Shown piece after piece: positions 1-64,000 of a stretch of DNA of 64,000 bases. The notes beneath the pieces are model-generated. The model was not told the origin of the DNA and searched no databases. It saw nothing but the letters and a program-made list of their open reading frames with translations. Each line of letters begins with the position of its first letter. The stretch's first letter is position 1. Source of the DNA: Anaerolineales bacterium (GTDB taxonomy: Bacteria > Chloroflexota > Anaerolineae > Anaerolineales > UBA11579); contig JAHCIJ010000001.1 in assembly GCA_026129255.1 (NCBI GenBank), forward strand, positions 708,965-772,964, read 5' to 3'. The position numbers and the translations under genes were made by a program.

Positions 1-1
1 C

Positions 2-2284
2 TTGTGGGACCAGGGCATCTATACCAACATCCGCGGCACTAAACGTAAACCCTTCACGATGCAAGAGTCGCTGGAGGCGGGTCTGGTGGAAGTGCGCTTT
101 GAGGGCGAGAAGCTCAAAGGCGAGTTTGCCTTTGTGCGTACGCGTTATGAAGGCAAGCAGGAAAACTGGCTGATGGTGAAGATGAAAGACGCCTTCGCCA
201 ACCCCGAATACGACATCGTGAACGAGCTGCCACTCTCCGTCAAGAGCGGCAAGAGCATCGAGGAGCTGGAGGAGGAGGGCAGCCGCGCCCAGCTACCGGC
301 CGCCTTGCGCCGCCTGCAGCCGGAATCACTGGAGAAGCTGGCCTCGGCCAGCTTCCCAGGCTGGCTGGAGCCGATGCTGGCTTCGCCCGAAGAGCGCCCG
401 GTGGAGCGCACCAACTGGATCTACGAGCCAAAGCTGGACGGCCAGCGCGCCATCGTGTATCGCAAGGGTGGCCAGGTGCAGATGCTCTCGCGCAACAAGC
501 TCATCATCACCGAGCAGTATCCGGAGCTGGTGGCAGCGCTCAAGGAACACGGGCGGGGTGATTTTGTGGCCGATGCAGAAATTGTTGCCTTTGATGGTGG
601 CCGCCCTAGCTTTGAGCAACTCCAAAAGCGCATGCATGTGCAAAAGCCCTCGCAGCAAGTAATCAGCGAGGCGCCAGCTTTTATGTATTTATTCGATGTC
701 ACGTATTACGAAGGCTACGACACCACGCGCCTCAGCCAGCTGGAACGCAAGGAGTTGTTGCGTGGGCTGGCAGACTACACTGACCCATTGCGCTACATGG
801 AGTATCAGGAGGGCGGGGGGCTGGAGATGTTCCAGCAGGCTTATGCCAGCGGCCAGGAAGGCGTGATTGCCAAGGATGGCAATGCGATGTACCAGCGCAG
901 CCGTTCCAAGAGCTGGCTCAAGTGGAAGTGTGTGCGCCAGCAGGAGTTTGTCATCGGCGGCTACACCGAACCGCAAGGCGGTATGCGCGGCTTTGGCGCG
1001 CTGCTGGCTGGCTACTATCCTGAAGCGAGCGATAAGTTGCAGTTCGTGGGTGGGGTGGGGACAGGCTTCTCAGACGAAGCCATTCGCGATATTCGCATGC
1101 AGTTGGATGCGCTGGCCAGTGACAACAATCCCTTCCTGCCGGATGATCTGCTGCCGCTGGAGGGTGTGCGCTGGGTGCGCCCTGAGCTGGTAGCCCAGGT
1201 TGGCTTTGGTGAGTGGACCAAGCTCAATAAGATTCGCCACCCGCGCTTTCTCGGCCTGCGCGCTGATAAGGATGCGGCCAGCGTGCGCCGTGAGGCCACG
1301 GCGGCTCAGCCGGCCGCGGCAGAACCGGCCGCAGCTGAGCCGGCGGCTGTGCCGCCTGCCGCACAGGCGGTGGGCGACGAGCAGCGCGAGGTGGACGGCC
1401 AGCGCATCAAGATCACCAATCCGGCCAAGCTGCTCTTCCCTGATGTAAACAAGTCGCGCGTCATTGATTATTACGAGCAGATCGCGCCAGTCATGCTGCC
1501 GCACGTGCAGAACCGGCCTATCAGTATGCAACGCTTCCCCGATGGCATCCGCGCCCAGGGCTTCTTCCACAAAGAGGCGCCGGATTACTTCCCCAAGTTC
1601 GTCAGCCTGGTCGAAGTGCGTACCAGCGCCAGCGCCGCCGAGACACAGTTGCAAGTCATGATCAACAACGCCGCCACGCTGGTGTATCTGGCGCAGCTGG
1701 CCTCGTTCGTCATCCATATCTGGACCAGCCAGGCGCCGCTGCTGGAGCAGCCCGACAAGATCGTTTTCGATCTCGACCCTTCGACTGACGATAGCTGGGA
1801 CGCGGTGGTGAGCGGTGCCAAGGACATGCGCACTATGCTCACTGAAATGGGCTTGCCGTCCTTCGTGATGGCTACCGGCAGCCGCGGCCTGCATGTAGTT
1901 GTGCCTCTGCAGCCGCAGCACAACTTCGATACCGTGTTGTTGTTCGCCAAGGCGGTGTGCACCACGCTGGAGCGGCGCGACCCCAAGTTCACCACGCAGA
2001 TTCGTAAGGACAAGCGCAAGGGCCGCATCTTTTTGGACTATCTGCGCAATCGCTATGCCCAAACGGGCATCGCGCCGTACTCACTGCGCGCCAAGCTCGG
2101 CGCGCCGCTCGCCGCGCCGTTGGCGTGGGAAGAGGTGGATGACCCCGCGCTGCGTGCCGATAGCTTCACCGTGAGCAACATCATGAAACGTCTGGCTGAT
2201 GGGGGAGATCGTTGGGCGGATTTTTTCGCCGCCCGCGCAGCACTGCCGGGTTTTGATGTCATCGAGCAGGTGCTCAGGCAATAA
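2..2284 (+). CDS. ligD: Multidomain NHEJ DNA ligase LigD (end of 3'-phosphoesterase domain, ATP-dependent ligase, primase-polymerase). The 5' end is cut by the window edge.
   Basis: The ORF is open to the window start. It carries the ligase adenylation motif YEPKLDGQR and a later WLKWK motif. An Ala/Pro-rich linker (AAQPAAAEPAAAEPAAVPPAAQA) separates the domains. The C-terminal part has archaeo-eukaryotic primase-type motifs FDLDP and GSRGLHVVVP. Confidence 0.9.
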   Translation: MWDQGIYTNIRGTKRKPFTMQESLEAGLVEVRFEGEKLKGEFAFVRTRYEGKQENWLMVKMKDAFANPEYDIVNELPLSVKSGKSIEELEEEGSRAQLPAALRRLQPESLEKLASASFPGWLEPMLASPEERPVERTNWIYEPKLDGQRAIVYRKGGQVQMLSRNKLIITEQYPELVAALKEHGRGDFVADAEIVAFDGGRPSFEQLQKRMHVQKPSQQVISEAPAFMYLFDVTYYEGYDTTRLSQLERKELLRGLADYTDPLRYMEYQEGGGLEMFQQAYASGQEGVIAKDGNAMYQRSRSKSWLKWKCVRQQEFVIGGYTEPQGGMRGFGALLAGYYPEASDKLQFVGGVGTGFSDEAIRDIRMQLDALASDNNPFLPDDLLPLEGVRWVRPELVAQVGFGEWTKLNKIRHPRFLGLRADKDAASVRREATAAQPAAAEPAAAEPAAVPPAAQAVGDEQREVDGQRIKITNPAKLLFPDVNKSRVIDYYEQIAPVMLPHVQNRPISMQRFPDGIRAQGFFHKEAPDYFPKFVSLVEVRTSASAAETQLQVMINNAATLVYLAQLASFVIHIWTSQAPLLEQPDKIVFDLDPSTDDSWDAVVSGAKDMRTMLTEMGLPSFVMATGSRGLHVVVPLQPQHNFDTVLLFAKAVCTTLERRDPKFTTQIRKDKRKGRIFLDYLRNRYAQTGIAPYSLRAKLGAPLAAPLAWEEVDDPALRADSFTVSNIMKRLADGGDRWADFFAARAALPGFDVIEQVLRQ

Positions 2285-2352
2285 TTCACAGATGAACACA
2301 GATAACGCTGGAAGAATACGCTCGGTTTAAACTTCGCTTAGGATTATTAATG

Positions 2353-2380
2353 TGTGTCGCCCTGAGCGTAGCGAAGGGCA
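2353..2380. repeat. Left arm of a perfect 28-bp inverted repeat bracketing the GIY-YIG gene
   Basis: TGTGTCGCCCTGAGCGTAGCGAAGGGCA. Its exact reverse complement lies at 2742-2769. Confidence 0.9.
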
Positions 2381-2424
2381 CCAATGCAGCTGATCATAAG
2401 GGCTAACAGTTTGGGCCAGACACT

Positions 2425-2715
2425 CTATAGGTCAAACCAGCCTTTACTTAGATCTTTGAACTTTGGATTTTGCTCCTGTATTAGCGCTAGTTTCTTCTCC
2501 CGTGTCCAGCCCTTTATCTGCTTCTCAGCCGCAATTGCATCTACAATATGATTGAACCTCTCGAAATACAGAAGCCTATCTATTGAGAACTTGCTGGCGT
2601 GGCCCGAAGTCGCTTTGGTCTTGTGCTCGTAGAGACGGCGCTCAAGGTTGTTAGTAACGCCAACGTACAACATGCCGCCCTTGTTGCCGAGGATGTAGAC
2701 GTAGGCTTCTGCCAT
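2425..2715 (-). CDS. Small stand-alone GIY-YIG nuclease family protein
   Basis: 96 aa. N-terminus YVYILGNKGGMLYVGVTNNLERRLYEHK is the GIY...YVG...R...E core of the GIY-YIG/URI fold. One spot count gives about 47% GC, lower than the neighbours. Confidence 0.85.
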   Translation of the reverse strand: MAEAYVYILGNKGGMLYVGVTNNLERRLYEHKTKATSGHASKFSIDRLLYFERFNHIVDAIAAEKQIKGWTREKKLALIQEQNPKFKDLSKGWFDL

Positions 2716-2741
2716 CTCGAAATTAAGAATTCACCTGCAAT

Positions 2742-2769
2742 TGCCCTTCGCTACGCTCAGGGCGACACA
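2742..2769. repeat. Right arm of the perfect 28-bp inverted repeat bracketing the GIY-YIG gene
   Basis: TGCCCTTCGCTACGCTCAGGGCGACACA is the reverse complement of 2353-2380. Confidence 0.9.
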
Positions 2770-2790
2770 ATTTTAGTGTATATATGTTGC

Positions 2791-3678
2791 ATGACCATCG
2801 CTCCCAGTACCAATATTCCCTGCTCGCTTGAATCCGAAAATCTAAACGAGTCCCTGCACGGCACGGCGCCCAAAGCGCAAGTGTGGTTTGCGCTTGAGTA
2901 CTCCGGCCGCTGGGAGCACAAGGCCTGGGAACAGAGCAGCGTAGATGCTGCCATCAAAGCCCATGTGGATATGCAACTGGCTCAAACTCCCGGCGCGCGC
3001 TTGTTGCTCATCCGGCAGAAAGATCGCACGCCGCGTCTGCGCTTCTTTGCCGCAGTCCTGGGCGACGCGCCCGCGTTGTATAAGTTTGAACTGGCAGGCT
3101 ATGAGGAGTTGTTGGGGCTGGACCTTGTCTCGATCGCGGCCAGGGCAGAGCAGTATCAGCCGCAACGCACAGATGAGCCCATCTTGCTGGTGTGCACCAA
3201 CGGCCAGCGGGATGCGTGCTGCGTGCTGCATGGCATCGCCGTATACAACGCCTTGCATGCCCAATTTGGTCCCGTCGTATGGGAGAGCAGCCACCATGGC
3301 GGCCACCGCTTCGCTGCTAACATCCTGGCGCTGCCCAGCGGCCGCTCCTATGGCCGCCTGCGCGCTCACAACGCCACCACCGTCGCACAGGCCATTGCCG
3401 AAGGCAATGTGCCTGTGCAGTACTGCCGTGGCTACACCGCCTGGCCGGAGCCAGCCCAGGCCGCTGAACTGCTGCTGCGCCAGCAGCTTGGCCACACTGC
3501 GGCCACAGGCATCCGGCTGCTTGAGAGCCAGCCCGGGGGTGAGAACCGCTGGACGGTGCGCTTGCAGGCTGCGGATGCCGAGCACAGCCTCACCGTGGAG
3601 CGGGTCGAGGGTGCGCCGGTACACGCTTCTTGTGGCGATGAGAAGACCACACCAACGGTGGAGTACAGGCTAGTTTGA
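2791..3678 (+). CDS. Sucrase/ferredoxin-like (thioredoxin-fold) family protein
   Basis: Motifs LLVCTNGQRDACC and SHHGGHRFAAN. I placed the start at ATG 2791, because the ORF-track start 2599 would run antisense through the GIY-YIG gene. Confidence 0.7.
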   Translation: MTIAPSTNIPCSLESENLNESLHGTAPKAQVWFALEYSGRWEHKAWEQSSVDAAIKAHVDMQLAQTPGARLLLIRQKDRTPRLRFFAAVLGDAPALYKFELAGYEELLGLDLVSIAARAEQYQPQRTDEPILLVCTNGQRDACCVLHGIAVYNALHAQFGPVVWESSHHGGHRFAANILALPSGRSYGRLRAHNATTVAQAIAEGNVPVQYCRGYTAWPEPAQAAELLLRQQLGHTAATGIRLLESQPGGENRWTVRLQAADAEHSLTVERVEGAPVHASCGDEKTTPTVEYRLV

Positions 3679-3683
3679 TTCGT

Positions 3684-3940
3684 CCACAGATGAACACAGA
3701 TAAAGTTCCCCGTCATTGCGAGGACCTGAAGCGGCGTAGCCGCTAAACGACGAAGCAATCCCCAAGCAAGGTTGCAAAATCATCTTCGGGATTGCTTCGG
3801 CTGGCTGCGCCAGTCTCGCAAAGACAAACTGGCTGCGTTTTTGCTTTGCAGCTAGGTTTTTTTATCTGTGTCCATCTGCGTTTATCTGCGGTAAAAGAAT
3901 AGTGGACTCTATCCGTGTTCATCTGTGGTTAAAATCCCAC
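3684..3940. repeat. Intergenic mosaic of dispersed repeats (family A CACAGATGAACACAGATAA type; family B GTCATTGCGAGG...CGAAGCAATCCCC palindrome)
   Basis: Family A copies lie at 3684-3704, 3861-3891 and 3911-3934. The family B imperfect palindrome lies at 3710-3830 (CGAAGCAATCCCC ... GGGATTGCTTCG). Related copies are at 2287-2305, 6121-6234 and 19410-19886. Confidence 0.8.
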
Positions 3941-3961
3941 CATTGTGGTTAAATTCGCCCT

Positions 3962-5482
<1,521 letters not shown>

Positions 5483-5534
5483 GTAGCAAAATAGCTGATA
5501 ACGATTAGCTCTTAGCAAATAGTGACACTAAAAA

Positions 5535-5563
5535 GCCGGGCGTATGCGCCCGGCTTTATTTTT
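5535..5563 (+). terminator. Rho-independent terminator after the ALDH gene
   Basis: GCCGGGCG-tatg-CGCCCGGC stem followed by TTTATTTTT. Confidence 0.75.
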
Positions 5564-5573
5564 GGCAAGACTT

Positions 5574-5701
5574 GTCGTTCCGAACGAGGTCTGCGCCTTT
5601 GGGCAGACCGAGGAGGAAGCCTTCAGGTCATTCAAAGTCTAGATGGGTCTACAGTGCCCAAAAGGATTCCTCACTCGCTTTTCGCTCTTTCGGAATGACG
5701 G
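5574..5701. repeat. Family C dispersed repeat, inverted pair (GTCRTTCCGAACGA...GAGGAA[T/G]CCTT / AAGGATTCCTC...TCGGAATGAC)
   Basis: Left unit 5574-5629 and inverted right unit 5661-5701. Related units are at 8926-8970, 46375-46492 and 48381-48525. Confidence 0.75.
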
Positions 5702-5726
5702 ACTCACATCCTTCATCCTTTCGCCT

Positions 5727-6107
5727 TCATCCTTGCTCTTCTATCTTCCTCATCAGGAGCATATTTAGCGCTTCACGCGCCGCGGGCAGGGTGCGCATAG
5801 CGTCCCAATTCTCGACAAATTCCTTGGCGGATGCTTTGCCCAGCACCGCCAGAAACGGATCGCCCACCACCAACTCACCTTTGATGCGCGCCACGCGCCA
5901 GTAAGGCTCCAGCTCGGCGGCCAGCGGCGGGTAAGCCGCCTGCAAACGCTCCTGGGCTTCAAAGAAGCGCGCTTGCTGCTCAACCGTTAGCGACTTCTGC
6001 TGATAGATCTCGATCACTAACTCGGTCACCGCGTCCCAATCGGCTGCGAATGCATCCATCTCTGGGTTGTTGAGTTGCTTAAGCAGACTTTGGGTAACGG
6101 GATTCAT
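5727..6107 (-). CDS. Hypothetical protein
   Basis: 126-aa ORF with host-like codon bias and no competing ORF of similar quality. I recognise no motif. Confidence 0.5.
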   Translation of the reverse strand: MNPVTQSLLKQLNNPEMDAFAADWDAVTELVIEIYQQKSLTVEQQARFFEAQERLQAAYPPLAAELEPYWRVARIKGELVVGDPFLAVLGKASAKEFVENWDAMRTLPAAREALNMLLMRKIEEQG

Positions 6108-6120
6108 GGGAACAATTTAA

Positions 6121-6234
6121 CCGCGGATGAACGCGGATAAACACAGATAAGAGATTGGAGATTCCCCTTTGTGTGCTTTGTGCCTTTGTGGTTAATCTGG
6201 TTGTCTGTGTCCATCAGCGTTCATCTGTGGTTAA
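6121..6234. repeat. Inverted pair of family A repeats flanking an AGAGATTGGAGATTCC motif
   Basis: 6121-6150 reads CCGCGGATGAACGCGGATAAACACAGATAAG. 6203-6234 reads GTCTGTGTCCATCAGCGTTCATCTGTGGTTAAAG, which is its approximate reverse complement. The central motif recurs at 12078-12093 (AGAGATTGGCGATTCC). Confidence 0.7.
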
Positions 6235-6267
6235 AGAACCTGAAGCGCGCATTATAATCCCCGCGCC

Positions 6268-7278
6268 ATGGCTGACAAAACCTACATCCTCGCCGGTGAC
6301 CTCGGCGCCACCAAGACCAACATCGCACTCTTTGACACGACTGACCTGAGCGCAGGTCCACAGATGCTTGGCTCCTACCTTAATGCCGAGCACGACGGTT
6401 TGCATGCCATCCTGCGCGTGTACTTGCAGGGCAAGCCGGGCCTCGACATCCAGACTGCCTGCTTTGGCGTCGCCGGCCCAGTGATCGACAATCATGTGCG
6501 CATGATCAACCTGGATTGGGAAGTGGATGCGGGCGAGCTGTGCGCTGAATTTGGTTGGCGATCTGCCTGGCTCATCAACGACCTCAAGGCATTGGCCAAC
6601 GCCGTACCCTTGCTGCCTGAGCGCGAGATGTACGTGCTGCAACAGGGTATTGCCGAGCCGGGTGGCAGCATCGCCGTCATCGCCCCCGGCACCGGGCTCG
6701 GCATCGGCTACCTCACCTGGGCCGCTGGCCGCTACACCGCCTATGCCACTGAAGGCGGCCACGCCAGCTTTGCCCCGGAGACGCCGTTGCAGCAAGAGTT
6801 GCTCGCCTGGCTGCGCCCGCAGCTTGGCCAGGTGGCCATTGAACACGTGTGCGCCGGAGTGGGGCTGCCCAACCTGTACGCTTTCCTGAAGGCCAGCGGC
6901 CACGCCGCCGAGCCCGCCTGGCTGGCCGATGAGTTGGCCGCTCAGGGCGACGACAACAACGTCATCATAGTCAACCATGCCCTGGCGCAGACGCCCGGTA
7001 GCGAGATCTGCCAGCTGACGTTGCAGCTATTTGTGGAGATTTTGGGCGCCACCGCTGGCAACCTGGCCCTCGGGCTGGGCGCTACGGGCGGCGTGTACCT
7101 CGGCGGCGGCATCCCGCCGCGCATCCTGCCTGCTCTGCAGCGCTATGACTTCATGAAGTTCTTTCTCGGCAAAGTGGGCTACGAGGAGTACCTGCAACGC
7201 TTCCCTGTGCGTCTGATCCTTGACCCTGGCGTGGCGCTGCTCGGGGCAGCCGCCTATGCCCAGCAGCAGGAGCACTAG
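6268..7278 (+). CDS. glk: Glucokinase
   Basis: N-terminal ILAGDLGATKTNIALFD and C-terminal GGVYLGGGIPPRILP match the Glk family pattern (E. coli VGDVGGTNARLAL / GGVFIAGGIVPRF). Confidence 0.85.
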   Translation: MADKTYILAGDLGATKTNIALFDTTDLSAGPQMLGSYLNAEHDGLHAILRVYLQGKPGLDIQTACFGVAGPVIDNHVRMINLDWEVDAGELCAEFGWRSAWLINDLKALANAVPLLPEREMYVLQQGIAEPGGSIAVIAPGTGLGIGYLTWAAGRYTAYATEGGHASFAPETPLQQELLAWLRPQLGQVAIEHVCAGVGLPNLYAFLKASGHAAEPAWLADELAAQGDDNNVIIVNHALAQTPGSEICQLTLQLFVEILGATAGNLALGLGATGGVYLGGGIPPRILPALQRYDFMKFFLGKVGYEEYLQRFPVRLILDPGVALLGAAAYAQQQEH

Positions 7279-7347
7279 CGCCTCTCTAACTCCCGTTGTT
7301 CCTAAGCTAGCACTCATCTGCGTCAAACATTTCATTAATACCCCCCG

Positions 7348-7356
7348 TGCTAGAAT
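7348..7356 (+). promoter_or_regulatory. Possible extended -10 element (TGcTAGAAT) upstream of rpoD
   Basis: TGCTAGAAT lies about 190 nt upstream of the rpoD ATG. No convincing -35 is present. Confidence 0.3.
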
Positions 7357-7545
7357 GACTCCGTAGCAAATTTTCGCCCACATACGCCAAGAAGCCTAAG
7401 CTGAATATCAGTTTCTCAGGGCTGTGGTTGCCCTCTGTTTGGGCTGTGGATTTGTGTCATTTTCCCGCCTGCTGCGTTATCTGGGCAGGGGAGTGTAAGG
7501 TTTGAGTGATTCGCCAACTCTGAGTAGTAGGAGGCATAGTATCGA

Positions 7546-8778
<1,233 letters not shown>

Positions 8779-8803
8779 CCGCTTGCGCATGCCTACGAGG
8801 TTC

Positions 8804-8839
8804 AAAAGAGCGCTACCCGCAAGGGTAGCGCTCTTTTTT
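8804..8839 (+). terminator. Rho-independent terminator after rpoD
   Basis: AAAAGAGCGCTACCC-gcaa-GGGTAGCGCTCTTTT followed by a T run. Confidence 0.8.
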
Positions 8840-8925
8840 GTGGGCACAGGAGAGTAGTGCAGACTCATTTCCAAGCAAGCAAAAGCGCGCCCGGCCAGGT
8901 TGGCCACAATTCCCTCATGCAACCT

Positions 8926-8970
8926 GTCATTCCGACGAAGGCGAAGCCTGAGGAGGAATCCTTTAGGTCA
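8926..8970. repeat. Family C dispersed repeat unit
   Basis: GTCATTCCGACGAAGGCGAAGCCTGAGGAGGAATCCTTTAGGTCA. Confidence 0.75.
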
Positions 8971-9016
8971 GTGCAAACTAAGTTGGTTTCCGGAAGATAC
9001 TGGGGCCGCCAGCCAG

Positions 9017-9874
9017 CTAACCCAGCCTGCGCTGCAGGTAAGCGTTGACTGCGTTAGCAAACTCTTCCGGCCGCTCTTTTTGTGGCCAGTGTTTGCCACC
9101 TTCCATGACGTATAGCTCGCAGTCCGGAATGCGCTCATTGGCGGCAATGGCGTCCTTCAGCGGCACGGCTGCATCGCGGCTGCCATGCACCAGCAGTGTG
9201 GGTTGCGTGATCTCACCAAGGCGGGCAGAGAGGTCTCGCGTGAGGCCAGTGGGTGTGATCTCTGCTCGCTGGAAGGAGAGGAAGGCCTTGCCTGCATCCG
9301 GCTCCAGCATTAGCTTTTGAATACCTGCCACCATTTCATCGGTCACTTTTGTCTTGTCGCCGATCAGGTTGGTCTCCAGTGACCAGCGCACCAGCCACGG
9401 TTTCGCCGTCCAGGCATAGATGTTTTCGTTCAACTTGGAGCGCGTATACCAGTGGGTGAAGCGGTGCCAGGGCAGCTTGCTGGCCAGTCCCCAGGCATCC
9501 ACCGGGATCAGGATCTTGGCCAGCTCGGGGTAGGTGAGGGCCGTGTTCAGCGTGATGCCGCCACCGAGCGACAGCCCGCAGAGAATGACGGGCGCCGCAC
9601 CAAAGGCTTCGATCACTCCCTTGATGATGTCTGTATAGAAGGGTAGCGAATACTCTCCGTCAATGCGATCACTGGCGCCGTAGCCTGGCAGGTCCGGCGC
9701 GATCACGCGGTAGTGCTGGGCCAATAGGGGTATTACTTCGCCCCAGGAGAGCATCGCCGAATCCACTCCGGCGCCGTGCAGCAGGACAATGGTGTCCTTG
9801 CCTGCACCAGCAACATGGCAGGCTACATTGACTCCGTTTACGGTAATCGTTTGCGTTTGAATACGCTCAGTCAT
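9017..9874 (-). CDS. Alpha/beta-fold hydrolase
   Basis: 285 aa. HGAG oxyanion motif (IVLLHGAGVDS), nucleophile elbow GLSLGG, and a C-terminal His region (GGKHWPQ). Confidence 0.8.
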   Translation of the reverse strand: MTERIQTQTITVNGVNVACHVAGAGKDTIVLLHGAGVDSAMLSWGEVIPLLAQHYRVIAPDLPGYGASDRIDGEYSLPFYTDIIKGVIEAFGAAPVILCGLSLGGGITLNTALTYPELAKILIPVDAWGLASKLPWHRFTHWYTRSKLNENIYAWTAKPWLVRWSLETNLIGDKTKVTDEMVAGIQKLMLEPDAGKAFLSFQRAEITPTGLTRDLSARLGEITQPTLLVHGSRDAAVPLKDAIAANERIPDCELYVMEGGKHWPQKERPEEFANAVNAYLQRRLG

Positions 9875-11216
9875 TAGCCCGTTTCTTGTAGCTCACGATC
9901 ACCGGGGTGGGCTTGCTGGAGCCGCCACGGTTGACGCCGATCTTGTCGAAAGGCGTTACCAGTTCCAGGTCATACTCGCGGAACAGCAGCGCCACGATGA
10001 TAGCCATCTCAGTGCGGGCAAAGTTCATGCCGGTGCACTTGTGCAGGCCGCCGCCAAAGGTCAGCAACTCGAAGCCGCGGCCCTCGCCCTTCTCCGTGAA
10101 GCGCGCCGGGTCATAGCTGTACGGGTCAGAGAAATAGTCAGGGATGAAGTGCGCCGCCGCGGTCGAGGTCATGGCGAACCAGCCTGCCGGAATGCGGTAG
10201 CCATCCAGCTCAATGTCTTCTTTGACTTCGCGGATCAGCGTCTCGGCCGAGGGGCGCAGGCGGCCGGTCTCTTGCACCGCCGCTGTGGTCAGCTGGATTT
10301 CGCGCATGTGCACGTGATTCACCTCTGAGCTATCACCCAGCACGCGCGTCACTTCTTCGCGCACGCTGGCCAGATAGCCCGGATTGTTGATCAAGTGGAT
10401 GACCGACCAGGCGCTCTGGCCGGCGGTGGTCTCGTGCCCGGCAAACAGCAAGGCCGAGAAGAAGCTGGCCACGATGTCATCGGCTAACGGCACGCCGGCG
10501 CCATCCGGCTGGTCCAGGAAGTATTGGAAGCCATCTTGTTTCGGGTTGGCGCGGCGCTCCTCGATCAGCGGCTGCAGGATGGCGCGCATCGTCTGCTTGG
10601 CTTGGTCACGGCGTTTGAATTTAGGCAGCGGCAGATTGTAGAGCAGCGGGTCCAGCGACGCGCTCAGCGCGTCGTACTGGTCCCAGAAGCCTTCAGCTTC
10701 CAGGCGCTCGTGCACTTCGTCGCCCAGGAAGCAGCGCCCGGCGACTTCCTTCACCAGATGCGTCATGGCCTCGGTGAGCTCGAACTCACCGCTTTCGTCG
10801 AGCGTATCCATCCATTGCCTGACTGTGCGGCTCATGATGGGCAAGTAGCTGCTCATCTGGTCACGCGTGAACAAGCTGTGCAGGATGGGGCGTTGCAGCA
10901 TGTAGGTGTCATGTGGGCCAAGGAAGGCGATGCGGCCAAACATGGCCGCCAGGAATTGGTAGGGCTTCTCCATGTCGAGCTGCTTGTCAGTGCTCTTGAA
11001 GAAGAAGGATTGCTCTTGCGGGCCAACCAGAATGGCCATCGGCTGCCCAAGCAGCTTGATGCCAAAGACGTTGCCGTGCTTGCTGTAGCCGCGGCGGAAG
11101 AAATTCTCGGGGTCGCGATAAAACTCAATGGCGTGGCCGATGTAGGGCAGGCCGCCGCTGAGCATGGGTGGAGTAGGCAGTGGGGAGGGTTTAGAGACTG
11201 TTTCCGTATTGAGCAT
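9867..11216 (-). CDS. Cytochrome P450, CYP51-like in overall pattern
   Basis: Haem-binding loop FGGGLHKCTGMNFA, helix I AGHETTAG and EXXR (ETGRLR). The N-terminal pattern SGGLPYIGHAIEFYRDPENFF...ILVGPQEQSFFF...YQFLAAMFG resembles bacterial CYP51. It overlaps the downstream hydrolase by 8 nt. Confidence 0.88.
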   Translation of the reverse strand: MLNTETVSKPSPLPTPPMLSGGLPYIGHAIEFYRDPENFFRRGYSKHGNVFGIKLLGQPMAILVGPQEQSFFFKSTDKQLDMEKPYQFLAAMFGRIAFLGPHDTYMLQRPILHSLFTRDQMSSYLPIMSRTVRQWMDTLDESGEFELTEAMTHLVKEVAGRCFLGDEVHERLEAEGFWDQYDALSASLDPLLYNLPLPKFKRRDQAKQTMRAILQPLIEERRANPKQDGFQYFLDQPDGAGVPLADDIVASFFSALLFAGHETTAGQSAWSVIHLINNPGYLASVREEVTRVLGDSSEVNHVHMREIQLTTAAVQETGRLRPSAETLIREVKEDIELDGYRIPAGWFAMTSTAAAHFIPDYFSDPYSYDPARFTEKGEGRGFELLTFGGGLHKCTGMNFARTEMAIIVALLFREYDLELVTPFDKIGVNRGGSSKPTPVIVSYKKRAND

Positions 11217-11276
11217 ACAGTCAGTATACGCCCTTTGTGAAGCCTGTCACTTTAACGTTGCGTTAAGGCGTCTTGG

Positions 11277-12044
11277 TTATTTGAGCTCCAGCATGACCGG
11301 GCAGTGGTCTGAGCCGGTAACCTCGCTAAAGATGGTGATGTCTTTGACCTTCTTGAGCAGCGGCTTGGAGACCAGGAAGTAGTCCAGCCGCCAGCCGATG
11401 TTGTTCTGGCGGGCGCTGGGAAAGCGCGCCGTCCACCAACTGAACTGCTGCTTGTCGGGATACAGCTCGCGGAAGGTGTCCACCAGTCCGGCGTCAAAAT
11501 ACTTACCCAGTGCGGCGCGCTCTTCCGGCATAAAGCCGGATGTGCGCTGATTCTCTTTCGGGCGGGCCAGGTCGATCTCGTTAAAAGCGGTATTGAAGTC
11601 ACCGGTGAGCACAATGCTCTCGCCGGCTTTGTGCAGCTTCTTGATGTGCTTGAGCAGCGCTTCGTAAAACTCCAGCTTGTAGCCCACGCGCGCCATGCCG
11701 GTGGTGCCGCTGGGGAAATACACATTCAGCAGGGTGAAATCATCAAAGCGTGTTTGGATCACGCGACCCTCAACATCAAACTTGGGCACGCCAAAGCCGA
11801 TGATGTCTTCCTTGCTCTTCTTCGACACCATCGTGGCCACGCCGCTGTAGCCGGGGCGCTCCGCCGGGTTCCAGGCTACCGTGTAACCTTTGAAGGTCTC
11901 CATCTGCGCATCCGTCAGTTGCTCCGGTTTGCTCTTGATCTCTTGCAGACAGATCACATCGGGTTTCTGCTTATGGATCCATGCCCAGCTATCTTTCTTG
12001 AGGTGCGCGCGCAAACCGTTGACGTTCCAACTGATGAGTTTCAT
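11277..12044 (-). CDS. xth: Exodeoxyribonuclease III
   Basis: MKLISWNVNGLRA N-terminus, and DICLQE, SGVA and DHCPV motifs of the ExoIII/APE1 family. Confidence 0.9.
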   Translation of the reverse strand: MKLISWNVNGLRAHLKKDSWAWIHKQKPDVICLQEIKSKPEQLTDAQMETFKGYTVAWNPAERPGYSGVATMVSKKSKEDIIGFGVPKFDVEGRVIQTRFDDFTLLNVYFPSGTTGMARVGYKLEFYEALLKHIKKLHKAGESIVLTGDFNTAFNEIDLARPKENQRTSGFMPEERAALGKYFDAGLVDTFRELYPDKQQFSWWTARFPSARQNNIGWRLDYFLVSKPLLKKVKDITIFSEVTGSDHCPVMLELK

Positions 12045-12071
12045 AGGGAAATTGTAATGGGTTTGGCAAGT

Positions 12072-12109
12072 AGAGAATAGAGATTGGCGATTCCGAAATC
12101 TCTATTCTC
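12072..12109. repeat. Hairpin-forming repeat in the xth/hisS divergent intergenic region
   Basis: AGAGAATAGAGATT-ggcgattccga-AATCTCTATTCTC. It shares the AGAGATTGGxGATTCC core with 6148-6166. Confidence 0.6.
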
Positions 12110-12150
12110 AAATCTCGTTTTTCATTCTCCCGGTCTTATATAATGCCTTC

Positions 12151-13416
12151 ATGCCCAACATCATCCAAGCCGTCCGCGGCACGCAAGACTATTACCCAGA
12201 GGAGATGGCCGTGCGCTCCTGGCTGTATGCCAAGATGCGCCAGGTATCCGAATCCTTTGGTTATCAGGAGTACGACGGCCCGTTTTTGGAGCGCTTTGAG
12301 CTGTATGCTGCCAAATCCGGCGCCGAGTTGGTAGAGAAGCAGTCCTATGTGTTTGAAGACCGCGGCGGTGAGCGCATCACCCTGCGCCCGGAGTTGACGC
12401 CATCCCTGGCACGCATGGTGGCCACGCGCCAGCGCCAGCTGACCTATCCGCTGCGCTGGTGGTCGTTTGGCCCCTTCTGGCGCTATGAGAAGCCGCAGAA
12501 GGGCCGCACGCGCGAGTTCTTCCAGTGGAACATTGACATGGTGGGCGAGGATTCGCCCGAGGCGGATGCCGAGCTGGCCACAATTGCCGCCAGCTTCCTC
12601 AAAACTATTGGCCTGGGCGCCAACGAGGCGCAGATTCTGGTCAACAACCGCCAGCTGATGCAGGCCGAGTTGGAAGTGCTGGGCATCTCCGGTGCGCTGC
12701 GCAGTGAAGTCTTTGGTCTGATCGACCGTAAAGACAAGCTGAGCGCAGAAGCCTGGCAGGCGCGCGGCAGCGAGCTCGGCTTGGACGCAGCGCAGCTGTT
12801 GGGCATCGAGAAGCTGCTCACCGATCAGGATCTGTGGAAAAAGTCGGAGACGTTGCAGCGCTTCTTCACCGCCGTGGAAGCACAAGGCGCGGCCGACTAT
12901 GTGCGCTACGCGCCGCACATCATCCGCGGGCTGGACTATTACACCGGCACGGTCTTCGAGGCCTGGGACACCGCCGGCGAGTTCCGCGCCATTTTTGGCG
13001 GCGGCCGCTACAATGACCTGGTGAATGCGGTGGGCGGCGAGCCGGTGCCAGCCGTCGGCTTCGCCGTGGGCAACGTCGTCATCAGCCTGCTGCTGCAGGC
13101 GCTGGGTCACGCGCCGGATGTCAGCGGACGAGCGCCTATCTACATCACCGTCTTCGATGCTGATAGTCTGGCCGCCTCATTTTCGCTGGCCGCCGAGCTG
13201 CGTGCTGCTGGCCTCAATGTCACCAGCCACCTGCAGGCCGACAAGCTGCAGAAGCAGTTCAAGCAGGCCGATCGCAGCGGCGCCAAGCTGGTGCTGGTGT
13301 TGGGGCCGGATGAGGTTGCGCAGAACACGGTGAACGTCAAAGACCTGCGCAGCGGCGAGCAGCGCAGCCTGCCGCGGGCAGAATTGGCGGCCGAGTTGCA
13401 GAAGCTGCTGGCCTAG
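12151..13416 (+). CDS. hisS: Histidine--tRNA ligase
   Basis: VRGTQDYYP N-terminus, class II motifs (FRYEKPQKGRTREF, RGLDYYTG, GGGRYN) and an anticodon-binding C-terminal domain. Confidence 0.92.
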   Translation: MPNIIQAVRGTQDYYPEEMAVRSWLYAKMRQVSESFGYQEYDGPFLERFELYAAKSGAELVEKQSYVFEDRGGERITLRPELTPSLARMVATRQRQLTYPLRWWSFGPFWRYEKPQKGRTREFFQWNIDMVGEDSPEADAELATIAASFLKTIGLGANEAQILVNNRQLMQAELEVLGISGALRSEVFGLIDRKDKLSAEAWQARGSELGLDAAQLLGIEKLLTDQDLWKKSETLQRFFTAVEAQGAADYVRYAPHIIRGLDYYTGTVFEAWDTAGEFRAIFGGGRYNDLVNAVGGEPVPAVGFAVGNVVISLLLQALGHAPDVSGRAPIYITVFDADSLAASFSLAAELRAAGLNVTSHLQADKLQKQFKQADRSGAKLVLVLGPDEVAQNTVNVKDLRSGEQRSLPRAELAAELQKLLA

Positions 13417-13442
13417 CTCCCCGAGGATTTCCTTCAGGGCAC

Positions 13443-13472
13443 TTGAAGCCGAGCTATATCACATGATAAAAT
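13443..13472 (+). promoter_or_regulatory. Putative sigma-70 promoter for tRNA-His
   Basis: TTGAAG (13443-13448), an 18-nt spacer, then TAAAAT (13467-13472). This ends about 10 nt before the tRNA 5' end. Confidence 0.4.
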
Positions 13473-13482
13473 AGCGTTTCTT

Positions 13483-13556
13483 GGTGGATGTAGCTCAATC
13501 GGCAGAGCACCGCATTGTGGATGCGGTGGTTGCGGGTTCGATTCCCGTCATCCACC
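13483..13556 (+). tRNA. tRNA-His (anticodon GTG) with genomically encoded G-1; 3' CCA not encoded
   Basis: Hand-folded cloverleaf: G-1, acceptor GTGGATG/CATCCAC, D arm GCTC/GAGC, anticodon arm CCGCA-TTGTGGA-TGCGG, T arm GCGGG-TTCGATT-CCCGT, discriminator C. The sequence continues CCTG, so there is no CCA. Confidence 0.9.
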
Positions 13557-13570
13557 CCTGGAATTAAAAA

Positions 13571-13592
13571 ATCGGCGAAAGCCGATTTTTTT
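13571..13592 (+). terminator. Rho-independent terminator after tRNA-His
   Basis: ATCGGC-gaaa-GCCGAT followed by TTTTTT. Confidence 0.8.
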
Positions 13593-13638
13593 GATCCTGT
13601 TTTGAACGCGAAGGCAAGTGAGTTGAAGTAGTCACACG

Positions 13639-14538
13639 TTAACGCTGAGCTAAGTACACTCCCGCCAGGCATAGTGCCCCGCCAGCCAGCGCCAACTCAC
13701 TCGGTGCTTCACTCAATACCAGCCACCCCAAAATGACAGCAACCACCGGCACCAGATAGAGCCATGCACCTGTGCGTCCGGCCGTGGTACGGCTCAGTGC
13801 ATAGCTCCACGTTACGAAGCCTAGCGCAGTAGGCACAATGCCGAGGTACGCAACCCAGCCTGCGGCGGTTGCACCTCCTTGGTGTAGGGATGTGAGCAAG
13901 CTTGGAGCAAACGGCAGTAGGGCAATGCTAGCGGCCAGGCAGCCTAACCAGGTGACTTGCAATGCGGCTACGCGATGTACAACCGATTTTTGGATGACAA
14001 CCGCTGCAGCGTAGGCAAGCACGGCCAGGATCAGAAGCAACAGGCCAAAGGTTGCAGTTTCTCCCCGTTGCGATGTGGTGAAGCCTATCAAAGCGCTGCC
14101 CATAAAGGCAACGGCCAGGCCAGCAAGCAAACGGCGTGGGAAACCCTCATGCAGGAAGAAGCCCGCCAGCAGCGCGATGAGCAGCGGGCCACTGCCCACC
14201 AGCATGGCTGCCGTGCCCGCGTCTACATGCCGGGAGGCTTCGTTGAGCGCCAGGCTGTAGACACCTTGCCAGAGGATGCCATAGAACGCAATACGCAGCA
14301 GGTCGCCGCGTGCGGGCATTGGGAACGGGCGCAGTAGCGCCACCAGTGTGAGCAGCACAGTACTGACCAGCGCTCGGCCGAAGGCCAGGGCGCCGGGCGG
14401 CACGCTGCTGCTGGCGGCACGGATGGCTACAAAAGCTGAACCCCACGCGAGCACAGTGATCAGAGCGGCTAGTTTGGAGGTTAGCGGATCCTTTTGTTCT
14501 AGGCGCGGCAACTTAGCCTGCGTATCTGCTCTTTTCAT
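13639..14538 (-). CDS. DMT superfamily (EamA-like) transporter
   Basis: The sequence looks polytopic with several hydrophobic segments, Gly/Ala-rich and of duplicated EamA type. I chose the start at ATG 14538, which forms an ATGA overlap with the upstream gene's stop. The ORF-track start 14640 would overlap that gene by about 100 nt. Confidence 0.8.
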   Translation of the reverse strand: MKRADTQAKLPRLEQKDPLTSKLAALITVLAWGSAFVAIRAASSSVPPGALAFGRALVSTVLLTLVALLRPFPMPARGDLLRIAFYGILWQGVYSLALNEASRHVDAGTAAMLVGSGPLLIALLAGFFLHEGFPRRLLAGLAVAFMGSALIGFTTSQRGETATFGLLLLILAVLAYAAAVVIQKSVVHRVAALQVTWLGCLAASIALLPFAPSLLTSLHQGGATAAGWVAYLGIVPTALGFVTWSYALSRTTAGRTGAWLYLVPVVAVILGWLVLSEAPSELALAGGALCLAGVYLAQR

Positions 14539-15230
14539 ACCATGCCAACCTTTTCCAGCAACAACGCTTGACCCTGTTTGCCCACGCTTTCCAGTGCACC
14601 CATCTTGCGCAAGCAATAACTCACGCGCGTGCTCTGCCATACGGGGATACCCATGGCGTCTGCTAACTGCTTGTGCGTGAAGGGGCTTTGCAACTCTTTA
14701 GGGATCAGGCGCAGATAGTCCTTTAGGTTGCGGAAGCGATGGCTGCCGCTCACCTCTAGCAAACGGCGGTCAGCGATGCTCCAGTGCTTGCGCCGCCAAC
14801 TGCCATGCCCGTCATCCTGCCATACTTCTTCCTGGTGAGTGAACACTGCCATGCATGAGAAGTTGGGATGGGCGGCCAGGTGGGGGATGTAGAGCAGCTC
14901 ATCAAACAGGTTTTCGATACGCCCGTGCTTGGGTGACTTGCGGCGGCTGAGTTGCTTGCCGCGTTTGTTTTGGCGCACGATCCATTTGTTCAGCGCGATA
15001 GGGTGCACCAGCACCACCTTGTGCTTCTCCAGCAAACGGCCCAGCTTGGTTTTCAGCGCGCCAAAGTTGGCCGTCTGAATTTCGATCAGCGTCTTGCCGC
15101 GCACAATGTCTATCTGGTAACCATCCACACGCTGCTCCATGGCATCGCCGGGCTTGGCCAGCCAGCGCTTCAGTTCAGCATGCAGACTTTGCTCGGTCAG
15201 CGTGCCGATGTGGGTGCCGGGCTGCATCAT
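14535..15230 (-). CDS. Conserved hypothetical protein, possible PD-(D/E)xK-like nuclease fold with a C-terminal wHTH-like region
   Basis: 231 aa. N-terminal GTLTEQSLHAELKRWL...VDGYQIDIVRGKTLIEIQT resembles restriction-endonuclease-like cores (D...D-I-V...E-I-Q). The C-terminal FTHKQLADAMGIPVWQSTRVSYCLRKM segment looks HTH-like. It has 4-nt overlaps with both neighbouring genes. Confidence 0.55.
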   Translation of the reverse strand: MMQPGTHIGTLTEQSLHAELKRWLAKPGDAMEQRVDGYQIDIVRGKTLIEIQTANFGALKTKLGRLLEKHKVVLVHPIALNKWIVRQNKRGKQLSRRKSPKHGRIENLFDELLYIPHLAAHPNFSCMAVFTHQEEVWQDDGHGSWRRKHWSIADRRLLEVSGSHRFRNLKDYLRLIPKELQSPFTHKQLADAMGIPVWQSTRVSYCLRKMGALESVGKQGQALLLEKVGMV

Positions 15231-16465
15231 GGGTCTGGCTTTTCCTTCTTGCTGGCGCGGCGGGCGGCCAAACCGCTGGCAGGCACCAGGCTGTTGTCGC
15301 CAAAGCGTGCTTGCACAGTTTTGAGCGCCGCGTCCAGCTTCTCCTGCTTCTCAAACGCCTTCGGGTTCCAGTCCCACAGCTTGGGCTGGAAGCTGGGCGC
15401 CGCCAGGTTGCTGGCGCGCACACCCAGCAAGCGCACCTTGCGCCCTGGCTTCCAGTGAGCGTGGAAGAGCGTGCGCGCCGCGGCTTCGATCAGCTTGGCG
15501 TCGTCAGTGGGCTCGGGCAGAGTGAGCTGGCGGCTGATCTTGCTAAAGTCTGGCCAGCGGATCTTGATCGCCACTGTGCTGCACTGCAGCTCCAGCTTGC
15601 GCAATTGCCTGGCGATCGATTGGGCTTGCTCGGCGAGTATCTGCAAAAGCTCTACTTCATGGCTCGTGTCCTGCGCAAAAGTTTCTTCGTGGCTCACCGA
15701 TTTGGTTTCGTGGCTGACGTGCACCGGGCTCTCGTCAATGCCCTGGGCACGGTAATGCAGTGCGCTGCCAGTTTGCCCAAGCAGGCGGATCAGCTCGTGC
15801 AGTGGGTAGCGCGCAATATCGCCCACGGTGCGCATACCTAGCGACGCCAGCCGCTCTGCTGTTTTGGGGCCGATGCCCCACAGCGCGTCACTTGGCAGGG
15901 GCGCGAGGAAGGCGGCCTCTTCGCCGTGCGGCACCACCTGGATGGCGTAAGGATAGACGCCGCTCTTGCCGTGGTTGGCCTTGCCTACGTTGGTGGCCAC
16001 CTTCGCTACCAGCTTGTTGCTCGCCACGCCGAGGGAGGAGGGCAGGTGCAGGTGATCGCGAATTTGGGTTTGCAGTTGCTTTGCGTACATGATGCCGGGT
16101 TGCGGCAGGTGCGAGATGTCGATAAAGGCTTCATCGATGGAGATGGGTTGTACGAGATCCGAGTAGCTGCCTAATAGCTCCATCACTTTGCGCGATAGGT
16201 CTACATAATCACGGAAGTGATGGCGCACCACGATCAGATCGGGGCACAGGCGCAGCGCACGCGCCATCGGCATGGCCGAGTGCACACCGTAGCGCCGCGC
16301 CGCATACGAACACGAAGCCACCACGCCGCGACCCTCGGGGCTTCCGCCCACCGCGAACGGTTTGCCGCGCAGACTCGGGTCACGCAGCTCTTCAACCGCA
16401 CAGAAGAACGCATCCAGATCTAGATGGATGATGGTGCGCGGGTTGGCAGGTGTCTCAGCGTGCAT
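15227..16465 (-). CDS. dinB: DNA polymerase IV (Y-family)
   Basis: IIHLDLDAFFCAVEE, SIDEAFLD-like (SIDEAFIDIS) and GIGPKTAERL motifs. Confidence 0.92.
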   Translation of the reverse strand: MHAETPANPRTIIHLDLDAFFCAVEELRDPSLRGKPFAVGGSPEGRGVVASCSYAARRYGVHSAMPMARALRLCPDLIVVRHHFRDYVDLSRKVMELLGSYSDLVQPISIDEAFIDISHLPQPGIMYAKQLQTQIRDHLHLPSSLGVASNKLVAKVATNVGKANHGKSGVYPYAIQVVPHGEEAAFLAPLPSDALWGIGPKTAERLASLGMRTVGDIARYPLHELIRLLGQTGSALHYRAQGIDESPVHVSHETKSVSHEETFAQDTSHEVELLQILAEQAQSIARQLRKLELQCSTVAIKIRWPDFSKISRQLTLPEPTDDAKLIEAAARTLFHAHWKPGRKVRLLGVRASNLAAPSFQPKLWDWNPKAFEKQEKLDAALKTVQARFGDNSLVPASGLAARRASKKEKPDP

Positions 16466-16496
16466 AAGCTATATGCGTATAGCCACAAGCGCAAGA

Positions 16497-17702
16497 TTAG
16501 ATCGCGCCGCTGGTCTTCAATTCTTCGAGGGCTGCGTCGGCCAGGCCAAGCTCGCCGCTCAGGATCTCGTGCGTGTGCTCACCCAGCGCGGGCGGGGGAT
16601 AGCGCAGCTGCATGGGGCTGGTAGGCACCTTGATGGGCGAGGCGAGCATGTCAATGGCCTCGCCGTTGCTCAGCTGGCCGTGCAACACCATCTCGCGCGC
16701 CAGCACCTGCGGGTCAGTAAATACCTGGTCTACGGTGTTGATCGGGCCAGCGGGTACGCCGGCCTGCTCGCAGGCGGCCAGCCACTCGGCCACGGTGCGG
16801 GTGGCGAATAGCACATCCAACAGGGGAATGAGCGCCTCGCGGTTCTCGACGCGCTTGGGGTTGCTGGCAAAGCGCGGGTCCTCGGCCAGGTCCGGGCGGC
16901 CTGCCGCGGCGCAGAACTTGCTCCACTGCTCATCGTTGCCACTGGCGAAGGCGAAGTACCCATCGCTGGCTTTGAAAGACTGGTAGGGCACGATGTTAGG
17001 GTGCCCGTTGCCATAGCGCTTAGGCGGTTGGCCGGAGATGAGATAGTTGCTGGCGACGTAAGACAGCGTACCGACCTGCGCATCGAACAGCGAAATGTCG
17101 ATGCGCTGCCCGGTTTTCTGGCGTTCACGTGCGAAAAGCGCGGCAGTGATCGCGTTACACGCATACATGCCAGACAGCAGGTCGGCGATGGCCAAGCCGA
17201 CACGCACCGGCTCGCCGTCTGCTGGGCCTGTGATACTCATCAAGCCGCCGCGCGCCTGGGCGATGAAGTCGTAACCCGGCTTGTGGCTGTCTGGGCCGCT
17301 GTAGCCGTAGCCGCTGATCGTGCAGTAGATCAGGGCAGGCCGCAGGGTTTGCAACTCTTCGTAGCTCAGCCCCATGCGCTCCAGCGTGCCCGGTTTGAAG
17401 TTCTCCACCAGCACGTCGCTCCGGGCGATGAGCTGGCGCAGAATGTCCAGCCCAGCCGGGCTCTTGAGGTTCAGGGTCATGCTGCGCTTATTGCGGTTGG
17501 CGGAGATGAAATAGGCCGACATGCCGCCTTGGGTGAACGGGGGGCCCCATTGGCGGGTATCGTCGCCTTTGCCGGGCGCCTCCACCTTGATGACATCCGC
17601 ACCCATATCACCCAGCAGCATCGTGCAATAGGGGCCAGCCAGGACGCGGGTGAGGTCTAGTACCTGGATTCCATGCAGTAGGCCAGTATTTGTGGTGGTC
17701 AT
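16497..17702 (-). CDS. Class III CoA-transferase (CaiB/BaiF/Frc family)
   Basis: GIQVLDLTRVLAGPYCTMLLGDMGADVIKVE N-terminus is typical of the family. I chose the start at ATG 17702 (MTTTNTGLLHG). Confidence 0.85.
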   Translation of the reverse strand: MTTTNTGLLHGIQVLDLTRVLAGPYCTMLLGDMGADVIKVEAPGKGDDTRQWGPPFTQGGMSAYFISANRNKRSMTLNLKSPAGLDILRQLIARSDVLVENFKPGTLERMGLSYEELQTLRPALIYCTISGYGYSGPDSHKPGYDFIAQARGGLMSITGPADGEPVRVGLAIADLLSGMYACNAITAALFARERQKTGQRIDISLFDAQVGTLSYVASNYLISGQPPKRYGNGHPNIVPYQSFKASDGYFAFASGNDEQWSKFCAAAGRPDLAEDPRFASNPKRVENREALIPLLDVLFATRTVAEWLAACEQAGVPAGPINTVDQVFTDPQVLAREMVLHGQLSNGEAIDMLASPIKVPTSPMQLRYPPPALGEHTHEILSGELGLADAALEELKTSGAI

Positions 17703-17881
17703 AACCCTATTATAGGTCAAATATTCTATAAACTTTGTGCGTAGCTTTTGGATATTTTGCGGGTTGTAAACTTTCAGTATGTTGTACATCTTTATTAAAG
17801 AGGAGGTGCTTGGGGGCCTGTTACATACTATGATCGTTCCCAGTTATTTTCGCTTTTATTCACTATCTATGAGGAGAGTAT

Positions 17882-19339
17882 ATGGCTGCTAATCAGCGCA
17901 TGGGCTATCTGCCTAACGAGACCCCGCCCGTGGGTCAGCTTATTCTTTTGGGCTTCCAGCACGTTCTCACCATGTTCCCGGCCACCGTTTTGGTGGCTGC
18001 TTTGTGTGGCTTCCACGTCAACACCGTGCTGTTCGCCTCGGGCGTTTCCACCATTGTGGCGCTCATTCTGTCCAAGATGGGCATCGGCAAGTTCATCCCC
18101 CTGTACTACGGCTCGAGCTTCAGCTACATTGCGGCTTACGTTGCCGTGGTCACCGCTATGACCGGCGCAGCGCCGGCCTTTGGTGTGCCCGCTCCGGATA
18201 ACGTCATCAGCACCATGCAGGCCGGCATCATCGTGACCGGTTTGCTCAACATCGTGTTGGGTTTCATCATCCGCGCAGTAGGCAAGAGCGCACTGGATAA
18301 GGTGCTGCCCCCGGTGGTGACTGGCTCTGTGGCTGCCATCATCGGTTTCGGTCTGGCTTTTGCCGCTCTGGGCATGGCTGGCGCTAACTGGGCGGTTTCC
18401 CTTGGTACGCTGCTGATCACCATCCTGTTCTCGGTGTACCTGCAGAACCGTGGTTTCCTGGGCATGCTGCCTGTGCTGCTCGGCGCGCTGGGCGGCTTCG
18501 TGCTGTCCGCCGTGCTAGATGCTGGCTCGGTGAGCTTTGCCGGTGTGGCTGCTGCCCCGCTTTTCCAGATGCCGCACTTCACCTTCCCCGCCTTTGGTGG
18601 CGCCTTCGTGGCCACTGCGGTGTTCAGCATCGCCATCATGGCGATCGCCACGATCCCCGAATCCACGGCGCACCTGTACCAGATCAGCCTCTATGTCGAT
18701 CGCTTCGCTGAGGAGCGCCGCGCCAAGAAGTATGAGCTGGACAAGCACGTTGGCTTCAACCTGATCCTGGATGGTGTGGGCGACTTCACCAACGGTTTGC
18801 TCGGTGCCACGGCTGGCACCAACTACGGCGAGAACAACTCGCTGATGGCGATCACTCGCAACTACTCCGGCCCGGCCTTGATCGCGGCTGGCGCCATCTC
18901 CATCCTGCTGGCCTTTGTCGGCAAGCTGGCTGCGTTGGTGAGCGCTGTGCCCCTGGCGGTCAGCGGTGGTTTGGCCATCTACCTGTTCGGTGTGATCGGT
19001 ATGCAGGGCATCGCCCTGATGCAGGAGCACAAGGTGAGCATGTTCGACCCGCGCAACCTGGCCGTTGGCGCCACCATCATGGTGGTGGGCATCGGTGGCA
19101 ACATCGGTTACGAGGGCGGCTTCCTGCCCATCCCGTTCCTGCAGGGCATCTTCCCCAGCGGTTTGCCCGCCATCGCCACCGCGGCGGTGCTCGGCATCCT
19201 GCTCAACGCTGTGTTCCTGATCTTTGCCCCTGAGGGCGAGAGCAAGGCCGCCGCTGGCAAGTCGACTGCGGTGAAGAAAGCAGCTGGCAAGAAGACGGCT
19301 ACCAAGAAGGCTGCCAAGAAGACGGCTCGCCGCCGCTAA
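17882..19339 (+). CDS. NCS2/NAT family nucleobase (uracil/xanthine-type) permease with a Lys/Ala-rich C-terminal tail
   Basis: The sequence looks polytopic. NAT signature-like YGENNSLMAITR. The C-terminus is KAAAGKSTAVKKAAGKKTATKKAAKKTARRR. Confidence 0.88.
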   Translation: MAANQRMGYLPNETPPVGQLILLGFQHVLTMFPATVLVAALCGFHVNTVLFASGVSTIVALILSKMGIGKFIPLYYGSSFSYIAAYVAVVTAMTGAAPAFGVPAPDNVISTMQAGIIVTGLLNIVLGFIIRAVGKSALDKVLPPVVTGSVAAIIGFGLAFAALGMAGANWAVSLGTLLITILFSVYLQNRGFLGMLPVLLGALGGFVLSAVLDAGSVSFAGVAAAPLFQMPHFTFPAFGGAFVATAVFSIAIMAIATIPESTAHLYQISLYVDRFAEERRAKKYELDKHVGFNLILDGVGDFTNGLLGATAGTNYGENNSLMAITRNYSGPALIAAGAISILLAFVGKLAALVSAVPLAVSGGLAIYLFGVIGMQGIALMQEHKVSMFDPRNLAVGATIMVVGIGGNIGYEGGFLPIPFLQGIFPSGLPAIATAAVLGILLNAVFLIFAPEGESKAAAGKSTAVKKAAGKKTATKKAAKKTARRR

Positions 19340-19364
19340 GCAGTAGTTTCAGAAGAACCAAAAA

Positions 19365-19398
19365 GAGCAGCGCAATGCGCTGCTCTTTTTTTTTTTTT
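19365..19398 (+). terminator. Rho-independent terminator after the permease gene
   Basis: GAGCAGCGC-aat-GCGCTGCTC followed by 13 T. Confidence 0.85.
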
Positions 19399-19409
19399 GC
19401 GGGTATCTT

Positions 19410-19886
19410 CCACAGATAAACACGGATAGAGCAATATTTTTTTACCGCAAATGAACGCAGATGAACACAGATAAAACCTACTATAAACAAAAAACGTAGC
19501 CCGTTTGTCTTTGCGAGGCTGGCGTAGCCAGCCGAAGCAATCCCCAGGTGTATTTGCGCTATGGCTCGGAGATTGCTTCGTCGGCGCAGCTTCGCTGCGC
19601 ACTCCTCGCAAAGACGATTGAGCAGTGGATCTATCTGCTATGGACACAGATAAAAACTAAATAGGGGCCAAGCTGCAAAAGCAAAGCGCAGCCTGTTTGT
19701 CTTTGCGAGGGCGGTGTAGCCGCACGAAGCAATCCCCAAGCCTTTTATCTGCGGATGAACACGAATAAAACGGCTGGTCGTCATTCCGCCCTCGTTGCAC
19801 CCGGGCCGCAAAGGCGATGGAGCAGTGGACCTATCAATGTTTCTATCTGTGTTTATCGGTGGATAGACATCTGTGTTCATCTGTGG
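19410..19886. repeat. About 480-bp gene-free mosaic of family A and family B dispersed repeats
   Basis: Family A copies lie at 19410-19431, 19445-19476, 19627-19656, 19745-19770 and 19821-19886. The family B palindrome is at 19500-19616, with a half copy at 19691-19737. An AGCAGTGGAYCTATC motif occurs at 19621 and 19821. Confidence 0.85.
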
Positions 19887-19890
19887 TCTC

Positions 19891-20718
19891 TTAGCCCAGC
19901 TCGCGTTGCAAAAACTCCCCAAAACTCCCAGGTGCGCGGCCTAGCAAACCAGCCAGCATAAAGCTGCTGGCGGTGAAGCTGTGCGCGTCGTAGTAAGTGA
20001 ACATAGCAGCCAAGGTATCCCGTGCGTACGCGGGCAGCCGGGTATTGGCTGCCTTCCACTCCGCCAGTGGCTGCTGGACTGCAGCCACTGGGCGGCCGAT
20101 GTGCGCGGCTACTTGCCCGGCTATCTCGGCCGAGCTCAGCGTTTCTGGCCCGGCTAGCGCGTAGACCCCGCCGCGGTGGCCAGGCTCCAGCAGGACACGG
20201 GCGGCCACCGCGGCCACATCGTCCAGGTCCACTGGGGAGAATTGCGCTTGGGGGGAATAAGGCACGCGGTATTCGCCGCGCTCACGCATGGCATCCAGAT
20301 AGGGCAGGATATTTTGCATATAGCTGGCGGGCTGCAGGATCGTGAATTCCAGCCCAGATTGGATCAGGGCTTCTTCTACGCGCAGCTTTTGCCAATGGTG
20401 CGGCATAGCCTCGATCTGCGGAAACAGCACCGAGTGATATACGAAGCGCCGCACGCCAGCCGCCTTGGCCGCTGTGATCCATGCTGCCCCTAGCTCAGCC
20501 TCGTTGGGAAACATGTTAGGCGCAATGAAGTACACCGCCTCCGCGCCGGCTAAGGCAGCCGCCATCGCCGCCGCGTCAGCCATGTTGCCTTGCAGCACTT
20601 CGTCAGCAGGCAGCGGTTGCTCGCGGCGCACCAGCGCTCGCGTCGCCGCGCCTTCTGCCTGCAGAGCGGCCAGCACCGCACGGCCGGTCTTGCCGCTGGC
20701 TCCTGTCACCAAGATCAT
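19891..20718 (-). CDS. NmrA-like / atypical SDR NAD(P)-binding protein
   Basis: MILVTGASGKTGRAVLAAL Rossmann N-terminus. I chose the start at ATG 20718, giving an ATGA overlap with the upstream stop. The ORF-track extension to 20985 is Arg/Pro-rich and looks non-coding. Confidence 0.75.
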   Translation of the reverse strand: MILVTGASGKTGRAVLAALQAEGAATRALVRREQPLPADEVLQGNMADAAAMAAALAGAEAVYFIAPNMFPNEAELGAAWITAAKAAGVRRFVYHSVLFPQIEAMPHHWQKLRVEEALIQSGLEFTILQPASYMQNILPYLDAMRERGEYRVPYSPQAQFSPVDLDDVAAVAARVLLEPGHRGGVYALAGPETLSSAEIAGQVAAHIGRPVAAVQQPLAEWKAANTRLPAYARDTLAAMFTYYDAHSFTASSFMLAGLLGRAPGSFGEFLQRELG

Positions 20719-21590
20719 GCTGCCTCTTGCAACACGGCGACAAAGCCCGCCAGCGCATCGGCCCCGGAGGTGTGCCCGGTGGGCAGTATGCGCATGACCG
20801 CGGCTTGCAGGGCGGCTGGGTCTTGGGCGGTGATAGCATCCACAAGCTGGTGCCAGGGTGCGGCGGCTTCGCCGCGGCTGCCCGCCGCCAGCCAGGCGGC
20901 GGAGAGGGCATGTGTGCGCTCGCTGGCTACGTTGGCCATTAGGGCCGCAAGCTCGCCAGCGGCAGCCGCGGATCGCGTGGCCCACAGGCCGTACATGGCA
21001 CCCAACAGCAGGTCGTCCCCGGCGGGGGTGAGGCCGGGACCGACCCCGGCCAGCTTGCGGGCGGCCTCCTGCACACGGTCGGCATCCTGGGTGGTGATAC
21101 CATCCAGCAGCAGGGGGATATTTTGCTCGGCCAGCTGCTGGATGCGCGCGGGCAGGACCGAGGCACCCGCAGCGGCCAGCACCAGACGTGCCAGGCTATC
21201 CGCGGGCGCGTGAGCGGCCAATAGGGCGCTGATATCTCCAGCTGCGTGCTGCATCAATGCTGGCGCCGCCTGTAAGCTGGCCCAGTCGGGCACAGGCTGC
21301 CAGGCGGAGGCTTCTTCTGCATCGATCAGCCAATCATCTAACCACAACCCGTTCTCAAACACCAGCAGGCGCGAAGTGGCCTGCGTGCCGGTCGGAAACT
21401 CTTCGAGCACGAGTGAGAAGGGGCCATCGCCGATGCGTGCATCCACCAGAGAGAGGATGTGTGCGTCCTGGTTGATCAAGTTCACCACAGCTTCAAAAGC
21501 ATACAGCACGCGGGCTTCCTGCGTGCTGCTTAACCAGTGCTGTGCTGCGGGCGCAATCGAGAGCGCTCGCAGACGGCGGTCTGGGCTCAT
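20715..21590 (-). CDS. DUF2877-like protein (YlbF-type partner of FdrA/DUF1116)
   Basis: 291 aa, Ala-rich. The assignment rests on remembered similarity to YlbF-type proteins and on co-occurrence with FdrA and DUF1116 in the same operon. It has 4-nt overlaps at both ends. Confidence 0.55.
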   Translation of the reverse strand: MSPDRRLRALSIAPAAQHWLSSTQEARVLYAFEAVVNLINQDAHILSLVDARIGDGPFSLVLEEFPTGTQATSRLLVFENGLWLDDWLIDAEEASAWQPVPDWASLQAAPALMQHAAGDISALLAAHAPADSLARLVLAAAGASVLPARIQQLAEQNIPLLLDGITTQDADRVQEAARKLAGVGPGLTPAGDDLLLGAMYGLWATRSAAAAGELAALMANVASERTHALSAAWLAAGSRGEAAAPWHQLVDAITAQDPAALQAAVMRILPTGHTSGADALAGFVAVLQEAA

Positions 21591-22792
21591 TGTTGGATGA
21601 GCGCTCCGTGGCTGACCACGTGCACGGGGGCGCGGTGATAGCGCAGCGCCTCACGCACATTGGGCACATCCAGCACCACCAGGTTTGCAGGCGCGCCCAC
21701 CTTGAGTTCAAAGTCTTGCAGGCCGATGGCTTTGGCCGCCTCAGTGGTGACCAGACTATAGAGTGTGTCCATCTCTGCGCGCGAGGTCATCCACAGCAAG
21801 TGGGATGCCAGGAAGGCGACCTCGAGCATGTTGTTGTGGCCGTAAGGATAGTATGCATCGGAAATGTCATCCTGCCCGATGCACACATAGGCGCCTTCTT
21901 CCAGCAGCTCACGCACGCGGGCGTGCAGCGGGCCGGTTTGCGGGTCGCTCACCACGTACATGCGCGCCTGCTTGAGCAGGGCGATCACCTTTTGCAAATA
22001 GGGTACGGGATACAACGCCATGGCACGCGCATGGTGCGCCAACACGCGGCCTTGCCAGCCTTGCTTGATGGCGGCCAGCGCCATCATCTCCAGCGTGCGC
22101 AGGCCCGCGTCGCCAGCATCGTCCACCAGCATGGAGACAGGCTTGTCGAACTCTTTGGCGATGGCGAACATGGCGTCCACATGCTGCTGTGCATCCGCAT
22201 CGGTGAACTCGATCCAGGGGATACCGCCGACAACATCAGCGCCCATCCTCATCGCCTCGCGGATGAGCTCTTCGGTGCCAGGCTCACGGCCCACGCCGTC
22301 TTGAGGGAAGGCCACGATCTGCACATCTACAATGCCTTTGAACTCTTCGCGCGCTTTGATTAGTGCCTGCACGCCGATGAGCTTGGCCTTGCTATCCACA
22401 TCGGCAAAGGCACGGATGTGCGTATTGCCATTCTTGGCGGCCAGCGTCAGCGCCTTCCTCACATTCGGCAAGACCCAGCTTTCGTCGTACTCGGCTTTGA
22501 CACGGCTGGCCAGCTCAATGGCGTTCATCGCTTTGCCCATGCCGGCTCCCTGGTAACTCTGCAGGGCCAGCTCGTCCATGCGGTCCAGCGTGTACACCTT
22601 GTCGAGATGCAAATGAGCATTGACGAAGGACTCGGTCACCAGGTTGCCGCCAGCATCCAGCTCTGTATCTACGCTGCCCTTGATCACATTGTCGATGGCA
22701 GCAATACGCCCGTCTTGGATCAAGATCGAGACGGTTTCGCCAGCTGGCTTGTTGCGTAGTTGTGCATTGGTGATGAGAATGGATGGGGGCAT
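21587..22792 (-). CDS. Metal-dependent amidohydrolase, cytosine deaminase (CodA)/AtzC-like
   Basis: ILITNAQL...IQDGRIAAID...ESFVNAHLHLDK (HxH metal motif), with later His/Asp motifs. I chose the start at ATG 22792. Confidence 0.8.
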   Translation of the reverse strand: MPPSILITNAQLRNKPAGETVSILIQDGRIAAIDNVIKGSVDTELDAGGNLVTESFVNAHLHLDKVYTLDRMDELALQSYQGAGMGKAMNAIELASRVKAEYDESWVLPNVRKALTLAAKNGNTHIRAFADVDSKAKLIGVQALIKAREEFKGIVDVQIVAFPQDGVGREPGTEELIREAMRMGADVVGGIPWIEFTDADAQQHVDAMFAIAKEFDKPVSMLVDDAGDAGLRTLEMMALAAIKQGWQGRVLAHHARAMALYPVPYLQKVIALLKQARMYVVSDPQTGPLHARVRELLEEGAYVCIGQDDISDAYYPYGHNNMLEVAFLASHLLWMTSRAEMDTLYSLVTTEAAKAIGLQDFELKVGAPANLVVLDVPNVREALRYHRAPVHVVSHGALIQQ

Positions 22793-22815
22793 GGCGTTAC
22801 CTCGTTGGATGTCTA

Positions 22816-23304
22816 TTATTGAACGGCACGAACGGTCTTGGCAAACTGGGCTATGTGTCTTTTTTCGTGGGAGGCCAGGCTGTGTATGAAGTAGTGCACG
22901 TTGAGCTCGCGCACGAGTGTGGCTGTCAATACGGTTGCGCCATGTTGCCATTGGGCCGGCTTCAGCGCGGCTAGTTTTTTCAGCAAGCGCTTGCGTTGCA
23001 GCTTGAAAGCAGCAAAAGAGTCAGCAAATGTCTGGGTGTTGTAATCTGTGCTCAGTATCCATGTGCGCGGGCTGACGTAGCGAATGGTGGGGTGTTTCTC
23101 TTCCAACATGCGCGCCACAATGCCTTCCCAAACATCGGCACATGCGCGCAGATGGCCGAGAATTTCCACACAAGACCATTGGCCGGGTTGTTCTGGCTGG
23201 CGTAACTGGCGTTCGTTCAGGCCGGCAGTGAGCTCAGTAATTTTCCCGGGCAGCTCACTCAACAGTGCAACCGCCGCGGCAGGTGGCATGAGCTCTTTTG
23301 CCAC
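22816..23304 (-). CDS. DinB-fold (DinB_2/DUF664-like) protein
   Basis: 162 aa. The pattern WSCVEILGHLRACADVW...HEKRHIAQ fits the His-triad four-helix DinB family. Confidence 0.6.
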   Translation of the reverse strand: MAKELMPPAAAVALLSELPGKITELTAGLNERQLRQPEQPGQWSCVEILGHLRACADVWEGIVARMLEEKHPTIRYVSPRTWILSTDYNTQTFADSFAAFKLQRKRLLKKLAALKPAQWQHGATVLTATLVRELNVHYFIHSLASHEKRHIAQFAKTVRAVQ

Positions 23305-23307
23305 AGC

Positions 23308-25668
23308 TTACCCGGGCGCCGTATCCGCGTCGTGTTCTTGCCCCAGTTGCCACAGACGCAGCGGGCTGAGCGGAATCTCGCGGATTTCAAAGCCGGGCAT
23401 GTTCAGCGCATCTTCCAACGCCTGCGCTACCAGCGGGCCAACTGGAATCGCTCCGGCTTCACCTGCGCCCTTCACTCCCATCGGGTTGAGCGGCGATGGG
23501 GTGGTGGTGTGGTCGGTGTCCATGCGCGGCACATCTTGCGCGGCCGGGAGCAAATAATCCATGAACGAAGCGTTGAGAATCTGGCCCATGTCATCAAAGA
23601 CGAGCTGCTCGTAGAAGGCATTGCCCAGGCCCTGAGCCACGCCGCCATGGATTTGTCCGTCAAGAATGAGCGGGTTGATCACCTCACCACAGTCGTGCAC
23701 CACGGCATATTTCTGGATATCGATCATCATCGTGTCGGGGTCAACCTCCACGATCATGGCGTGCACACCGTAGGCGGTTGTGCCCATCTCGGGGCCGAAG
23801 TAGTCGGTAGCTTCCAGGCCGGGCTCCGTACCGGGCTTGACCGCGCCTCTCATAGGATTCGCCTTCTGCGCAAGCACGCCGAGCGGGATAGCGGTTTCAG
23901 GAGCGCCAAGGATCTGCACTTTGCCATCCACCAGCTCCAGTTTGTCAGCGGTCACTTCACCTTCGTATTCTTCGATGGCTTTGGCAATAATCTTCTCGCG
24001 CACACGCTTGGCGGCAGCGTGGATGGCATTGCCCGCCACCACCGCACCGCGGCTGGCGAAAGTGCCCACGCCCCAATGGAACTGGTCCGTGTCGCCGGTC
24101 ACCAGGTCGATCTGGTTCACGGGTACCCCAAGCTGCTCGGCCACGATCTGCGCGTAGCTGGTGTAGTGGCCCTGGCCCTGCGTGCCGATGCCGGTGGCCA
24201 CGCTGACGCGGCCATTAGCCTGCACCTGGATGCGTGCGCCTTCATAGGGGCCGATGCCCGTGCCTTCCACATAGCACACGATGCCCAGGCCTAGCTTCTT
24301 GCCAGCCTTCTCCGCGGCGGGTTTGAGCTCGCTGTAAAACTTGTCGTACTCAATCATCTTGAGCGCTTTGTCCAGCACGGGCTCATAGTTGCCGCTGTCG
24401 TAGGTCAGCTCGCTGAAGTCCTGGTAAACGATTTCGTGCTTGACGGGAAACTCATCAGGCGGGATGAGGTTCTTGCGGCGGATGGCCACTTTGTCCATGC
24501 CCAGCTCTTTGGCGGCCGCGTCCAGCAGGCGCTCCATTACGAAGACACCGTGTTGGCGGCCGGCGCCGCGGTAAGGGCTGACGATGGGCTTGTTGGTGAA
24601 GACCGCGGTGAATTCGCTGTAATAGTCCGGCACTTTGTACATGTTAAGCAGCGTGCACTGCGTGTTGATCGGCACGGTCAGGCCGTAGGGATCGTAGGCG
24701 CCATTGTCGTGCCAGAACACATCCTTTACACCCACGATGGTGCCGTCTTTCATGATGGCGAGTTCGGCCTCGTGGTGCTGGCCGCGCTCTTGCGTGGTGG
24801 AGTAGAAATTTTCGGCGCGGTCTTCGATCCATTTGACCGGAATGTTGAGCTGCATACTGATCCAGGGGAGCAGCATCTCCTCTGGATAGAACATCAGGAT
24901 CTTCGGCCCAAAGCCTCCGCCGATGAAGGGGGCGATGAGGCGCACTTGGTGCTCCGAGAGACCCAGCATGCCGGCGATACCGTTGCGGATGATGACGGGG
25001 GCCTGTGTGGTATCCCACATGGTGAGCTTGCCAGCTTTGGCATCCCAAGCGGCCACGATACCGCGGTTCTCCATGGCGGCGGCGGTGCCGCGGTCGTAGA
25101 AGAATTCACGCTTGATGATGAGGTCTGCCTTGGCTTTGGCTTTCTCGTAATTGCCTTTTTCCTGCACTACATGGGCGGCAATGTTGTTTTCTAAGTCGTC
25201 ATGGATGAGCGCGGCGCCATCGGCCAGCGCCTTCAGCGGGTCGATGTGCACCGGTAATGCTTCGTAATCCACCAGCACCAGCCCGGCGGCATCTTCGGCG
25301 ATGTAGCGCGTCTCGGCCACGATGCACACGATGACTTCGCCGACATGGCGCACCTTGTCCTTGGCCAGGATGGGGTGCAGGCGTTCGTTGAGATAAGCGT
25401 TCTTGATCGGCGGCAGGCCAACGTTAAGTACACCGGTGCGCCAGAAACTGCCCAGGTCTTCGGCCGTGTACACGGCGATGACGCCGGGCAAAGCGCGCGC
25501 CGCGCTCGCATCAATGGATTTGATGCGAGCGTGCGCGTAGGGGCTGCGCACGAAGGCGATGTGCGCCATGCCTGGCAGGTCTACATCATCAACGAAGAGC
25601 GCCCGCCCAGTGAGTAGGCGGGGATCCTCGTTGCGTTTTATGCGTTGGCCGAAGTACCGCGTGGTCAT
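23308..25668 (-). CDS. Molybdopterin-binding large subunit of a xanthine dehydrogenase/CoxL-family hydroxylase (not a form I CO dehydrogenase)
   Basis: 786 aa. GQRIKRNEDPRLLTG N-terminus. Active-site loop SPYRGAGR rather than the CODH VAYRCSFR. C-terminal GVKGAGEAG. Confidence 0.9.
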   Translation of the reverse strand: MTTRYFGQRIKRNEDPRLLTGRALFVDDVDLPGMAHIAFVRSPYAHARIKSIDASAARALPGVIAVYTAEDLGSFWRTGVLNVGLPPIKNAYLNERLHPILAKDKVRHVGEVIVCIVAETRYIAEDAAGLVLVDYEALPVHIDPLKALADGAALIHDDLENNIAAHVVQEKGNYEKAKAKADLIIKREFFYDRGTAAAMENRGIVAAWDAKAGKLTMWDTTQAPVIIRNGIAGMLGLSEHQVRLIAPFIGGGFGPKILMFYPEEMLLPWISMQLNIPVKWIEDRAENFYSTTQERGQHHEAELAIMKDGTIVGVKDVFWHDNGAYDPYGLTVPINTQCTLLNMYKVPDYYSEFTAVFTNKPIVSPYRGAGRQHGVFVMERLLDAAAKELGMDKVAIRRKNLIPPDEFPVKHEIVYQDFSELTYDSGNYEPVLDKALKMIEYDKFYSELKPAAEKAGKKLGLGIVCYVEGTGIGPYEGARIQVQANGRVSVATGIGTQGQGHYTSYAQIVAEQLGVPVNQIDLVTGDTDQFHWGVGTFASRGAVVAGNAIHAAAKRVREKIIAKAIEEYEGEVTADKLELVDGKVQILGAPETAIPLGVLAQKANPMRGAVKPGTEPGLEATDYFGPEMGTTAYGVHAMIVEVDPDTMMIDIQKYAVVHDCGEVINPLILDGQIHGGVAQGLGNAFYEQLVFDDMGQILNASFMDYLLPAAQDVPRMDTDHTTTPSPLNPMGVKGAGEAGAIPVGPLVAQALEDALNMPGFEIREIPLSPLRLWQLGQEHDADTAPG

Positions 25669-25669
25669 A

Positions 25670-26458
25670 CTATTCTTGCGTGAAGGCTACTGCACGGCAG
25701 AAGGCGGCCTCGCCACCCTGGAACTTCCACGGGAAGGCGCCCAGGATCAAGCGCTTGTTGTGCAGCGCCGGGTTGCCAATTTCGCCGCCCAGGTTCTCAA
25801 CGTGGAAGCAGTCATGCGGGAACAGCGCATTGTGAGTGAGTTGGTAGGCCTCAGCGGGGAACATTTCGTCCACCTTCTCAGAGCCGCCCAGCTTCTTCTC
25901 CACGATCTTGCGTACCTTGGCCCAATGCTCCAAACCGCCCTTGCCGAGGAAGCGGCCGATGGGCAGGTTCATAGGGTGGTCGGTGGAGATCATGTCCACG
26001 CCCCACAGGTGGATCTTCTTGTCCAGCAGCCATTCGCAGATGCTGTGGTGCGGGCCGGGGTGACGCTGGATGTAGCGCTCCTCGTCGCCTTCAGGGCTGA
26101 AGAAAGAATACTTGTGCCAGCCGGTGTGGATAAAGAGAATGTCGCCATTCTTTACTTCGGCGGTCTTCTCGATCATTTCCGGCGTGAACACATCCAAGTC
26201 GTCCAGTTGGCTGCTCAGGTCGACAATCACGCCTTCACCATACAGCCAGTCCAGCGGCAGTTGGTCGATGGTCTTGCCGTTGGTCACAAAGTGACGCGGT
26301 GCATCCAGGTGCGTGCCCATGTGATTGCTGGTCATGATGTACTGCGCGTTCACACCGTGTTCGGCTTTGCGCTTGATGTACTTGACCTCAAACGGGGGGT
26401 AGAAGGGCCAGAACGAGGCGTCTTGGTTTAGGGGTTGGGACAGGTCGTGGATCTTCAT
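25670..26458 (-). CDS. Cyclase-family (kynurenine formamidase/isatin hydrolase-like) metal-dependent hydrolase
   Basis: HMGTHLDAPRHF is the HxGTHxDxPxH signature of the putative-cyclase family. Confidence 0.8.
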   Translation of the reverse strand: MKIHDLSQPLNQDASFWPFYPPFEVKYIKRKAEHGVNAQYIMTSNHMGTHLDAPRHFVTNGKTIDQLPLDWLYGEGVIVDLSSQLDDLDVFTPEMIEKTAEVKNGDILFIHTGWHKYSFFSPEGDEERYIQRHPGPHHSICEWLLDKKIHLWGVDMISTDHPMNLPIGRFLGKGGLEHWAKVRKIVEKKLGGSEKVDEMFPAEAYQLTHNALFPHDCFHVENLGGEIGNPALHNKRLILGAFPWKFQGGEAAFCRAVAFTQE

Positions 26459-26498
26459 AACACTCCTTGGTTTTTTTTAGCTGTCTGATAGTCACTTA

Positions 26499-26552
26499 GT
26501 CATCTGGTCAATTGGTCTGTTGGTCGACCAACAGACCAATTGACCAGATGAC
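26499..26552. repeat. Perfect 54-bp palindrome (family D repeat) inside the catabolic operon
   Basis: GTCATCTGGTCAATTGGTCTGTTGGTC|GACCAACAGACCAATTGACCAGATGAC, centred on GTCGAC. It lies in the 104-nt gap between the DUF1116 stop and the cyclase start. Confidence 0.9.
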
Positions 26553-26562
26553 GTACTCTCTT

Positions 26563-27813
26563 TCAAAGTTTATAGCGTTCCGCGTACGCCACCAGCGCAT
26601 CCTCAAAGATCTTCATCGGCGGGCGCACCAGTCCAGCGCCTACCTGGCCCACGCCTGCTTCGCGGTGGGCGATGCCAGTGTTGACGCGCGGCGTGATACC
26701 GAGCTCGACCACTTTACGGATGTCGATGCCGGTGGGAGTGCCGCGGAATTCCAGCTGCGGAATGGTGAAGTGACTGTGCTCGGCGATGGTGATCTCGTAC
26801 ATCTCCAGCGTGGCGTTGAGCGCATCCTGAGGCGTGCCGCTCACGAAGGTGACGATGGCCGGGGCCGCCGCCATAGCGAAGGCGCCGATGCCGGCCGTCT
26901 CGGTGATGGTGCTGTCGCCGATGTCCGGGTTGGCGTCCTTACTGGTGAAACTGGGGAAGTACAAACCATCCGGCACCTCGGCAGGGGCGGTGAACCACTG
27001 GTCGCCCAGGCCGCTGACACGCATGCCGAAGTCTGTGCCGTTGCGCGCCATTGTGGTCACCATGGTACTGCCCTCGATCCCGTGCGCACTGGCCGACATA
27101 GCCTTGCACGCCGCCATGACGGGGTTGAGCACGCTGAGCGCATTGTCACCCAGCGCCTTGAGCACCTCAGACTCCATGTCGTTGTCGGCGGCCACTTTGG
27201 CGATCCACGGGGCGAGCTTGGCGGTGTAGATGATCGAGCCGGCCTTGTTGCGGTTGTGGCCCTCGTCGCCCATGTGCAGACTCTCGGAGAGCAGGGCGCG
27301 GATATCGATGCCGCCGCTGGCCTCGATGGCCTTGGCGAGCAGCGGCCCCATGCTATCGTTCATCCAGCGCAGCTTGGCGATCACTTCTTCGCTGAACGCG
27401 CCATAGCGCAGTACCTTGCCATAGCCTTCGTTGAGGTTGGAGTAGGCCTTATTGCCATGCGTCTCGTTCTCGAGAATGTAGACCATCATCGAGGATGAAG
27501 TCACGCCGGCCATCGGGCCAACCGTGTCATGGTGGTGGCAGGGGGCGAACTCGATCTCGCCTTTTTCTACCAACGCTACGGCCTCTTGTTCGTTCTTGGC
27601 CAGGCCTTCGAAGAGGAGTGCACCGATGACCGCGCCGCGTAACGGGCCAGACATGCGCGCCCACTCGATCGGCGGGCCGGCATGCAGCAGCAGGTTCGGC
27701 TTCATGTCCGGGATCACATCCTTGGCCAGCGCAACGCCTTTAAGGATTGGGCGCGCCTCCATCATGCGGGAGACGGCGGTTTGGTTGGCTTTTGTTATAT
27801 CTATCATTTGCAC
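26563..27813 (-). CDS. DUF1116 (YlbE-like) protein
   Basis: 416 aa. The N-terminal pattern ...ARPILKGVALAKDVIPDMKPNLLLHAGPPIEW fits my memory of YlbE-type proteins. It is adjacent to FdrA. Confidence 0.65.
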   Translation of the reverse strand: MQMIDITKANQTAVSRMMEARPILKGVALAKDVIPDMKPNLLLHAGPPIEWARMSGPLRGAVIGALLFEGLAKNEQEAVALVEKGEIEFAPCHHHDTVGPMAGVTSSSMMVYILENETHGNKAYSNLNEGYGKVLRYGAFSEEVIAKLRWMNDSMGPLLAKAIEASGGIDIRALLSESLHMGDEGHNRNKAGSIIYTAKLAPWIAKVAADNDMESEVLKALGDNALSVLNPVMAACKAMSASAHGIEGSTMVTTMARNGTDFGMRVSGLGDQWFTAPAEVPDGLYFPSFTSKDANPDIGDSTITETAGIGAFAMAAAPAIVTFVSGTPQDALNATLEMYEITIAEHSHFTIPQLEFRGTPTGIDIRKVVELGITPRVNTGIAHREAGVGQVGAGLVRPPMKIFEDALVAYAERYKL

Positions 27814-27820
27814 TCCAATT

Positions 27821-27898
27821 CAGTGAGCAGTGATGTGTGAACAGTGAACAGGCTAGCAAGCTATGTACTGCTCACTGTTCACTACTCACTTCTCACTA
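27821..27898. repeat. Family E repeat hairpin (GTGAACAGTGAACAG / CTGCTCACTGTTCAC) in the FdrA-DUF1116 gap
   Basis: 15-bp stem with one mismatch and a 16-nt loop, flanked by further CAGTGAGCAG / CACTTCTCACTAG units. Confidence 0.75.
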
Positions 27899-27900
27899 GA

Positions 27901-29571
27901 TTACTTACCTTTCATCTTCTCCAAAATACTGGCCAGCGCTTCATTGCCACCCGCAGGCGGGCGCCAATCCACTTGCACCGCGTCGGCTCCTTGTGCCTTC
28001 AGGCTGTCAAAGAAGCTCTCTACGCCCACGTTGATGGCGGCCAGCGGCTCGCTGAATGGCCGCAGGGCTTTGCCCGCGGCGCTGGGTGCTGCGGCCAAGC
28101 GGGCGGCAATGTAGTCCACCGCCATCGTTGTTTCGCGGAAGATGCGCGCGCCTGCCGCTTCCAGCTTGGCGATCTGCTCATCGGTGTTCTGGGGGTCTTC
28201 GTCTGTACCCACCACCAGCGCTACAAACTCAATGTCTGGACGTGCCTTGCGATGGCTTGCAATGGCCGCGGCCAGCTCGCCAGCCGGGTCGGCATGCGAG
28301 CCTTCGCCCAGCACTACGTCCAGCAACACCAAGCCAGTTTCGGAGTCTTCGACTTCCTGCTTGAGGCGGCGCAGGCGCAGGTTGTTTTCCATCATCGGGT
28401 GCAGACGGCCCACGGTGAAGACATCTTCGCCCAAGTCGATGATGGTGTGTGCCTGACTGTGCAGCGGGTCAGCCATTTTCTGTGAGCTGCGTATAGCCAC
28501 ATTCGAATATATAGGGTGCAGGAAATTCTGCAGCCCGTTAAGCGCCTCGTAGGCCAAGGTGCCGCCGGAGAACAGGCCGCGCAGATAATCACCGCGCCGC
28601 TCAATTGTGGGCGGGGAGATGGCGCCGTTGCTCAGCCCTACGGCAATGCGTGCCGCTGAGTCGAGCCCGTTCGAGAAATGCACATTGCCGATCTGCTCGG
28701 CCGGCGCTGCAAAGCCGATGAAGCACACCACCACCGGCTTACCCGCCGTCTGCGCTTCGCTCAACAGGTGGGCGGCAGTAGCCTCGTCGGGCGGCTTGGA
28801 GATGAGCACGATGACCTGCGTACTCTCGTCGGCGGCCAGGTAGCGCAGGCCTTGCAGCATGCTGGCCGCGCCAACCTCAGCCTTGAGATCGCGCCCGCCC
28901 GTGCCGATGGCTTGCGACACGCCGCCGCCATAATTGTGGATGCCCACCGTCACGGCTTGCAAACCGGTGCCGGAGGCGCCCACCAGGCCGATTGGCCCGC
29001 GGCGCACGCGGTTGGCGAAGCCGAGGCCAACACCGTTGATGATGGCGGTGCCACAATCTGGCCCCATCACCAGCAGGCCGAGCTCGGCGCCGCGTTGCTT
29101 GAGGGCAATCTCGTCTTCAAGCTCAACGTTATCGCTATACAGGAACACATGCTTGCCATTGTCCAGCGCCTCGTGTGCCACCTTGGCGGCGTAGCGGCCC
29201 GGCACGGAGATCAGCACCCACTCGGCGGCAGGCAGGTTCTTGACCCCCGCCGCCAGGCTACGCGGGCGGAAAGCTTGGTTCCCGCCGCCGCTGCTGCGCT
29301 GCTTAAGCAGCTCGTCTACCTGCGCCAGTGCATCGCTAGCTTCGCCTTCGCTGCCAGCACGCACCACAATCAGCAAATCCTCTGGGCGGGCCGCTTTGCC
29401 TGCCGCTTCGAGCAAGTCGCTATCGGCCAACAATTCAAGATTGGCGGGCGTGGCCATCACTACACCGGCGTCTTCCACGCCGGGCAGGGCGGCCAGCTTG
29501 CGCTGCAATTGCATCAGCACCACCGAGTCGTAATATACGCCGGGGCGCACTTCACTTTTGGTTACGCTCAT
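27901..29571 (-). CDS. fdrA: FdrA-type acyl-CoA synthetase-like protein (succinyl-CoA synthetase alpha-like domains)
   Basis: N-terminus VRPGVYYDSVVLMQL. CoA-binding/ligase-CoA-like segments (VLISVPGRYA, MGPDCGTAIINGVGLGFAN, GASGTGLQ). I chose the start at ATG 29571, 1 nt after the amidase stop. Confidence 0.78.
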   Translation of the reverse strand: MSVTKSEVRPGVYYDSVVLMQLQRKLAALPGVEDAGVVMATPANLELLADSDLLEAAGKAARPEDLLIVVRAGSEGEASDALAQVDELLKQRSSGGGNQAFRPRSLAAGVKNLPAAEWVLISVPGRYAAKVAHEALDNGKHVFLYSDNVELEDEIALKQRGAELGLLVMGPDCGTAIINGVGLGFANRVRRGPIGLVGASGTGLQAVTVGIHNYGGGVSQAIGTGGRDLKAEVGAASMLQGLRYLAADESTQVIVLISKPPDEATAAHLLSEAQTAGKPVVVCFIGFAAPAEQIGNVHFSNGLDSAARIAVGLSNGAISPPTIERRGDYLRGLFSGGTLAYEALNGLQNFLHPIYSNVAIRSSQKMADPLHSQAHTIIDLGEDVFTVGRLHPMMENNLRLRRLKQEVEDSETGLVLLDVVLGEGSHADPAGELAAAIASHRKARPDIEFVALVVGTDEDPQNTDEQIAKLEAAGARIFRETTMAVDYIAARLAAAPSAAGKALRPFSEPLAAINVGVESFFDSLKAQGADAVQVDWRPPAGGNEALASILEKMKGK

Positions 29572-29572
29572 C

Positions 29573-30853
29573 TCACTTGCTCTCTGCCAGGGCGGCTTCG
29601 ATGTCTTCGCCCCAGGCCAGCAGTTGCTCGTCTTGCCCATAGGCAGCGATCAGCTGGGTGCCCAAGGGCAAGCCAGCCGTGTTCCAGCCGGTGGGCAGAC
29701 CCAGGGCAGGCATGCCAGCCTGCGTCCAGGGCAGGTTCATCACCGGGTCCCCGGTGCGCGCCAGGCCCGCGGGCGCCGCATCCACAGCCGACGGCGCAAG
29801 CCACAACTGGAAGCCGTGAATGTTCATCAATGAACCCAGGTCGTGGCGCAGCCCGCGGGCAGCCTCCAGCGCGTCGTCCAGTTCAGCGGCGCGGATGGCA
29901 AGGCCCTCGCGAACCAGCTCTGCCAGCTTGGGGCTGTAGAGATGCGAATAGCGTGCATACCAGCGTGCGTGTGTCTGCGCCGCTTCGGCCGCCAGGATAC
30001 GGCCGTGGCGTTGCACGATGCTGGCAAATTCATTCAAGGCGCGCACACGTTTGACGTGATAGCCTGTCTGGCGCAAACGCTCGGTTACGTTATCCAGATG
30101 CTCCAGCATGTCTTTGGAGGCATGCGCCAGGTACTCACCATCAGGGATGGCGATGCTGGGCTTCTCAGCCAGGCTGGCCGATATGTACTCGTTGAGCAAC
30201 ACCCTGGCGGTCTCATGCACCAGCTCAACGTTCTGAGCGAAGATGCCCACATGATCCAGCGAGCGTGCCAGCGGGATCACGCCTTCGGCCGAGATGCGGC
30301 CGTGGCTGGGCTTGTAGCCCACCACGCCGCAGAACGAGGCGGGGCGGATCACCGAGCCAATCGTCTGTGTGCCCAGCGCCACATCCACCAGCCCAGCGGC
30401 TACTGCCGCGGCCGAGCCGCTGCTGCTGCCGCCCGGCGTGTGGTCTGGGTTGTGCGGGTTACGTGTTGGCCCAGGGGTGAAGTAGGCAAACTCAGTAGTA
30501 ACCGTCTTGCCCGCTACCAGCGCTCCAGCACGTTTCAACGCGCTGACCGCCGCCGCTTCCTTGCCCTGCAAAGCGCGCGGTGGCAAGTGGCTGCCCGCAC
30601 GCGTCTCAAAACCATCTACATGAAAAATATCTTTGGCACCCAGTAGCAGGCCGAACAGGGGTGGACGTTTTTCGGGGTTAGCGTACTTATTGGCAAGGCG
30701 GCGCGCTTCGTTGCGCAGGCGTTTGAAGCGGTTCTCTTCACTGACGAAGGCGTGCACACGCGGCTCGCGGCTGGCGAACAGCTGCTCAAATTTATCCAAG
30801 CGTGTGCTCAGCTGCGCGTTGACGGCTTGCGGCGATACTTTTGTCTTTGCCAT
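29573..30853 (-). CDS. Amidase-signature family amidase
   Basis: GGSSSGSAAAVAAG signature and a catalytic Lys/Ser-cisSer context (GAKDIF...TTEFA). I chose the start at ATG 30853, which overlaps the upstream TAA by 1 nt (TAATG). Confidence 0.88.
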   Translation of the reverse strand: MAKTKVSPQAVNAQLSTRLDKFEQLFASREPRVHAFVSEENRFKRLRNEARRLANKYANPEKRPPLFGLLLGAKDIFHVDGFETRAGSHLPPRALQGKEAAAVSALKRAGALVAGKTVTTEFAYFTPGPTRNPHNPDHTPGGSSSGSAAAVAAGLVDVALGTQTIGSVIRPASFCGVVGYKPSHGRISAEGVIPLARSLDHVGIFAQNVELVHETARVLLNEYISASLAEKPSIAIPDGEYLAHASKDMLEHLDNVTERLRQTGYHVKRVRALNEFASIVQRHGRILAAEAAQTHARWYARYSHLYSPKLAELVREGLAIRAAELDDALEAARGLRHDLGSLMNIHGFQLWLAPSAVDAAPAGLARTGDPVMNLPWTQAGMPALGLPTGWNTAGLPLGTQLIAAYGQDEQLLAWGEDIEAALAESK

Positions 30854-31341
30854 TACTCCGCCACTTCGTTGAGCTTCTTCGCCGCCAGCAGCGTGGCATC
30901 CACAATGTGCTGGTAACCAGTGCAACGACACAAATTGCCGGAGATGGCCTCGCGCACTTCAGCTTCGTTGGGGTTCTTGTTCTCTTCGAGGAATGGCACT
31001 AGCGTCATCAAGATGCCAGGCGTGCAGAAGCCGCACTGCAGGCCATGCGCTTCCCAGAAAGCGTTCTGGATGGGGTGCATGTTGTCTTCGCTCTGAGCCA
31101 GGCCTTCCACGGTGGTGAGCTCGTGCCCGTTGGCTTGCACAGCCAGCATGATGCAGCTACGCACCGGCTTGCCGTCAAACAGCACCGTGCATGCGCCGCA
31201 CACGCCATGCTCGCAGCCCACGTGCGTGCCGGTCAGCCCGGCTTCGTGGCGAATGAAATCGGCCAGCAGCATACGCGGCTCGACCTGCTTCTCAATCGTC
31301 TTGCCATTGATCGTGACAGTAATCGGATAGCTGTTGCTCAT
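30853..31341 (-). CDS. (2Fe-2S)-binding small subunit of the Mo hydroxylase
   Basis: GCEHGVCGACTV and CGFCTPG...CRCTGY cluster motifs (CoxS/XdhA-N type). Confidence 0.92.
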   Translation of the reverse strand: MSNSYPITVTINGKTIEKQVEPRMLLADFIRHEAGLTGTHVGCEHGVCGACTVLFDGKPVRSCIMLAVQANGHELTTVEGLAQSEDNMHPIQNAFWEAHGLQCGFCTPGILMTLVPFLEENKNPNEAEVREAISGNLCRCTGYQHIVDATLLAAKKLNEVAE

Positions 31342-31344
31342 GCC

Positions 31345-32220
31345 TTAGGCTACCTTTGCTCGCTGAGTGGCGGTGGCCAACGCACGCTCGGTCAGCACCG
31401 CAGAGAGATGGCGCTGATACTCCGGCGTGGCGTGCACGTTGCCAAAAGGGTGCATGTCTTCCTGGCTGGCAATGCGGCCGGCCTCTTTGAATGCGGCGGC
31501 CTCAGGCGCCTTGCCGATCAGGCTGGCTGCCGCGCTGGCCGCATCTACCGGCCCATCGCCCACGTTGAGGTACACCAACTTGGCCGCAGCGATCTTGTCG
31601 TTCGCATCCAGTTCTACGATGGCGGCCAATCCCGCCATGGCGTAATCGCCGTGGCGGCGCGCTACCTCAGTAAAGCAGTAGCCGGTGCGTGCCGTCTTGG
31701 TGGGGAAGGCGATCTCGGTCAGCAGTTCATCTGTCTGCAGAGCAGTGGCGAACAGGCCGGCGAAAAAGTCCTTGGCCTCAATCCAGCGCTCGCCTGCGCT
31801 ACTTTGGGCGCGAAATCTGGCGCCTAGCGCCAGCGCCACCACGGGCAACTCGGAGGCCGGGTCGGCGTGCGCCAGGCTGCCTCCGATGGTGCCGCGGTTG
31901 CGAATTTGGGGATGGGCAATATTGGGAATGGCTTCATGCAGCAGGGGCACATGCTCAGCAATCAGCTTGTCTCGCTCGGCGCTGGATTGCAGCGTCATGC
32001 TGCCTATATGGACCGAGCCGTTGGGTTTGGTGATGTGGCGCAGCTCGGGGATATGGTTCAGATCGATCAGCAGGCTGGGTTGGGCCACGCGGAAATTCAT
32101 GGCTGGGATCAGGCTCTGCCCGCCAGCCAGTGGCTTCCCATCGTCTCCGTGCTCGGCTTTGAGGGCAAGCGCCGCGTCCAGAGAGGTGGGTGCATGGTAC
32201 TCAAACGGAGCCGGTTTCAT
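31345..32220 (-). CDS. FAD-binding medium subunit of the Mo hydroxylase (CoxM type)
   Basis: MKPAPFEYHAPTSLDAALAL...AGGQSLIP and GTIGGSLAHADP motifs. Confidence 0.88.
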   Translation of the reverse strand: MKPAPFEYHAPTSLDAALALKAEHGDDGKPLAGGQSLIPAMNFRVAQPSLLIDLNHIPELRHITKPNGSVHIGSMTLQSSAERDKLIAEHVPLLHEAIPNIAHPQIRNRGTIGGSLAHADPASELPVVALALGARFRAQSSAGERWIEAKDFFAGLFATALQTDELLTEIAFPTKTARTGYCFTEVARRHGDYAMAGLAAIVELDANDKIAAAKLVYLNVGDGPVDAASAAASLIGKAPEAAAFKEAGRIASQEDMHPFGNVHATPEYQRHLSAVLTERALATATQRAKVA

Positions 32221-32367
32221 GCGATCTGTTCACCATTCTCAAAAAAAGTTTGGATACGAGTGGAACTTTAATCGTACTACAAACTGCAAAACTTCTCTAT
32301 CGTCACAGCCAGCCAGGTGCGTTTGTCCCTTGCTGTATTGCTCAATCTTTGTCATCATGGGCGCACC

Positions 32368-33513
32368 ATGAGATCCGTAAGCATTGTCGCAATCGCCCAA
32401 TTGCCGGTGGTGAAAGCCAACTCCGATTCGCTCAGCCATATGGCCGCCAGCGTCATCCGTGAGGCCATGCGCAACGCAGGGGTCACGCGCATCCAGGCTT
32501 TGTTTGTCGGCAATATGCTGGCTGATGAGCTGCAGAACCAGAAGCACCTAGGTGCGCTGTTCGCCGATGAGGCTGGCCTGCACGGCATCGAGGCGATGCG
32601 CGTGGGGGCCGCTACCGCGGGTGGCGCCGCTGCCCTGCGCGTCGCCTACCTGGCGGTGGCCAGCGGTGAGGTGGACGTGGCCGTGGCCATGGGCGCCGAG
32701 AAAATGAGCGACAGCAGCGCCGTACCTGCACTGGCCAAGGCGCTGGATGCGAAACTAGAAGTGCCCCTGGGCGCCAACATGATCAACCGCAACGCAGAGC
32801 TGATGCGTATGTACATGGAGCGCTATAAAGTGCCTAAGGGCGGCTTTACCAACTTCTCGCTCAATGCTCATAAGAACGCCAAGACCAATCCCTATGCCAT
32901 GTTCCGTAAGCCGGTATCCGTGGCCACGGTGCGCAACTCTCGCATGATCTATGCCCCTCTGCGTCTGTACGACAGCGCCCCGATCTGTGATGGGGCGGCG
33001 GCTGTGGTGCTGGTGCCAACGGAGCAGGCCAGCGAGTACGGCCAGCACTCGGTGCGCATTCTGGGGTCTGCCATGGCTACCGATTACTTCCGCATGGAGG
33101 ATCGGCCCAGCCCGCTGCAACTGCGCGCTGCCCAGATCTCTGCCGAGAAGACCTACCGTATGGCGGGCCTGACGCGTGAAGACGTGAACGTGTTCGAAGT
33201 ACATGATGCCTTCACCATCATGTCTGCTCTGCAACTGGAGGCGGCCGGCTTTGCTGCCGCCGGCCGCGGCTGGAAGCTTGCCCAGGAGAACGAGATCGGC
33301 CTCAAGGGCAAAATGCCCATCACCACCTTTGGTGGCCTGAAGGCGCGCGGCCACCCGGTTGGCGCCTCCGCGCTGTATCAAACCTGCGAGCTGTTCCTGC
33401 AGCTCACCGGCCAGGCGGGCAAGAACCAGGTGCGCAAAGCCAAGGTGGGCATGATGCAATCGATCGGTGGCGTGGCGTCAACGGTCGTGACGCATATTCT
33501 GGGTGGGGAATAG
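32368..33513 (+). CDS. Thiolase-like (SCP-x/archaeal-type thiolase domain) protein, divergent from the hydroxylase operon
   Basis: Thiolase-fold pattern (VDVAVAMGAEKMS, FEVHDAFTIM, GGLKARGHPVGASA, IGGVAST). The position where I expect the nucleophilic Cys reads VGAATAGG. I chose the start at ATG 32368. Confidence 0.7.
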   Translation: MRSVSIVAIAQLPVVKANSDSLSHMAASVIREAMRNAGVTRIQALFVGNMLADELQNQKHLGALFADEAGLHGIEAMRVGAATAGGAAALRVAYLAVASGEVDVAVAMGAEKMSDSSAVPALAKALDAKLEVPLGANMINRNAELMRMYMERYKVPKGGFTNFSLNAHKNAKTNPYAMFRKPVSVATVRNSRMIYAPLRLYDSAPICDGAAAVVLVPTEQASEYGQHSVRILGSAMATDYFRMEDRPSPLQLRAAQISAEKTYRMAGLTREDVNVFEVHDAFTIMSALQLEAAGFAAAGRGWKLAQENEIGLKGKMPITTFGGLKARGHPVGASALYQTCELFLQLTGQAGKNQVRKAKVGMMQSIGGVASTVVTHILGGE

Positions 33514-33520
33514 CAACTTC

Positions 33521-33594
33521 GGTGAACGGTGATCAGTAATCGGTAATCAGGTTTTCCTGTTCACTGATTACTGTTCACTAATCACTGCTCACTT
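33521..33594. repeat. Family E repeats between the convergent thiolase-like and xdhC genes; the last few nt overlap the 3' end of xdhC
   Basis: GGTGAACGGTGATCAGTAATCGGTAATCAGG...CTGTTCACTGATTACTGTTCACTAATCACTGCTCAC has partially self-complementary arms. It is a likely bidirectional terminator. Confidence 0.65.
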
Positions 33595-34574
33595 CTGTAC
33601 TCCCTAATAATCTCCCCCATTATCGAGAGCGCGATCTCCTCCGGCGTCTTGGCGTTGATCGCCAGCCCGATCGGCGCATGCAGCCGCTCCAGCTCCTGTT
33701 CGCTTAACCCGGCCGCCAGCAGCCGCTCGCGACGCTGCGCTTGCACGCGGCGGCTGCCGAGCGCGCCGACGTAAAACGCCGCGCTGCGTAGCGCCAGCAT
33801 CAGCGCTGGCTCGTCGATCTTAGGGTCGTGGCTCAGGCACGCAACGGCCGTCGTCGCCGTCAGGCCGAGTTCTGCAAAAGCGGTCTGCGGCCACACGGGT
33901 ACCAGCTTGTGTGCATGAGCAAAGCGCTCTTCGCTCATAAAGGCTTTGCGTGGGTCGATGATGATGGTGCGGAATTCCATCAGGTGCGCTATATTCACCA
34001 GCGCAGCCGTGACGTGTGATGCGCCAATGATCAGCAACGTAGGGGAGGCCGCCAGCGGGTTGTGGAACACTTCGCCCTCGGCTTGCGCAACCAGGTTGGC
34101 GATACGTGTGCTTTGTGTGGCTGGCCCCGTGCCGTTCTGGGCGATCAGCTCGCCGTTCTCATCGGCTAGCGTCTGGCTGCCCAGGGTTTTGCCCGAGATG
34201 ACCGTGCTCAGCGTCATGCCCTCATCTGCCTCCAAGCGCGGCAGCAACTCGGCGAAGAGCGCCGGGTCCAGCGGCTGCACGAATACGTCGATCTCGCCGC
34301 CGCAGGCCAGGCCTACTTCCCAGGCAGTGTCGTCTTGCACGCCAAAGTGCAGCAGCTCGGGTTTGCCGGATTGGATGATCTGTTTGGATGCGGTGAGCAC
34401 CGCGCCTTCAACGCAGCCGCCGCTCACGGAGCCTACCAGGCCGCCGCTCTCGCTCACCGCCATCACCGCGCCAGCTTGGCGCGGGGCCGAGCCCCAAGTG
34501 GAGATCACGGTGCACAACGCCACCCGCTCGCCCTTGGCAAGCCAGTGCTCAAGGTCCGGCAGAAGTTCGCGCAC
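33582..34574 (-). CDS. xdhC: XdhC/CoxI family molybdenum-cofactor insertion chaperone
   Basis: N-terminal XdhC_CoxI pattern (ALCTVISTWGSAPRQAGAVMAV...GSVSGGCVE) and a C-terminal Rossmann-like part (LLIIGASHVTAAL). Confidence 0.8.
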   Translation of the reverse strand: MRELLPDLEHWLAKGERVALCTVISTWGSAPRQAGAVMAVSESGGLVGSVSGGCVEGAVLTASKQIIQSGKPELLHFGVQDDTAWEVGLACGGEIDVFVQPLDPALFAELLPRLEADEGMTLSTVISGKTLGSQTLADENGELIAQNGTGPATQSTRIANLVAQAEGEVFHNPLAASPTLLIIGASHVTAALVNIAHLMEFRTIIIDPRKAFMSEERFAHAHKLVPVWPQTAFAELGLTATTAVACLSHDPKIDEPALMLALRSAAFYVGALGSRRVQAQRRERLLAAGLSEQELERLHAPIGLAINAKTPEEIALSIMGEIIREYRSEQ

Positions 34575-34586
34575 AGGTCTCTCCGT

Positions 34587-35033
34587 TTAGTTGGCTTCGA
34601 TTTGCTTTTTAGCGCAGTCGAAGAATTCGCCGCTCAGCTTGTGGGTCACACTGCCCATCATGCGTGAGGCCAGTGCAGCAATGGTACCCAATACGCTGAT
34701 GTCGGCGCTCCAGTCAAGCTTTGTGGTGCCGTCGCCTGCGTCGCTCAGCAGCATCGTCGCGGTAGCATCCACGGCGCTGCCTGGTGCGGCGCCGTGGGCT
34801 TTCAGTGTGGCCTTGTCCGGCGCGCTGATCTCGGTGAACTCGAGGTCGCCACTAAAGCGCACCTTGAGGTTCCCCAAGCCAACGGACACGGTACCCTTAA
34901 ACTTTTTGCCTTCTTCGATCACCTCCAGGCTTTCCAGCCCGGGGGCGCACTTGGAAACAAACTCAGGGTTGGTGAGATAGTGGAACACCTTATCCTGCGG
35001 AGCAGCGATGATGGTGGAGCCGTTTACGTTCAT
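34587..35033 (-). CDS. SRPBCC-fold CoxG-like protein
   Basis: 148 aa. The N-terminus (MNVNGSTIIAAPQDKVFHYLTNPEFVSKCAPG) and the adjacency to xdhC fit CoxG. Confidence 0.72.
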   Translation of the reverse strand: MNVNGSTIIAAPQDKVFHYLTNPEFVSKCAPGLESLEVIEEGKKFKGTVSVGLGNLKVRFSGDLEFTEISAPDKATLKAHGAAPGSAVDATATMLLSDAGDGTTKLDWSADISVLGTIAALASRMMGSVTHKLSGEFFDCAKKQIEAN

Positions 35034-35099
35034 GATAGGTAACTCCCTTGACAGAACTTTGAATGCGTATAGCCATATCCGCCAAAGGGCGGCAACAAA

Positions 35100-35786
35100 C
35101 TAATTGTTTTCCTTAAGTAACTCAGCCACGCGGGGCGAGTGGGTGTACACGCCGCGGTATTTCTCAGGCAGCAGGGCAGCGATCTGCGCCATGATCTCAT
35201 CTGTTTGCGCTTCCAGAAACTCGGCGCGGTTCTCTCGCGGCAGGGGAGGTAGTGTGAAGGGTTTGCCTACGCTCAACACTACTGGTGAACGCTTGTAGCG
35301 TTTAAGGTTCTCGCGCACAGCACGGTCTTCAGTGCCCCACAGCGCCACCGGGATCACTGGGGCGCCGCTCTTGGCCGCCAGGTAGGCGACGCCGGGCTTG
35401 GCCTGTTGCAGCGCTTCGGTTTTGCTGCGGGTGCCTTCCGGTGCGATGAACAAAATGCCGCCGCGGTCCAAACGGCGCAGTGTTTCTTTGAGCGTTCCAA
35501 AATCCGCCTCGAAGCGTTCCAGCCACAGCAGGTTGAGCGTCTTCACCAGCCAGCGGAAGAAGCCATACTTGCGGTACTTCTCAGCCACCACCATGATCAG
35601 GTCAGTGCGACTCACCATGCGGAAAGCATAGGCCGCGTCAAGCATGCCCAGGTGGTTAGCGGCCACGATTGCTTTGCCGCCTTCTTGCTGGTTGATGTTG
35701 TCTAGATTGTGAAGCTTGGTCGATGTCAGCAAACGCAGCCCCAACACGATGATGCTGCGCACAAAATGAAACTTGAGTGCTTTCAC
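35100..35786 (-). CDS. plsC: Lysophospholipid (1-acyl-sn-glycerol-3-phosphate) acyltransferase
   Basis: HX4D motif NHLGMLD and the APEGTRS motif. GTG start overlaps the upstream TAG by 1 nt. Confidence 0.8.
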   Translation of the reverse strand: MKALKFHFVRSIIVLGLRLLTSTKLHNLDNINQQEGGKAIVAANHLGMLDAAYAFRMVSRTDLIMVVAEKYRKYGFFRWLVKTLNLLWLERFEADFGTLKETLRRLDRGGILFIAPEGTRSKTEALQQAKPGVAYLAAKSGAPVIPVALWGTEDRAVRENLKRYKRSPVVLSVGKPFTLPPLPRENRAEFLEAQTDEIMAQIAALLPEKYRGVYTHSPRVAELLKENN

Positions 35787-36565
35787 TAGCGGGCCGCTGT
35801 TTTCTTCTTGCTAGTGGCTTTGGGTGTGGCGCGCAACTTGACCGGTTCGGCTTGGCGCGAGGAGCGCAGGCGTAAATTCAGGAACTCCACAAAGATGGAG
35901 AAGCCCATCGCAAAGTAGATATAGCCCTTGGGGATGTGCTGGTGCAGGCCCTCAACGACCAACGAGAAGCCGATCAGGATCAGGAAGGACAGCGCCAGGA
36001 TCTTGACCGTGGGGTGGCGCTGCACAAAGTCACTGATGTAGCCAACCGTGAGCGCCATCACGATCACAGCGATCACTACGGCAGTGACCATGATGTAGAT
36101 CGAGTCGGCCAGGCCCACGGCCGTGATCACGGAATCGATCGAGAAAACAGCATCCAGCAGCAGGATCTGCACAACCACGCCAGAGAAGCTGACCTTGTTG
36201 CCGTTCTTGCTTTCCGCCGTGTGCTCCTCTTCGCCTTCCAGCTTGTCGTGAATTTCAAAGGTGCTCTTGGCAATGAGAAAGAGACCACCGACCAGCAGAA
36301 TGAGATCGCGCCCAGAAATAGTAAAGCCCCACACGCTGAACAGTGGGGCCGTGAGGCCAACGATCCAATTGATCGACAGCAGCAGCGCGATACGCATGAA
36401 CATCGCCAGGCCAAGGCCCATCCGTTCGGCGCGTAGTTGCTGCTCTTTGGGGAGTTTTGTAGCCAGAATTGTAATAAAGACGAGGTTGTCGATGCCCAGC
36501 ACGATCTCCAGTGCGGTTAGTGTGAGCAGTGCGATCCAAGCTTCGGGGGTTGATAGCCATTCCAT
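35786..36565 (-). CDS. TerC family integral membrane protein
   Basis: ALEIVLGIDNLVFI and LLLDAVFSIDSVITAVG motifs. I chose the start at ATG 36565 (MEWLSTPEAW). Upstream in-frame starts at 36604 and 36625 are possible. Confidence 0.85.
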   Translation of the reverse strand: MEWLSTPEAWIALLTLTALEIVLGIDNLVFITILATKLPKEQQLRAERMGLGLAMFMRIALLLSINWIVGLTAPLFSVWGFTISGRDLILLVGGLFLIAKSTFEIHDKLEGEEEHTAESKNGNKVSFSGVVVQILLLDAVFSIDSVITAVGLADSIYIMVTAVVIAVIVMALTVGYISDFVQRHPTVKILALSFLILIGFSLVVEGLHQHIPKGYIYFAMGFSIFVEFLNLRLRSSRQAEPVKLRATPKATSKKKTAAR

Positions 36566-36638
36566 AGGGCGGAAATTATAGGCGAAAAGTATTACTTCAT
36601 CCATGGCAAGATGCTGCCCAGCCACTGCAGCGGCTTGC

Positions 36639-37397
36639 TCAGTGGGGTAGCAGCAGATATACCGCCGAGACGGCCACCGTGGCCAGCACTACCCAGCGCA
36701 CCCAAGCCGCGCCTTTGGTGGCGGCCATGCGTGCCGCCCACCAGGCGCCCAGCATGTTGCCTATGCCCAGTAGGATGCCAGCACCCCAGTCCACCTGGGC
36801 ATTGTTGGCAAACACCAGCAACGAGCTCAGCGTGAACACGAGGATGATCAGCACCTTAACTGCATTGGCGCGCACCAGGTCATAGCCAACTGAGAGCACC
36901 AACGCCGCCAGCACAAAGATGCCCACGCCCACCTGGATGAAGCCGCCGTACATACCGATGAAGAATAGGCTCACGATGTCGCGCAGGGCCAGCGGGCCGC
37001 TGGGTAGGGTCAGCAGCTTACCCTGCAGCCAGCGCTCGGGGCGCAGCAACATCACCAGCAGCATGAGCACCATCACCGCGCCGATCACGCGCTGCATCAT
37101 CTCCTCGTCCAGGTTGACGGCGATCTGCGCCCCCAGGACCGAGCCCACGATGCTGGGGATACTGAGCAGCAGGGCGCCACGCAGGTCCAGCGAGCCGCTG
37201 CGCTTGAAGGACGCCGTGGCAACAATGTTCTGCAGAATGACGCCCACCCGGTTGGTGCCATTGGCCACATTGGCTGGCAATCCAAAAAGGATGAGCGCAG
37301 GCAGGGTCAGCAGTGACCCGCTACCGGCCAGCGTGTTGATCACGCCGGCCAGCACACCAGCCAGCATCAGAAGTACATATTTGGCGGCTTCTTCCAT
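36639..37397 (-). CDS. TauE/SafE family sulfite/anion exporter
   Basis: 252-aa polytopic protein with an N-terminal GVINTLAGSGSLLTLPAL motif. Confidence 0.82.
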   Translation of the reverse strand: MEEAAKYVLLMLAGVLAGVINTLAGSGSLLTLPALILFGLPANVANGTNRVGVILQNIVATASFKRSGSLDLRGALLLSIPSIVGSVLGAQIAVNLDEEMMQRVIGAVMVLMLLVMLLRPERWLQGKLLTLPSGPLALRDIVSLFFIGMYGGFIQVGVGIFVLAALVLSVGYDLVRANAVKVLIILVFTLSSLLVFANNAQVDWGAGILLGIGNMLGAWWAARMAATKGAAWVRWVVLATVAVSAVYLLLPH

Positions 37398-37566
37398 CTA
37401 GCTTCCTTCTAGTAAGTAGGGGAGTTGTTGCTCTAAAGTACTTGCAATTGCGATTATACGACTCTACTGTCTATGTTTTTATGGCGGCAGGCATACACCT
37501 AAGCGCGCGGGTATTTTCTCCCGCTACCAAGTCATTCACTGTCATTCACTAAGTCGCAGCAGGGGG

Positions 37567-37595
37567 TTGACACGCAAGTGAAAGGTTAGTAATAT
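37567..37595 (+). promoter_or_regulatory. Near-consensus sigma-70 promoter upstream of the recombinase gene
   Basis: TTGACA (37567-37572), a 17-nt spacer, then TAATAT (37590-37595). A second TATAAT (37615-37620) follows, embedded in the inverted repeat CGATAA-n6-TTATCG (37609-37626). Confidence 0.5.
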
Positions 37596-37775
37596 TTAAC
37601 TATGATTTCGATAAGTATAATTATCGCAAATAATGGTATACTCTGGCTAGGCTACCCAGGACGCTCAAAAAGCGAGGTTCGTACTGCTACAAAATGTGAA
37701 TGGCCTGCAAACTTTGTTGCGTCTGCGCTCTGAATTCACAGCATAGCACCGCTTCGTTATGCATAATGGAGACTT

Positions 37776-38768
37776 ATGGCTCGAACAATCACCATCCAGG
37801 ACGCTGTAGACCGCTATCTCGATAGCGTCAAACTGGCCCGCTCAGAGAACACGGCTCTAACCTACAAGAAGTCCATGCAGGCCTTCCTGGGCTGTCTGGA
37901 CGCCGAAGGAATCGCTGCCAGCAGCCCGCTCAGCGAGCTCAAGGAAGATGCAGTGACCCATTTCGCCGCCTATGCCAAGGACAAGGCCGCCGCCACCGAG
38001 CGCCTGTGGCTGCAGGCCACCGCTGGCTTTTACGAGTTCCTCGCTGCCGAGCAGCTGGCCGAGCCCAACCTGCCGCGTGTACGCATGCTGATTCGCCAGC
38101 GCGGCCGCCGGCCCGGACCCCGCCTGCCGCAGTTCCCGCGCGAAGATATAGAACGCATGCTCGACTATGCCGAGACGCTGGACCAGCTCCCCGCCGCAGA
38201 CGAAACCGAGGCGCTGCGCAACAAGCGAGACAAAGCCTTCATCCTCACCCTAGGCGAGACCGGCCTGCGTGTGCATGAGGCCTGCAACCTGCGCCGTGGC
38301 GATCTGCAGACCCAGGAGAACAGAGCCATCGTGATCGGTAAAGGCAACCGGGAGGCCGTTGTGCGCTTCTCTACGCGGGCTATGCGCGCCATCCGCAGCT
38401 ATCTCAAAGCCCGCAGCAGCCTGGACGGCGGCAGTGGCCGCCAGCTGGGCAGCCTGCCCCTCTTCGCCCGCCACGACAAAGGCGCCGGCGCCAAACAGGT
38501 CAAGCCCATGACGCCCAGCACAGGGCGCAACATCATTGCCCGCCATGTGGCGCTGGCGCTGGGCGCCGAGGCCGTCGGCACCATATCACCGCACAGCTTC
38601 CGTCACTACTTTGTCACCACGGTGCTGCGTGGCACTGGCGGCAACCTCAAAATGGCTCAGGAGCTGGCGCGTCACAAGAACATCCAAGTCACCCAACGCT
38701 ACGCGCATTTAAGCGATGATGAGCTCGACCGCGGTTTCTATGATGTTTTTGAAGATGGGCGGGACTAA
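37776..38768 (+). CDS. Tyrosine recombinase (XerC/XerD-like phage-integrase family)
   Basis: N-terminal SAM-like core-binding domain. Catalytic domain with GLRVHEACNLR, HSFRHYF and ARHKNIQVTQRYAHL (R..HxxR..Y). Confidence 0.85.
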   Translation: MARTITIQDAVDRYLDSVKLARSENTALTYKKSMQAFLGCLDAEGIAASSPLSELKEDAVTHFAAYAKDKAAATERLWLQATAGFYEFLAAEQLAEPNLPRVRMLIRQRGRRPGPRLPQFPREDIERMLDYAETLDQLPAADETEALRNKRDKAFILTLGETGLRVHEACNLRRGDLQTQENRAIVIGKGNREAVVRFSTRAMRAIRSYLKARSSLDGGSGRQLGSLPLFARHDKGAGAKQVKPMTPSTGRNIIARHVALALGAEAVGTISPHSFRHYFVTTVLRGTGGNLKMAQELARHKNIQVTQRYAHLSDDELDRGFYDVFEDGRD

Positions 38769-40072
38769 TGAGACGACGACGCTTTGCTACCAGGCACTGT
38801 CGTTGAGCTCTCGTACTTCTTGCGTTTGGCTTTATACATTCTCATATCGGATGTGGTGAGCAGCTCCGTTGGCGAGGTTGTATCGTCTGGATACAAGCTC
38901 ACGCCTGTACTCGCCCCGATGTGTATCATCTGTTGCTCGATCGTATAAGGCTCACTGAGCACGGCTTCGATGGCATTGGCCACCTGCTGAGCGTCACTAT
39001 GGCCTACCAGATACTCCACGATCACAGCAAACTCATCACCCCCCAGCCTGGCCACCGCGTCGACGCCGCGTACTGTGGAGCCCAAGCGTTTCGCTACAGA
39101 CTTCAGCACCTCGTCTCCCGTGTGGTGGCCATGGATGTCATTCACTTTCTTGAAGCCGTCCAAGTCGATAAAGATTATGCCCATCTTACGGTTGCTGCGC
39201 TTGGCACGCTCGATGGCGCGCGGCAAGATCTCGGAGAACATGGAGCGATTGTATAAGCCGGTCAACGCGTCTTGGGTAGCACGCTCATAGAGTGCAGTTT
39301 CGGCCGCTTTGCGGCCACGGATGTCGCGGCAGATAACCTGGTAGTGCATTGGTCGTCCTTGCTGGTCTGTGATCAGCCCTGCATTCAACTCAGCCACGAC
39401 TTTGCTTCCATCTTTGTGTACAAACGTGCGCTCGTACATCAGCATCCGAGCGGCGCCGTCTGCATTGGCTTCAATACGCCGGTCAAGGTCTGCATGCTCA
39501 TCAGGGGAGACGATCTCACGGTATGACTTACCCAGCAGTTCGTCCCGGTGATAGCCCAGCAGGATCAAACCAACATCATTCACGTCCACAATTCGCAGAT
39601 CGAGATCGATAATGAAAACCATATCCCCGGTATGGTCAAACAAGCCTTTAAAGCGCGCCTCCGCCCTTCTGGATTCATTCAGTTGTTCAGCCAGACTTTT
39701 GCGCAGGTAGAAGCCGTTGGTAATGAAGTACGTTATTGTCGCAATGACTACATGAGCAATTAACAGCTCAATGATTCCACTGGTGCCCATCGTTTCCCCG
39801 AGCAGCAGAAACATCAGATAGTGAGGATTGATGAGCAGAAATGCTGCCGCACTGCCTGGGTTTGGCCCTAGCCAAAGGCCCCAAAAAATGCTGGGGATAA
39901 GCGCCAACACCAGGCTGATGGTGCCAACGTAGCGATGGGCGATGATCAACACTGGGAAGTACACAACCAACGGCAGCGCCGCGGTCACCCACTTGCGCGT
40001 CTTCCACCCCTGCTCGTCTCGGTCATTGAGCAAGGCGTCTAGATACGAGGTAACGCGCTCCCAGTTGGTCAT
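38765..40072 (-). CDS. Membrane-anchored PAS-GGDEF diguanylate cyclase
   Basis: N-terminal hydrophobic helices, then a PAS-like region (FKGLFDHTGDMVFIIDLD...). GGDEF domain with RLGGDEFAV. Spot GC is about 50-52%, against about 63% for the convergent recombinase gene. Confidence 0.85.
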   Translation of the reverse strand: MTNWERVTSYLDALLNDRDEQGWKTRKWVTAALPLVVYFPVLIIAHRYVGTISLVLALIPSIFWGLWLGPNPGSAAAFLLINPHYLMFLLLGETMGTSGIIELLIAHVVIATITYFITNGFYLRKSLAEQLNESRRAEARFKGLFDHTGDMVFIIDLDLRIVDVNDVGLILLGYHRDELLGKSYREIVSPDEHADLDRRIEANADGAARMLMYERTFVHKDGSKVVAELNAGLITDQQGRPMHYQVICRDIRGRKAAETALYERATQDALTGLYNRSMFSEILPRAIERAKRSNRKMGIIFIDLDGFKKVNDIHGHHTGDEVLKSVAKRLGSTVRGVDAVARLGGDEFAVIVEYLVGHSDAQQVANAIEAVLSEPYTIEQQMIHIGASTGVSLYPDDTTSPTELLTTSDMRMYKAKRKKYESSTTVPGSKASSSH

Positions 40073-40156
40073 TGAAAAGTTGTTTTTCCTTATTTATCGT
40101 AAAATGATTTTATCTTTTCTACAATAGGCTGATATGGCTATGCGCATTTTAATTGC

Positions 40157-41452
40157 GTGGGAGCATGCTTGATTACTACAGAGATCATTATTATCTTCGT
40201 CCTTATTCTCGTGAATGGTTACTTTGCCGCCTCCGAGTTGGCGCTGGTTACCGCTCGCAAGCACCGCTTGCAAGTGCTGCTCGACCAAGGCGAAGCCGCC
40301 GCGGCCGATGTGATCCATGTCAAGGAAAAGCCTGGTCACATTCTAGCCACTGTACAAGTCGGCATCAGCCTCATCGGTTCACTTGCCTCTGCTTACGGCG
40401 GCGCCTCAATCTCGCCCGTCCTGGCGGCCTGGTTCGCACACTTCGAATGGCTCAGGCCCTATGCCCCGCAGCTGTCCTTGTTGCTGCTTGTGCTGGCCAT
40501 CACCTACCTCACACTTATCCTGGGCGAGCTGGTTCCCAAGCAGCTCGCTTTGCGCAACCCGGAGCGCATGGCCATCCGGCTATATCGCCCGCTCAGATGG
40601 GTCGAGAAGATCGCCTCGCCACTGGTGAAGCTGCTCTCCATCTCCGCAGATGCCATCCTGCGCCTGCTGCCGCGCGACGCGCGCACGCCAAGCACAAGTG
40701 CCGAAGAGATCGAGCAGCTCCTGCAACAAGGCACGGCCGAGGGCATCTTCCTGCGCAGTGAAGAAGCCTTCGTCAGCGGTGTATTCGACTATGGCGATCG
40801 CCAGGTACATGATGTGATGACCACGCGCACAGAGATCGCCGCGCTGGATGCAGAGATCACGCCCAAAGAGGCGCTCAACCAGGCCGCCCGCTCAGGTTTC
40901 TCCCGTTTCCCGATCTATGAATCCAGCCTCGATAACGTAATTGGCTATGCGCATATCAAGGACCTGATCTGGGCTGACCAGACCACCAGCCTGCGTGACA
41001 TTGCGCGCCAGGTGATCCTGGTGCCAGAGAGCGCCACGCTGCCGGATGTCTATAAGCGCCTCACCACCGAACGTTCGCACATGGCCATCGTGCTCGATGA
41101 GCACGGCGGCACGGCGGGTCTGCTGACCCTGGAGGATGTGCTGGAAGTGATCGTGGGCGAGATCAACGACGAGTACCACATCAGCCGCGGCGATGTCAGC
41201 CCGCTGGGCAAGGGTGCCTGGCTGGTGGCAGGCGCCACCCCGGTGGACGAACTCAGCGAGGTGGTCGGGGTGGAGATCGAAGCCGATGCGGCCTACAACA
41301 CCGCCGCCGGCTTAGTGCTCTCAGAGCTTGGCCACATCCCCCATGTTGGCGAAATGGTGCACTACAAAACGCTCAGCTTCACCGTGCGCCAGATGGATAA
41401 CCTGCGCATCGATCAGCTGCTGGTTCAACGCACCAAACCAACTCAGCCATAA
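40157..41452 (+). CDS. CNNM/HlyC-CorC family transporter (DUF21-CBS pair-CorC_HlyC)
   Basis: DUF21 N-terminus (LVNGYFAASELALV), a CBS pair region, and a C-terminal CorC/HlyC transporter-associated domain. Start is GTG 40157 or TTG 40169. Confidence 0.85.
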   Translation: MGACLITTEIIIIFVLILVNGYFAASELALVTARKHRLQVLLDQGEAAAADVIHVKEKPGHILATVQVGISLIGSLASAYGGASISPVLAAWFAHFEWLRPYAPQLSLLLLVLAITYLTLILGELVPKQLALRNPERMAIRLYRPLRWVEKIASPLVKLLSISADAILRLLPRDARTPSTSAEEIEQLLQQGTAEGIFLRSEEAFVSGVFDYGDRQVHDVMTTRTEIAALDAEITPKEALNQAARSGFSRFPIYESSLDNVIGYAHIKDLIWADQTTSLRDIARQVILVPESATLPDVYKRLTTERSHMAIVLDEHGGTAGLLTLEDVLEVIVGEINDEYHISRGDVSPLGKGAWLVAGATPVDELSEVVGVEIEADAAYNTAAGLVLSELGHIPHVGEMVHYKTLSFTVRQMDNLRIDQLLVQRTKPTQP

Positions 41453-41488
41453 CGCTAGGTTTTACATTCCCACTCGCTTGTCGCTGGC

Positions 41489-41517
41489 TTGACAAGTGTT
41501 AACAATCTCTTTATAGT
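41489..41517 (+). promoter_or_regulatory. Near-consensus sigma-70 promoter for the LacI-family regulator
   Basis: TTGACA (41489-41494), a 17-nt spacer containing the palindrome TGTTAACA, then TATAGT (41512-41517). Confidence 0.5.
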
Positions 41518-41564
41518 TTACTAACACGCGTAACTAACACGCTTTAGCCCTTGACTAATAGCCC

Positions 41565-42596
41565 TTGACTAATAACAGAGTTACTAGCCTCGACGTTGCT
41601 CAAGCTGCGGGCGTTTCCCGGGCTACTGTTTCTGTTGTCCTTAATAATCTGCCTGGGATTGCGATCAGCGAAGCAACCCGCCAGCGCGTGCGAGACGTCG
41701 CCAAGCAGCTCAATTATTCACCCAACTCTGCCGGCCGCAAGCTGGCCAGCGGCAAATCCAACACCATCGGTTTGGTGCTGCGCCAGTCACCTGAGCAAGT
41801 ATATGCAGACGCTTTTCTGACCCGGGTTATGTTCGGCATAGAGCAAGCCGCCATGAAGCACGGCTACCATGTCCTACTCAAGCAAGTTGATCCCGCAGAT
41901 CCAAGCGGCTATCGCCATCTGGTCAGCGAGAACCATGTCGACGGAATCATCCTTTCTGGTCCGCGCCAGGACGACCCAGAGCTTCTTCGCCTGGTAGACG
42001 AAGGCGTGCACATCATGCTGCTGGGCCAGATACCGGACAGCCCGATCCCCTTCGTGGATATTGATGCCACCCGCAGCGCCGAGCAAGCGGTGCGCCATCT
42101 GGTGCAGTTGGGCCACAAACGCATCGCCATGATCACTAACGCCAACCTGAGCTACACCTCCGCCCGGCAGCGCCTGCTCGGCTACCAGAACACGCTCGAA
42201 CAAGCTGGCCTCCAACTGGATGAGGCTTACATCAAAGAAGGCAACTACACACCGGGCAGTGGCCTGGCCGCCATGAACGAATTGCTCGCCCTGCCCGCCC
42301 CACCGACCGCCGTATTCGTCGCCAGCGATGTGGTGGCACTGGGCGCTATGCTGGCGGTCAAAAATGCCGGATTGTGCATCCCGCAAGATGTGGCTTTCGT
42401 GGGCTTTGATGACATTGCCCTGGCCGAGTTTTACGACCCTCCACTCACCACAATACGCCTGCCCGGCTACATGCTGGGGCAAATGGCCTGTGAACGTTTA
42501 CTGCGCTTGCTCAAATGGGGCAAGCTGGACACACCCGGCTACCTGTTCGAAACCGATCTTGTTGTCCGTTCTTCAAGCATGGCGATGCCGGCCTGA
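41565..42596 (+). CDS. LacI family transcriptional regulator
   Basis: HTH motif SLDVAQAAGVSRATVSVVLNN and a periplasmic-binding-protein-like sugar-binding core. The TTG start comes from the ORF track, so the exact start is uncertain. Confidence 0.88.
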   Translation: MTNNRVTSLDVAQAAGVSRATVSVVLNNLPGIAISEATRQRVRDVAKQLNYSPNSAGRKLASGKSNTIGLVLRQSPEQVYADAFLTRVMFGIEQAAMKHGYHVLLKQVDPADPSGYRHLVSENHVDGIILSGPRQDDPELLRLVDEGVHIMLLGQIPDSPIPFVDIDATRSAEQAVRHLVQLGHKRIAMITNANLSYTSARQRLLGYQNTLEQAGLQLDEAYIKEGNYTPGSGLAAMNELLALPAPPTAVFVASDVVALGAMLAVKNAGLCIPQDVAFVGFDDIALAEFYDPPLTTIRLPGYMLGQMACERLLRLLKWGKLDTPGYLFETDLVVRSSSMAMPA

Positions 42597-42720
42597 TCTC
42601 ACTATTCAAGAATGACTTCGCAAAAGGAGGTACTGTCGAAAAAAAAACACCCACATTTGAAGATGCGCCAACTATGACGCGTGTTCATTAACTAACTATC
42701 CGGTAAGGAGAAGTAAGTTT

Positions 42721-44058
42721 ATGTCTAAGCTCTTCAAGTATCTTCTAGCACTCACCGTGCTATCCATGCTGCTGGCCGCCTGTGGCGGTGCAGCCGCTCC
42801 CGCCACACAGGCACCCGCCGCCACCAGTGCACCGTCCACCGGTGACACAGATGCTCCCTCCGTTGATGAACCTGACCAGTGCTTCGGCGCCCAGACCGGT
42901 GACGAGGTAACCATCCTCTACCAGTGGTCTGGCGCTGAAGAAGAAGCCTTCCACGCAGCCATTGCTCCCGTGGTTCAAGGCTGTGGGCTTGTCATCGTGC
43001 CTGAGTCTTCGCGTGACCAGGCCCTGTTGGAGACCCGCATTGAATCCGGTGACGCCTGGGACCTGGTGTTCTGGCCCACCGTTGGCCCGATCGGCTCCTA
43101 CAGCGACAGCCTGATCGCGCTGGACAGCATCGGTGGCGACGCCTCCAACTACGCTCCGGCTTGGATGGCCACTTCGGGTGGCAGCTGGCTGGGTGTGGCT
43201 GTGAAGGCGGATCCCAAGTCCATCGTGTGGTACAGCCCGGTGAACTTTGATGCCAATGGCTACAGCGTTCCCACCACGTGGAACGACTTTGTCGCCCTGG
43301 CGGACCAGATGGTGGCGGATGGCAACGTGCCGTTCTCCATGGGCTTTGAAAGCGGTGACGCCACCGGCTGGACGGCTTCTGACTTCATCCAGGACATCCT
43401 GCTGGCCACGCAAGGCAGCGCCTACGTCAATGGCATCCTGGATGGCAGCATTGCCTACAATGACGCCGGCGTAGCCGCCGCGTACGAGATCTACAGCGGT
43501 TGGGCCTCTGACCCGGCTTACGCCGTAGGTGGCGCCGAAGGCTCGCTGAGCACCGGCTTCCTGGACGCCATCATCAAGCCCTTCGGCGACCCGCCCGAGG
43601 CCATGATGGTTAAGCAGTCCGGCTTTGCTGGCGGCGTGGTGGCCGACCAGTACCCTGAGCTCGAGTTCGGTACTGACTTCAGCTTCTTCCACTTCCCCGG
43701 CGCCGATGGCGTTCAGGGTGGTGCAGACTGGATGATGGCCTTCAACGACAGCCCAGGTGTGCGCGCCATCGTCGCTTACCTGACCAGCTCGGCTGGTGGC
43801 GCCCATTGGGCCTCCAGCGGCTTTGGCCTGTCGCCCAACAACGGTTCGGCTGGCAACTACGCTGACCCGATCAACGCTGCACTGGCCGATGTACTGGCTG
43901 GCGCCAGCGCAGCCACGCCTGACATTGGTGACTCCATTCAGCCCAGCTTCGGCTCGGCCGAGTGGCGCGCCATTGTGGACGTGGTGAGCGGCGCATCCAG
44001 CATTGATGCGGCGCTGGCCGGGGCGGCTGCTGCCCAGGCCTCTGACCAAGGCAACTAA
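42721..44058 (+). CDS. Sugar ABC transporter substrate-binding lipoprotein (family 1 SBP)
   Basis: Lipoprotein signal LSMLLAACGG, an Ala/Pro/Thr linker, and an SBP_bac_1-like body. The RBS AAGGAG lies 8 nt upstream. Confidence 0.85.
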   Translation: MSKLFKYLLALTVLSMLLAACGGAAAPATQAPAATSAPSTGDTDAPSVDEPDQCFGAQTGDEVTILYQWSGAEEEAFHAAIAPVVQGCGLVIVPESSRDQALLETRIESGDAWDLVFWPTVGPIGSYSDSLIALDSIGGDASNYAPAWMATSGGSWLGVAVKADPKSIVWYSPVNFDANGYSVPTTWNDFVALADQMVADGNVPFSMGFESGDATGWTASDFIQDILLATQGSAYVNGILDGSIAYNDAGVAAAYEIYSGWASDPAYAVGGAEGSLSTGFLDAIIKPFGDPPEAMMVKQSGFAGGVVADQYPELEFGTDFSFFHFPGADGVQGGADWMMAFNDSPGVRAIVAYLTSSAGGAHWASSGFGLSPNNGSAGNYADPINAALADVLAGASAATPDIGDSIQPSFGSAEWRAIVDVVSGASSIDAALAGAAAAQASDQGN

Positions 44059-44069
44059 GCGCAACGCAA

Positions 44070-44106
44070 CCAAGAGCCCCAGGAGTAATACTCCTGGGGC
44101 TCTTGG
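44070..44106 (+). promoter_or_regulatory. Intercistronic stem-loop after the SBP gene (no T tract)
   Basis: CCAAGAGCCCCAGGAG-taata-CTCCTGGGGCTCTTGG, a 16-bp perfect stem. This is the position typical of mRNA-stabilising or attenuating hairpins that raise SBP:permease ratios. Confidence 0.6.
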
Positions 44107-44132
44107 CACCACTGTGAGAGGAGAGGACTCTT

Positions 44133-45092
44133 GTGAGCGAGCGCGTACCCAACATCATGCGGCAAGGCCGCGTGGCGCCATGGCTCTACCTGGCGCCAGC
44201 CCTCATCATCATTTTCGTCTACATCGTTTATCCTGCCTTCAACACGTTCTACCTAAGCCTGCTGGACCGAAACTCCCTCAACTGGGCTTCCACTTTATGC
44301 GTGGAAGGCCGCCCCTGTTGGGGCATCTTTGAGAATTATCGCTACGCCCTCACCAGCGAGATCGACAGCACCACGGCCGCCACAGCCTGGCGCACTTTCT
44401 GGATCTCCTCCTTCGGCAACAATCTGAAATGGATCCTGGGCCTGGTCACTGGCGCGGTCAGCCTCGGCCTGCTGATGGCGGTACTGGCCGACAAAGTGAA
44501 GTACGAGTCGCTCGCCAAGTCGATCATCTTCCTGCCCATGGCGATCTCGTTCGTAGGCGCTGGCGTGATCTGGAAGTTTGTCTATCACTTTGGCACAGAC
44601 AACACCCAGATCGGCTTGCTCAACGCCATCGTGCGTTGGCTGGGCGGCGAGCCAATTTCATTCATGACGCGCATCCCGCTCAACACTTTCATGCTCATTA
44701 TCGTGGGCATCTGGATGTGGGCCGGCTTCTGCATGGTCATCCTCTCCGCCGCCATCAAGAGCGTGCCCTCGGAGCTGCTTGAGGCGGCGCGCATGGATGG
44801 CGCTACCGAGTGGACCGCTTTCCGCAAGATCACCATCCCTGTCATTCTGCCCACCTTGGTGGTGGTGATCACGACGATGGTCATCAACACGCTGAAGATC
44901 TTTGACATCGTCTTCGTGATGACCGGCGGCAACTACAGCACGGATGTGATCGCCAACCGCATGTATGCAGAGATGTACGTGAACCAGCAGACCGGCCGCG
45001 GCACGGCCGTGGCGATGGTGTTGGTGCTGGCCATCATCCCCTTTATGATCATCAACATCAAACGCTTCCGCGAACAGGAGGCTATGCGCTAG
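44133..45092 (+). CDS. Sugar ABC transporter permease (MalF/UgpA-like)
   Basis: Polytopic protein with the EAA loop EAARMDGATEWTAFRKITIPV. GTG start. Confidence 0.88.
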   Translation: MSERVPNIMRQGRVAPWLYLAPALIIIFVYIVYPAFNTFYLSLLDRNSLNWASTLCVEGRPCWGIFENYRYALTSEIDSTTAATAWRTFWISSFGNNLKWILGLVTGAVSLGLLMAVLADKVKYESLAKSIIFLPMAISFVGAGVIWKFVYHFGTDNTQIGLLNAIVRWLGGEPISFMTRIPLNTFMLIIVGIWMWAGFCMVILSAAIKSVPSELLEAARMDGATEWTAFRKITIPVILPTLVVVITTMVINTLKIFDIVFVMTGGNYSTDVIANRMYAEMYVNQQTGRGTAVAMVLVLAIIPFMIINIKRFREQEAMR

Positions 45093-45107
45093 CGCATAGA
45101 TAACACG

Positions 45108-46295
45108 ATGAGCGAACGCATGAAACGCTTCCTGTCCAGCCTGCCGCTGCACCTCATTGTCATTGCCATGGTGGTGATGTGGCTGCTGCCCACGCTAGGT
45201 TTGCTGGTCACCTCGTTCCGCCCCGTGCAAGACGCCAATACCAGCGGCTGGTGGACCGCTTTCTCGCCGCCCAAAGCCGGTGTGGAGTACACCGAGTTCT
45301 GCGCGGGCTGCCACGGCCCCGAAGGCGATGCCATCGCCGCCGCCGACTTTAGCAACCCTGACTATGTAGCCCTGTTCCGCCGCTCGGTGCAGCTGGCCGC
45401 CACCTTCAACGACACGCTGCCGGATGGCAGCATCCACGTACCCGAAGACCAGCGGCCGGATGCGCAGCAGCTGGCCGACATCCTCACCGAGCTGCGCGGC
45501 TTTGCCGGCGTGGAAGAGCGGCCGCGCTTTACCATCAACAACTATGTCGACGCACTGGTCGGCTACCGCGGCCGCACCAGCTACGAGCAAGACTGCGCAG
45601 CGGGTACCCAGTCCAATGACCTAACCTGTGACTTTGTGACCGATCTAGGCAACAGCCGTGGCATGGCGCGCGCCTTCATCAACACGCTCATCGTCACTGT
45701 CCCGGCCACCATTCTGCCGCTCATTTTTGCTGCGTTGGCCGCCTACGCCTTCTCGTGGCTGCACTTCCCCGGGCGCATGTGGCTGTTTGCGCTGCTGGTG
45801 GGTCTGCAGATCGTGCCGCTGCAAATGACCCTGGTGCCCATCTCCAAGCTGTATCAGCAGATCGGCCTGGGCAGCAGCTTCCTGGGTGTGTGGCTGTTCC
45901 ACACCGGCTTTGGCTTGCCGTATGCCATCTTCCTGATGCGCAACTTCATCGGCTCGCTGCCGCGTGACCTGTTCGAGTCGGCCTATCTGGACGGCGCAAG
46001 CCACTGGACCGCCTTCACGCGCCTGGCGCTGCCGCTCTCCATGCCCGCCCTCGCTTCGCTGGCCATCTTCCAGTTCCTCTGGGTCTGGAATGATCTGCTG
46101 GTGGCGCTGGTGTTCCTCTCCGGCCGCCAGCCGGTACTCACCTACCAGATCAACGGTATGGTGCAATCGTTGGGCGGCGGTTGGCATCTGCTGACGGCAT
46201 CCGCCTTCCTCTCGATGCTACTGCCGATGATCGTGTTCTTCGCCTTCCAGCGTTTCTTCGTACGCGGCCTGCTCTCCGGCGCGGTCAAGGGGTGA
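45108..46295 (+). CDS. Sugar ABC transporter permease (MalG/UgpE-like) with an extended first periplasmic loop carrying a CxxCH motif
   Basis: EAA loop ESAYLDGASHWTAFTRLALPL. An insert of roughly 145 aa follows TM1 and contains EFCAGCHGPEGDAI (TGC at 45300). Confidence 0.85.
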   Translation: MSERMKRFLSSLPLHLIVIAMVVMWLLPTLGLLVTSFRPVQDANTSGWWTAFSPPKAGVEYTEFCAGCHGPEGDAIAAADFSNPDYVALFRRSVQLAATFNDTLPDGSIHVPEDQRPDAQQLADILTELRGFAGVEERPRFTINNYVDALVGYRGRTSYEQDCAAGTQSNDLTCDFVTDLGNSRGMARAFINTLIVTVPATILPLIFAALAAYAFSWLHFPGRMWLFALLVGLQIVPLQMTLVPISKLYQQIGLGSSFLGVWLFHTGFGLPYAIFLMRNFIGSLPRDLFESAYLDGASHWTAFTRLALPLSMPALASLAIFQFLWVWNDLLVALVFLSGRQPVLTYQINGMVQSLGGGWHLLTASAFLSMLLPMIVFFAFQRFFVRGLLSGAVKG

Positions 46296-46335
46296 TGCGA
46301 AGCTTCGCTTCGCGGCCAAACTTCGTTTGGCCTGA

Positions 46336-46555
46336 TAGTAGTCGATTAGTTTTATTAGTCGGCGCAAGCCCTTCGTCATTCCGAACGAGCGGCGTTAGCC
46401 GCGAGGAGGAATCCTTTAGGTCACTCCAAGCACTAGCTTGACGCTCAATGACCTAAAGGATTCCTCCCTCGTTTCACTCGGTCGGAATGACAAGGGTTCC
46501 CGACCAGCTGACCAATCGACTAGCAGACAAGCTGACTAACAGACCAACCAGCAAC
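46336..46555. repeat. Repeat-filled 299-nt gap: family D units plus an inverted pair of family C units
   Basis: Family D units occur at 46336-46370 (TAGTAGTCGATTAGT...TTAGTCGG) and 46498-46555 (GACCAGCTGACCAATCGACTAGC...). The family C inverted pair spans 46375-46492 (GTCATTCCGAACGAGC...GAGGAATCCTTTAGGTCA / TGACCTAAAGGATTCCTC...GGTCGGAATGAC). Confidence 0.8.
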
Positions 46556-46594
46556 TACTCACCGCTACCCCCAAACCCATGGAATAATCTACGC

Positions 46595-48226
46595 ATGCAA
46601 ACTCCCCTTTGGTACAAAGACGCCATCTTCTACGAACTCTACATCCGTGCCTTCAACGACAGCAATGGCGATGGCCACGGCGATCTGCGCGGCGTCATCC
46701 AAAAGTTGGATTATTTGCAAGACTTGGGCGTTAACTGCATCTGGTTGCTGCCCATGTTCCCTTCCCCACTCAAAGACGATGGCTACGATGTAGCCGACTT
46801 CTACAACATCCATCCAGACTACGGCACACTGCAGGACTTCAAAGAGCTGGTGGACGAAGCGCACAAGCGCAGCATCCGCGTCATCGCTGACCTGGTGCTC
46901 AACCACACCTCAGACCAGCATGCCTGGTTCCAGGAAGCGCGCAAGGGTAAAGACAACCCCAAGCACGACTATTACGTCTGGAGTGACACGCAAGACAAGT
47001 ACGCCGACGCCCGCATCATCTTTCTCGACACCGAAGAGTCCAACTGGAGTTGGGACGAAAAGGCTCAGCGCTACTTCTGGCACCGCTTCTATTCCTCGCA
47101 GCCCGATCTGAACTACGACAATCCCGAAGTACAGCAAGCCATGCTAGATGTAGCCAAGTTCTGGCTGGACATGGGCATCGACGGCTTTCGCTGTGACGCC
47201 ATCCCCTACCTGATCGAACGCGAGGGCACCAACTGCGAGAACCTGCCGGAGACGCACGAGTACCTCAAGAAGGTGCGCCGCTTTGTCGACGAGCATGCGC
47301 CGGAGAGCATCCTGCTGTCTGAGGCCAACCAGTGGCCGGAGGAAGTGCGCGAGTACTTTGGTGACGGTGATGGCAATGAAATGCACATGGCCTTTCACTT
47401 CCCGGTGATGCCGCGCTTGTTTATGGCGCTGCGCAAACAAGACACCGCGCCGATACGCGAGATCCTGGCGCGCACGCCGCAGATCCCGCAGCAGGCACAG
47501 TGGTGCACCTTCCTGCGCAATCACGACGAGCTGACCCTGGAGATGGTGACCGAAGAGGAACGCCAGTGGATGTGGGAGCAATATGCCCCAGAGCCGCGCA
47601 TGCGCCTCAACCTAGGCATCCGCCGCCGCCTGGCGCCCCTGCTCGACAATGACTTCAACAAGATCGTGCTGGCCAATTCGTTGCTGTTCACGCTACCCGG
47701 CTCCCCTATCGTGTACTACGGTGATGAGATCGGCATGGGGGACGACATCTGGCTCAAAGACCGAGACGGCGTACGCACCCCGATGCAATGGAGCAACGCT
47801 CAACACGCCGGTTTCAGTAGTGCCGCAGAGACTTACTCCCCCGTCATTAGCACTGCGCCATACGACCCAGCCCACGTGAACGTTGACGATCAGATGCAAG
47901 ACCTGGCCTCGCTGTACTACATGACCAAGAACATGATCGCCGTGCGCAAAACCCACCGCGCTTTCGGCTGGGGTGACTTTGAATGGGCCAACTCTTCGCA
48001 CCCCACCGAGGTGGCGGCTTACTTCCGCCGCTTTGAGGGCGAAGAGTTGCTGATCTTGAACAATCTCAGTGCTGAGCCGATCGACTTGTGGGTCGAGCTG
48101 CCGCCGCGTGATATTTTCTTTCCCCCGCCCAATTTATTCACCGGCCGCGCCACTGGCGAGCTGGTGGACGGTCGCATGCACTTGCAGCTGCCCGCACATG
48201 GGTATGAGTGGTTGAAACTGGCGTAA
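46595..48226 (+). CDS. treS: GH13 trehalose synthase (maltose alpha-D-glucosyltransferase)-like enzyme
   Basis: [29 protein letters not shown]-terminus. GH13 catalytic regions [25 protein letters not shown] and [10 protein letters not shown] chose the start at ATG 46595, since the upstream ORF-track extension lies in repeats. Confidence 0.85.
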
Positions 48227-48248
48227 AGAACAGTCAGCTAGTCACTTA

Positions 48249-48525
48249 GTCGATTGGTCACTTGGTCGAATCCAAGTGACCAATCGACGCTTCTGAGATG
48301 CGCTCCCGCTCAAACTGCTTCTCACAAGACCAGATTGCCACGCACACAGACCGCGAGCAGCCTGTGGCTCACAACAACAAGTCATTCCGAAGGCGGGTTT
48401 CTGCACTACATGGGAACATAGATCTAGCTAGCCGAGGAATCCTTTAGGCCAAAAAAGTACACTCAATTCTGCATTAATTTGTCCTTCCGAACGAAGTAGG
48501 CCGAAGGCTAGGAATCCTGTTGGCA
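48249..48525. repeat. Family D hairpin directly after treS, followed by family C units
   Basis: GTCGATTGGTCACTTGG-tcgaat-CCAAGTGACCAATCGAC (48249-48288). Family C units lie in 48381-48525 (GTCATTCCGAAGGCGG..., GAGGAATCCTTTAGG, GTCCTTCCGAACGAAG...GGAATCCTGTTGG). Confidence 0.75.
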
Positions 48526-48566
48526 CATCTGCAAGAAAGCACTCCCCCGCTAAGTTTTGTGCTCCC

Positions 48567-49007
48567 CTAACTAGCTTCCCTATCCCCCACCGTCTTCTCC
48601 AACAAGTCTGGCACCTTCGCCCCAATATCCTTAAGCACCTGGCGGTAGATCGGCATGATCTGCTCCTCACTGCCGCGTGCCGTCGCCGGGTCCGGGAAGC
48701 TGAGGTGCCTGCGCCCGCCGGCGGAGCCCAACCAGGTCGGGCAATTCTCATCCGCATCGGCGCACAGCGTCACCACCAGGTCAAAGTGCTCGCCCTGGAA
48801 CACCTCCGGCGATTTTGGCTCGCCCAGATGCACAATGCCCACCTCGGCCAGCGCCTTGGTGGTGTGCGGGTTGATGGCAGTGGCCGGGTTCACGCCGGCG
48901 CTAAAGGCCTGCCAGCCGTCGCCCAGCCGCGCATTCACAATCGCTTCCGCCATCTGCGAGCGGCAGGTGTTGCCTGTGCACAGAAACAGAACTCGTTTGC
49001 GCGGCAT
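48567..49007 (-). CDS. arsC: Low-molecular-weight phosphatase-fold arsenate reductase (thioredoxin-coupled ArsC type)
   Basis: P-loop LCTGNTCRSQMAE (CX5R) plus a downstream Cys pair TLCADADENC spaced like Cys82/Cys89 of Bacillus-type ArsC. Confidence 0.78.
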   Translation of the reverse strand: MPRKRVLFLCTGNTCRSQMAEAIVNARLGDGWQAFSAGVNPATAINPHTTKALAEVGIVHLGEPKSPEVFQGEHFDLVVTLCADADENCPTWLGSAGGRRHLSFPDPATARGSEEQIMPIYRQVLKDIGAKVPDLLEKTVGDREAS

Positions 49008-49021
49008 GTTTCCTCGTGCGC

Positions 49022-49825
49022 TTAGCCGAAGCGCCCGGTGATGTAATCCTCGGTGATCTTCTTCTCTGGCCGCGTGAACATCGTCTTGGTATCGCCGTAC
49101 TCCATCAGCATCCCAGCGCGCTTGCCGTCCTCTGACAGCGAGAAGAACGCCGTGCGGTCAGAGACGCGCGCCGCCTGCTGCATATTGTGCGTCACGATGA
49201 TGATGGTGAACTCTTTGGCCAGGTCGCGCATCAACTCTTCGATACGCAGCGTGGCGATCGGGTCCAGCGCCGAGCACGGCTCGTCCATCAGGATGATGTC
49301 CGGGCGCACGGCGATGGTGCGCGCAATGCACAGGCGCTGCTGCTGGCCGCCAGAGAGCGAGAGGCCGCTCTGGTCCAGCTTGTCTTTGACCTCGTCCCAT
49401 AGCGCGGCGGCCTTGAGGCTGCTGTGCACCAGCTCATCCAGGTTGCCTTTGTGGCCATTGATGCGCGCGCCCCAGGCCACGTTCTCGTACACAGACTTGG
49501 GGAACGGGTTGGGCTTCTGAAACACCATGCCGATGCGGCGGCGCACTTCCACCGGATCCACATCTGGGGCATAGATGTTCTCGCCGCGGAACAGCACTTC
49601 GCCCTTGGTGTTGACGCTGGGGATCAGCTCGTTCATGCGGTTGAAGGCGCGCAGCACTGTGCTCTTGCCACAGCCCGAAGGGCCAATGATGGCAGTGATG
49701 CGGTTGGTCTGGATATCCAGGTTCACATCGCGCACAGCTTGAAAATCGCCGTAGTAAATGCTGAGGTCTTTGGACAGGATCGCCGCCCCATTGAGGCTGG
49801 CGGTAGCTTGAGCAGTGTCAGACAT
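49022..49825 (-). CDS. pstB: Phosphate ABC transporter ATP-binding protein
   Basis: Walker [10 protein letters not shown], signature LSGGQQQRL and Walker B ILMDEP. The PstB-typical C-terminus is ...[10 protein letters not shown]. Confidence 0.93.
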
Positions 49826-49828
49826 GCG

Positions 49829-51061
49829 TTATTGGCTCCTGCGATAACGATTACGCAAAATAATGGCCGTGGCGTTCATGGTGAGCAGCAAGCCCAGCAG
49901 CACCAGGCTGGCGCCGCCCGCCAGATTGCGGAACACCGATTGCGGGCGCGCCGTCCACTGATAGATCTGGATCGGCAGCGTGGTGAACTTGGAGAACGGC
50001 CCTTCCGGGTCAACTTGGATAAACGTCGATGCGCCGATCACGATCAGTGGTGCCGTTTCACCGATGGCACGCGAGATGGCCAGGATCGTCCCGGTCATGA
50101 TGCCCGCCATCGCATTGGGCAACACGTGGTGCCACACCGTCTCCCAGCGCGTGGCGCCCAGGCCGTAGCTGGCCTGGCGCAGCGAGCTCGGCACGGCCTT
50201 GATCGCCTCCTGCGCGTTGATAATGATCAGCGGCAGCACCAGCATGCCCAACGTGAGCCCGGCCGAAAGGATGGTGCGCCCGTTGGCCGTGGCCGGGTCG
50301 GTAACGCCAAAGGCGATACCGCTGGTAAACGCACCCAGGGCGCGCACAAAAATAGCCAAGCCGAGAATGCCATAGATGATCGAGGGCACACCCGCTAGAT
50401 TGGTGATGTTGGTCTGGATGATGCGATTGATGAGGTTGTCCGGCGCATACTCCTGCAGGTACACCGCCGCCGCCACCCCCACCGGAAAAGCGAACAACAC
50501 CGCAATGGAGATCGTCCACAGCGAGCCCAGCACGGCGGTGCGCACACCGGCGATCTCAGGATAGCTGGACTGTGGCGCACGCAAGAAGTGCCAGTTGAGC
50601 CAACTGCGGAACTCCAGCCGCGCCTCAGGATACTCCTGCGCCGCCGTCGCACGAACTTCGCCGGCATTGGTCAGGCTCTCATACAGCGACCACTGCGCCA
50701 CAAACTCCGGCGCAACCACGCGCTCGAGAATGAGGTCATACACTTCACCAGCATCGCGCTCCGCAAAGGGCTTATCAAATTCATAGCGCGCCATCAAGCC
50801 CGCAGAGATGTTGGCCTGCAACACTTGGATCAGCGTGTCCTTATCCAATTCTTCCAGCGGTACGCCGTCCACAGCCAATGTGGCCGGGTTCACTTTGTCT
50901 TGCACAGCCACATACCCAAATGAGCCGTTGAGGATGTTGAACAGCAGCGCACACAGTGCCACAACGCCCACCACCAGCGCCACCTGAAATACCACCAGCC
51001 ACACGCGCCCCAGGCGATGGCGGCCCGGCAGGTTGCTGGAGTGCAAATTGTTTGTACTCAC
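49829..51061 (-). CDS. pstA: Phosphate ABC transporter permease PstA (long form with an N-terminal extracytoplasmic domain)
   Basis: EAA-type loop [22 protein letters not shown] start overlaps the pstC stop (GTGA). Confidence 0.88.
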
Positions 51062-52251
51062 TCGTACACCTCGCGGAAACGGCGCACAATGTATTGACTG
51101 AAGATGTTGAGCACCAGCGTCATCAGGAAAAGCATCAGGCCGATGGCAAAGATGCTGTTGTAATCCAGCGAGTCGTAGCTCAGGTCGCCGCCGCTGATGC
51201 GCACAATGTGCCCGGTCATCGTCTCGGCGGCCTGGAACGGATTGAAGGTGAAGGCTGGCCCGGCGCCAGCGGCCAGCGCCACCACCATCGTCTCGCCAAT
51301 GGCGCGTGAGATGGCGATGATGACCGCCGCGGCAATGCCAGAGAAGGCCGCCGGCAGCACAATGCGCACCGCAGTCTCCAGGCGCGTGGCGCCCAGGCCG
51401 TAGGCGGCCTCGCGCAGCGAGCGCGGCACCGCAGTGAGCGCATCCTCGCTGATCGTGCTGACCAGCGGAAGGATCAGAATACCGATTACGATACCAGCCG
51501 AAGCGGTGTTGTAGATCTGCACCACATCCTGCCCAAAAATAGTGCGCAGCAGCGGCGTCATAAACGTGAGCGCAAAATAGCCGTACACAACCGTCGGCAC
51601 ACCCGCCAGCACCTCAAGCACCGGCTTGAGCGTGTTGCGCGCTTTTGGAGAGGCGTACTCACTTAGATAAATAGCCGTAGCCAGCCCCAGCGGCAGCGCC
51701 ACCAAAATGGCGATGCCGGAGACCATCAGCGTAGCGTTCAGCAATGGCAGCACACCAAACAGCCCAGCGTGCGGGGCCCAGGTGGTGCCTGTGAAAAATT
51801 CGGCCAGGCTGGGGTCGATGCCCTTTTCCAGCACAACGCCTGCAGCATGTGCAGCCGGTAGTGTGTCGTTCACGCCGCGCTCCACAACGTACGCGCCGTT
51901 CTCGATCGTCACCAGACGCACGATCTCTCCGTTGATGCGCAGTAGGTCACCCGGCTGCGCCGGGGTGCCTACGGCGCCTACTTCAATGGCAGTATCAGCA
52001 GGCGAGATGGCGGCGGCGATGGGCTTATTGGTAAGTTGCCACTGTGTGCGGCCAAAGAAGAGCAGGGACTCTTTGCCCAGCTCATAAATAATTCCGGCGG
52101 TAACAAAAATTGAAAGCAACCCGCACAAGAACAGCAAGCTCTGAATAACCAACTCCGTCAGGCGCGGTTTGCGTTTTAGGGAACCGGTTGCAGGGGTACG
52201 AGGGGTAGCCATGGGAACTGGAGTTGTTGCAGGTTGAAAATGGAATTTCAT
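51058..52251 (-). CDS. pstC: Phosphate ABC transporter permease PstC (with an inserted extracytoplasmic segment)
   Basis: [20 protein letters not shown] loop and polytopic character. Confidence 0.88.
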
Positions 52252-52337
52252 TATAACTGTCCCAACTCAGGCGATTGGGGCGGCCAGCAAAAATGCCTGG
52301 CCGCCCCGATCAGAAGGAGAAGCGCACCTAGCCTGAG

Positions 52338-53342
52338 CTAATTGCCAGTTGCAGCGTCAAACGCTTCGCGGGCAGCCTGCAACGCAGCATCGCTGGCCGG
52401 GAAGTAACCTACGTCTACGATCTCTTCGTTCACATAGGTGAGGTAGAAGTGCAGGAAGGCAGCCACCTGCGGCTTGGCAGCCAGGACGTCTGCAGTGGTG
52501 TACAGGAACAACGGGCGAGCCAAACCGTAGCTGCCATCTTCCACCGTAACGTCATTGGCCTCAACGCCGTCCAGGCTCAAGATACGCAGCGTGCTGGCGT
52601 TCTCAGCGTAGTAGGCGTAGCCAAAGTAGCCAATGGCATACTGGCTGCCCTGGATACCTTGCACCAGCACGTTATCATCTTCGCTGCGCTGCGTGTTGCC
52701 AGCCGCCAGCGTTACCGTGGGGTCAGTGGCGTACACGTGCTCAACAAAGTAGTCAAAGGTGCCAGAGTCGGTGCCGGGCACAAAGCGCTGGATCGGCTCG
52801 TTGGGCCACTCGGGGCGCACGTCAGACCAGTTGGTGGCCTCGCCAAAGATGAGGGCCAACTCTTCGGTGCTCACATCGGTGATGAAGTCATTGGCCTGGC
52901 TCACCACAATGGAGAGCGCATCGGTGCCGACACGGAACTCGATCGGGTCACGGCCGATGGACTGGCAGGAAGCGATCTCAGACTCGCGGATGCGGCGGCT
53001 GGAGTTGGCAACATCAGTGTCACCGGCCACGCAGAAGCGCTCGATGCCGGCACCAGAGCCGATGCTGTCGATCGTGATGCCGCCGCTGAAGCCTTCATCG
53101 CTGAAGCGCTCAGCCATGCGCTCAGACAGCGGGAACACGGTGGAGCTGCCAGCGGTGATGATGTCACCCGAAACAGCCAGCGGGCTGTAGGGATCCAACG
53201 TGGGGGCTGCGGTGGGTTGAGCCGGTGCAGAGGTGGGCTGGGCCGGAGCCTGGGTGGCAACCGGCGCGGGGGCGCCACAGGCGGCCAGCAGGACGCCGGC
53301 GATCACCAGCGCGGACAGGCCAAGGTACAGCTTGCGATTCAT
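52338..53342 (-). CDS. pstS: Phosphate-binding lipoprotein PstS
   Basis: Lipoprotein signal VLLAACG, a Pro/Ala/Thr linker, then AGSSTVFPL and the GSGAG phosphate-binding motifs. I chose the start at ATG 53342, with AAGGAGG 8 nt upstream. Confidence 0.88.
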   Translation of the reverse strand: MNRKLYLGLSALVIAGVLLAACGAPAPVATQAPAQPTSAPAQPTAAPTLDPYSPLAVSGDIITAGSSTVFPLSERMAERFSDEGFSGGITIDSIGSGAGIERFCVAGDTDVANSSRRIRESEIASCQSIGRDPIEFRVGTDALSIVVSQANDFITDVSTEELALIFGEATNWSDVRPEWPNEPIQRFVPGTDSGTFDYFVEHVYATDPTVTLAAGNTQRSEDDNVLVQGIQGSQYAIGYFGYAYYAENASTLRILSLDGVEANDVTVEDGSYGLARPLFLYTTADVLAAKPQVAAFLHFYLTYVNEEIVDVGYFPASDAALQAAREAFDAATGN

Positions 53343-53449
53343 AGAGAGTTCCTCCTTAGGGAACATAGAAAGGGTTTTGAACACGTGGGCATGGTATCAA
53401 CCTAGCGTTAAGCCCCCCGCGGCAGCATGTTATGGGATTGTTAAGAGAG

Positions 53450-53578
53450 TCAGTGAGGAGTGAATAGTAAAGAGTGAGCAGGGACTGTTGACTGCTGACT
53501 GCTGATTGCTGATTGCTGATTAACAGATTACCGATTAGTCGTACCCCCCTGCTCACTAATCACTGCTCACTAATCACT
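53450..53578. repeat. Family E repeats including six tandem heptamers; the repeat runs into the last codons of the kinase gene
   Basis: Tandem heptamers GACTGTT GACTGCT GACTGCT GATTGCT GATTGCT GATTAAC span 53483-53524. CTGCTCACTAATCACTGCTCACTAATCAC spans 53550-53578 and overlaps the stop and C-terminus (..RVISEQ) of the kinase ORF. Confidence 0.8.
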
Positions 53579-54825
53579 CTCTTCAGTGTAAAGAAGAACC
53601 GGCTGCCCTCGCCCTGCACGCTGCTGACACCGATGTGCCCGCCATGCAACTCAACCACATGGCGGGCGATCGCCAACCCCAGCCCCGTGCCGCTGCGGTT
53701 GCGCGCCGGGTCGGTCTTGTAGAAGCGTTCAAAGATACGCGCCTGGTCCTCGGGGGCGATGCCGATACCTGTATCCTGCACCGCAAATTCCACCAGGCCG
53801 TCTCTGGCCAGCGCGCTCACCACGATGCGGCCGCCATGCGGCGTGAACTTGGTGGCGTTGTGGATCAAGTTGACCAGCACCTGCTCAATGCGCGGCGCAT
53901 CGGCTAGCACGGTGGGCAAATCCTGCGGGCACTCCACGGCCAGCTGCAGCCCGGCGCGCTCGGCTTGCAGACGCAGCCGCCCAGCGGCAGCCTGCAGCAG
54001 CGCACACGGATCGCTGGCCGCCAGCACGAGCTCAACGTTCTGTGACTCCGTGCGCGCCAGCTCCAGCAACTCGGTCACCAGCGTGGACAAGGCGTCTACC
54101 TCAGTTTCCATCAGCTTCAGAAAGCGATCGGCGGCATCCGGCTCATGGATGGCGCCACCGCGCAAACTTTCGGTAAGCAGGCGCAGCGAGGTCAGCGGCG
54201 TGCGCAGCTCGTGCGACACATTGCTGACAAAATCCTTGCGCACCGTTTCCAAGCGATGCAGCTCGGTCACATCCACAAAGGCCATCACGCTGTAGCCGCG
54301 CAGTTCGCCACCGAGCGGCTGCACGCTGGCGCGCAGCGTGCGTTTGCTCTGCGGCACCTCGGCCACCAGCACCTGTACCGCCCCACTGCGTACAGCCTTC
54401 TGCCACATCTCAATAAACTGATACTGGCGCAGCAAGTGCGATAGAGTCTCGGCCTGCTGTTCATCTTCACTGAGCGCAAAGAGGCTTTGCATGCGCACGT
54501 TGCTCAGCATCACGGCGCCATCATCACGCACCAGCACGATGCCCGCCGGGCTGCCATCCAACACGGCATGCAAATAGGCACGCTGCTGGCGCAGTTCGGG
54601 CGTCTCTTGGGCGCGTGTTTCAAAGTCGTGAGCAGGCTGTGGGATCCACGCCAGCACGCAGGCCGCCAGCGCGCTCAACAGCGTCACAAAAAGAAAAGCG
54701 CGGTTGAGCGCCAGCACCTGTTCTGGCTCAACCACTAACGGGCTAATTTGCAAATAAAGAACAACCAGGAGCGCAGCAAAGACGGCCAACGCAGCCAGCA
54801 AGCGGCCTGGGCGTATGCCGCGCAT
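53560..54825 (-). CDS. phoR: Sensor histidine kinase, PhoR-like
   Basis: N-terminal TM helices and a PAS-like segment. HisKA H-box FVSNVSHELRTPLTSL. HATPase N/G boxes (NLIHNATKFTP, DTGIGI, GTGLGLAI). It sits in an operon with a phoB-like gene next to pstSCAB. Confidence 0.8.
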   Translation of the reverse strand: MRGIRPGRLLAALAVFAALLVVLYLQISPLVVEPEQVLALNRAFLFVTLLSALAACVLAWIPQPAHDFETRAQETPELRQQRAYLHAVLDGSPAGIVLVRDDGAVMLSNVRMQSLFALSEDEQQAETLSHLLRQYQFIEMWQKAVRSGAVQVLVAEVPQSKRTLRASVQPLGGELRGYSVMAFVDVTELHRLETVRKDFVSNVSHELRTPLTSLRLLTESLRGGAIHEPDAADRFLKLMETEVDALSTLVTELLELARTESQNVELVLAASDPCALLQAAAGRLRLQAERAGLQLAVECPQDLPTVLADAPRIEQVLVNLIHNATKFTPHGGRIVVSALARDGLVEFAVQDTGIGIAPEDQARIFERFYKTDPARNRSGTGLGLAIARHVVELHGGHIGVSSVQGEGSRFFFTLKRVISEQ

Positions 54826-54827
54826 AG

Positions 54828-55523
54828 CTAACCCTCGAAGCGGTAGCCCACGCCGCGCACAGTAATGATGCGCTGCGGGTTCTCCGCGTCGGCCTCAATG
54901 CGTGAGCGCAGCCAGCGCACGTGAACGTCTACGGTGCGGCTGCCACCAGAAAATTCCCAATCCCACACCTGCTCCAGCAGCTGCTCACGCGTGTAGGCGC
55001 GGCCGCGGTTTTGCATCAGGAACAGGAGCAGCTCGTATTCTTTGGGCTTGAGATCAAGCACGCTACCGTCCAGCGTGACCTCGTGGCGCGTCGTGTCGAT
55101 CACCAGGTTGCCGCTGGTCAGCGTTTCGCTGGCGGCAGGCTTGGCTCCGCTGTGCTCCATCTCGACCCGGCGCAGCATGGCTTTGACACGCGCCAGCAGC
55201 TCGCGCATCGAGAAGGGCTTGGTCAGGTAATCATCCGCACCCAGCTCCAGGCCAAGCACACGATCAATCTCATCATCGCGCGCCGTGAGCATCAGAATGG
55301 GCACGTTGTTATCTTTGCGCAGAGCACGCGTGACTTCAAAGCCATCCATGCCCGGCAGCATCAGATCCAGGATCACGACATCCGGCGTGCTCTTGCGCAC
55401 GGCGGCCAGGGCCGCGGCGCCATCCGCCACCGAGTCCACTTGGTAGCCTTCGCGCCCCAGGTTATAGCTCAGCGCTTCGCGGATGGCGGCGTCGTCTTCA
55501 ACGACCAGCACTTTGTGCGGCAT
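54828..55523 (-). CDS. phoB: OmpR/PhoB family response regulator
   Basis: Receiver domain KVLVVEDD...[14 protein letters not shown] and a winged-helix C-terminus ([15 protein letters not shown]...[10 protein letters not shown]). I chose the start at ATG 55523. Confidence 0.88.
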
Positions 55524-55926
55524 GCAGTTTCTCCCATGCACCCACCCAGGGCGTTCCCAGGCGGTGCTTTACCGGCACATCCACACCTTGCAAGCGCTGC
55601 GCCAGGCTGGCAATGCTCTCGGCGATGGCGCCCATGTCATCTTCCAGCAGCGCGGCGCGCAACTTCTTGGCGGTGGGCTCCGTCCAGCCCCAATCCATGC
55701 GGAAGCGGTCAGCTTTCACCCAGTAGCCGCGCTTCTCCCACGGGCCTACGCTGCGCTCCACACTCTGCGTCACACCGTCGAGCGCAAAGACCATGAAGGC
55801 GGCCAAATCACGCGCCTGACCGTCAAAGCCTTGCTTGGCGATCAGTTCACGCATGGCGATCGCCATGGCCTTCATCAGACGCGTACGATCCGTGGCAAGA
55901 TTTTCTGTTTTGATAACACGAGACAT
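55498..55926 (-). CDS. Hypothetical protein at the head of the phoB-phoR unit
   Basis: 142-aa ORF with host-like composition. Its 3' end overlaps the phoB start by about 26 nt. I recognise no motif, and it is not PhoU-like by eye. Confidence 0.5.
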
Positions 55927-55949
55927 GTTGGCAATAATAATGCACCAAA

Positions 55950-56014
55950 GACCAATCGACTAATCAACTAGGCGACTGGTCTCCTAGTCGACTAGTCGCC
56001 TGGTCAATTGGTCG
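55950..56014. repeat. Family D repeats (GACCAATCGAC / GACTAGTCGAC type)
   Basis: GACCAATCGACTAATCAACTAGGCGACTGGTCTCCTAGTCGACTAGTCGCCTGGTCAATTGGTCGG. Confidence 0.75.
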
Positions 56015-56035
56015 GCAAGCAAGTCTTGCTATAAT
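56008..56035 (+). promoter_or_regulatory. Putative promoter for tRNA-Leu
   Basis: TTGGTC (56008-56013), a 16-nt spacer, then TATAAT (56030-56035). This ends 9 nt before the tRNA 5' end. Confidence 0.4.
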
Positions 56036-56044
56036 TGCATCCTC

Positions 56045-56126
56045 GGGGAAGTGTTGGAATTGGCAGACAAGCATGACTTAGGATCATGTGCCGCAAGGCG
56101 TGAGGGTTCGACTCCCTCCTTCCCCA
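56045..56126 (+). tRNA. tRNA-Leu (anticodon TAG), type II with a long variable arm; CCA not encoded
   Basis: Hand fold: acceptor GGGGAAG/CTTCCCC, anticodon arm CATGA-CTTAGGA-TCATG, variable arm TGCCGCAAGGCGT, T arm GAGGG-TTCGACT-CCCTC, discriminator A followed by CCT. Confidence 0.9.
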
Positions 56127-56138
56127 CCTGGACACGCC

Positions 56139-56537
56139 ATGATCGCTAAAGAAATTACCGCCTACAACAACGCGCAGGCTGCGGCCAACAAAGCCATCTG
56201 CCGCGCCCTGGCGACCGAGATCGATGCCGCCCTGCCCAAGGCCGAGAACAAGGTCTGGCACGGCGGCCCGGTGTGGTTCCTGGATGGCAATCCCATCGTG
56301 GGCTTCTGGGTGCGCAAGCACGGTGTGCAACTCATGTTCTGGAGCGGCCAATCGTTCGATGAGCCCGGCCTCGCCAGCAATTCAGAGAAGTTCAAGAGCG
56401 CCGTAGCCCGGTACGAGAGCAAAGACGACATCAACCTCAAAGACCTCAAGCGCTGGCTGCGTAAGTCCAAAACCATTCAGTGGGATTACAAGAACATCGT
56501 CAAGCGTAAGGGTAAGTTGTTACGTCTTAAGCCGTGA
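56139..56537 (+). CDS. DUF1801 (YdhG-like) domain protein
   Basis: 132 aa. The pattern KVWHGGPVWFLDGNPIVGFWVRKHGVQLMFWSG fits DUF1801. I chose the start at ATG 56139, because the ORF-track start 56088 lies inside the tRNA. Confidence 0.65.
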   Translation: MIAKEITAYNNAQAAANKAICRALATEIDAALPKAENKVWHGGPVWFLDGNPIVGFWVRKHGVQLMFWSGQSFDEPGLASNSEKFKSAVARYESKDDINLKDLKRWLRKSKTIQWDYKNIVKRKGKLLRLKP

Positions 56538-56617
56538 ACGGTAAGAGTGATGGGTAGTGGGTCGACTAGTCAGCTGGTCGATTAGTTGACTAGTCGACCA
56601 GCTGACTAAGCGACTAG
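56535..56617. repeat. Family E/D repeats with a palindromic core
   Basis: TGAACGGTAAGAGTGATGGGTAGTGG, followed by TAGTCAGCTGGTCGA-ttagttgac-TAGTCGACCAGCTGACTA. Confidence 0.75.
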
Positions 56618-56728
56618 TGAATTCCTCACTCCTTGCTGGTTTTTGCTTACACTCCTCTGATAGTCGCCCCAAACCCTACATGCTATAATCTCGCCCGTTC
56701 GTTCTATATTCTTTAAGGAAGCACACTC

Positions 56729-58216
56729 TTGAAAATCAATAGCCAAACCACCTCTGAGGATCATCAACTGCTGCTCACGGTTGAGATCGAGGCCGATGTT
56801 ATGGAAGGCGCCAAGCAGAAAGCGGCGCGCAAGATCGCCAAGCAGGTCAAGATCCCTGGCTTCCGCCCCGGCAAAGCCCCCTACAACATTGTTGAGAAGC
56901 AGGTGGGTCTGCAGGCCATCAAAGACGAAGCCATCGACATCATGCTGGATGATGTCTACCCTAAGCTGATCGAAGAAGCTGGCGTGAAGCCCTACGGCCC
57001 TGGCACGCTGGAGAAGATCGACGAGGAAGCCAATCCGCCGGTCTACCAGTTCCGCGTTCCGCTCACCCCCGAAGTAAAACTGGGTGACTACGATAAGATC
57101 CGTATCCCCTTTGAAGAGAAGCAACCTGGCGAAGAGGACATTCAGCAGGTCTTCACCAATCTGCGTGAGCAGAACGCCGTGCTCAGCCCGGCCGAGCGCC
57201 CCGCGCAGGAGGGCGACATCGTGTACATCCTGCTCAAGGCCTTGCGCCGCGAGGCCAAAGACGGCGACAGCGAGCTGCTACCCGAGCGCAGCTACCCCGT
57301 GGTGGTCGAGAAGGCCGATGTGGACGGCAAGAACGAGTGGCCCTTCCCCGGTTTCTCACGCACACTGATCGGCCTCAAGCCCGGCGAGGACAAGAGCTTC
57401 CCGCACACCTTTGCAGACGACTCCAAGTTTGAGGAGCTGCGCGGCCAAACCGCCGACTTCACCCTCAAGGTGGAAGAGATCAAAGCCCGCGAGCTGCCCG
57501 AGTTGGACGACGCGCTGGCTCAAAGCCTGGGCGAATACAAAAACGTAGACGAGCTGCGCACCGAGATCGTGCGCCAGCTCACAGAGAACCTGAACCGCCA
57601 GGCGCGTGATGAGTACCAGGACAAGATCGTCACGCAAATGATCGGTGAGAGCGAGATCAAGTTCCCGCCGCAGATGCTGCACCACGAAGTGCACCACTAC
57701 ATCGAGGACATAGAGCCAGATCTGCAGTCACGCGGCCTCGATATGGAAAGCTATCTTGGCAGCCGCCAAATGACGATGGACGATCTCGAGAAGGAAGTCG
57801 AGCCCATCGTCGAAGAGCGTCTGAAGAAGTCGTTGGTCATTATGGAAGCCTCGCGCAGCGAGAACATCGAGGTGCCTGAGAATGAAATGCAGGGCATCGT
57901 GCAGCTGCAGTTAGCGCAATTGCAGCAAATGGTCTCGGCGCAAGACATGCGCAAGTTCCTCAACAATCGTGACAATGTGCAGAGCCTGGTAAGCCGCACC
58001 ATGAGCGAAGAGATCATCCGCCGCACCCTCGCCCGCCTAGGCGCTATCGCGCAGGGCAAGGGAGAAGAGCACCGTAAAGAATCCGCAGCAGCCAGCGTCA
58101 GTACAGAAGAAGAAGCTGTCGCCGAGGCTGAAGTTGCAACGCAAGCAGAAACCGCTGAGGCCAACGCCGAAACGCAGCCCGCAGCAGACACAGGAAAGGA
58201 AAATGACAATGAATAA
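56729..58216 (+). CDS. tig: Trigger factor with an acidic C-terminal extension
   Basis: Ribosome-binding motif GFRPGKAP near the N-terminus, followed by PPIase-like and C-terminal arm regions. TTG start from the ORF track. The tail is ...EEAVAEAEVATQAETAEANAETQPAADTGKENDNE. Confidence 0.9.
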   Translation: MKINSQTTSEDHQLLLTVEIEADVMEGAKQKAARKIAKQVKIPGFRPGKAPYNIVEKQVGLQAIKDEAIDIMLDDVYPKLIEEAGVKPYGPGTLEKIDEEANPPVYQFRVPLTPEVKLGDYDKIRIPFEEKQPGEEDIQQVFTNLREQNAVLSPAERPAQEGDIVYILLKALRREAKDGDSELLPERSYPVVVEKADVDGKNEWPFPGFSRTLIGLKPGEDKSFPHTFADDSKFEELRGQTADFTLKVEEIKARELPELDDALAQSLGEYKNVDELRTEIVRQLTENLNRQARDEYQDKIVTQMIGESEIKFPPQMLHHEVHHYIEDIEPDLQSRGLDMESYLGSRQMTMDDLEKEVEPIVEERLKKSLVIMEASRSENIEVPENEMQGIVQLQLAQLQQMVSAQDMRKFLNNRDNVQSLVSRTMSEEIIRRTLARLGAIAQGKGEEHRKESAAASVSTEEEAVAEAEVATQAETAEANAETQPAADTGKENDNE

Positions 58217-58862
58217 GCACAACATTACCGGCCAGCCTGGCTTTAACCCTCAGTCCGTCATCCCCATGGTGATCGAGTCCACCGGCCGCGGCGAGCGCGC
58301 CTTTGACATTTACTCGCTGCTGCTCAAGAACCGCATCATCCTCATCAGCACTCCGATTGACGACCAGACGGCCAATCTGGCCGTGGCCCAACTGATCTAC
58401 CTGAGCAATGAGGATCCGGACTCCCCCATCCAGATGTACATCTCGTCGCCCGGCGGTTCCATCTACGCTGGCATGGGCATCTACGACACGATGCAGATGA
58501 TCCCCAACCAGATCAGCACGGTGGCCGTGGGCTTCACCGCCTCGTTCGGCACCATTCTGCTGACAGCTGGCGCCAAGGGCCACCGTTATGCGCTGCCCAA
58601 CGCCACCATCCACATGCACCAGCCGTGGCAGCAAGGCGGCGGCGGCCAAGCCAGCGACATCGAAATCCAGGCCAAGGAAATTCTGCGCCAGCGTGCTCGC
58701 CTCAACGAGATCCTCGTAGAGCGCACCGGCCGCACCCTGGCCGAGATCGAGAAGGACACCGATCGCGACACCTACATGACCGCCCAGGAAGCCGTGGACT
58801 ACGGCCTGGTGGACCAGGTGTTGCAGCCGCGTGAGCTCAAGCAGCTGAGCGACAAAAAATAG
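58203..58862 (+). CDS. clpP: ATP-dependent Clp protease proteolytic subunit
   Basis: GERAFDIYSLLLKNRIILISTPIDD, catalytic Ser context GFTASFG and HMHQP. I chose the start at ATG 58203, which overlaps the tig 3' end by 14 nt. Confidence 0.92.
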   Translation: MTMNKHNITGQPGFNPQSVIPMVIESTGRGERAFDIYSLLLKNRIILISTPIDDQTANLAVAQLIYLSNEDPDSPIQMYISSPGGSIYAGMGIYDTMQMIPNQISTVAVGFTASFGTILLTAGAKGHRYALPNATIHMHQPWQQGGGGQASDIEIQAKEILRQRARLNEILVERTGRTLAEIEKDTDRDTYMTAQEAVDYGLVDQVLQPRELKQLSDKK

Positions 58863-58897
58863 CCCCATCAACTGTTTCAAACAAAGCGCGTACAATT

Positions 58898-58940
58898 AGA
58901 GGAGCGGCATCAAGATAAGATGCCGCTCCTCTATTTTCTT
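58898..58940 (+). terminator. Rho-independent terminator after clpP
   Basis: AGAGGAGCGGCATC-aagataa-GATGCCGCTCCTCT followed by ATTTTCTT. Confidence 0.75.
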
Positions 58941-58954
58941 TGACAGGTGGTGGG

Positions 58955-59446
58955 ATGATGGAAGATCCAGAAATTTACTTGGCATACCTTGACATCAAAA
59001 CATTCGATGACGGAAGAGCTTTTAGAGGGGGCTGCCTGGTCACCGATATCAGCACAAACCCGCTCGAATTCCGTTGCACCTCAGCAATTAGCCCAACCGA
59101 GCTGCAAAGACTTCTTTATGGAAAGCAGCTTTTCAAGCATATAAGCGAAGATTTATCGGGCGTTCAACTCCTAAACAAGCTCGCAACCAAAGTATCTCTT
59201 ATTCTGGTCCGCAAGCCCGCTTTCCTGGCCATCCGGCCAATCGTAGAAACCCCCATACTACTGGTCGAAACGTCGCCGGATGGCAAGACCTCAGGGGTAA
59301 CCACACATCCTGACTTTGTTTCAGAAATAAGCGGAGCCACCAATATTCTTAAGACATTAGGCGAACAAGGATTACTTGAACCGTTTGACCGAGTATCCAA
59401 TGCAATAACCCTGGCACACGAGAACAAAGTAGGAGATGAAGTCTAA
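58955..59446 (+). CDS. Unknown small protein (163 aa), upstream partner of the SNF2-Mrr gene
   Basis: ATG at 58955 (or 58958), preceded by AGGTGG. I recognise no motif. Its stop TAA overlaps the ATG of the next gene (TAATG at 59444-59448). It shares the low-GC, A/T-ending codon usage of the downstream gene. Confidence 0.6.
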   Translation: MMEDPEIYLAYLDIKTFDDGRAFRGGCLVTDISTNPLEFRCTSAISPTELQRLLYGKQLFKHISEDLSGVQLLNKLATKVSLILVRKPAFLAIRPIVETPILLVETSPDGKTSGVTTHPDFVSEISGATNILKTLGEQGLLEPFDRVSNAITLAHENKVGDEV

Positions 59447-61797
59447 TGCGGAGAAGTGTAGCCTCCACTCTGCTACCCTTTTCAACACCGCAGATATCGC
59501 GCGTTGACTTTGCTCAACTGGCATCAAAGCATGGCCGCTTACTCAGCTCTGCGCTAGCGGCCAGAAACACTACCCTGTCTGTTCCACTTATCCATGTCAA
59601 GGTAAGCGCGTTAGAAATCGCTTACGACCAACCAAGAAATCCACAGAACCTATTAGCCCCGATTTCTGCCACTATCTCAGAAAACCTAATTGCATCCACC
59701 ACTTTTATAAGCAGCAATCTGTTTAACGCCCTGGGCAAAGCACATTTGCAAGGCCGCACCTATGGTGAAAAAGAAGAAGAGCATGACTTTGACTTTGAGA
59801 TCTCCGCACCAGTAGACAAATCGCCACTTAGCGAAGACCAGATAGAACTATTGGCTCTGCCGATTGAGATAGAAACAAAGCCGCCGAATAAGCAGAAGAA
59901 TTTTTTCGAGCTGCTATACCCTTTGCTTCTTCCACCTCTTGACTTCTCAAAAGAGAATATCCCGGTATTGCCCTTCAACTTGCACGGTTACCAAATCACA
60001 GGAATTGAACAGCTGACAGCAAACAAGGGCTTCTTGCTTGCAGACGAAATGGGTACTGGGAAAACCGTGATGGCAACTGTGGCCATCAAAGTGCTAGTGC
60101 AGCGGGGGGAAATACGGAGCGGCATCATTGCCTGCCCGGTCAGCGTGCTAAAAGTCTGGGAAGAGCATCTAAAAGACTGGGCGCCCGAAGTGCGTGTTCA
60201 AGTAATCAGTGGCACGCAGGGCGAAAGAGCTTTTCAGTGGCGCATGCCGGTGCACATCTTTGTTGTGTCCTATGACACCTTGCATAGAGACACAATTAGT
60301 GGCTTACTCCCAGGAGGAGAGAACCCTAAAGTTGACTTGATACTTCTTGACGAAGCACAAGCAATAAAGAACACTGGAAGCAAGCGCAACCAAGCCGTAC
60401 GCAAAATCTCTGGGAAGTATCGCTGGGCACTCACTGGAACCCCTGTCGAGAATCGTATAGAAGACATATTGGCAATTTTCAGCTTCCTGCTTCCCAACCA
60501 GTTTCCCCGGAGAACCAGGAATCTGTTGGATGAAAGCACTGTAAAAAATCTCATTGCCCCTTATATGTTGCGGCGGCTCAAAAAAGATGTGCTCAAGGGG
60601 GAGCTGCCACCAAAGGAAAGCCAGGAAATCTGGCTGGAAATGGATCCGATACAAAAGAACGCTTACAACAAAGTCCTCGCCCAAGAACAGCAAGCCATCA
60701 TGCGGCAGGGGAAGCAAGTCACAAAGTTTCATCTCCTGCAAGCGATGGCAAAGCTAAAACAGATCTGCAATTTTGCGCCGGAGCAACTTAGCAGTCCAAA
60801 AACAGAAGCACTCCTCGACATACTTGAAGAAATATTGGCATCAAATTCAAAAATCTTGGTGTTCTCGCAGTATCTGGAGAATGGCATAGACAAAATTGCT
60901 GACTTGCTGGCTAAAAGAAACATAGAGTTCAGCATGCTTACAGGAAAAATGTCAAAGACTGTTCGCCAACAGAACATTGATAGTTTCCAAAAGAATCCAA
61001 CCAATAAGATATTCCTTATCAGCGTCAGGGCTGGCGGGACTGGCCTGACGCTGACGGAGGCCAGCTATGTAGTGCATTTTGACCAATGGTGGAATCCTGC
61101 CGTCAGCAGGCAAGCAGAAGACCGCAGCCACCGGAAGGGCCAGGAGTCTACTGTAAATGTTTATGAGTTCTGGATGTCTGACACTATCGAAGGTAATGTG
61201 TACAGGAAGCTGCAAGAGAAGGGGCTATTGGCTCAGCGTGTCGTAGATGATCTCGCCACAGACGATCTGGGGAAACAACTAACGCAAGAAGAAATGCTCA
61301 CTTTGCTTGGGCTTACTCAAAGCGAAAGCGGAGAGATCCATGCCTTCGATCAGGAACATACGCTTGCCAATCCAGCTACTCATGCGACAAAAACACTTTC
61401 TTCAATTCGAACTCGTCTCTTTGCACTCTCGCCGTCTGAGTTCGAGAAGAAAGTCGAAGAAGTAATCAAACACATGGGGTATCCAAACACCGAGCATACT
61501 GGAAAGACCTCGGACGGCGGAGTCGATGTGCATGCTTGGCGGAACGCTGAACATGGCGGGGTCGAACACCTTTGGGCACAGTGCAAGCGTTACGTCAACA
61601 ATGTTGGCGTCACTGAAGCAAGAAGCCTGTTCGGTGTCGTGGAGAGCAAAGGCCCGAACCATTCTGGAATATTGGTCACTTCCAGTGACTTCACACCACA
61701 GTGCAGAAGGTTTGCTGCTGGCTGCAAAGGTAGACTTCACTTGCTGAGTGGACTTGAACTTGCAAGAGAAATCCAGAGATACGGAATCACTGTTTAG
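59446..61797 (+). CDS. SNF2-family ATPase fused to a C-terminal Mrr-type (PD-(D/E)xK) restriction nuclease domain, with an unassigned ~175-aa N-terminal region
   Basis: SNF2 core at about aa 177-600: LHGYQ, LADEMGTGKT (I), LILLDEAQAIKN (II), ALTGTPVENR (III), ILVFSQY, ISVRAGGTGLTLT (V), QAEDRSHRKGQ (VI). C-terminal region at about aa 655-783: FEKKVEEVIKHMGY...TSDGGVDVHAW...LWAQCKRY...GILVTSSDFT matches the Mrr_cat D-(E/Q)xK pattern. AGGAG lies 10 nt upstream of the ATG. Confidence 0.85.
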   Translation: MRRSVASTLLPFSTPQISRVDFAQLASKHGRLLSSALAARNTTLSVPLIHVKVSALEIAYDQPRNPQNLLAPISATISENLIASTTFISSNLFNALGKAHLQGRTYGEKEEEHDFDFEISAPVDKSPLSEDQIELLALPIEIETKPPNKQKNFFELLYPLLLPPLDFSKENIPVLPFNLHGYQITGIEQLTANKGFLLADEMGTGKTVMATVAIKVLVQRGEIRSGIIACPVSVLKVWEEHLKDWAPEVRVQVISGTQGERAFQWRMPVHIFVVSYDTLHRDTISGLLPGGENPKVDLILLDEAQAIKNTGSKRNQAVRKISGKYRWALTGTPVENRIEDILAIFSFLLPNQFPRRTRNLLDESTVKNLIAPYMLRRLKKDVLKGELPPKESQEIWLEMDPIQKNAYNKVLAQEQQAIMRQGKQVTKFHLLQAMAKLKQICNFAPEQLSSPKTEALLDILEEILASNSKILVFSQYLENGIDKIADLLAKRNIEFSMLTGKMSKTVRQQNIDSFQKNPTNKIFLISVRAGGTGLTLTEASYVVHFDQWWNPAVSRQAEDRSHRKGQESTVNVYEFWMSDTIEGNVYRKLQEKGLLAQRVVDDLATDDLGKQLTQEEMLTLLGLTQSESGEIHAFDQEHTLANPATHATKTLSSIRTRLFALSPSEFEKKVEEVIKHMGYPNTEHTGKTSDGGVDVHAWRNAEHGGVEHLWAQCKRYVNNVGVTEARSLFGVVESKGPNHSGILVTSSDFTPQCRRFAAGCKGRLHLLSGLELAREIQRYGITV

Positions 61798-61818
61798 TAG
61801 TATAAGTCAGCAACCCTC

Positions 61819-62595
61819 ATGACTGCACTCAAAGCCCTACTCCTCGACATGGACGGCGTGCTGTGGCGCGGCACTGAAGCCATCGGCAGCGTGCCTGACA
61901 ACCTGGCCGCCATCGCCGCCAAAGGCCTCAAAGCCGCCTTCGTCACCAACAACGCCACGCTCACCGTGGAGCAGTACCAGGAAAAGTTCCGCAAGTTCGG
62001 TGCAGAGGTGGAAGCCAACCAGATCCACACCTCGGCCAACGCCGCCGCGCATTATTTGCACAAGCAGTTTCCGCAGGGCGGCAACATCTACGTCATCGGC
62101 GAAATTGGCTTGCGCACCGCCGTGCAGGAGCGCGGCTTCACCATCGCCGAGAGCGATTGTGTGGCCGTCGTGGCTGGCCTCGACCGCGAGCTGAGCTACG
62201 AGAAGCTGCGCACCGCCACCCTGCTGATCGCCAAAGGCGCCGCCTTCGTCGGCACCAACCCTGACCGCACGCTGCCCTCGCCGGCTGGCCCGGTGCCTGG
62301 CGCCGGCAGCATCCTGGCCGCTTTGCAGGCGGCCAGCGGCGTGCAGCCCACCATCATCGGCAAGCCCGGCACGGCAGGCTTCATGGCCGCCATGGATGCG
62401 CTCGGCGTCACTCCGGCGGAGACGATGATGATCGGTGACCGCGTCGATACGGATATCGCTGGCGCGCAGGCGGCCGGTTGCCGCACCGGACTCGTGCTGA
62501 GCGGCATCACCACCGAAGCCGAAGCGTATGCCTGGCAGCCCGCACCGGACTACATCGCCGCCGATCTGGCCACCTTGCTGGCAGCTTTACCTTAA
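61819..62595 (+). CDS. HAD-IIA family phosphatase (NagD/PGP-like)
   Basis: Motif I LLDMDGVLWRG, followed by TNN and a C-terminal GDRVDTDIAGA motif. Confidence 0.85.
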   Translation: MTALKALLLDMDGVLWRGTEAIGSVPDNLAAIAAKGLKAAFVTNNATLTVEQYQEKFRKFGAEVEANQIHTSANAAAHYLHKQFPQGGNIYVIGEIGLRTAVQERGFTIAESDCVAVVAGLDRELSYEKLRTATLLIAKGAAFVGTNPDRTLPSPAGPVPGAGSILAALQAASGVQPTIIGKPGTAGFMAAMDALGVTPAETMMIGDRVDTDIAGAQAAGCRTGLVLSGITTEAEAYAWQPAPDYIAADLATLLAALP

Positions 62596-62613
62596 ACACT
62601 GTAGGCTATACGC

Positions 62614-63705
62614 ATGTCTGAGCGCCCCTATATCTATGACTTCAGCCAGGAAGAATTGGCTGAGCAACTACGCGCCTGGGGGCAACCTGCGTACCGCGGC
62701 GCCCAAATTTGGGATGGGCTGTATAAGCAGCTGTGGGCCAAGCCCGAAGAATTCACCAGTCTCTCCAAAGAGCTGCGCACGATGCTCAGTGAGCACTATC
62801 GCTTTACCCACCTCAAGCCAAGCATCACGCTCAACTCCAGTGACAAGCAAACACACAAGACGCTCTTCAAGCTGCCGGATGGCAACGCCATCGAAACCGT
62901 GCTGATGCGCTACGACGATCGCGACGGCAGCCAGGGCCGCCGCACGCTGTGCATCAGCACGCAGGCCGGGTGCGCGATGGGCTGCGTCTTCTGCGCCACC
63001 GGGCAAATGGGCTTCCGCCGCAACTTGAGCGTGGGCGAGATCGTGGAGCAAGTGCTGTACTTCGCCCGCCAGCTCAAGGCGGAAGGTGAGCACGTCACCA
63101 ACGTGGTGCTGATGGGCATGGGCGAACCCTTCCACAATTACAAGGCCAGCCTGGCGGCGATCGCACGCCTCAACGACCCCAAGGGCTTTGGCCTCGGCAG
63201 CCGCCACTTCACCATCTCCACAGTCGGCCTGATCCCCGCCATCCAACGCTACACCAAAGAGCGCCACCAGATGGGGCTGGCCATCTCGCTGCACGCCGCG
63301 GATGACGAGCTGCGCGCCAGCATGCTGCCGGTCAACCAGCGCTACCCCATCAAGGATCTGATCCAGGCATGCCGCGAGTATGTGGAGGTGACCGGACGGC
63401 GCATTACGTTTGAGTGGGCGCTGATCAACGATGTCAACGACACGCCGGAGCAAGCACGCAAGCTGGCGGCGTTGCTGCGCGGGCTCAACTGCCACGTCAA
63501 CGTGATCCCGCTGAACCCGACGCGCGGCTTCGCCGGCAAGCGCTCTACGCGTGAGCGCGTGGCGGAGTTCCGCCAGATCCTGGAGGCCGAGGGCATCTCA
63601 TGCACTGTGCGTGTCCGCCGCGGCATCGATATCCAGGCGGGCTGCGGCCAGCTGGCTGAAGCCGAGGGCCACAAAGGCCAGCAGCCTATCCAGATCAGCA
63701 ATTGA
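62614..63705 (+). CDS. rlmN: 23S rRNA/tRNA adenine-C2 methyltransferase, radical SAM
   Basis: Radical SAM cluster motif GCAMGCVFCATG, the GMGEP motif and the C-terminal conserved Cys (DIQAGCGQL). Confidence 0.93.
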   Translation: MSERPYIYDFSQEELAEQLRAWGQPAYRGAQIWDGLYKQLWAKPEEFTSLSKELRTMLSEHYRFTHLKPSITLNSSDKQTHKTLFKLPDGNAIETVLMRYDDRDGSQGRRTLCISTQAGCAMGCVFCATGQMGFRRNLSVGEIVEQVLYFARQLKAEGEHVTNVVLMGMGEPFHNYKASLAAIARLNDPKGFGLGSRHFTISTVGLIPAIQRYTKERHQMGLAISLHAADDELRASMLPVNQRYPIKDLIQACREYVEVTGRRITFEWALINDVNDTPEQARKLAALLRGLNCHVNVIPLNPTRGFAGKRSTRERVAEFRQILEAEGISCTVRVRRGIDIQAGCGQLAEAEGHKGQQPIQISN

Positions 63706-63717
63706 AAAGCGTGTAAA

Positions 63718-63960
63718 ATGAGCGCACTAATGACCGAACAAGTCGTGCGCCTGATCTACCCGCCTGCCGCGGTGAACAACCCGGTTGTGAATCAATTGAT
63801 TCGCAACTTCACTGGGCTGACCGTGAACATTTTGCAGGCGGAAGTAAACCCCACCCAAGGCTGGCTTGAAGTACAGCTGGTGGGCAGCTCTGCCATCATC
63901 GAATCCTCGATCGATTGGTTGAGGTCGCAGGGAATTGAGGTGCAAGTCTTGGGGCATTAA
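63718..63960 (+). CDS. NIL-domain protein
   Basis: 80 aa. VVRLIYPPAAVNNPVVNQLIRNFTGLTVNILQAEV...GWLEVQLVG resembles the NIL (MetN C-terminal-like) domain. Confidence 0.7.
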   Translation: MSALMTEQVVRLIYPPAAVNNPVVNQLIRNFTGLTVNILQAEVNPTQGWLEVQLVGSSAIIESSIDWLRSQGIEVQVLGH

Positions 63961-64000
63961 GTCTACTTTTTTGAGGTTGCTATGAACGACCGAGTGCCTG

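Follow-up and report, generated by a model that had tools for sequence, protein, structure and literature searches.

A molybdenum hydroxylase–AllFGH gene cluster of an Anaerolineales bacterium as a candidate pathway of pyrimidine-base catabolism

What is the function of an operon in which the genes of a three-subunit molybdenum hydroxylase are combined with homologues of AllF, AllG and AllH and which lies beside the gene of a nucleobase permease? This question is raised by a stretch of 64,000 nucleotides from an Anaerolineales bacterium (the window). With moderate confidence we read the operon as serving the catabolism of pyrimidine bases, probably uracil and/or thymine, by a modified form of the oxidative (barbiturate) pathway in which the ureido group would be saved as carbamoyl phosphate. 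In the literature searched we found no described pathway of the same gene composition, and a previous sequence-only reading of the window had likewise been unable to match the gene combination to a described pathway.

The list of open reading frames together with Pfam and NCBIfam scans gave a block of 11 closely packed minus-strand genes from 32220 to 19891 (Table 1). The genes stand in the order given by the sequence-only reading, and the flanking genes which it had named (NCS2 permease, class III CoA-transferase, thiolase-like gene, xdhC and coxG) were recognized by the same model collections. When the most likely start codons are assumed, the genes overlap by 1–4 nt or are separated by 1–23 nt, with two larger gaps of 87 nt (27814–27900) and 104 nt (26459–26562); overlaps of 1–4 nt and gaps below 25 nt with two exceptions had been read before. 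The motifs HMGTHLDAPRH, NAHLHLD and PYRGAGR, which had been pointed out as well, were all located in proteins of the operon. The comparison of gene neighbourhoods across genomes which that reading had called for revealed the same gene order in 21 related Anaerolineales/Chloroflexota loci with Mo-subunit identities down to 74%. The arrangement of the operon is therefore more than chance.

Table 1. Genes of the operon and its flanks, with window coordinates
Feature	Position	Strand	Evidence
Class III (CaiB/BaiF) CoA-transferase, dicarboxylate type	16497..17702 (most likely start codon)	-	Pfam CoA_transf_3, 455 bits
NCS2 nucleobase permease, UraA type	17882..19339	+	Pfam Xan_ur_permease
NmrA-like NAD(P)H-binding reductase	19891..20718	-	Pfam NmrA
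AllH (DUF2877) homologue, third carbamoyltransferase subunit	20715..21590	-	Pfam AllH, 83 bits
CodA/AtzC-like amidohydrolase without HxxE, accessory	21587..22792	-	PDB CodA and AtzC about equal, near 180 bits
DinB-fold (DinB_2) protein, accessory	22816..23304	-	Pfam DinB_2
Molybdopterin large subunit, form II CoxL type, 786 aa	23308..25668	-	three Pfam Mo-cofactor domains
Cyclase-family (PF04199) metal hydrolase	25670..26458	-	Pfam Cyclase, HMGTHLDAPRH motif
AllG (DUF1116) homologue, carbamoyltransferase subunit	26563..27813	-	Pfam AllG, 315 bits
AllF (FdrA) homologue, carbamoyltransferase subunit	27901..29571	-	NCBIfam FdrA, 528 bits (cut-off 433)
Amidase-signature enzyme	29573..30853	-	Pfam Amidase
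Mo hydroxylase 2Fe-2S small subunit	30853..31341	-	Pfam Fer2_2 and Fer2
Mo hydroxylase FAD-binding medium subunit	31345..32220	-	Pfam FAD_binding_5 and CO_deh_flav_C
Thiolase-fold protein without nucleophilic cysteine	32368..33513	+	alignment to PDB 7yvy
XdhC-family molybdenum-cofactor insertion chaperone	33582..34574	-	Pfam XdhC_CoxI and XdhC_C
CoxG (SRPBCC), Mo-hydroxylase accessory protein	34587..35033	-	Pfam COXG

Every step of the route which we propose is deduced from sequence and gene context. The base would be taken up via the UraA-type NCS2 permease and hydroxylated at C6 by the FAD/2Fe-2S/Mo enzyme, matured by XdhC and CoxG, to barbiturate or 5-methylbarbiturate, whose ring would be opened by the cyclase-family metal hydrolase to ureidomalonate (N-carbamoylmalonamate). 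In analogy with oxalurate, the AllF-AllG-AllH homologue would convert ureidomalonate and phosphate to carbamoyl phosphate and malonamate, and the single carbamate kinase of the genome would use carbamoyl phosphate to form ATP, with ammonia and CO2 as the other products. Malonamate would be cleaved to malonate and ammonia by the malonamidase-like amidase, malonate would be activated to malonyl-CoA by the class III CoA-transferase, and malonyl-CoA may then be decarboxylated to acetyl-CoA by the cysteine-less thiolase-fold protein. If this holds true, the urea part of the base is recovered as carbamoyl phosphate, that is, as one ATP.

Oxidative pyrimidine degradation comprises uracil/thymine dehydrogenase (EC 1.17.99.4), barbiturase (EC 3.5.2.1) and ureidomalonase (EC 3.5.1.95), and the pathway of Rhodococcus and Nocardia reportedly goes back to work of Hayaishi and Kornberg in 1952 and of Soong et al. 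in 2001–2002. As in this pathway, a three-subunit Mo/FeS/FAD dehydrogenase would act first; the ring would then be opened by hydrolysis, and amide cleavage would lead to malonate. Different from it, AllFGH would release the ureido group as carbamoyl phosphate, whereas ureidomalonase sets urea free, and an additional malonamidase step is proposed. Furthermore, no member of the AtzD/barbiturase family was found in the window's genome by a search that was positive in nine other Chloroflexota genomes, and the cyclase-family hydrolase is the sole constant hydrolase.

The permease has the uracil permease (NCBIfam) and UraA (PDB) as best matches. The equivalents of Glu241, His245 and Glu290 of UraA are retained in the window (IPESTAHL, YGENN) and in the related clusters, and the NAT-motif position is Glu as in UraA and not Gln. 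We propose that it imports uracil/thymine.

The active-site loop of the large Mo subunit reads SPYRGAGR and resembles that of the form II CO dehydrogenases (AYRGAGR), with which the enzyme also shares the CoxM/CoxS/CoxG/XdhC partners. Unlike in true CO dehydrogenases, the Mo-Cu loop AYRCSFR is absent by motif search, so that the previous distinction from CO dehydrogenase stands. The subunit reaches 898 bits with the NCBIfam model CODH_aero_grp5, under the cut-off of 950, and in the PDB it comes closest to CoxL, quinoline 2-oxidoreductase and ketone dehydrogenase. According to published work (PMC6794299), form II enzymes probably have a physiological substrate other than CO, and the gene context in the window suggests a nucleobase. 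In three other Chloroflexota genomes a Mo subunit of 49–50% identity, again with SPYRGAGR as its loop, adjoins a gene of the AtzD/barbiturase family, which scores above the ring-opening subfamily cut-off and below the cyanuric-acid-hydrolase equivalog cut-off. As would fit the oxidative pyrimidine pathway, these clusters also include a ligase with malonyl-CoA synthase as best model, besides an AS amidase, an NCS2 permease and a cyclase. We propose the large subunit as a candidate uracil/thymine dehydrogenase (C6 hydroxylase); to our knowledge no sequence has been assigned to uracil dehydrogenase with which it could be compared. What counts against this is the tree: closely related as the barbiturase-linked Mo subunit is, its sister position to the window's clade is not resolved.

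The cyclase is the most conserved protein of the cluster and finds weak matches in the PDB, kynurenine formamidase and isatin hydrolase. We propose that it is the amidohydrolase which opens the barbiturate ring; that it is kept also in the barbiturase-linked clusters counts against this step. The CodA/AtzC-like protein is not a safe candidate for a cytosine deaminase or a core ring opener, since the HxxE deaminase motif is lost (His214 to Leu, Glu217 to Asp) and the gene is missing in many related clusters. The stretch SMLVDDAGD of this protein is invariant among 10 orthologues.

For the products of fdrA and the DUF1116 and DUF2877 genes the sequence-only reading had regarded a reaction as merely suggested and had assigned to them the handling of the resulting acid. 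Both points have to be revised. Purified E. coli AllF-AllG-AllH was shown in 2024 to be an oxamic transcarbamylase converting oxalurate and phosphate to carbamoyl phosphate and oxamate (PMC11326118), a chemistry which points to an N-carbamoyl or ureido group instead. By this analogy the triad of the window, identical to the E. coli subunits to 40% (AllF), 48% (AllG) and 27% (AllH), probably acts on a ureido group by phosphorolysis of the N-carbamoyl moiety and releases carbamoyl phosphate. The window possesses all three subunits, and as with E. coli AllFGH and carbamate kinase AllK the proposed N-acyl-urea phosphorolysis to carbamoyl phosphate would yield ATP. In contrast to E. coli, the window lacks allantoin genes, the subunit genes are interleaved with those for the Mo hydroxylase, the cyclase and the amidase, and the proposed substrate ureidomalonate is longer than oxalurate by one CH2. 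It counts against the ureidomalonate step that oxalurate is the sole proven AllFGH substrate (PMC11326118).

AllG is present as a single copy in the genome and falls into one group made up of the Mo-linked AllG proteins (SH-aLRT 94), to which neither E. coli AllG nor the Mo-less AllF-AllG-arcC loci belong. Among 40 Anaerolineales AllG loci, AllF/AllG stand beside a cyclase-family hydrolase in 34 (within 10 kb) and a Mo subunit is found at most 10 kb from AllG in 31; the association of AllG, cyclase and Mo subunit recurs across three different architectures. The genome contains a single arcC (carbamate kinase), a gene which in two related loci (L062 and L067) lies immediately upstream of the operon. 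Since neither an ATCase/OTCase-family protein nor carB was found in the window's genome, AllFGH is its only recognizable source of carbamoyl phosphate.

The best PDB match of the amidase is malonamidase E2 of Bradyrhizobium japonicum (1OCK and others; 177 bits, near full length), and the Lys-cisSer-Ser triad is conserved (Lys62, Ser131, Ser155). We propose a putative malonamidase; a generic Thermus amidase scores only slightly lower (168 bits), which counts against this role. The NCBIfam scores lie under all equivalog cut-offs. In support of a malonamate/malonate stage, type B clusters carry a C-N hydrolase in place of the amidase. The top NCBIfam models of the CoA-transferase are all for dicarboxylates (succinate-glutarate, oxalate and mesaconate CoA-transferases), and the gene is still adjacent to the cluster in relatives whose gene order is rearranged (L018, L027, L051, L070 and type B). 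We propose malonate or methylmalonate as its substrate. In the thiolase-fold protein the active-site Cys is replaced by Thr; the gene is linked to the cluster in L027, L040, L051 and type C, and all cluster-linked copies have Thr, Met or Pro at this site, whereas a Variovorax thiolase retains Cys. A function as malonyl-CoA decarboxylase is speculative.

Of the other explanations the one which survives best, though we consider it unlikely, applies the same chemistry to another urea-containing ring, such as a modified or 5-substituted pyrimidine, an isocytosine/aminopyrimidine, a triazine-like compound or a pteridine/lumazine fragment, with the HxxE-less CodA-like, NmrA-like and DinB-fold proteins for substrate-specific trimming. 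These conserved or semi-conserved proteins have no role in a simple uracil scheme. The DinB_2 gene is limited to the closest relatives (L001–L005 and L017). The NmrA gene, whose product has SimC7 ketoreductase and YtfG quinone reductase as best PDB matches, is present in type A, type B and Rhodococcus sp. ZPP clusters, and its conservation counts against our scheme. Moreover, the three architectures with their different Mo subfamilies suggest several substrates, and cyanuric acid hydrolases belong to the AtzD family too. The genus is apparently a pyrimidine auxotroph which salvages uracil through Upp, so that uracil degradation would compete with the host's own need, which counts against our reading as well; the true substrate may be thymine or another base which cannot be salvaged. 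However, the permease has the uracil-permease residues, the Mo-linked AtzD-family proteins stay under the cyanuric-acid-hydrolase cut-off, and no gene points to a specific alternative substrate. A pyrimidine is the best candidate.

Still less probable is a purine/oxalurate route in which the triad works as a genuine oxamate carbamoyltransferase, oxidation and opening of a purine-derived or different ring lead to oxalurate, the amidase converts oxamate to oxalate and the CoA-transferase forms oxalyl-CoA. Oxalurate/oxamate is indeed the only demonstrated AllFGH substrate, and the CoA-transferase also matches the oxalate CoA-transferases YfdE and Frc. Related clusters contain PucR-type regulators, the Mo enzyme of type C clusters is XDH-like (RGFG), and the arcC of the genome adjoins an 8-oxoguanine-deaminase-type gene. 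But allantoinase, allantoate amidohydrolase, ureidoglycine hydrolase and ureidoglycolate lyase were not found in the window's genome, and an oxalyl-CoA decarboxylase is not visible in the cluster. The Glu in the NAT motif, the position of E. coli AllG outside the Mo-linked group and the linkage of relatives to barbiturase, the malonyl-CoA-synthase-like ligase and a true dihydropyrimidinase (after AllH in L067) also argue against purines. Thus from the earlier proposal of uptake, hydroxylation, ring opening and deamidation of a pyrimidine- or purine-like N-heterocycle the catabolic scheme and the pyrimidine are retained, and the purine is disfavoured by the permease residues and the missing allantoin-pathway genes. 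The reductive uric acid pathway of anaerobes, using XdhD, YgfK, SsnA, YgeW and others (bioRxiv 10.1101/2025.05.19.654654), is similar as an anaerobic nucleobase catabolism with an XDH-family enzyme, ring amidohydrolases and carbamoyl transfer with carbamate kinase, but YgeW-type transcarbamylase, YgfK, SsnA and YgeX are all absent from the window's cluster.

It is very improbable that Mo hydroxylase plus cyclase and AllFGH plus amidase are unrelated modules which are merely adjacent. The Mo-hydroxylase module does occur without AllFGH in haloarchaea, in the barbiturase-linked Chloroflexota clusters and in Rhodococcus, and type D loci consist of AllF-AllG-arcC without a Mo enzyme; the genes are, however, interleaved within one tight operon, the association is repeated in three rearranged architectures (34/40 loci), and Nonomuraea likewise combines AllHFG, a Mo enzyme and NCS2 permeases.

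In several relatives (L007–L010, L013 and L021) pyrC-pyrB-pyrFE-pyrD are nested within the operon. This speaks for a pyrimidine as the substrate; as biosynthetic genes they are unexpected in a catabolic operon induced by uracil, and this counts against our reading. That the pathway runs in reverse, from carbamoyl phosphate and malonamate via ureidomalonate and reductive dehydroxylation of barbiturate by the Mo enzyme to uracil, in replacement of the lost orotate pathway, is hardly credible: pyrB, pyrC, pyrD, pyrE/F and carB are missing in the genus, sister lineages hold pyrBCDEF inside the operon, AllFGH catalyses a reversible reaction whose assay ran towards synthesis (PMC11326118), and reductive family members such as XdhD exist, but malonamate synthesis would have no ATP-driven means and a backward amidase reaction is unfavourable, the cluster is common among Anaerolineales retaining pyrB, arcC and dihydropyrimidinase of related clusters suggest catabolism, and UMP is already supplied by permease and Upp.

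The ORF list and the Pfam and NCBIfam scans contained all genes named by the sequence-only reading, the eleven genes of the operon lying on the minus strand. The tight packing described there is also found, with overlaps of 1-4 nt or a spacing of 1-23 nt and only two exceptions, gaps of 87 nt (27814-27900) and 104 nt (26459-26562) which are filled with palindromic repeats. An Rfam search for riboswitches and leaders in the region 15000-36000 gave only spurious microRNA-like matches on the palindrome at 26499-26552. The promoter and terminator scan found nothing inside the operon exceeding the shuffled expectation and no terminator-like site above chance; one clear terminator is located 3′ of the permease (19360-19390). 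The flanks are as described as well (NCS2 permease, class III CoA-transferase at 16497-17702, divergent thiolase-like gene, xdhC and coxG), and the protein sequences contain HMGTHLDAPRH, NAHLHLD and PYRGAGR but not the CO dehydrogenase loop AYRCSFR.

Genes of the operon in the order of transcription, with positions in the window
Feature	Position	Strand	Basis
FAD subunit	31345-32220	-	ORF and Pfam/NCBIfam
2Fe-2S subunit	30853-31341	-	ORF and Pfam/NCBIfam
Amidase-signature (AS) enzyme	start 30853	-	likeliest start codon
FdrA (AllF)	start 29571	-	likeliest start codon
DUF1116 (AllG), then PF04199 cyclase-family hydrolase	between FdrA and Mo subunit	-	domain scans
Molybdopterin (Mo) subunit, 786 aa	23308-25668	-	ORF and Pfam/NCBIfam
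DinB_2 protein	after Mo subunit	-	domain scans
CodA/AtzC-like amidohydrolase	21587-22792 (start 22792)	-	likeliest start codon
DUF2877 (AllH)	between CodA-like gene and NmrA	-	domain scans
NmrA-like protein	start 20718, end 19891	-	likeliest start codon

The source genome (G000) has a size of 2.38 Mb and is 92% complete; the nearest loci all belong to metagenome-assembled genomes of Anaerolineales or other Chloroflexota. A synteny comparison of 21 loci revealed a conserved core of FAD subunit, FeS subunit, amidase, AllF, AllG, cyclase, Mo subunit, AllH, NmrA, NCS2 permease and CoA-transferase, which is kept down to 74% identity of the Mo subunit, and variable genes for the DinB-fold, CodA-like and thiolase-like proteins. 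The same cluster recurs on a 1.6-Mb metagenome contig that is not related; the neighbouring thiolase-like gene and CoA-transferase are divergently oriented there.

We propose that the cluster encodes a route for the breakdown of uracil or thymine, a reading which, judged from the genes themselves, has a slightly better than even chance of being correct as a whole. The NCS2 permease would take up the base, the Mo enzyme would hydroxylate it at C6 to barbiturate or 5-methylbarbiturate and the cyclase-family hydrolase would open the ring to ureidomalonate. Phosphorolysis by AllFGH (FdrA, DUF1116 and DUF2877, the latter two having been renamed AllG and AllH in current Pfam) would then yield carbamoyl phosphate, from which carbamate kinase could form ATP, and malonamate. 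Deamidation by the amidase would give malonate, which the CoA-transferase is predicted to convert to its CoA thioester and which the thiolase-like protein may then decarboxylate. That the cluster acts on a different urea-containing ring is improbable without being negligible.

In the Mo subunit the active-site loop reads SPYRGAGR (PYRGAGR at residues 365-371), which is of the AYRGAGR type, and the protein is a member of the form II CoxL-like hydroxylases. We rejected a form I Mo-Cu CO dehydrogenase since the Cu-binding cysteine of AYRCSFR is missing and the score for the NCBIfam model CO_dehy_Mo_lg (566 bits) is below the cut-off of 991. According to PMC6794299, form II CoxL-like enzymes probably have a physiological substrate other than CO. 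In its composition the set of FAD, Fe-S and Mo subunits would fit a three-subunit uracil/thymine dehydrogenase (EC 1.17.99.4). A second FAD/2Fe-2S/Mo hydroxylase set is encoded elsewhere on the same contig (G000:C1:373660-377614), its Mo subunit being 28% identical.

The cluster would work like the oxidative pyrimidine pathway, but PF09663, the AtzD/TrzD barbiturase family, was not found in the 92% complete source genome. A search for this family in 401 Chloroflexota genomes identified three genomes of one family in which an AtzD/barbiturase-family gene directly adjoins a Mo subunit with 49-50% identity and the SPYRGAGR loop. These clusters also hold FeS and FAD subunits, cyclase, AS amidase, NCS2 permease, a CodA-like gene and an AMP-ligase with malonyl-CoA synthase as best model; AllFGH is present in none of the three. 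Going by gene content, this is the layout to be expected for the classical oxidative pathway from uracil via barbiturate and ureidomalonate to malonate. The Mo-linked AtzD-family proteins score above the subfamily cut-off for ring-opening amidohydrolases and below the equivalog cut-off for cyanuric acid hydrolase, which an unlinked copy in another genome clears easily. The PYRGAGR loop is kept in both the barbiturase-linked clade and the loci with the layout of the window (type A), and in the Mo-subunit tree the barbiturase-linked enzymes are near relatives of the window's clade, not resolved as its sister. Since the cyclase is also retained in the barbiturase-containing clusters, the ring-opening step of our proposal is less sure, and the cyclase may instead have the 5-methyl compound, or an amide further along the route, as its substrate.

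The AllFGH triad is complete (NCBIfam FdrA 528 bits with a cut-off of 433, Pfam AllG 315 bits, AllH 83 bits), and the proteins are 40% (AllF), 48% (AllG) and 27% (AllH) identical to those of E. coli. A phosphohistidine-type GHAG motif was looked for in AllF and not found. In E. coli AllFGH reversibly converts oxalurate and Pi to oxamate and carbamoyl phosphate with the carbamate kinase AllK as partner (PMC11326118). The earlier suggestion that the triad handles the resulting acid is not supported, because by the chemistry shown for the E. coli enzyme (PMC11326118) the triad is most likely a phosphorylase for the carbamoyl group of an N-acyl-urea and not an acid-activating enzyme. The system would work similarly to AllFGH-AllK of E. 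coli, but its AllG is from a different clade and its gene context is another one; an allK-type linkage is not seen, as arcC, the carbamate kinase gene of G000, sits on a different contig from the cluster. Oxalurate is the only proven substrate of AllFGH, and a purine route by way of this compound would also fit with the PucR regulators and with the similarity of the CoA-transferase to the oxalate type. Yet none of allB, allC, allE and allA is found in G000 (92% complete), so that the upstream allantoin genes for the supply of oxalurate are missing, and we regard this route as quite unlikely.

AllG is present in 62 of the 121 sampled Anaerolineales genomes. From these 62 genomes 40 AllG loci were retrieved and sorted into four types; 34 of the 40 encode a cyclase within 10 kb of AllG, and 31 have a gene for a Mo large subunit within this distance. 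The type A loci include L062 and L067, the latter with a true dihydropyrimidinase 3′ of AllH (TIGR02033, 530 bits, cut-off 393). Type B comprises CoA-transferase, AllF, a C-N hydrolase in the place of the AS amidase, AllG, a fused double cyclase, NmrA, FAD subunit, a fused FeS-Mo protein, CoxG and a BMP-type binding protein. In one such locus (L057 on G110:C8) the double cyclase has 554 aa and the 2Fe-2S::Mo fusion 901 aa, the C-N hydrolase again replaces the AS amidase and the BMP/PnrA-type binding protein stands where the NCS2 permease would be. The Mo subunit of type C is XDH-like with an RGFG loop and 28-31% identity; its partners are NCS2, AllF, AllG, cyclase, a thiolase-like protein and a DUF35-like OB-fold protein, to which one variant adds AS amidase, a PucR regulator, AllH, CoA-transferase and a CodA-like protein. 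Type D consists of AllF, AllG and arcC and lacks a Mo enzyme. In the AllG tree the Mo-linked copies cluster together (SH-aLRT 94; types A and B together 99), separate from the AllG of E. coli and of type D. The cultured Nonomuraea gerenzanensis also combines AllHFG with PucR, two NCS2 permeases and a Mo subunit of 47% identity. Two modules that are merely adjacent and do not form a single pathway are very improbable, because the amidase function recurs by way of non-homologous enzymes and the combination of AllFG and cyclase recurs with two Mo subfamilies, which argues for one pathway and against chance adjacency.

For the NCS2 permease UraA is the best solved relative, and the equivalents of Glu241, His245 and Glu290 are kept (alignment to PDB 3QE7/5XLS). 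Xanthine and urate permeases have a Gln at the position equivalent to Glu290 of UraA. With 206 bits the protein stays below the cut-off of the NCBIfam uracil permease model (477) and hence is not an equivalog. The permeases of the related clusters share its motifs IPESTAHL and YGENN. The cyclase (PF04199, 132 bits) carries its HxGTHxDxPxH motif at residue 46 and is the best-conserved protein of the cluster, with 89% identity at a Mo-subunit identity of 83%; a 75% identical protein is found in a Geminicoccaceae alphaproteobacterium. The best PDB match of the amidase is malonamidase E2 with a conserved Lys-cisSer-Ser triad, the margin over a generic amidase being small, and the CoA-transferase has matches to dicarboxylate CoA-transferases only (NCBIfam).

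An alignment to PDB 7yvy shows that in the thiolase-fold protein (32368-33513, plus strand) the active-site Cys is replaced by Thr. A true thiolase was rejected as every cluster-linked copy lacks the acyl-accepting cysteine and has Thr, Met or Pro instead; the type C copies are paired with the DUF35-like OB-fold gene. Proteins of the ketosynthase type without this Cys are known malonyl-thioester decarboxylases. By analogy, and because the Cys is missing here too, a role as malonyl-CoA decarboxylase is possible, if speculative. In the CodA/AtzC-like amidohydrolase HxH, Gln156, His246 and Asp313/314 are kept, but HxxE is lost (His214 to Leu, Glu217 to Asp). The sequence SMLVDDAGD, with LVDD at the strand-5 His/HxxE, is invariant in 10 orthologues, and the protein scores under the NCBIfam cut-offs. 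These residues point to a non-deaminase or an altered metal site. We discarded the label cytosine deaminase, as the HxxE motif of amidohydrolase-type deaminases is missing, and also an equivalence with the dihydroorotase-like gene of locus L008, which is a true pyrC without similarity to the CodA-like gene.

G000 has a single carbamate kinase gene (G000:C2:220694-223154, corresponding to L036:8694-11154, neighbour included). Directly adjoining upstream is a gene for an amidohydrolase of the 8-oxoguanine deaminase type (NF006055, 667 bits, cut-off 532). Neither carB nor a member of the aspartate/ornithine transcarbamylase family was found in this genome (92% complete). AllFGH is thus the one enzyme recognisable in it as a supplier of carbamoyl phosphate, and carbamate kinase the one recognisable consumer; as far as the gene inventory goes, such a pairing fits an ATP-yielding catabolic role. 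In L062 and L067 the carbamate kinase gene lies directly upstream of the FAD subunit. In L008 (13395-17850) the stretch from AllH to NmrA encloses genuine pyrC, pyrB and pyrD genes and a pyrF-pyrE fusion, likewise in L007, L009, L010, L013 and L021 and also in L071. The nested pyr genes of these sister lineages and the operon-heading arcC elsewhere both represent carbamoyl-phosphate-using enzymes. A real carB is found in only 26 of the 121 Anaerolineales although pyrB is nearly universal, candidates for the carbamoyl phosphate source being carbamate kinase or AllFGH. A role of the cluster as a substitute for the missing carbamoyl-phosphate synthetase was considered and dropped: AllG occurs in 13 of the 26 genomes with carB versus 49 of the 95 without.

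The source genome (92% complete) is devoid of pyrB, pyrC, pyrD and pyrE/F and has upp, with uracil salvage via Upp; five of six genus-mates likewise lack pyrB, which 113 of the 121 Anaerolineales possess. By its gene content the genus appears to be auxotrophic for pyrimidines. Since it also salvages uracil via Upp, the actual substrate of the proposed breakdown route may be thymine or another non-salvageable base. A reversed pathway forming uracil would account for the loss of the pyr genes, but has no feasible source of malonamate and is hardly credible.

A wider reading can be put forward tentatively. In this clade the molybdoenzymes of the form II CoxL type could be the long-orphan uracil/thymine dehydrogenase, and with a cyclase-family ring hydrolase and a ureidomalonate-specific AllFGH paralogue they could constitute an anaerobic, ATP-yielding pyrimidine fermentation, which in Anaerolineales, most of them without carbamoyl-phosphate synthetase, would also be a physiological source of carbamoyl phosphate. 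In this full extent the reading is rather doubtful. A pathway supplying carbamoyl phosphate would account for the position of pyrBCDEF within the operon of some lineages. We found no paper describing this gene combination, only those on E. coli AllFGH being relevant. If the proposed route is correct, genes could be assigned to uracil/thymine dehydrogenase, known solely by its activity since the 1950s. Part of the 'form II CO dehydrogenase' family, widely surveyed but without a functional explanation, would receive a physiological substrate, and a second substrate would be added for the recently discovered carbamoyltransferase type AllFGH. Anaerobes would have a way to obtain ATP and nitrogen from pyrimidines that involves no oxygen- or NADPH-dependent steps. 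Metabolic reconstructions of the abundant wastewater and sediment Chloroflexota would change because the cluster is common, with AllG in about half of the sampled Anaerolineales and mostly cyclase-linked.

Related genes are also found on plasmids. The best plasmid-borne homologues of the Mo subunit (Serratia, Variovorax) and the cyclase homologues in Haloarcula and Rhodococcus ruber have unrelated contexts, and the plasmid matches to the barbiturase family are enterobacterial mobile elements and uninformative. On plasmid pRZP2 of Rhodococcus sp. ZPP (503-520 kb, L094) there is a cluster with neither cyclase nor AllFGH which encodes amidase, CoA-transferase, XdhC, PucR, SLC23/NCS2, FAD, FeS and Mo subunits, CoxG, hydantoinase B/oxoprolinase and NmrA, a conserved partner in the window's cluster as well, where our proposed route has no step for it; the unannotated Mo subunit is 42-44% identical and was matched as two pieces. 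On haloarchaeal plasmids (L028, L033, L034 and L035) a 40%-identical cyclase is repeatedly located beside an XDH-like Mo enzyme, XdhC and NCS2/SLC23 permeases. These loci contain no AllFGH and also encode a MocA-like nucleotidyltransferase, an amidohydrolase and a CocE/NonD hydrolase; the Halostagnicola locus additionally holds cytosine deaminase and codB.
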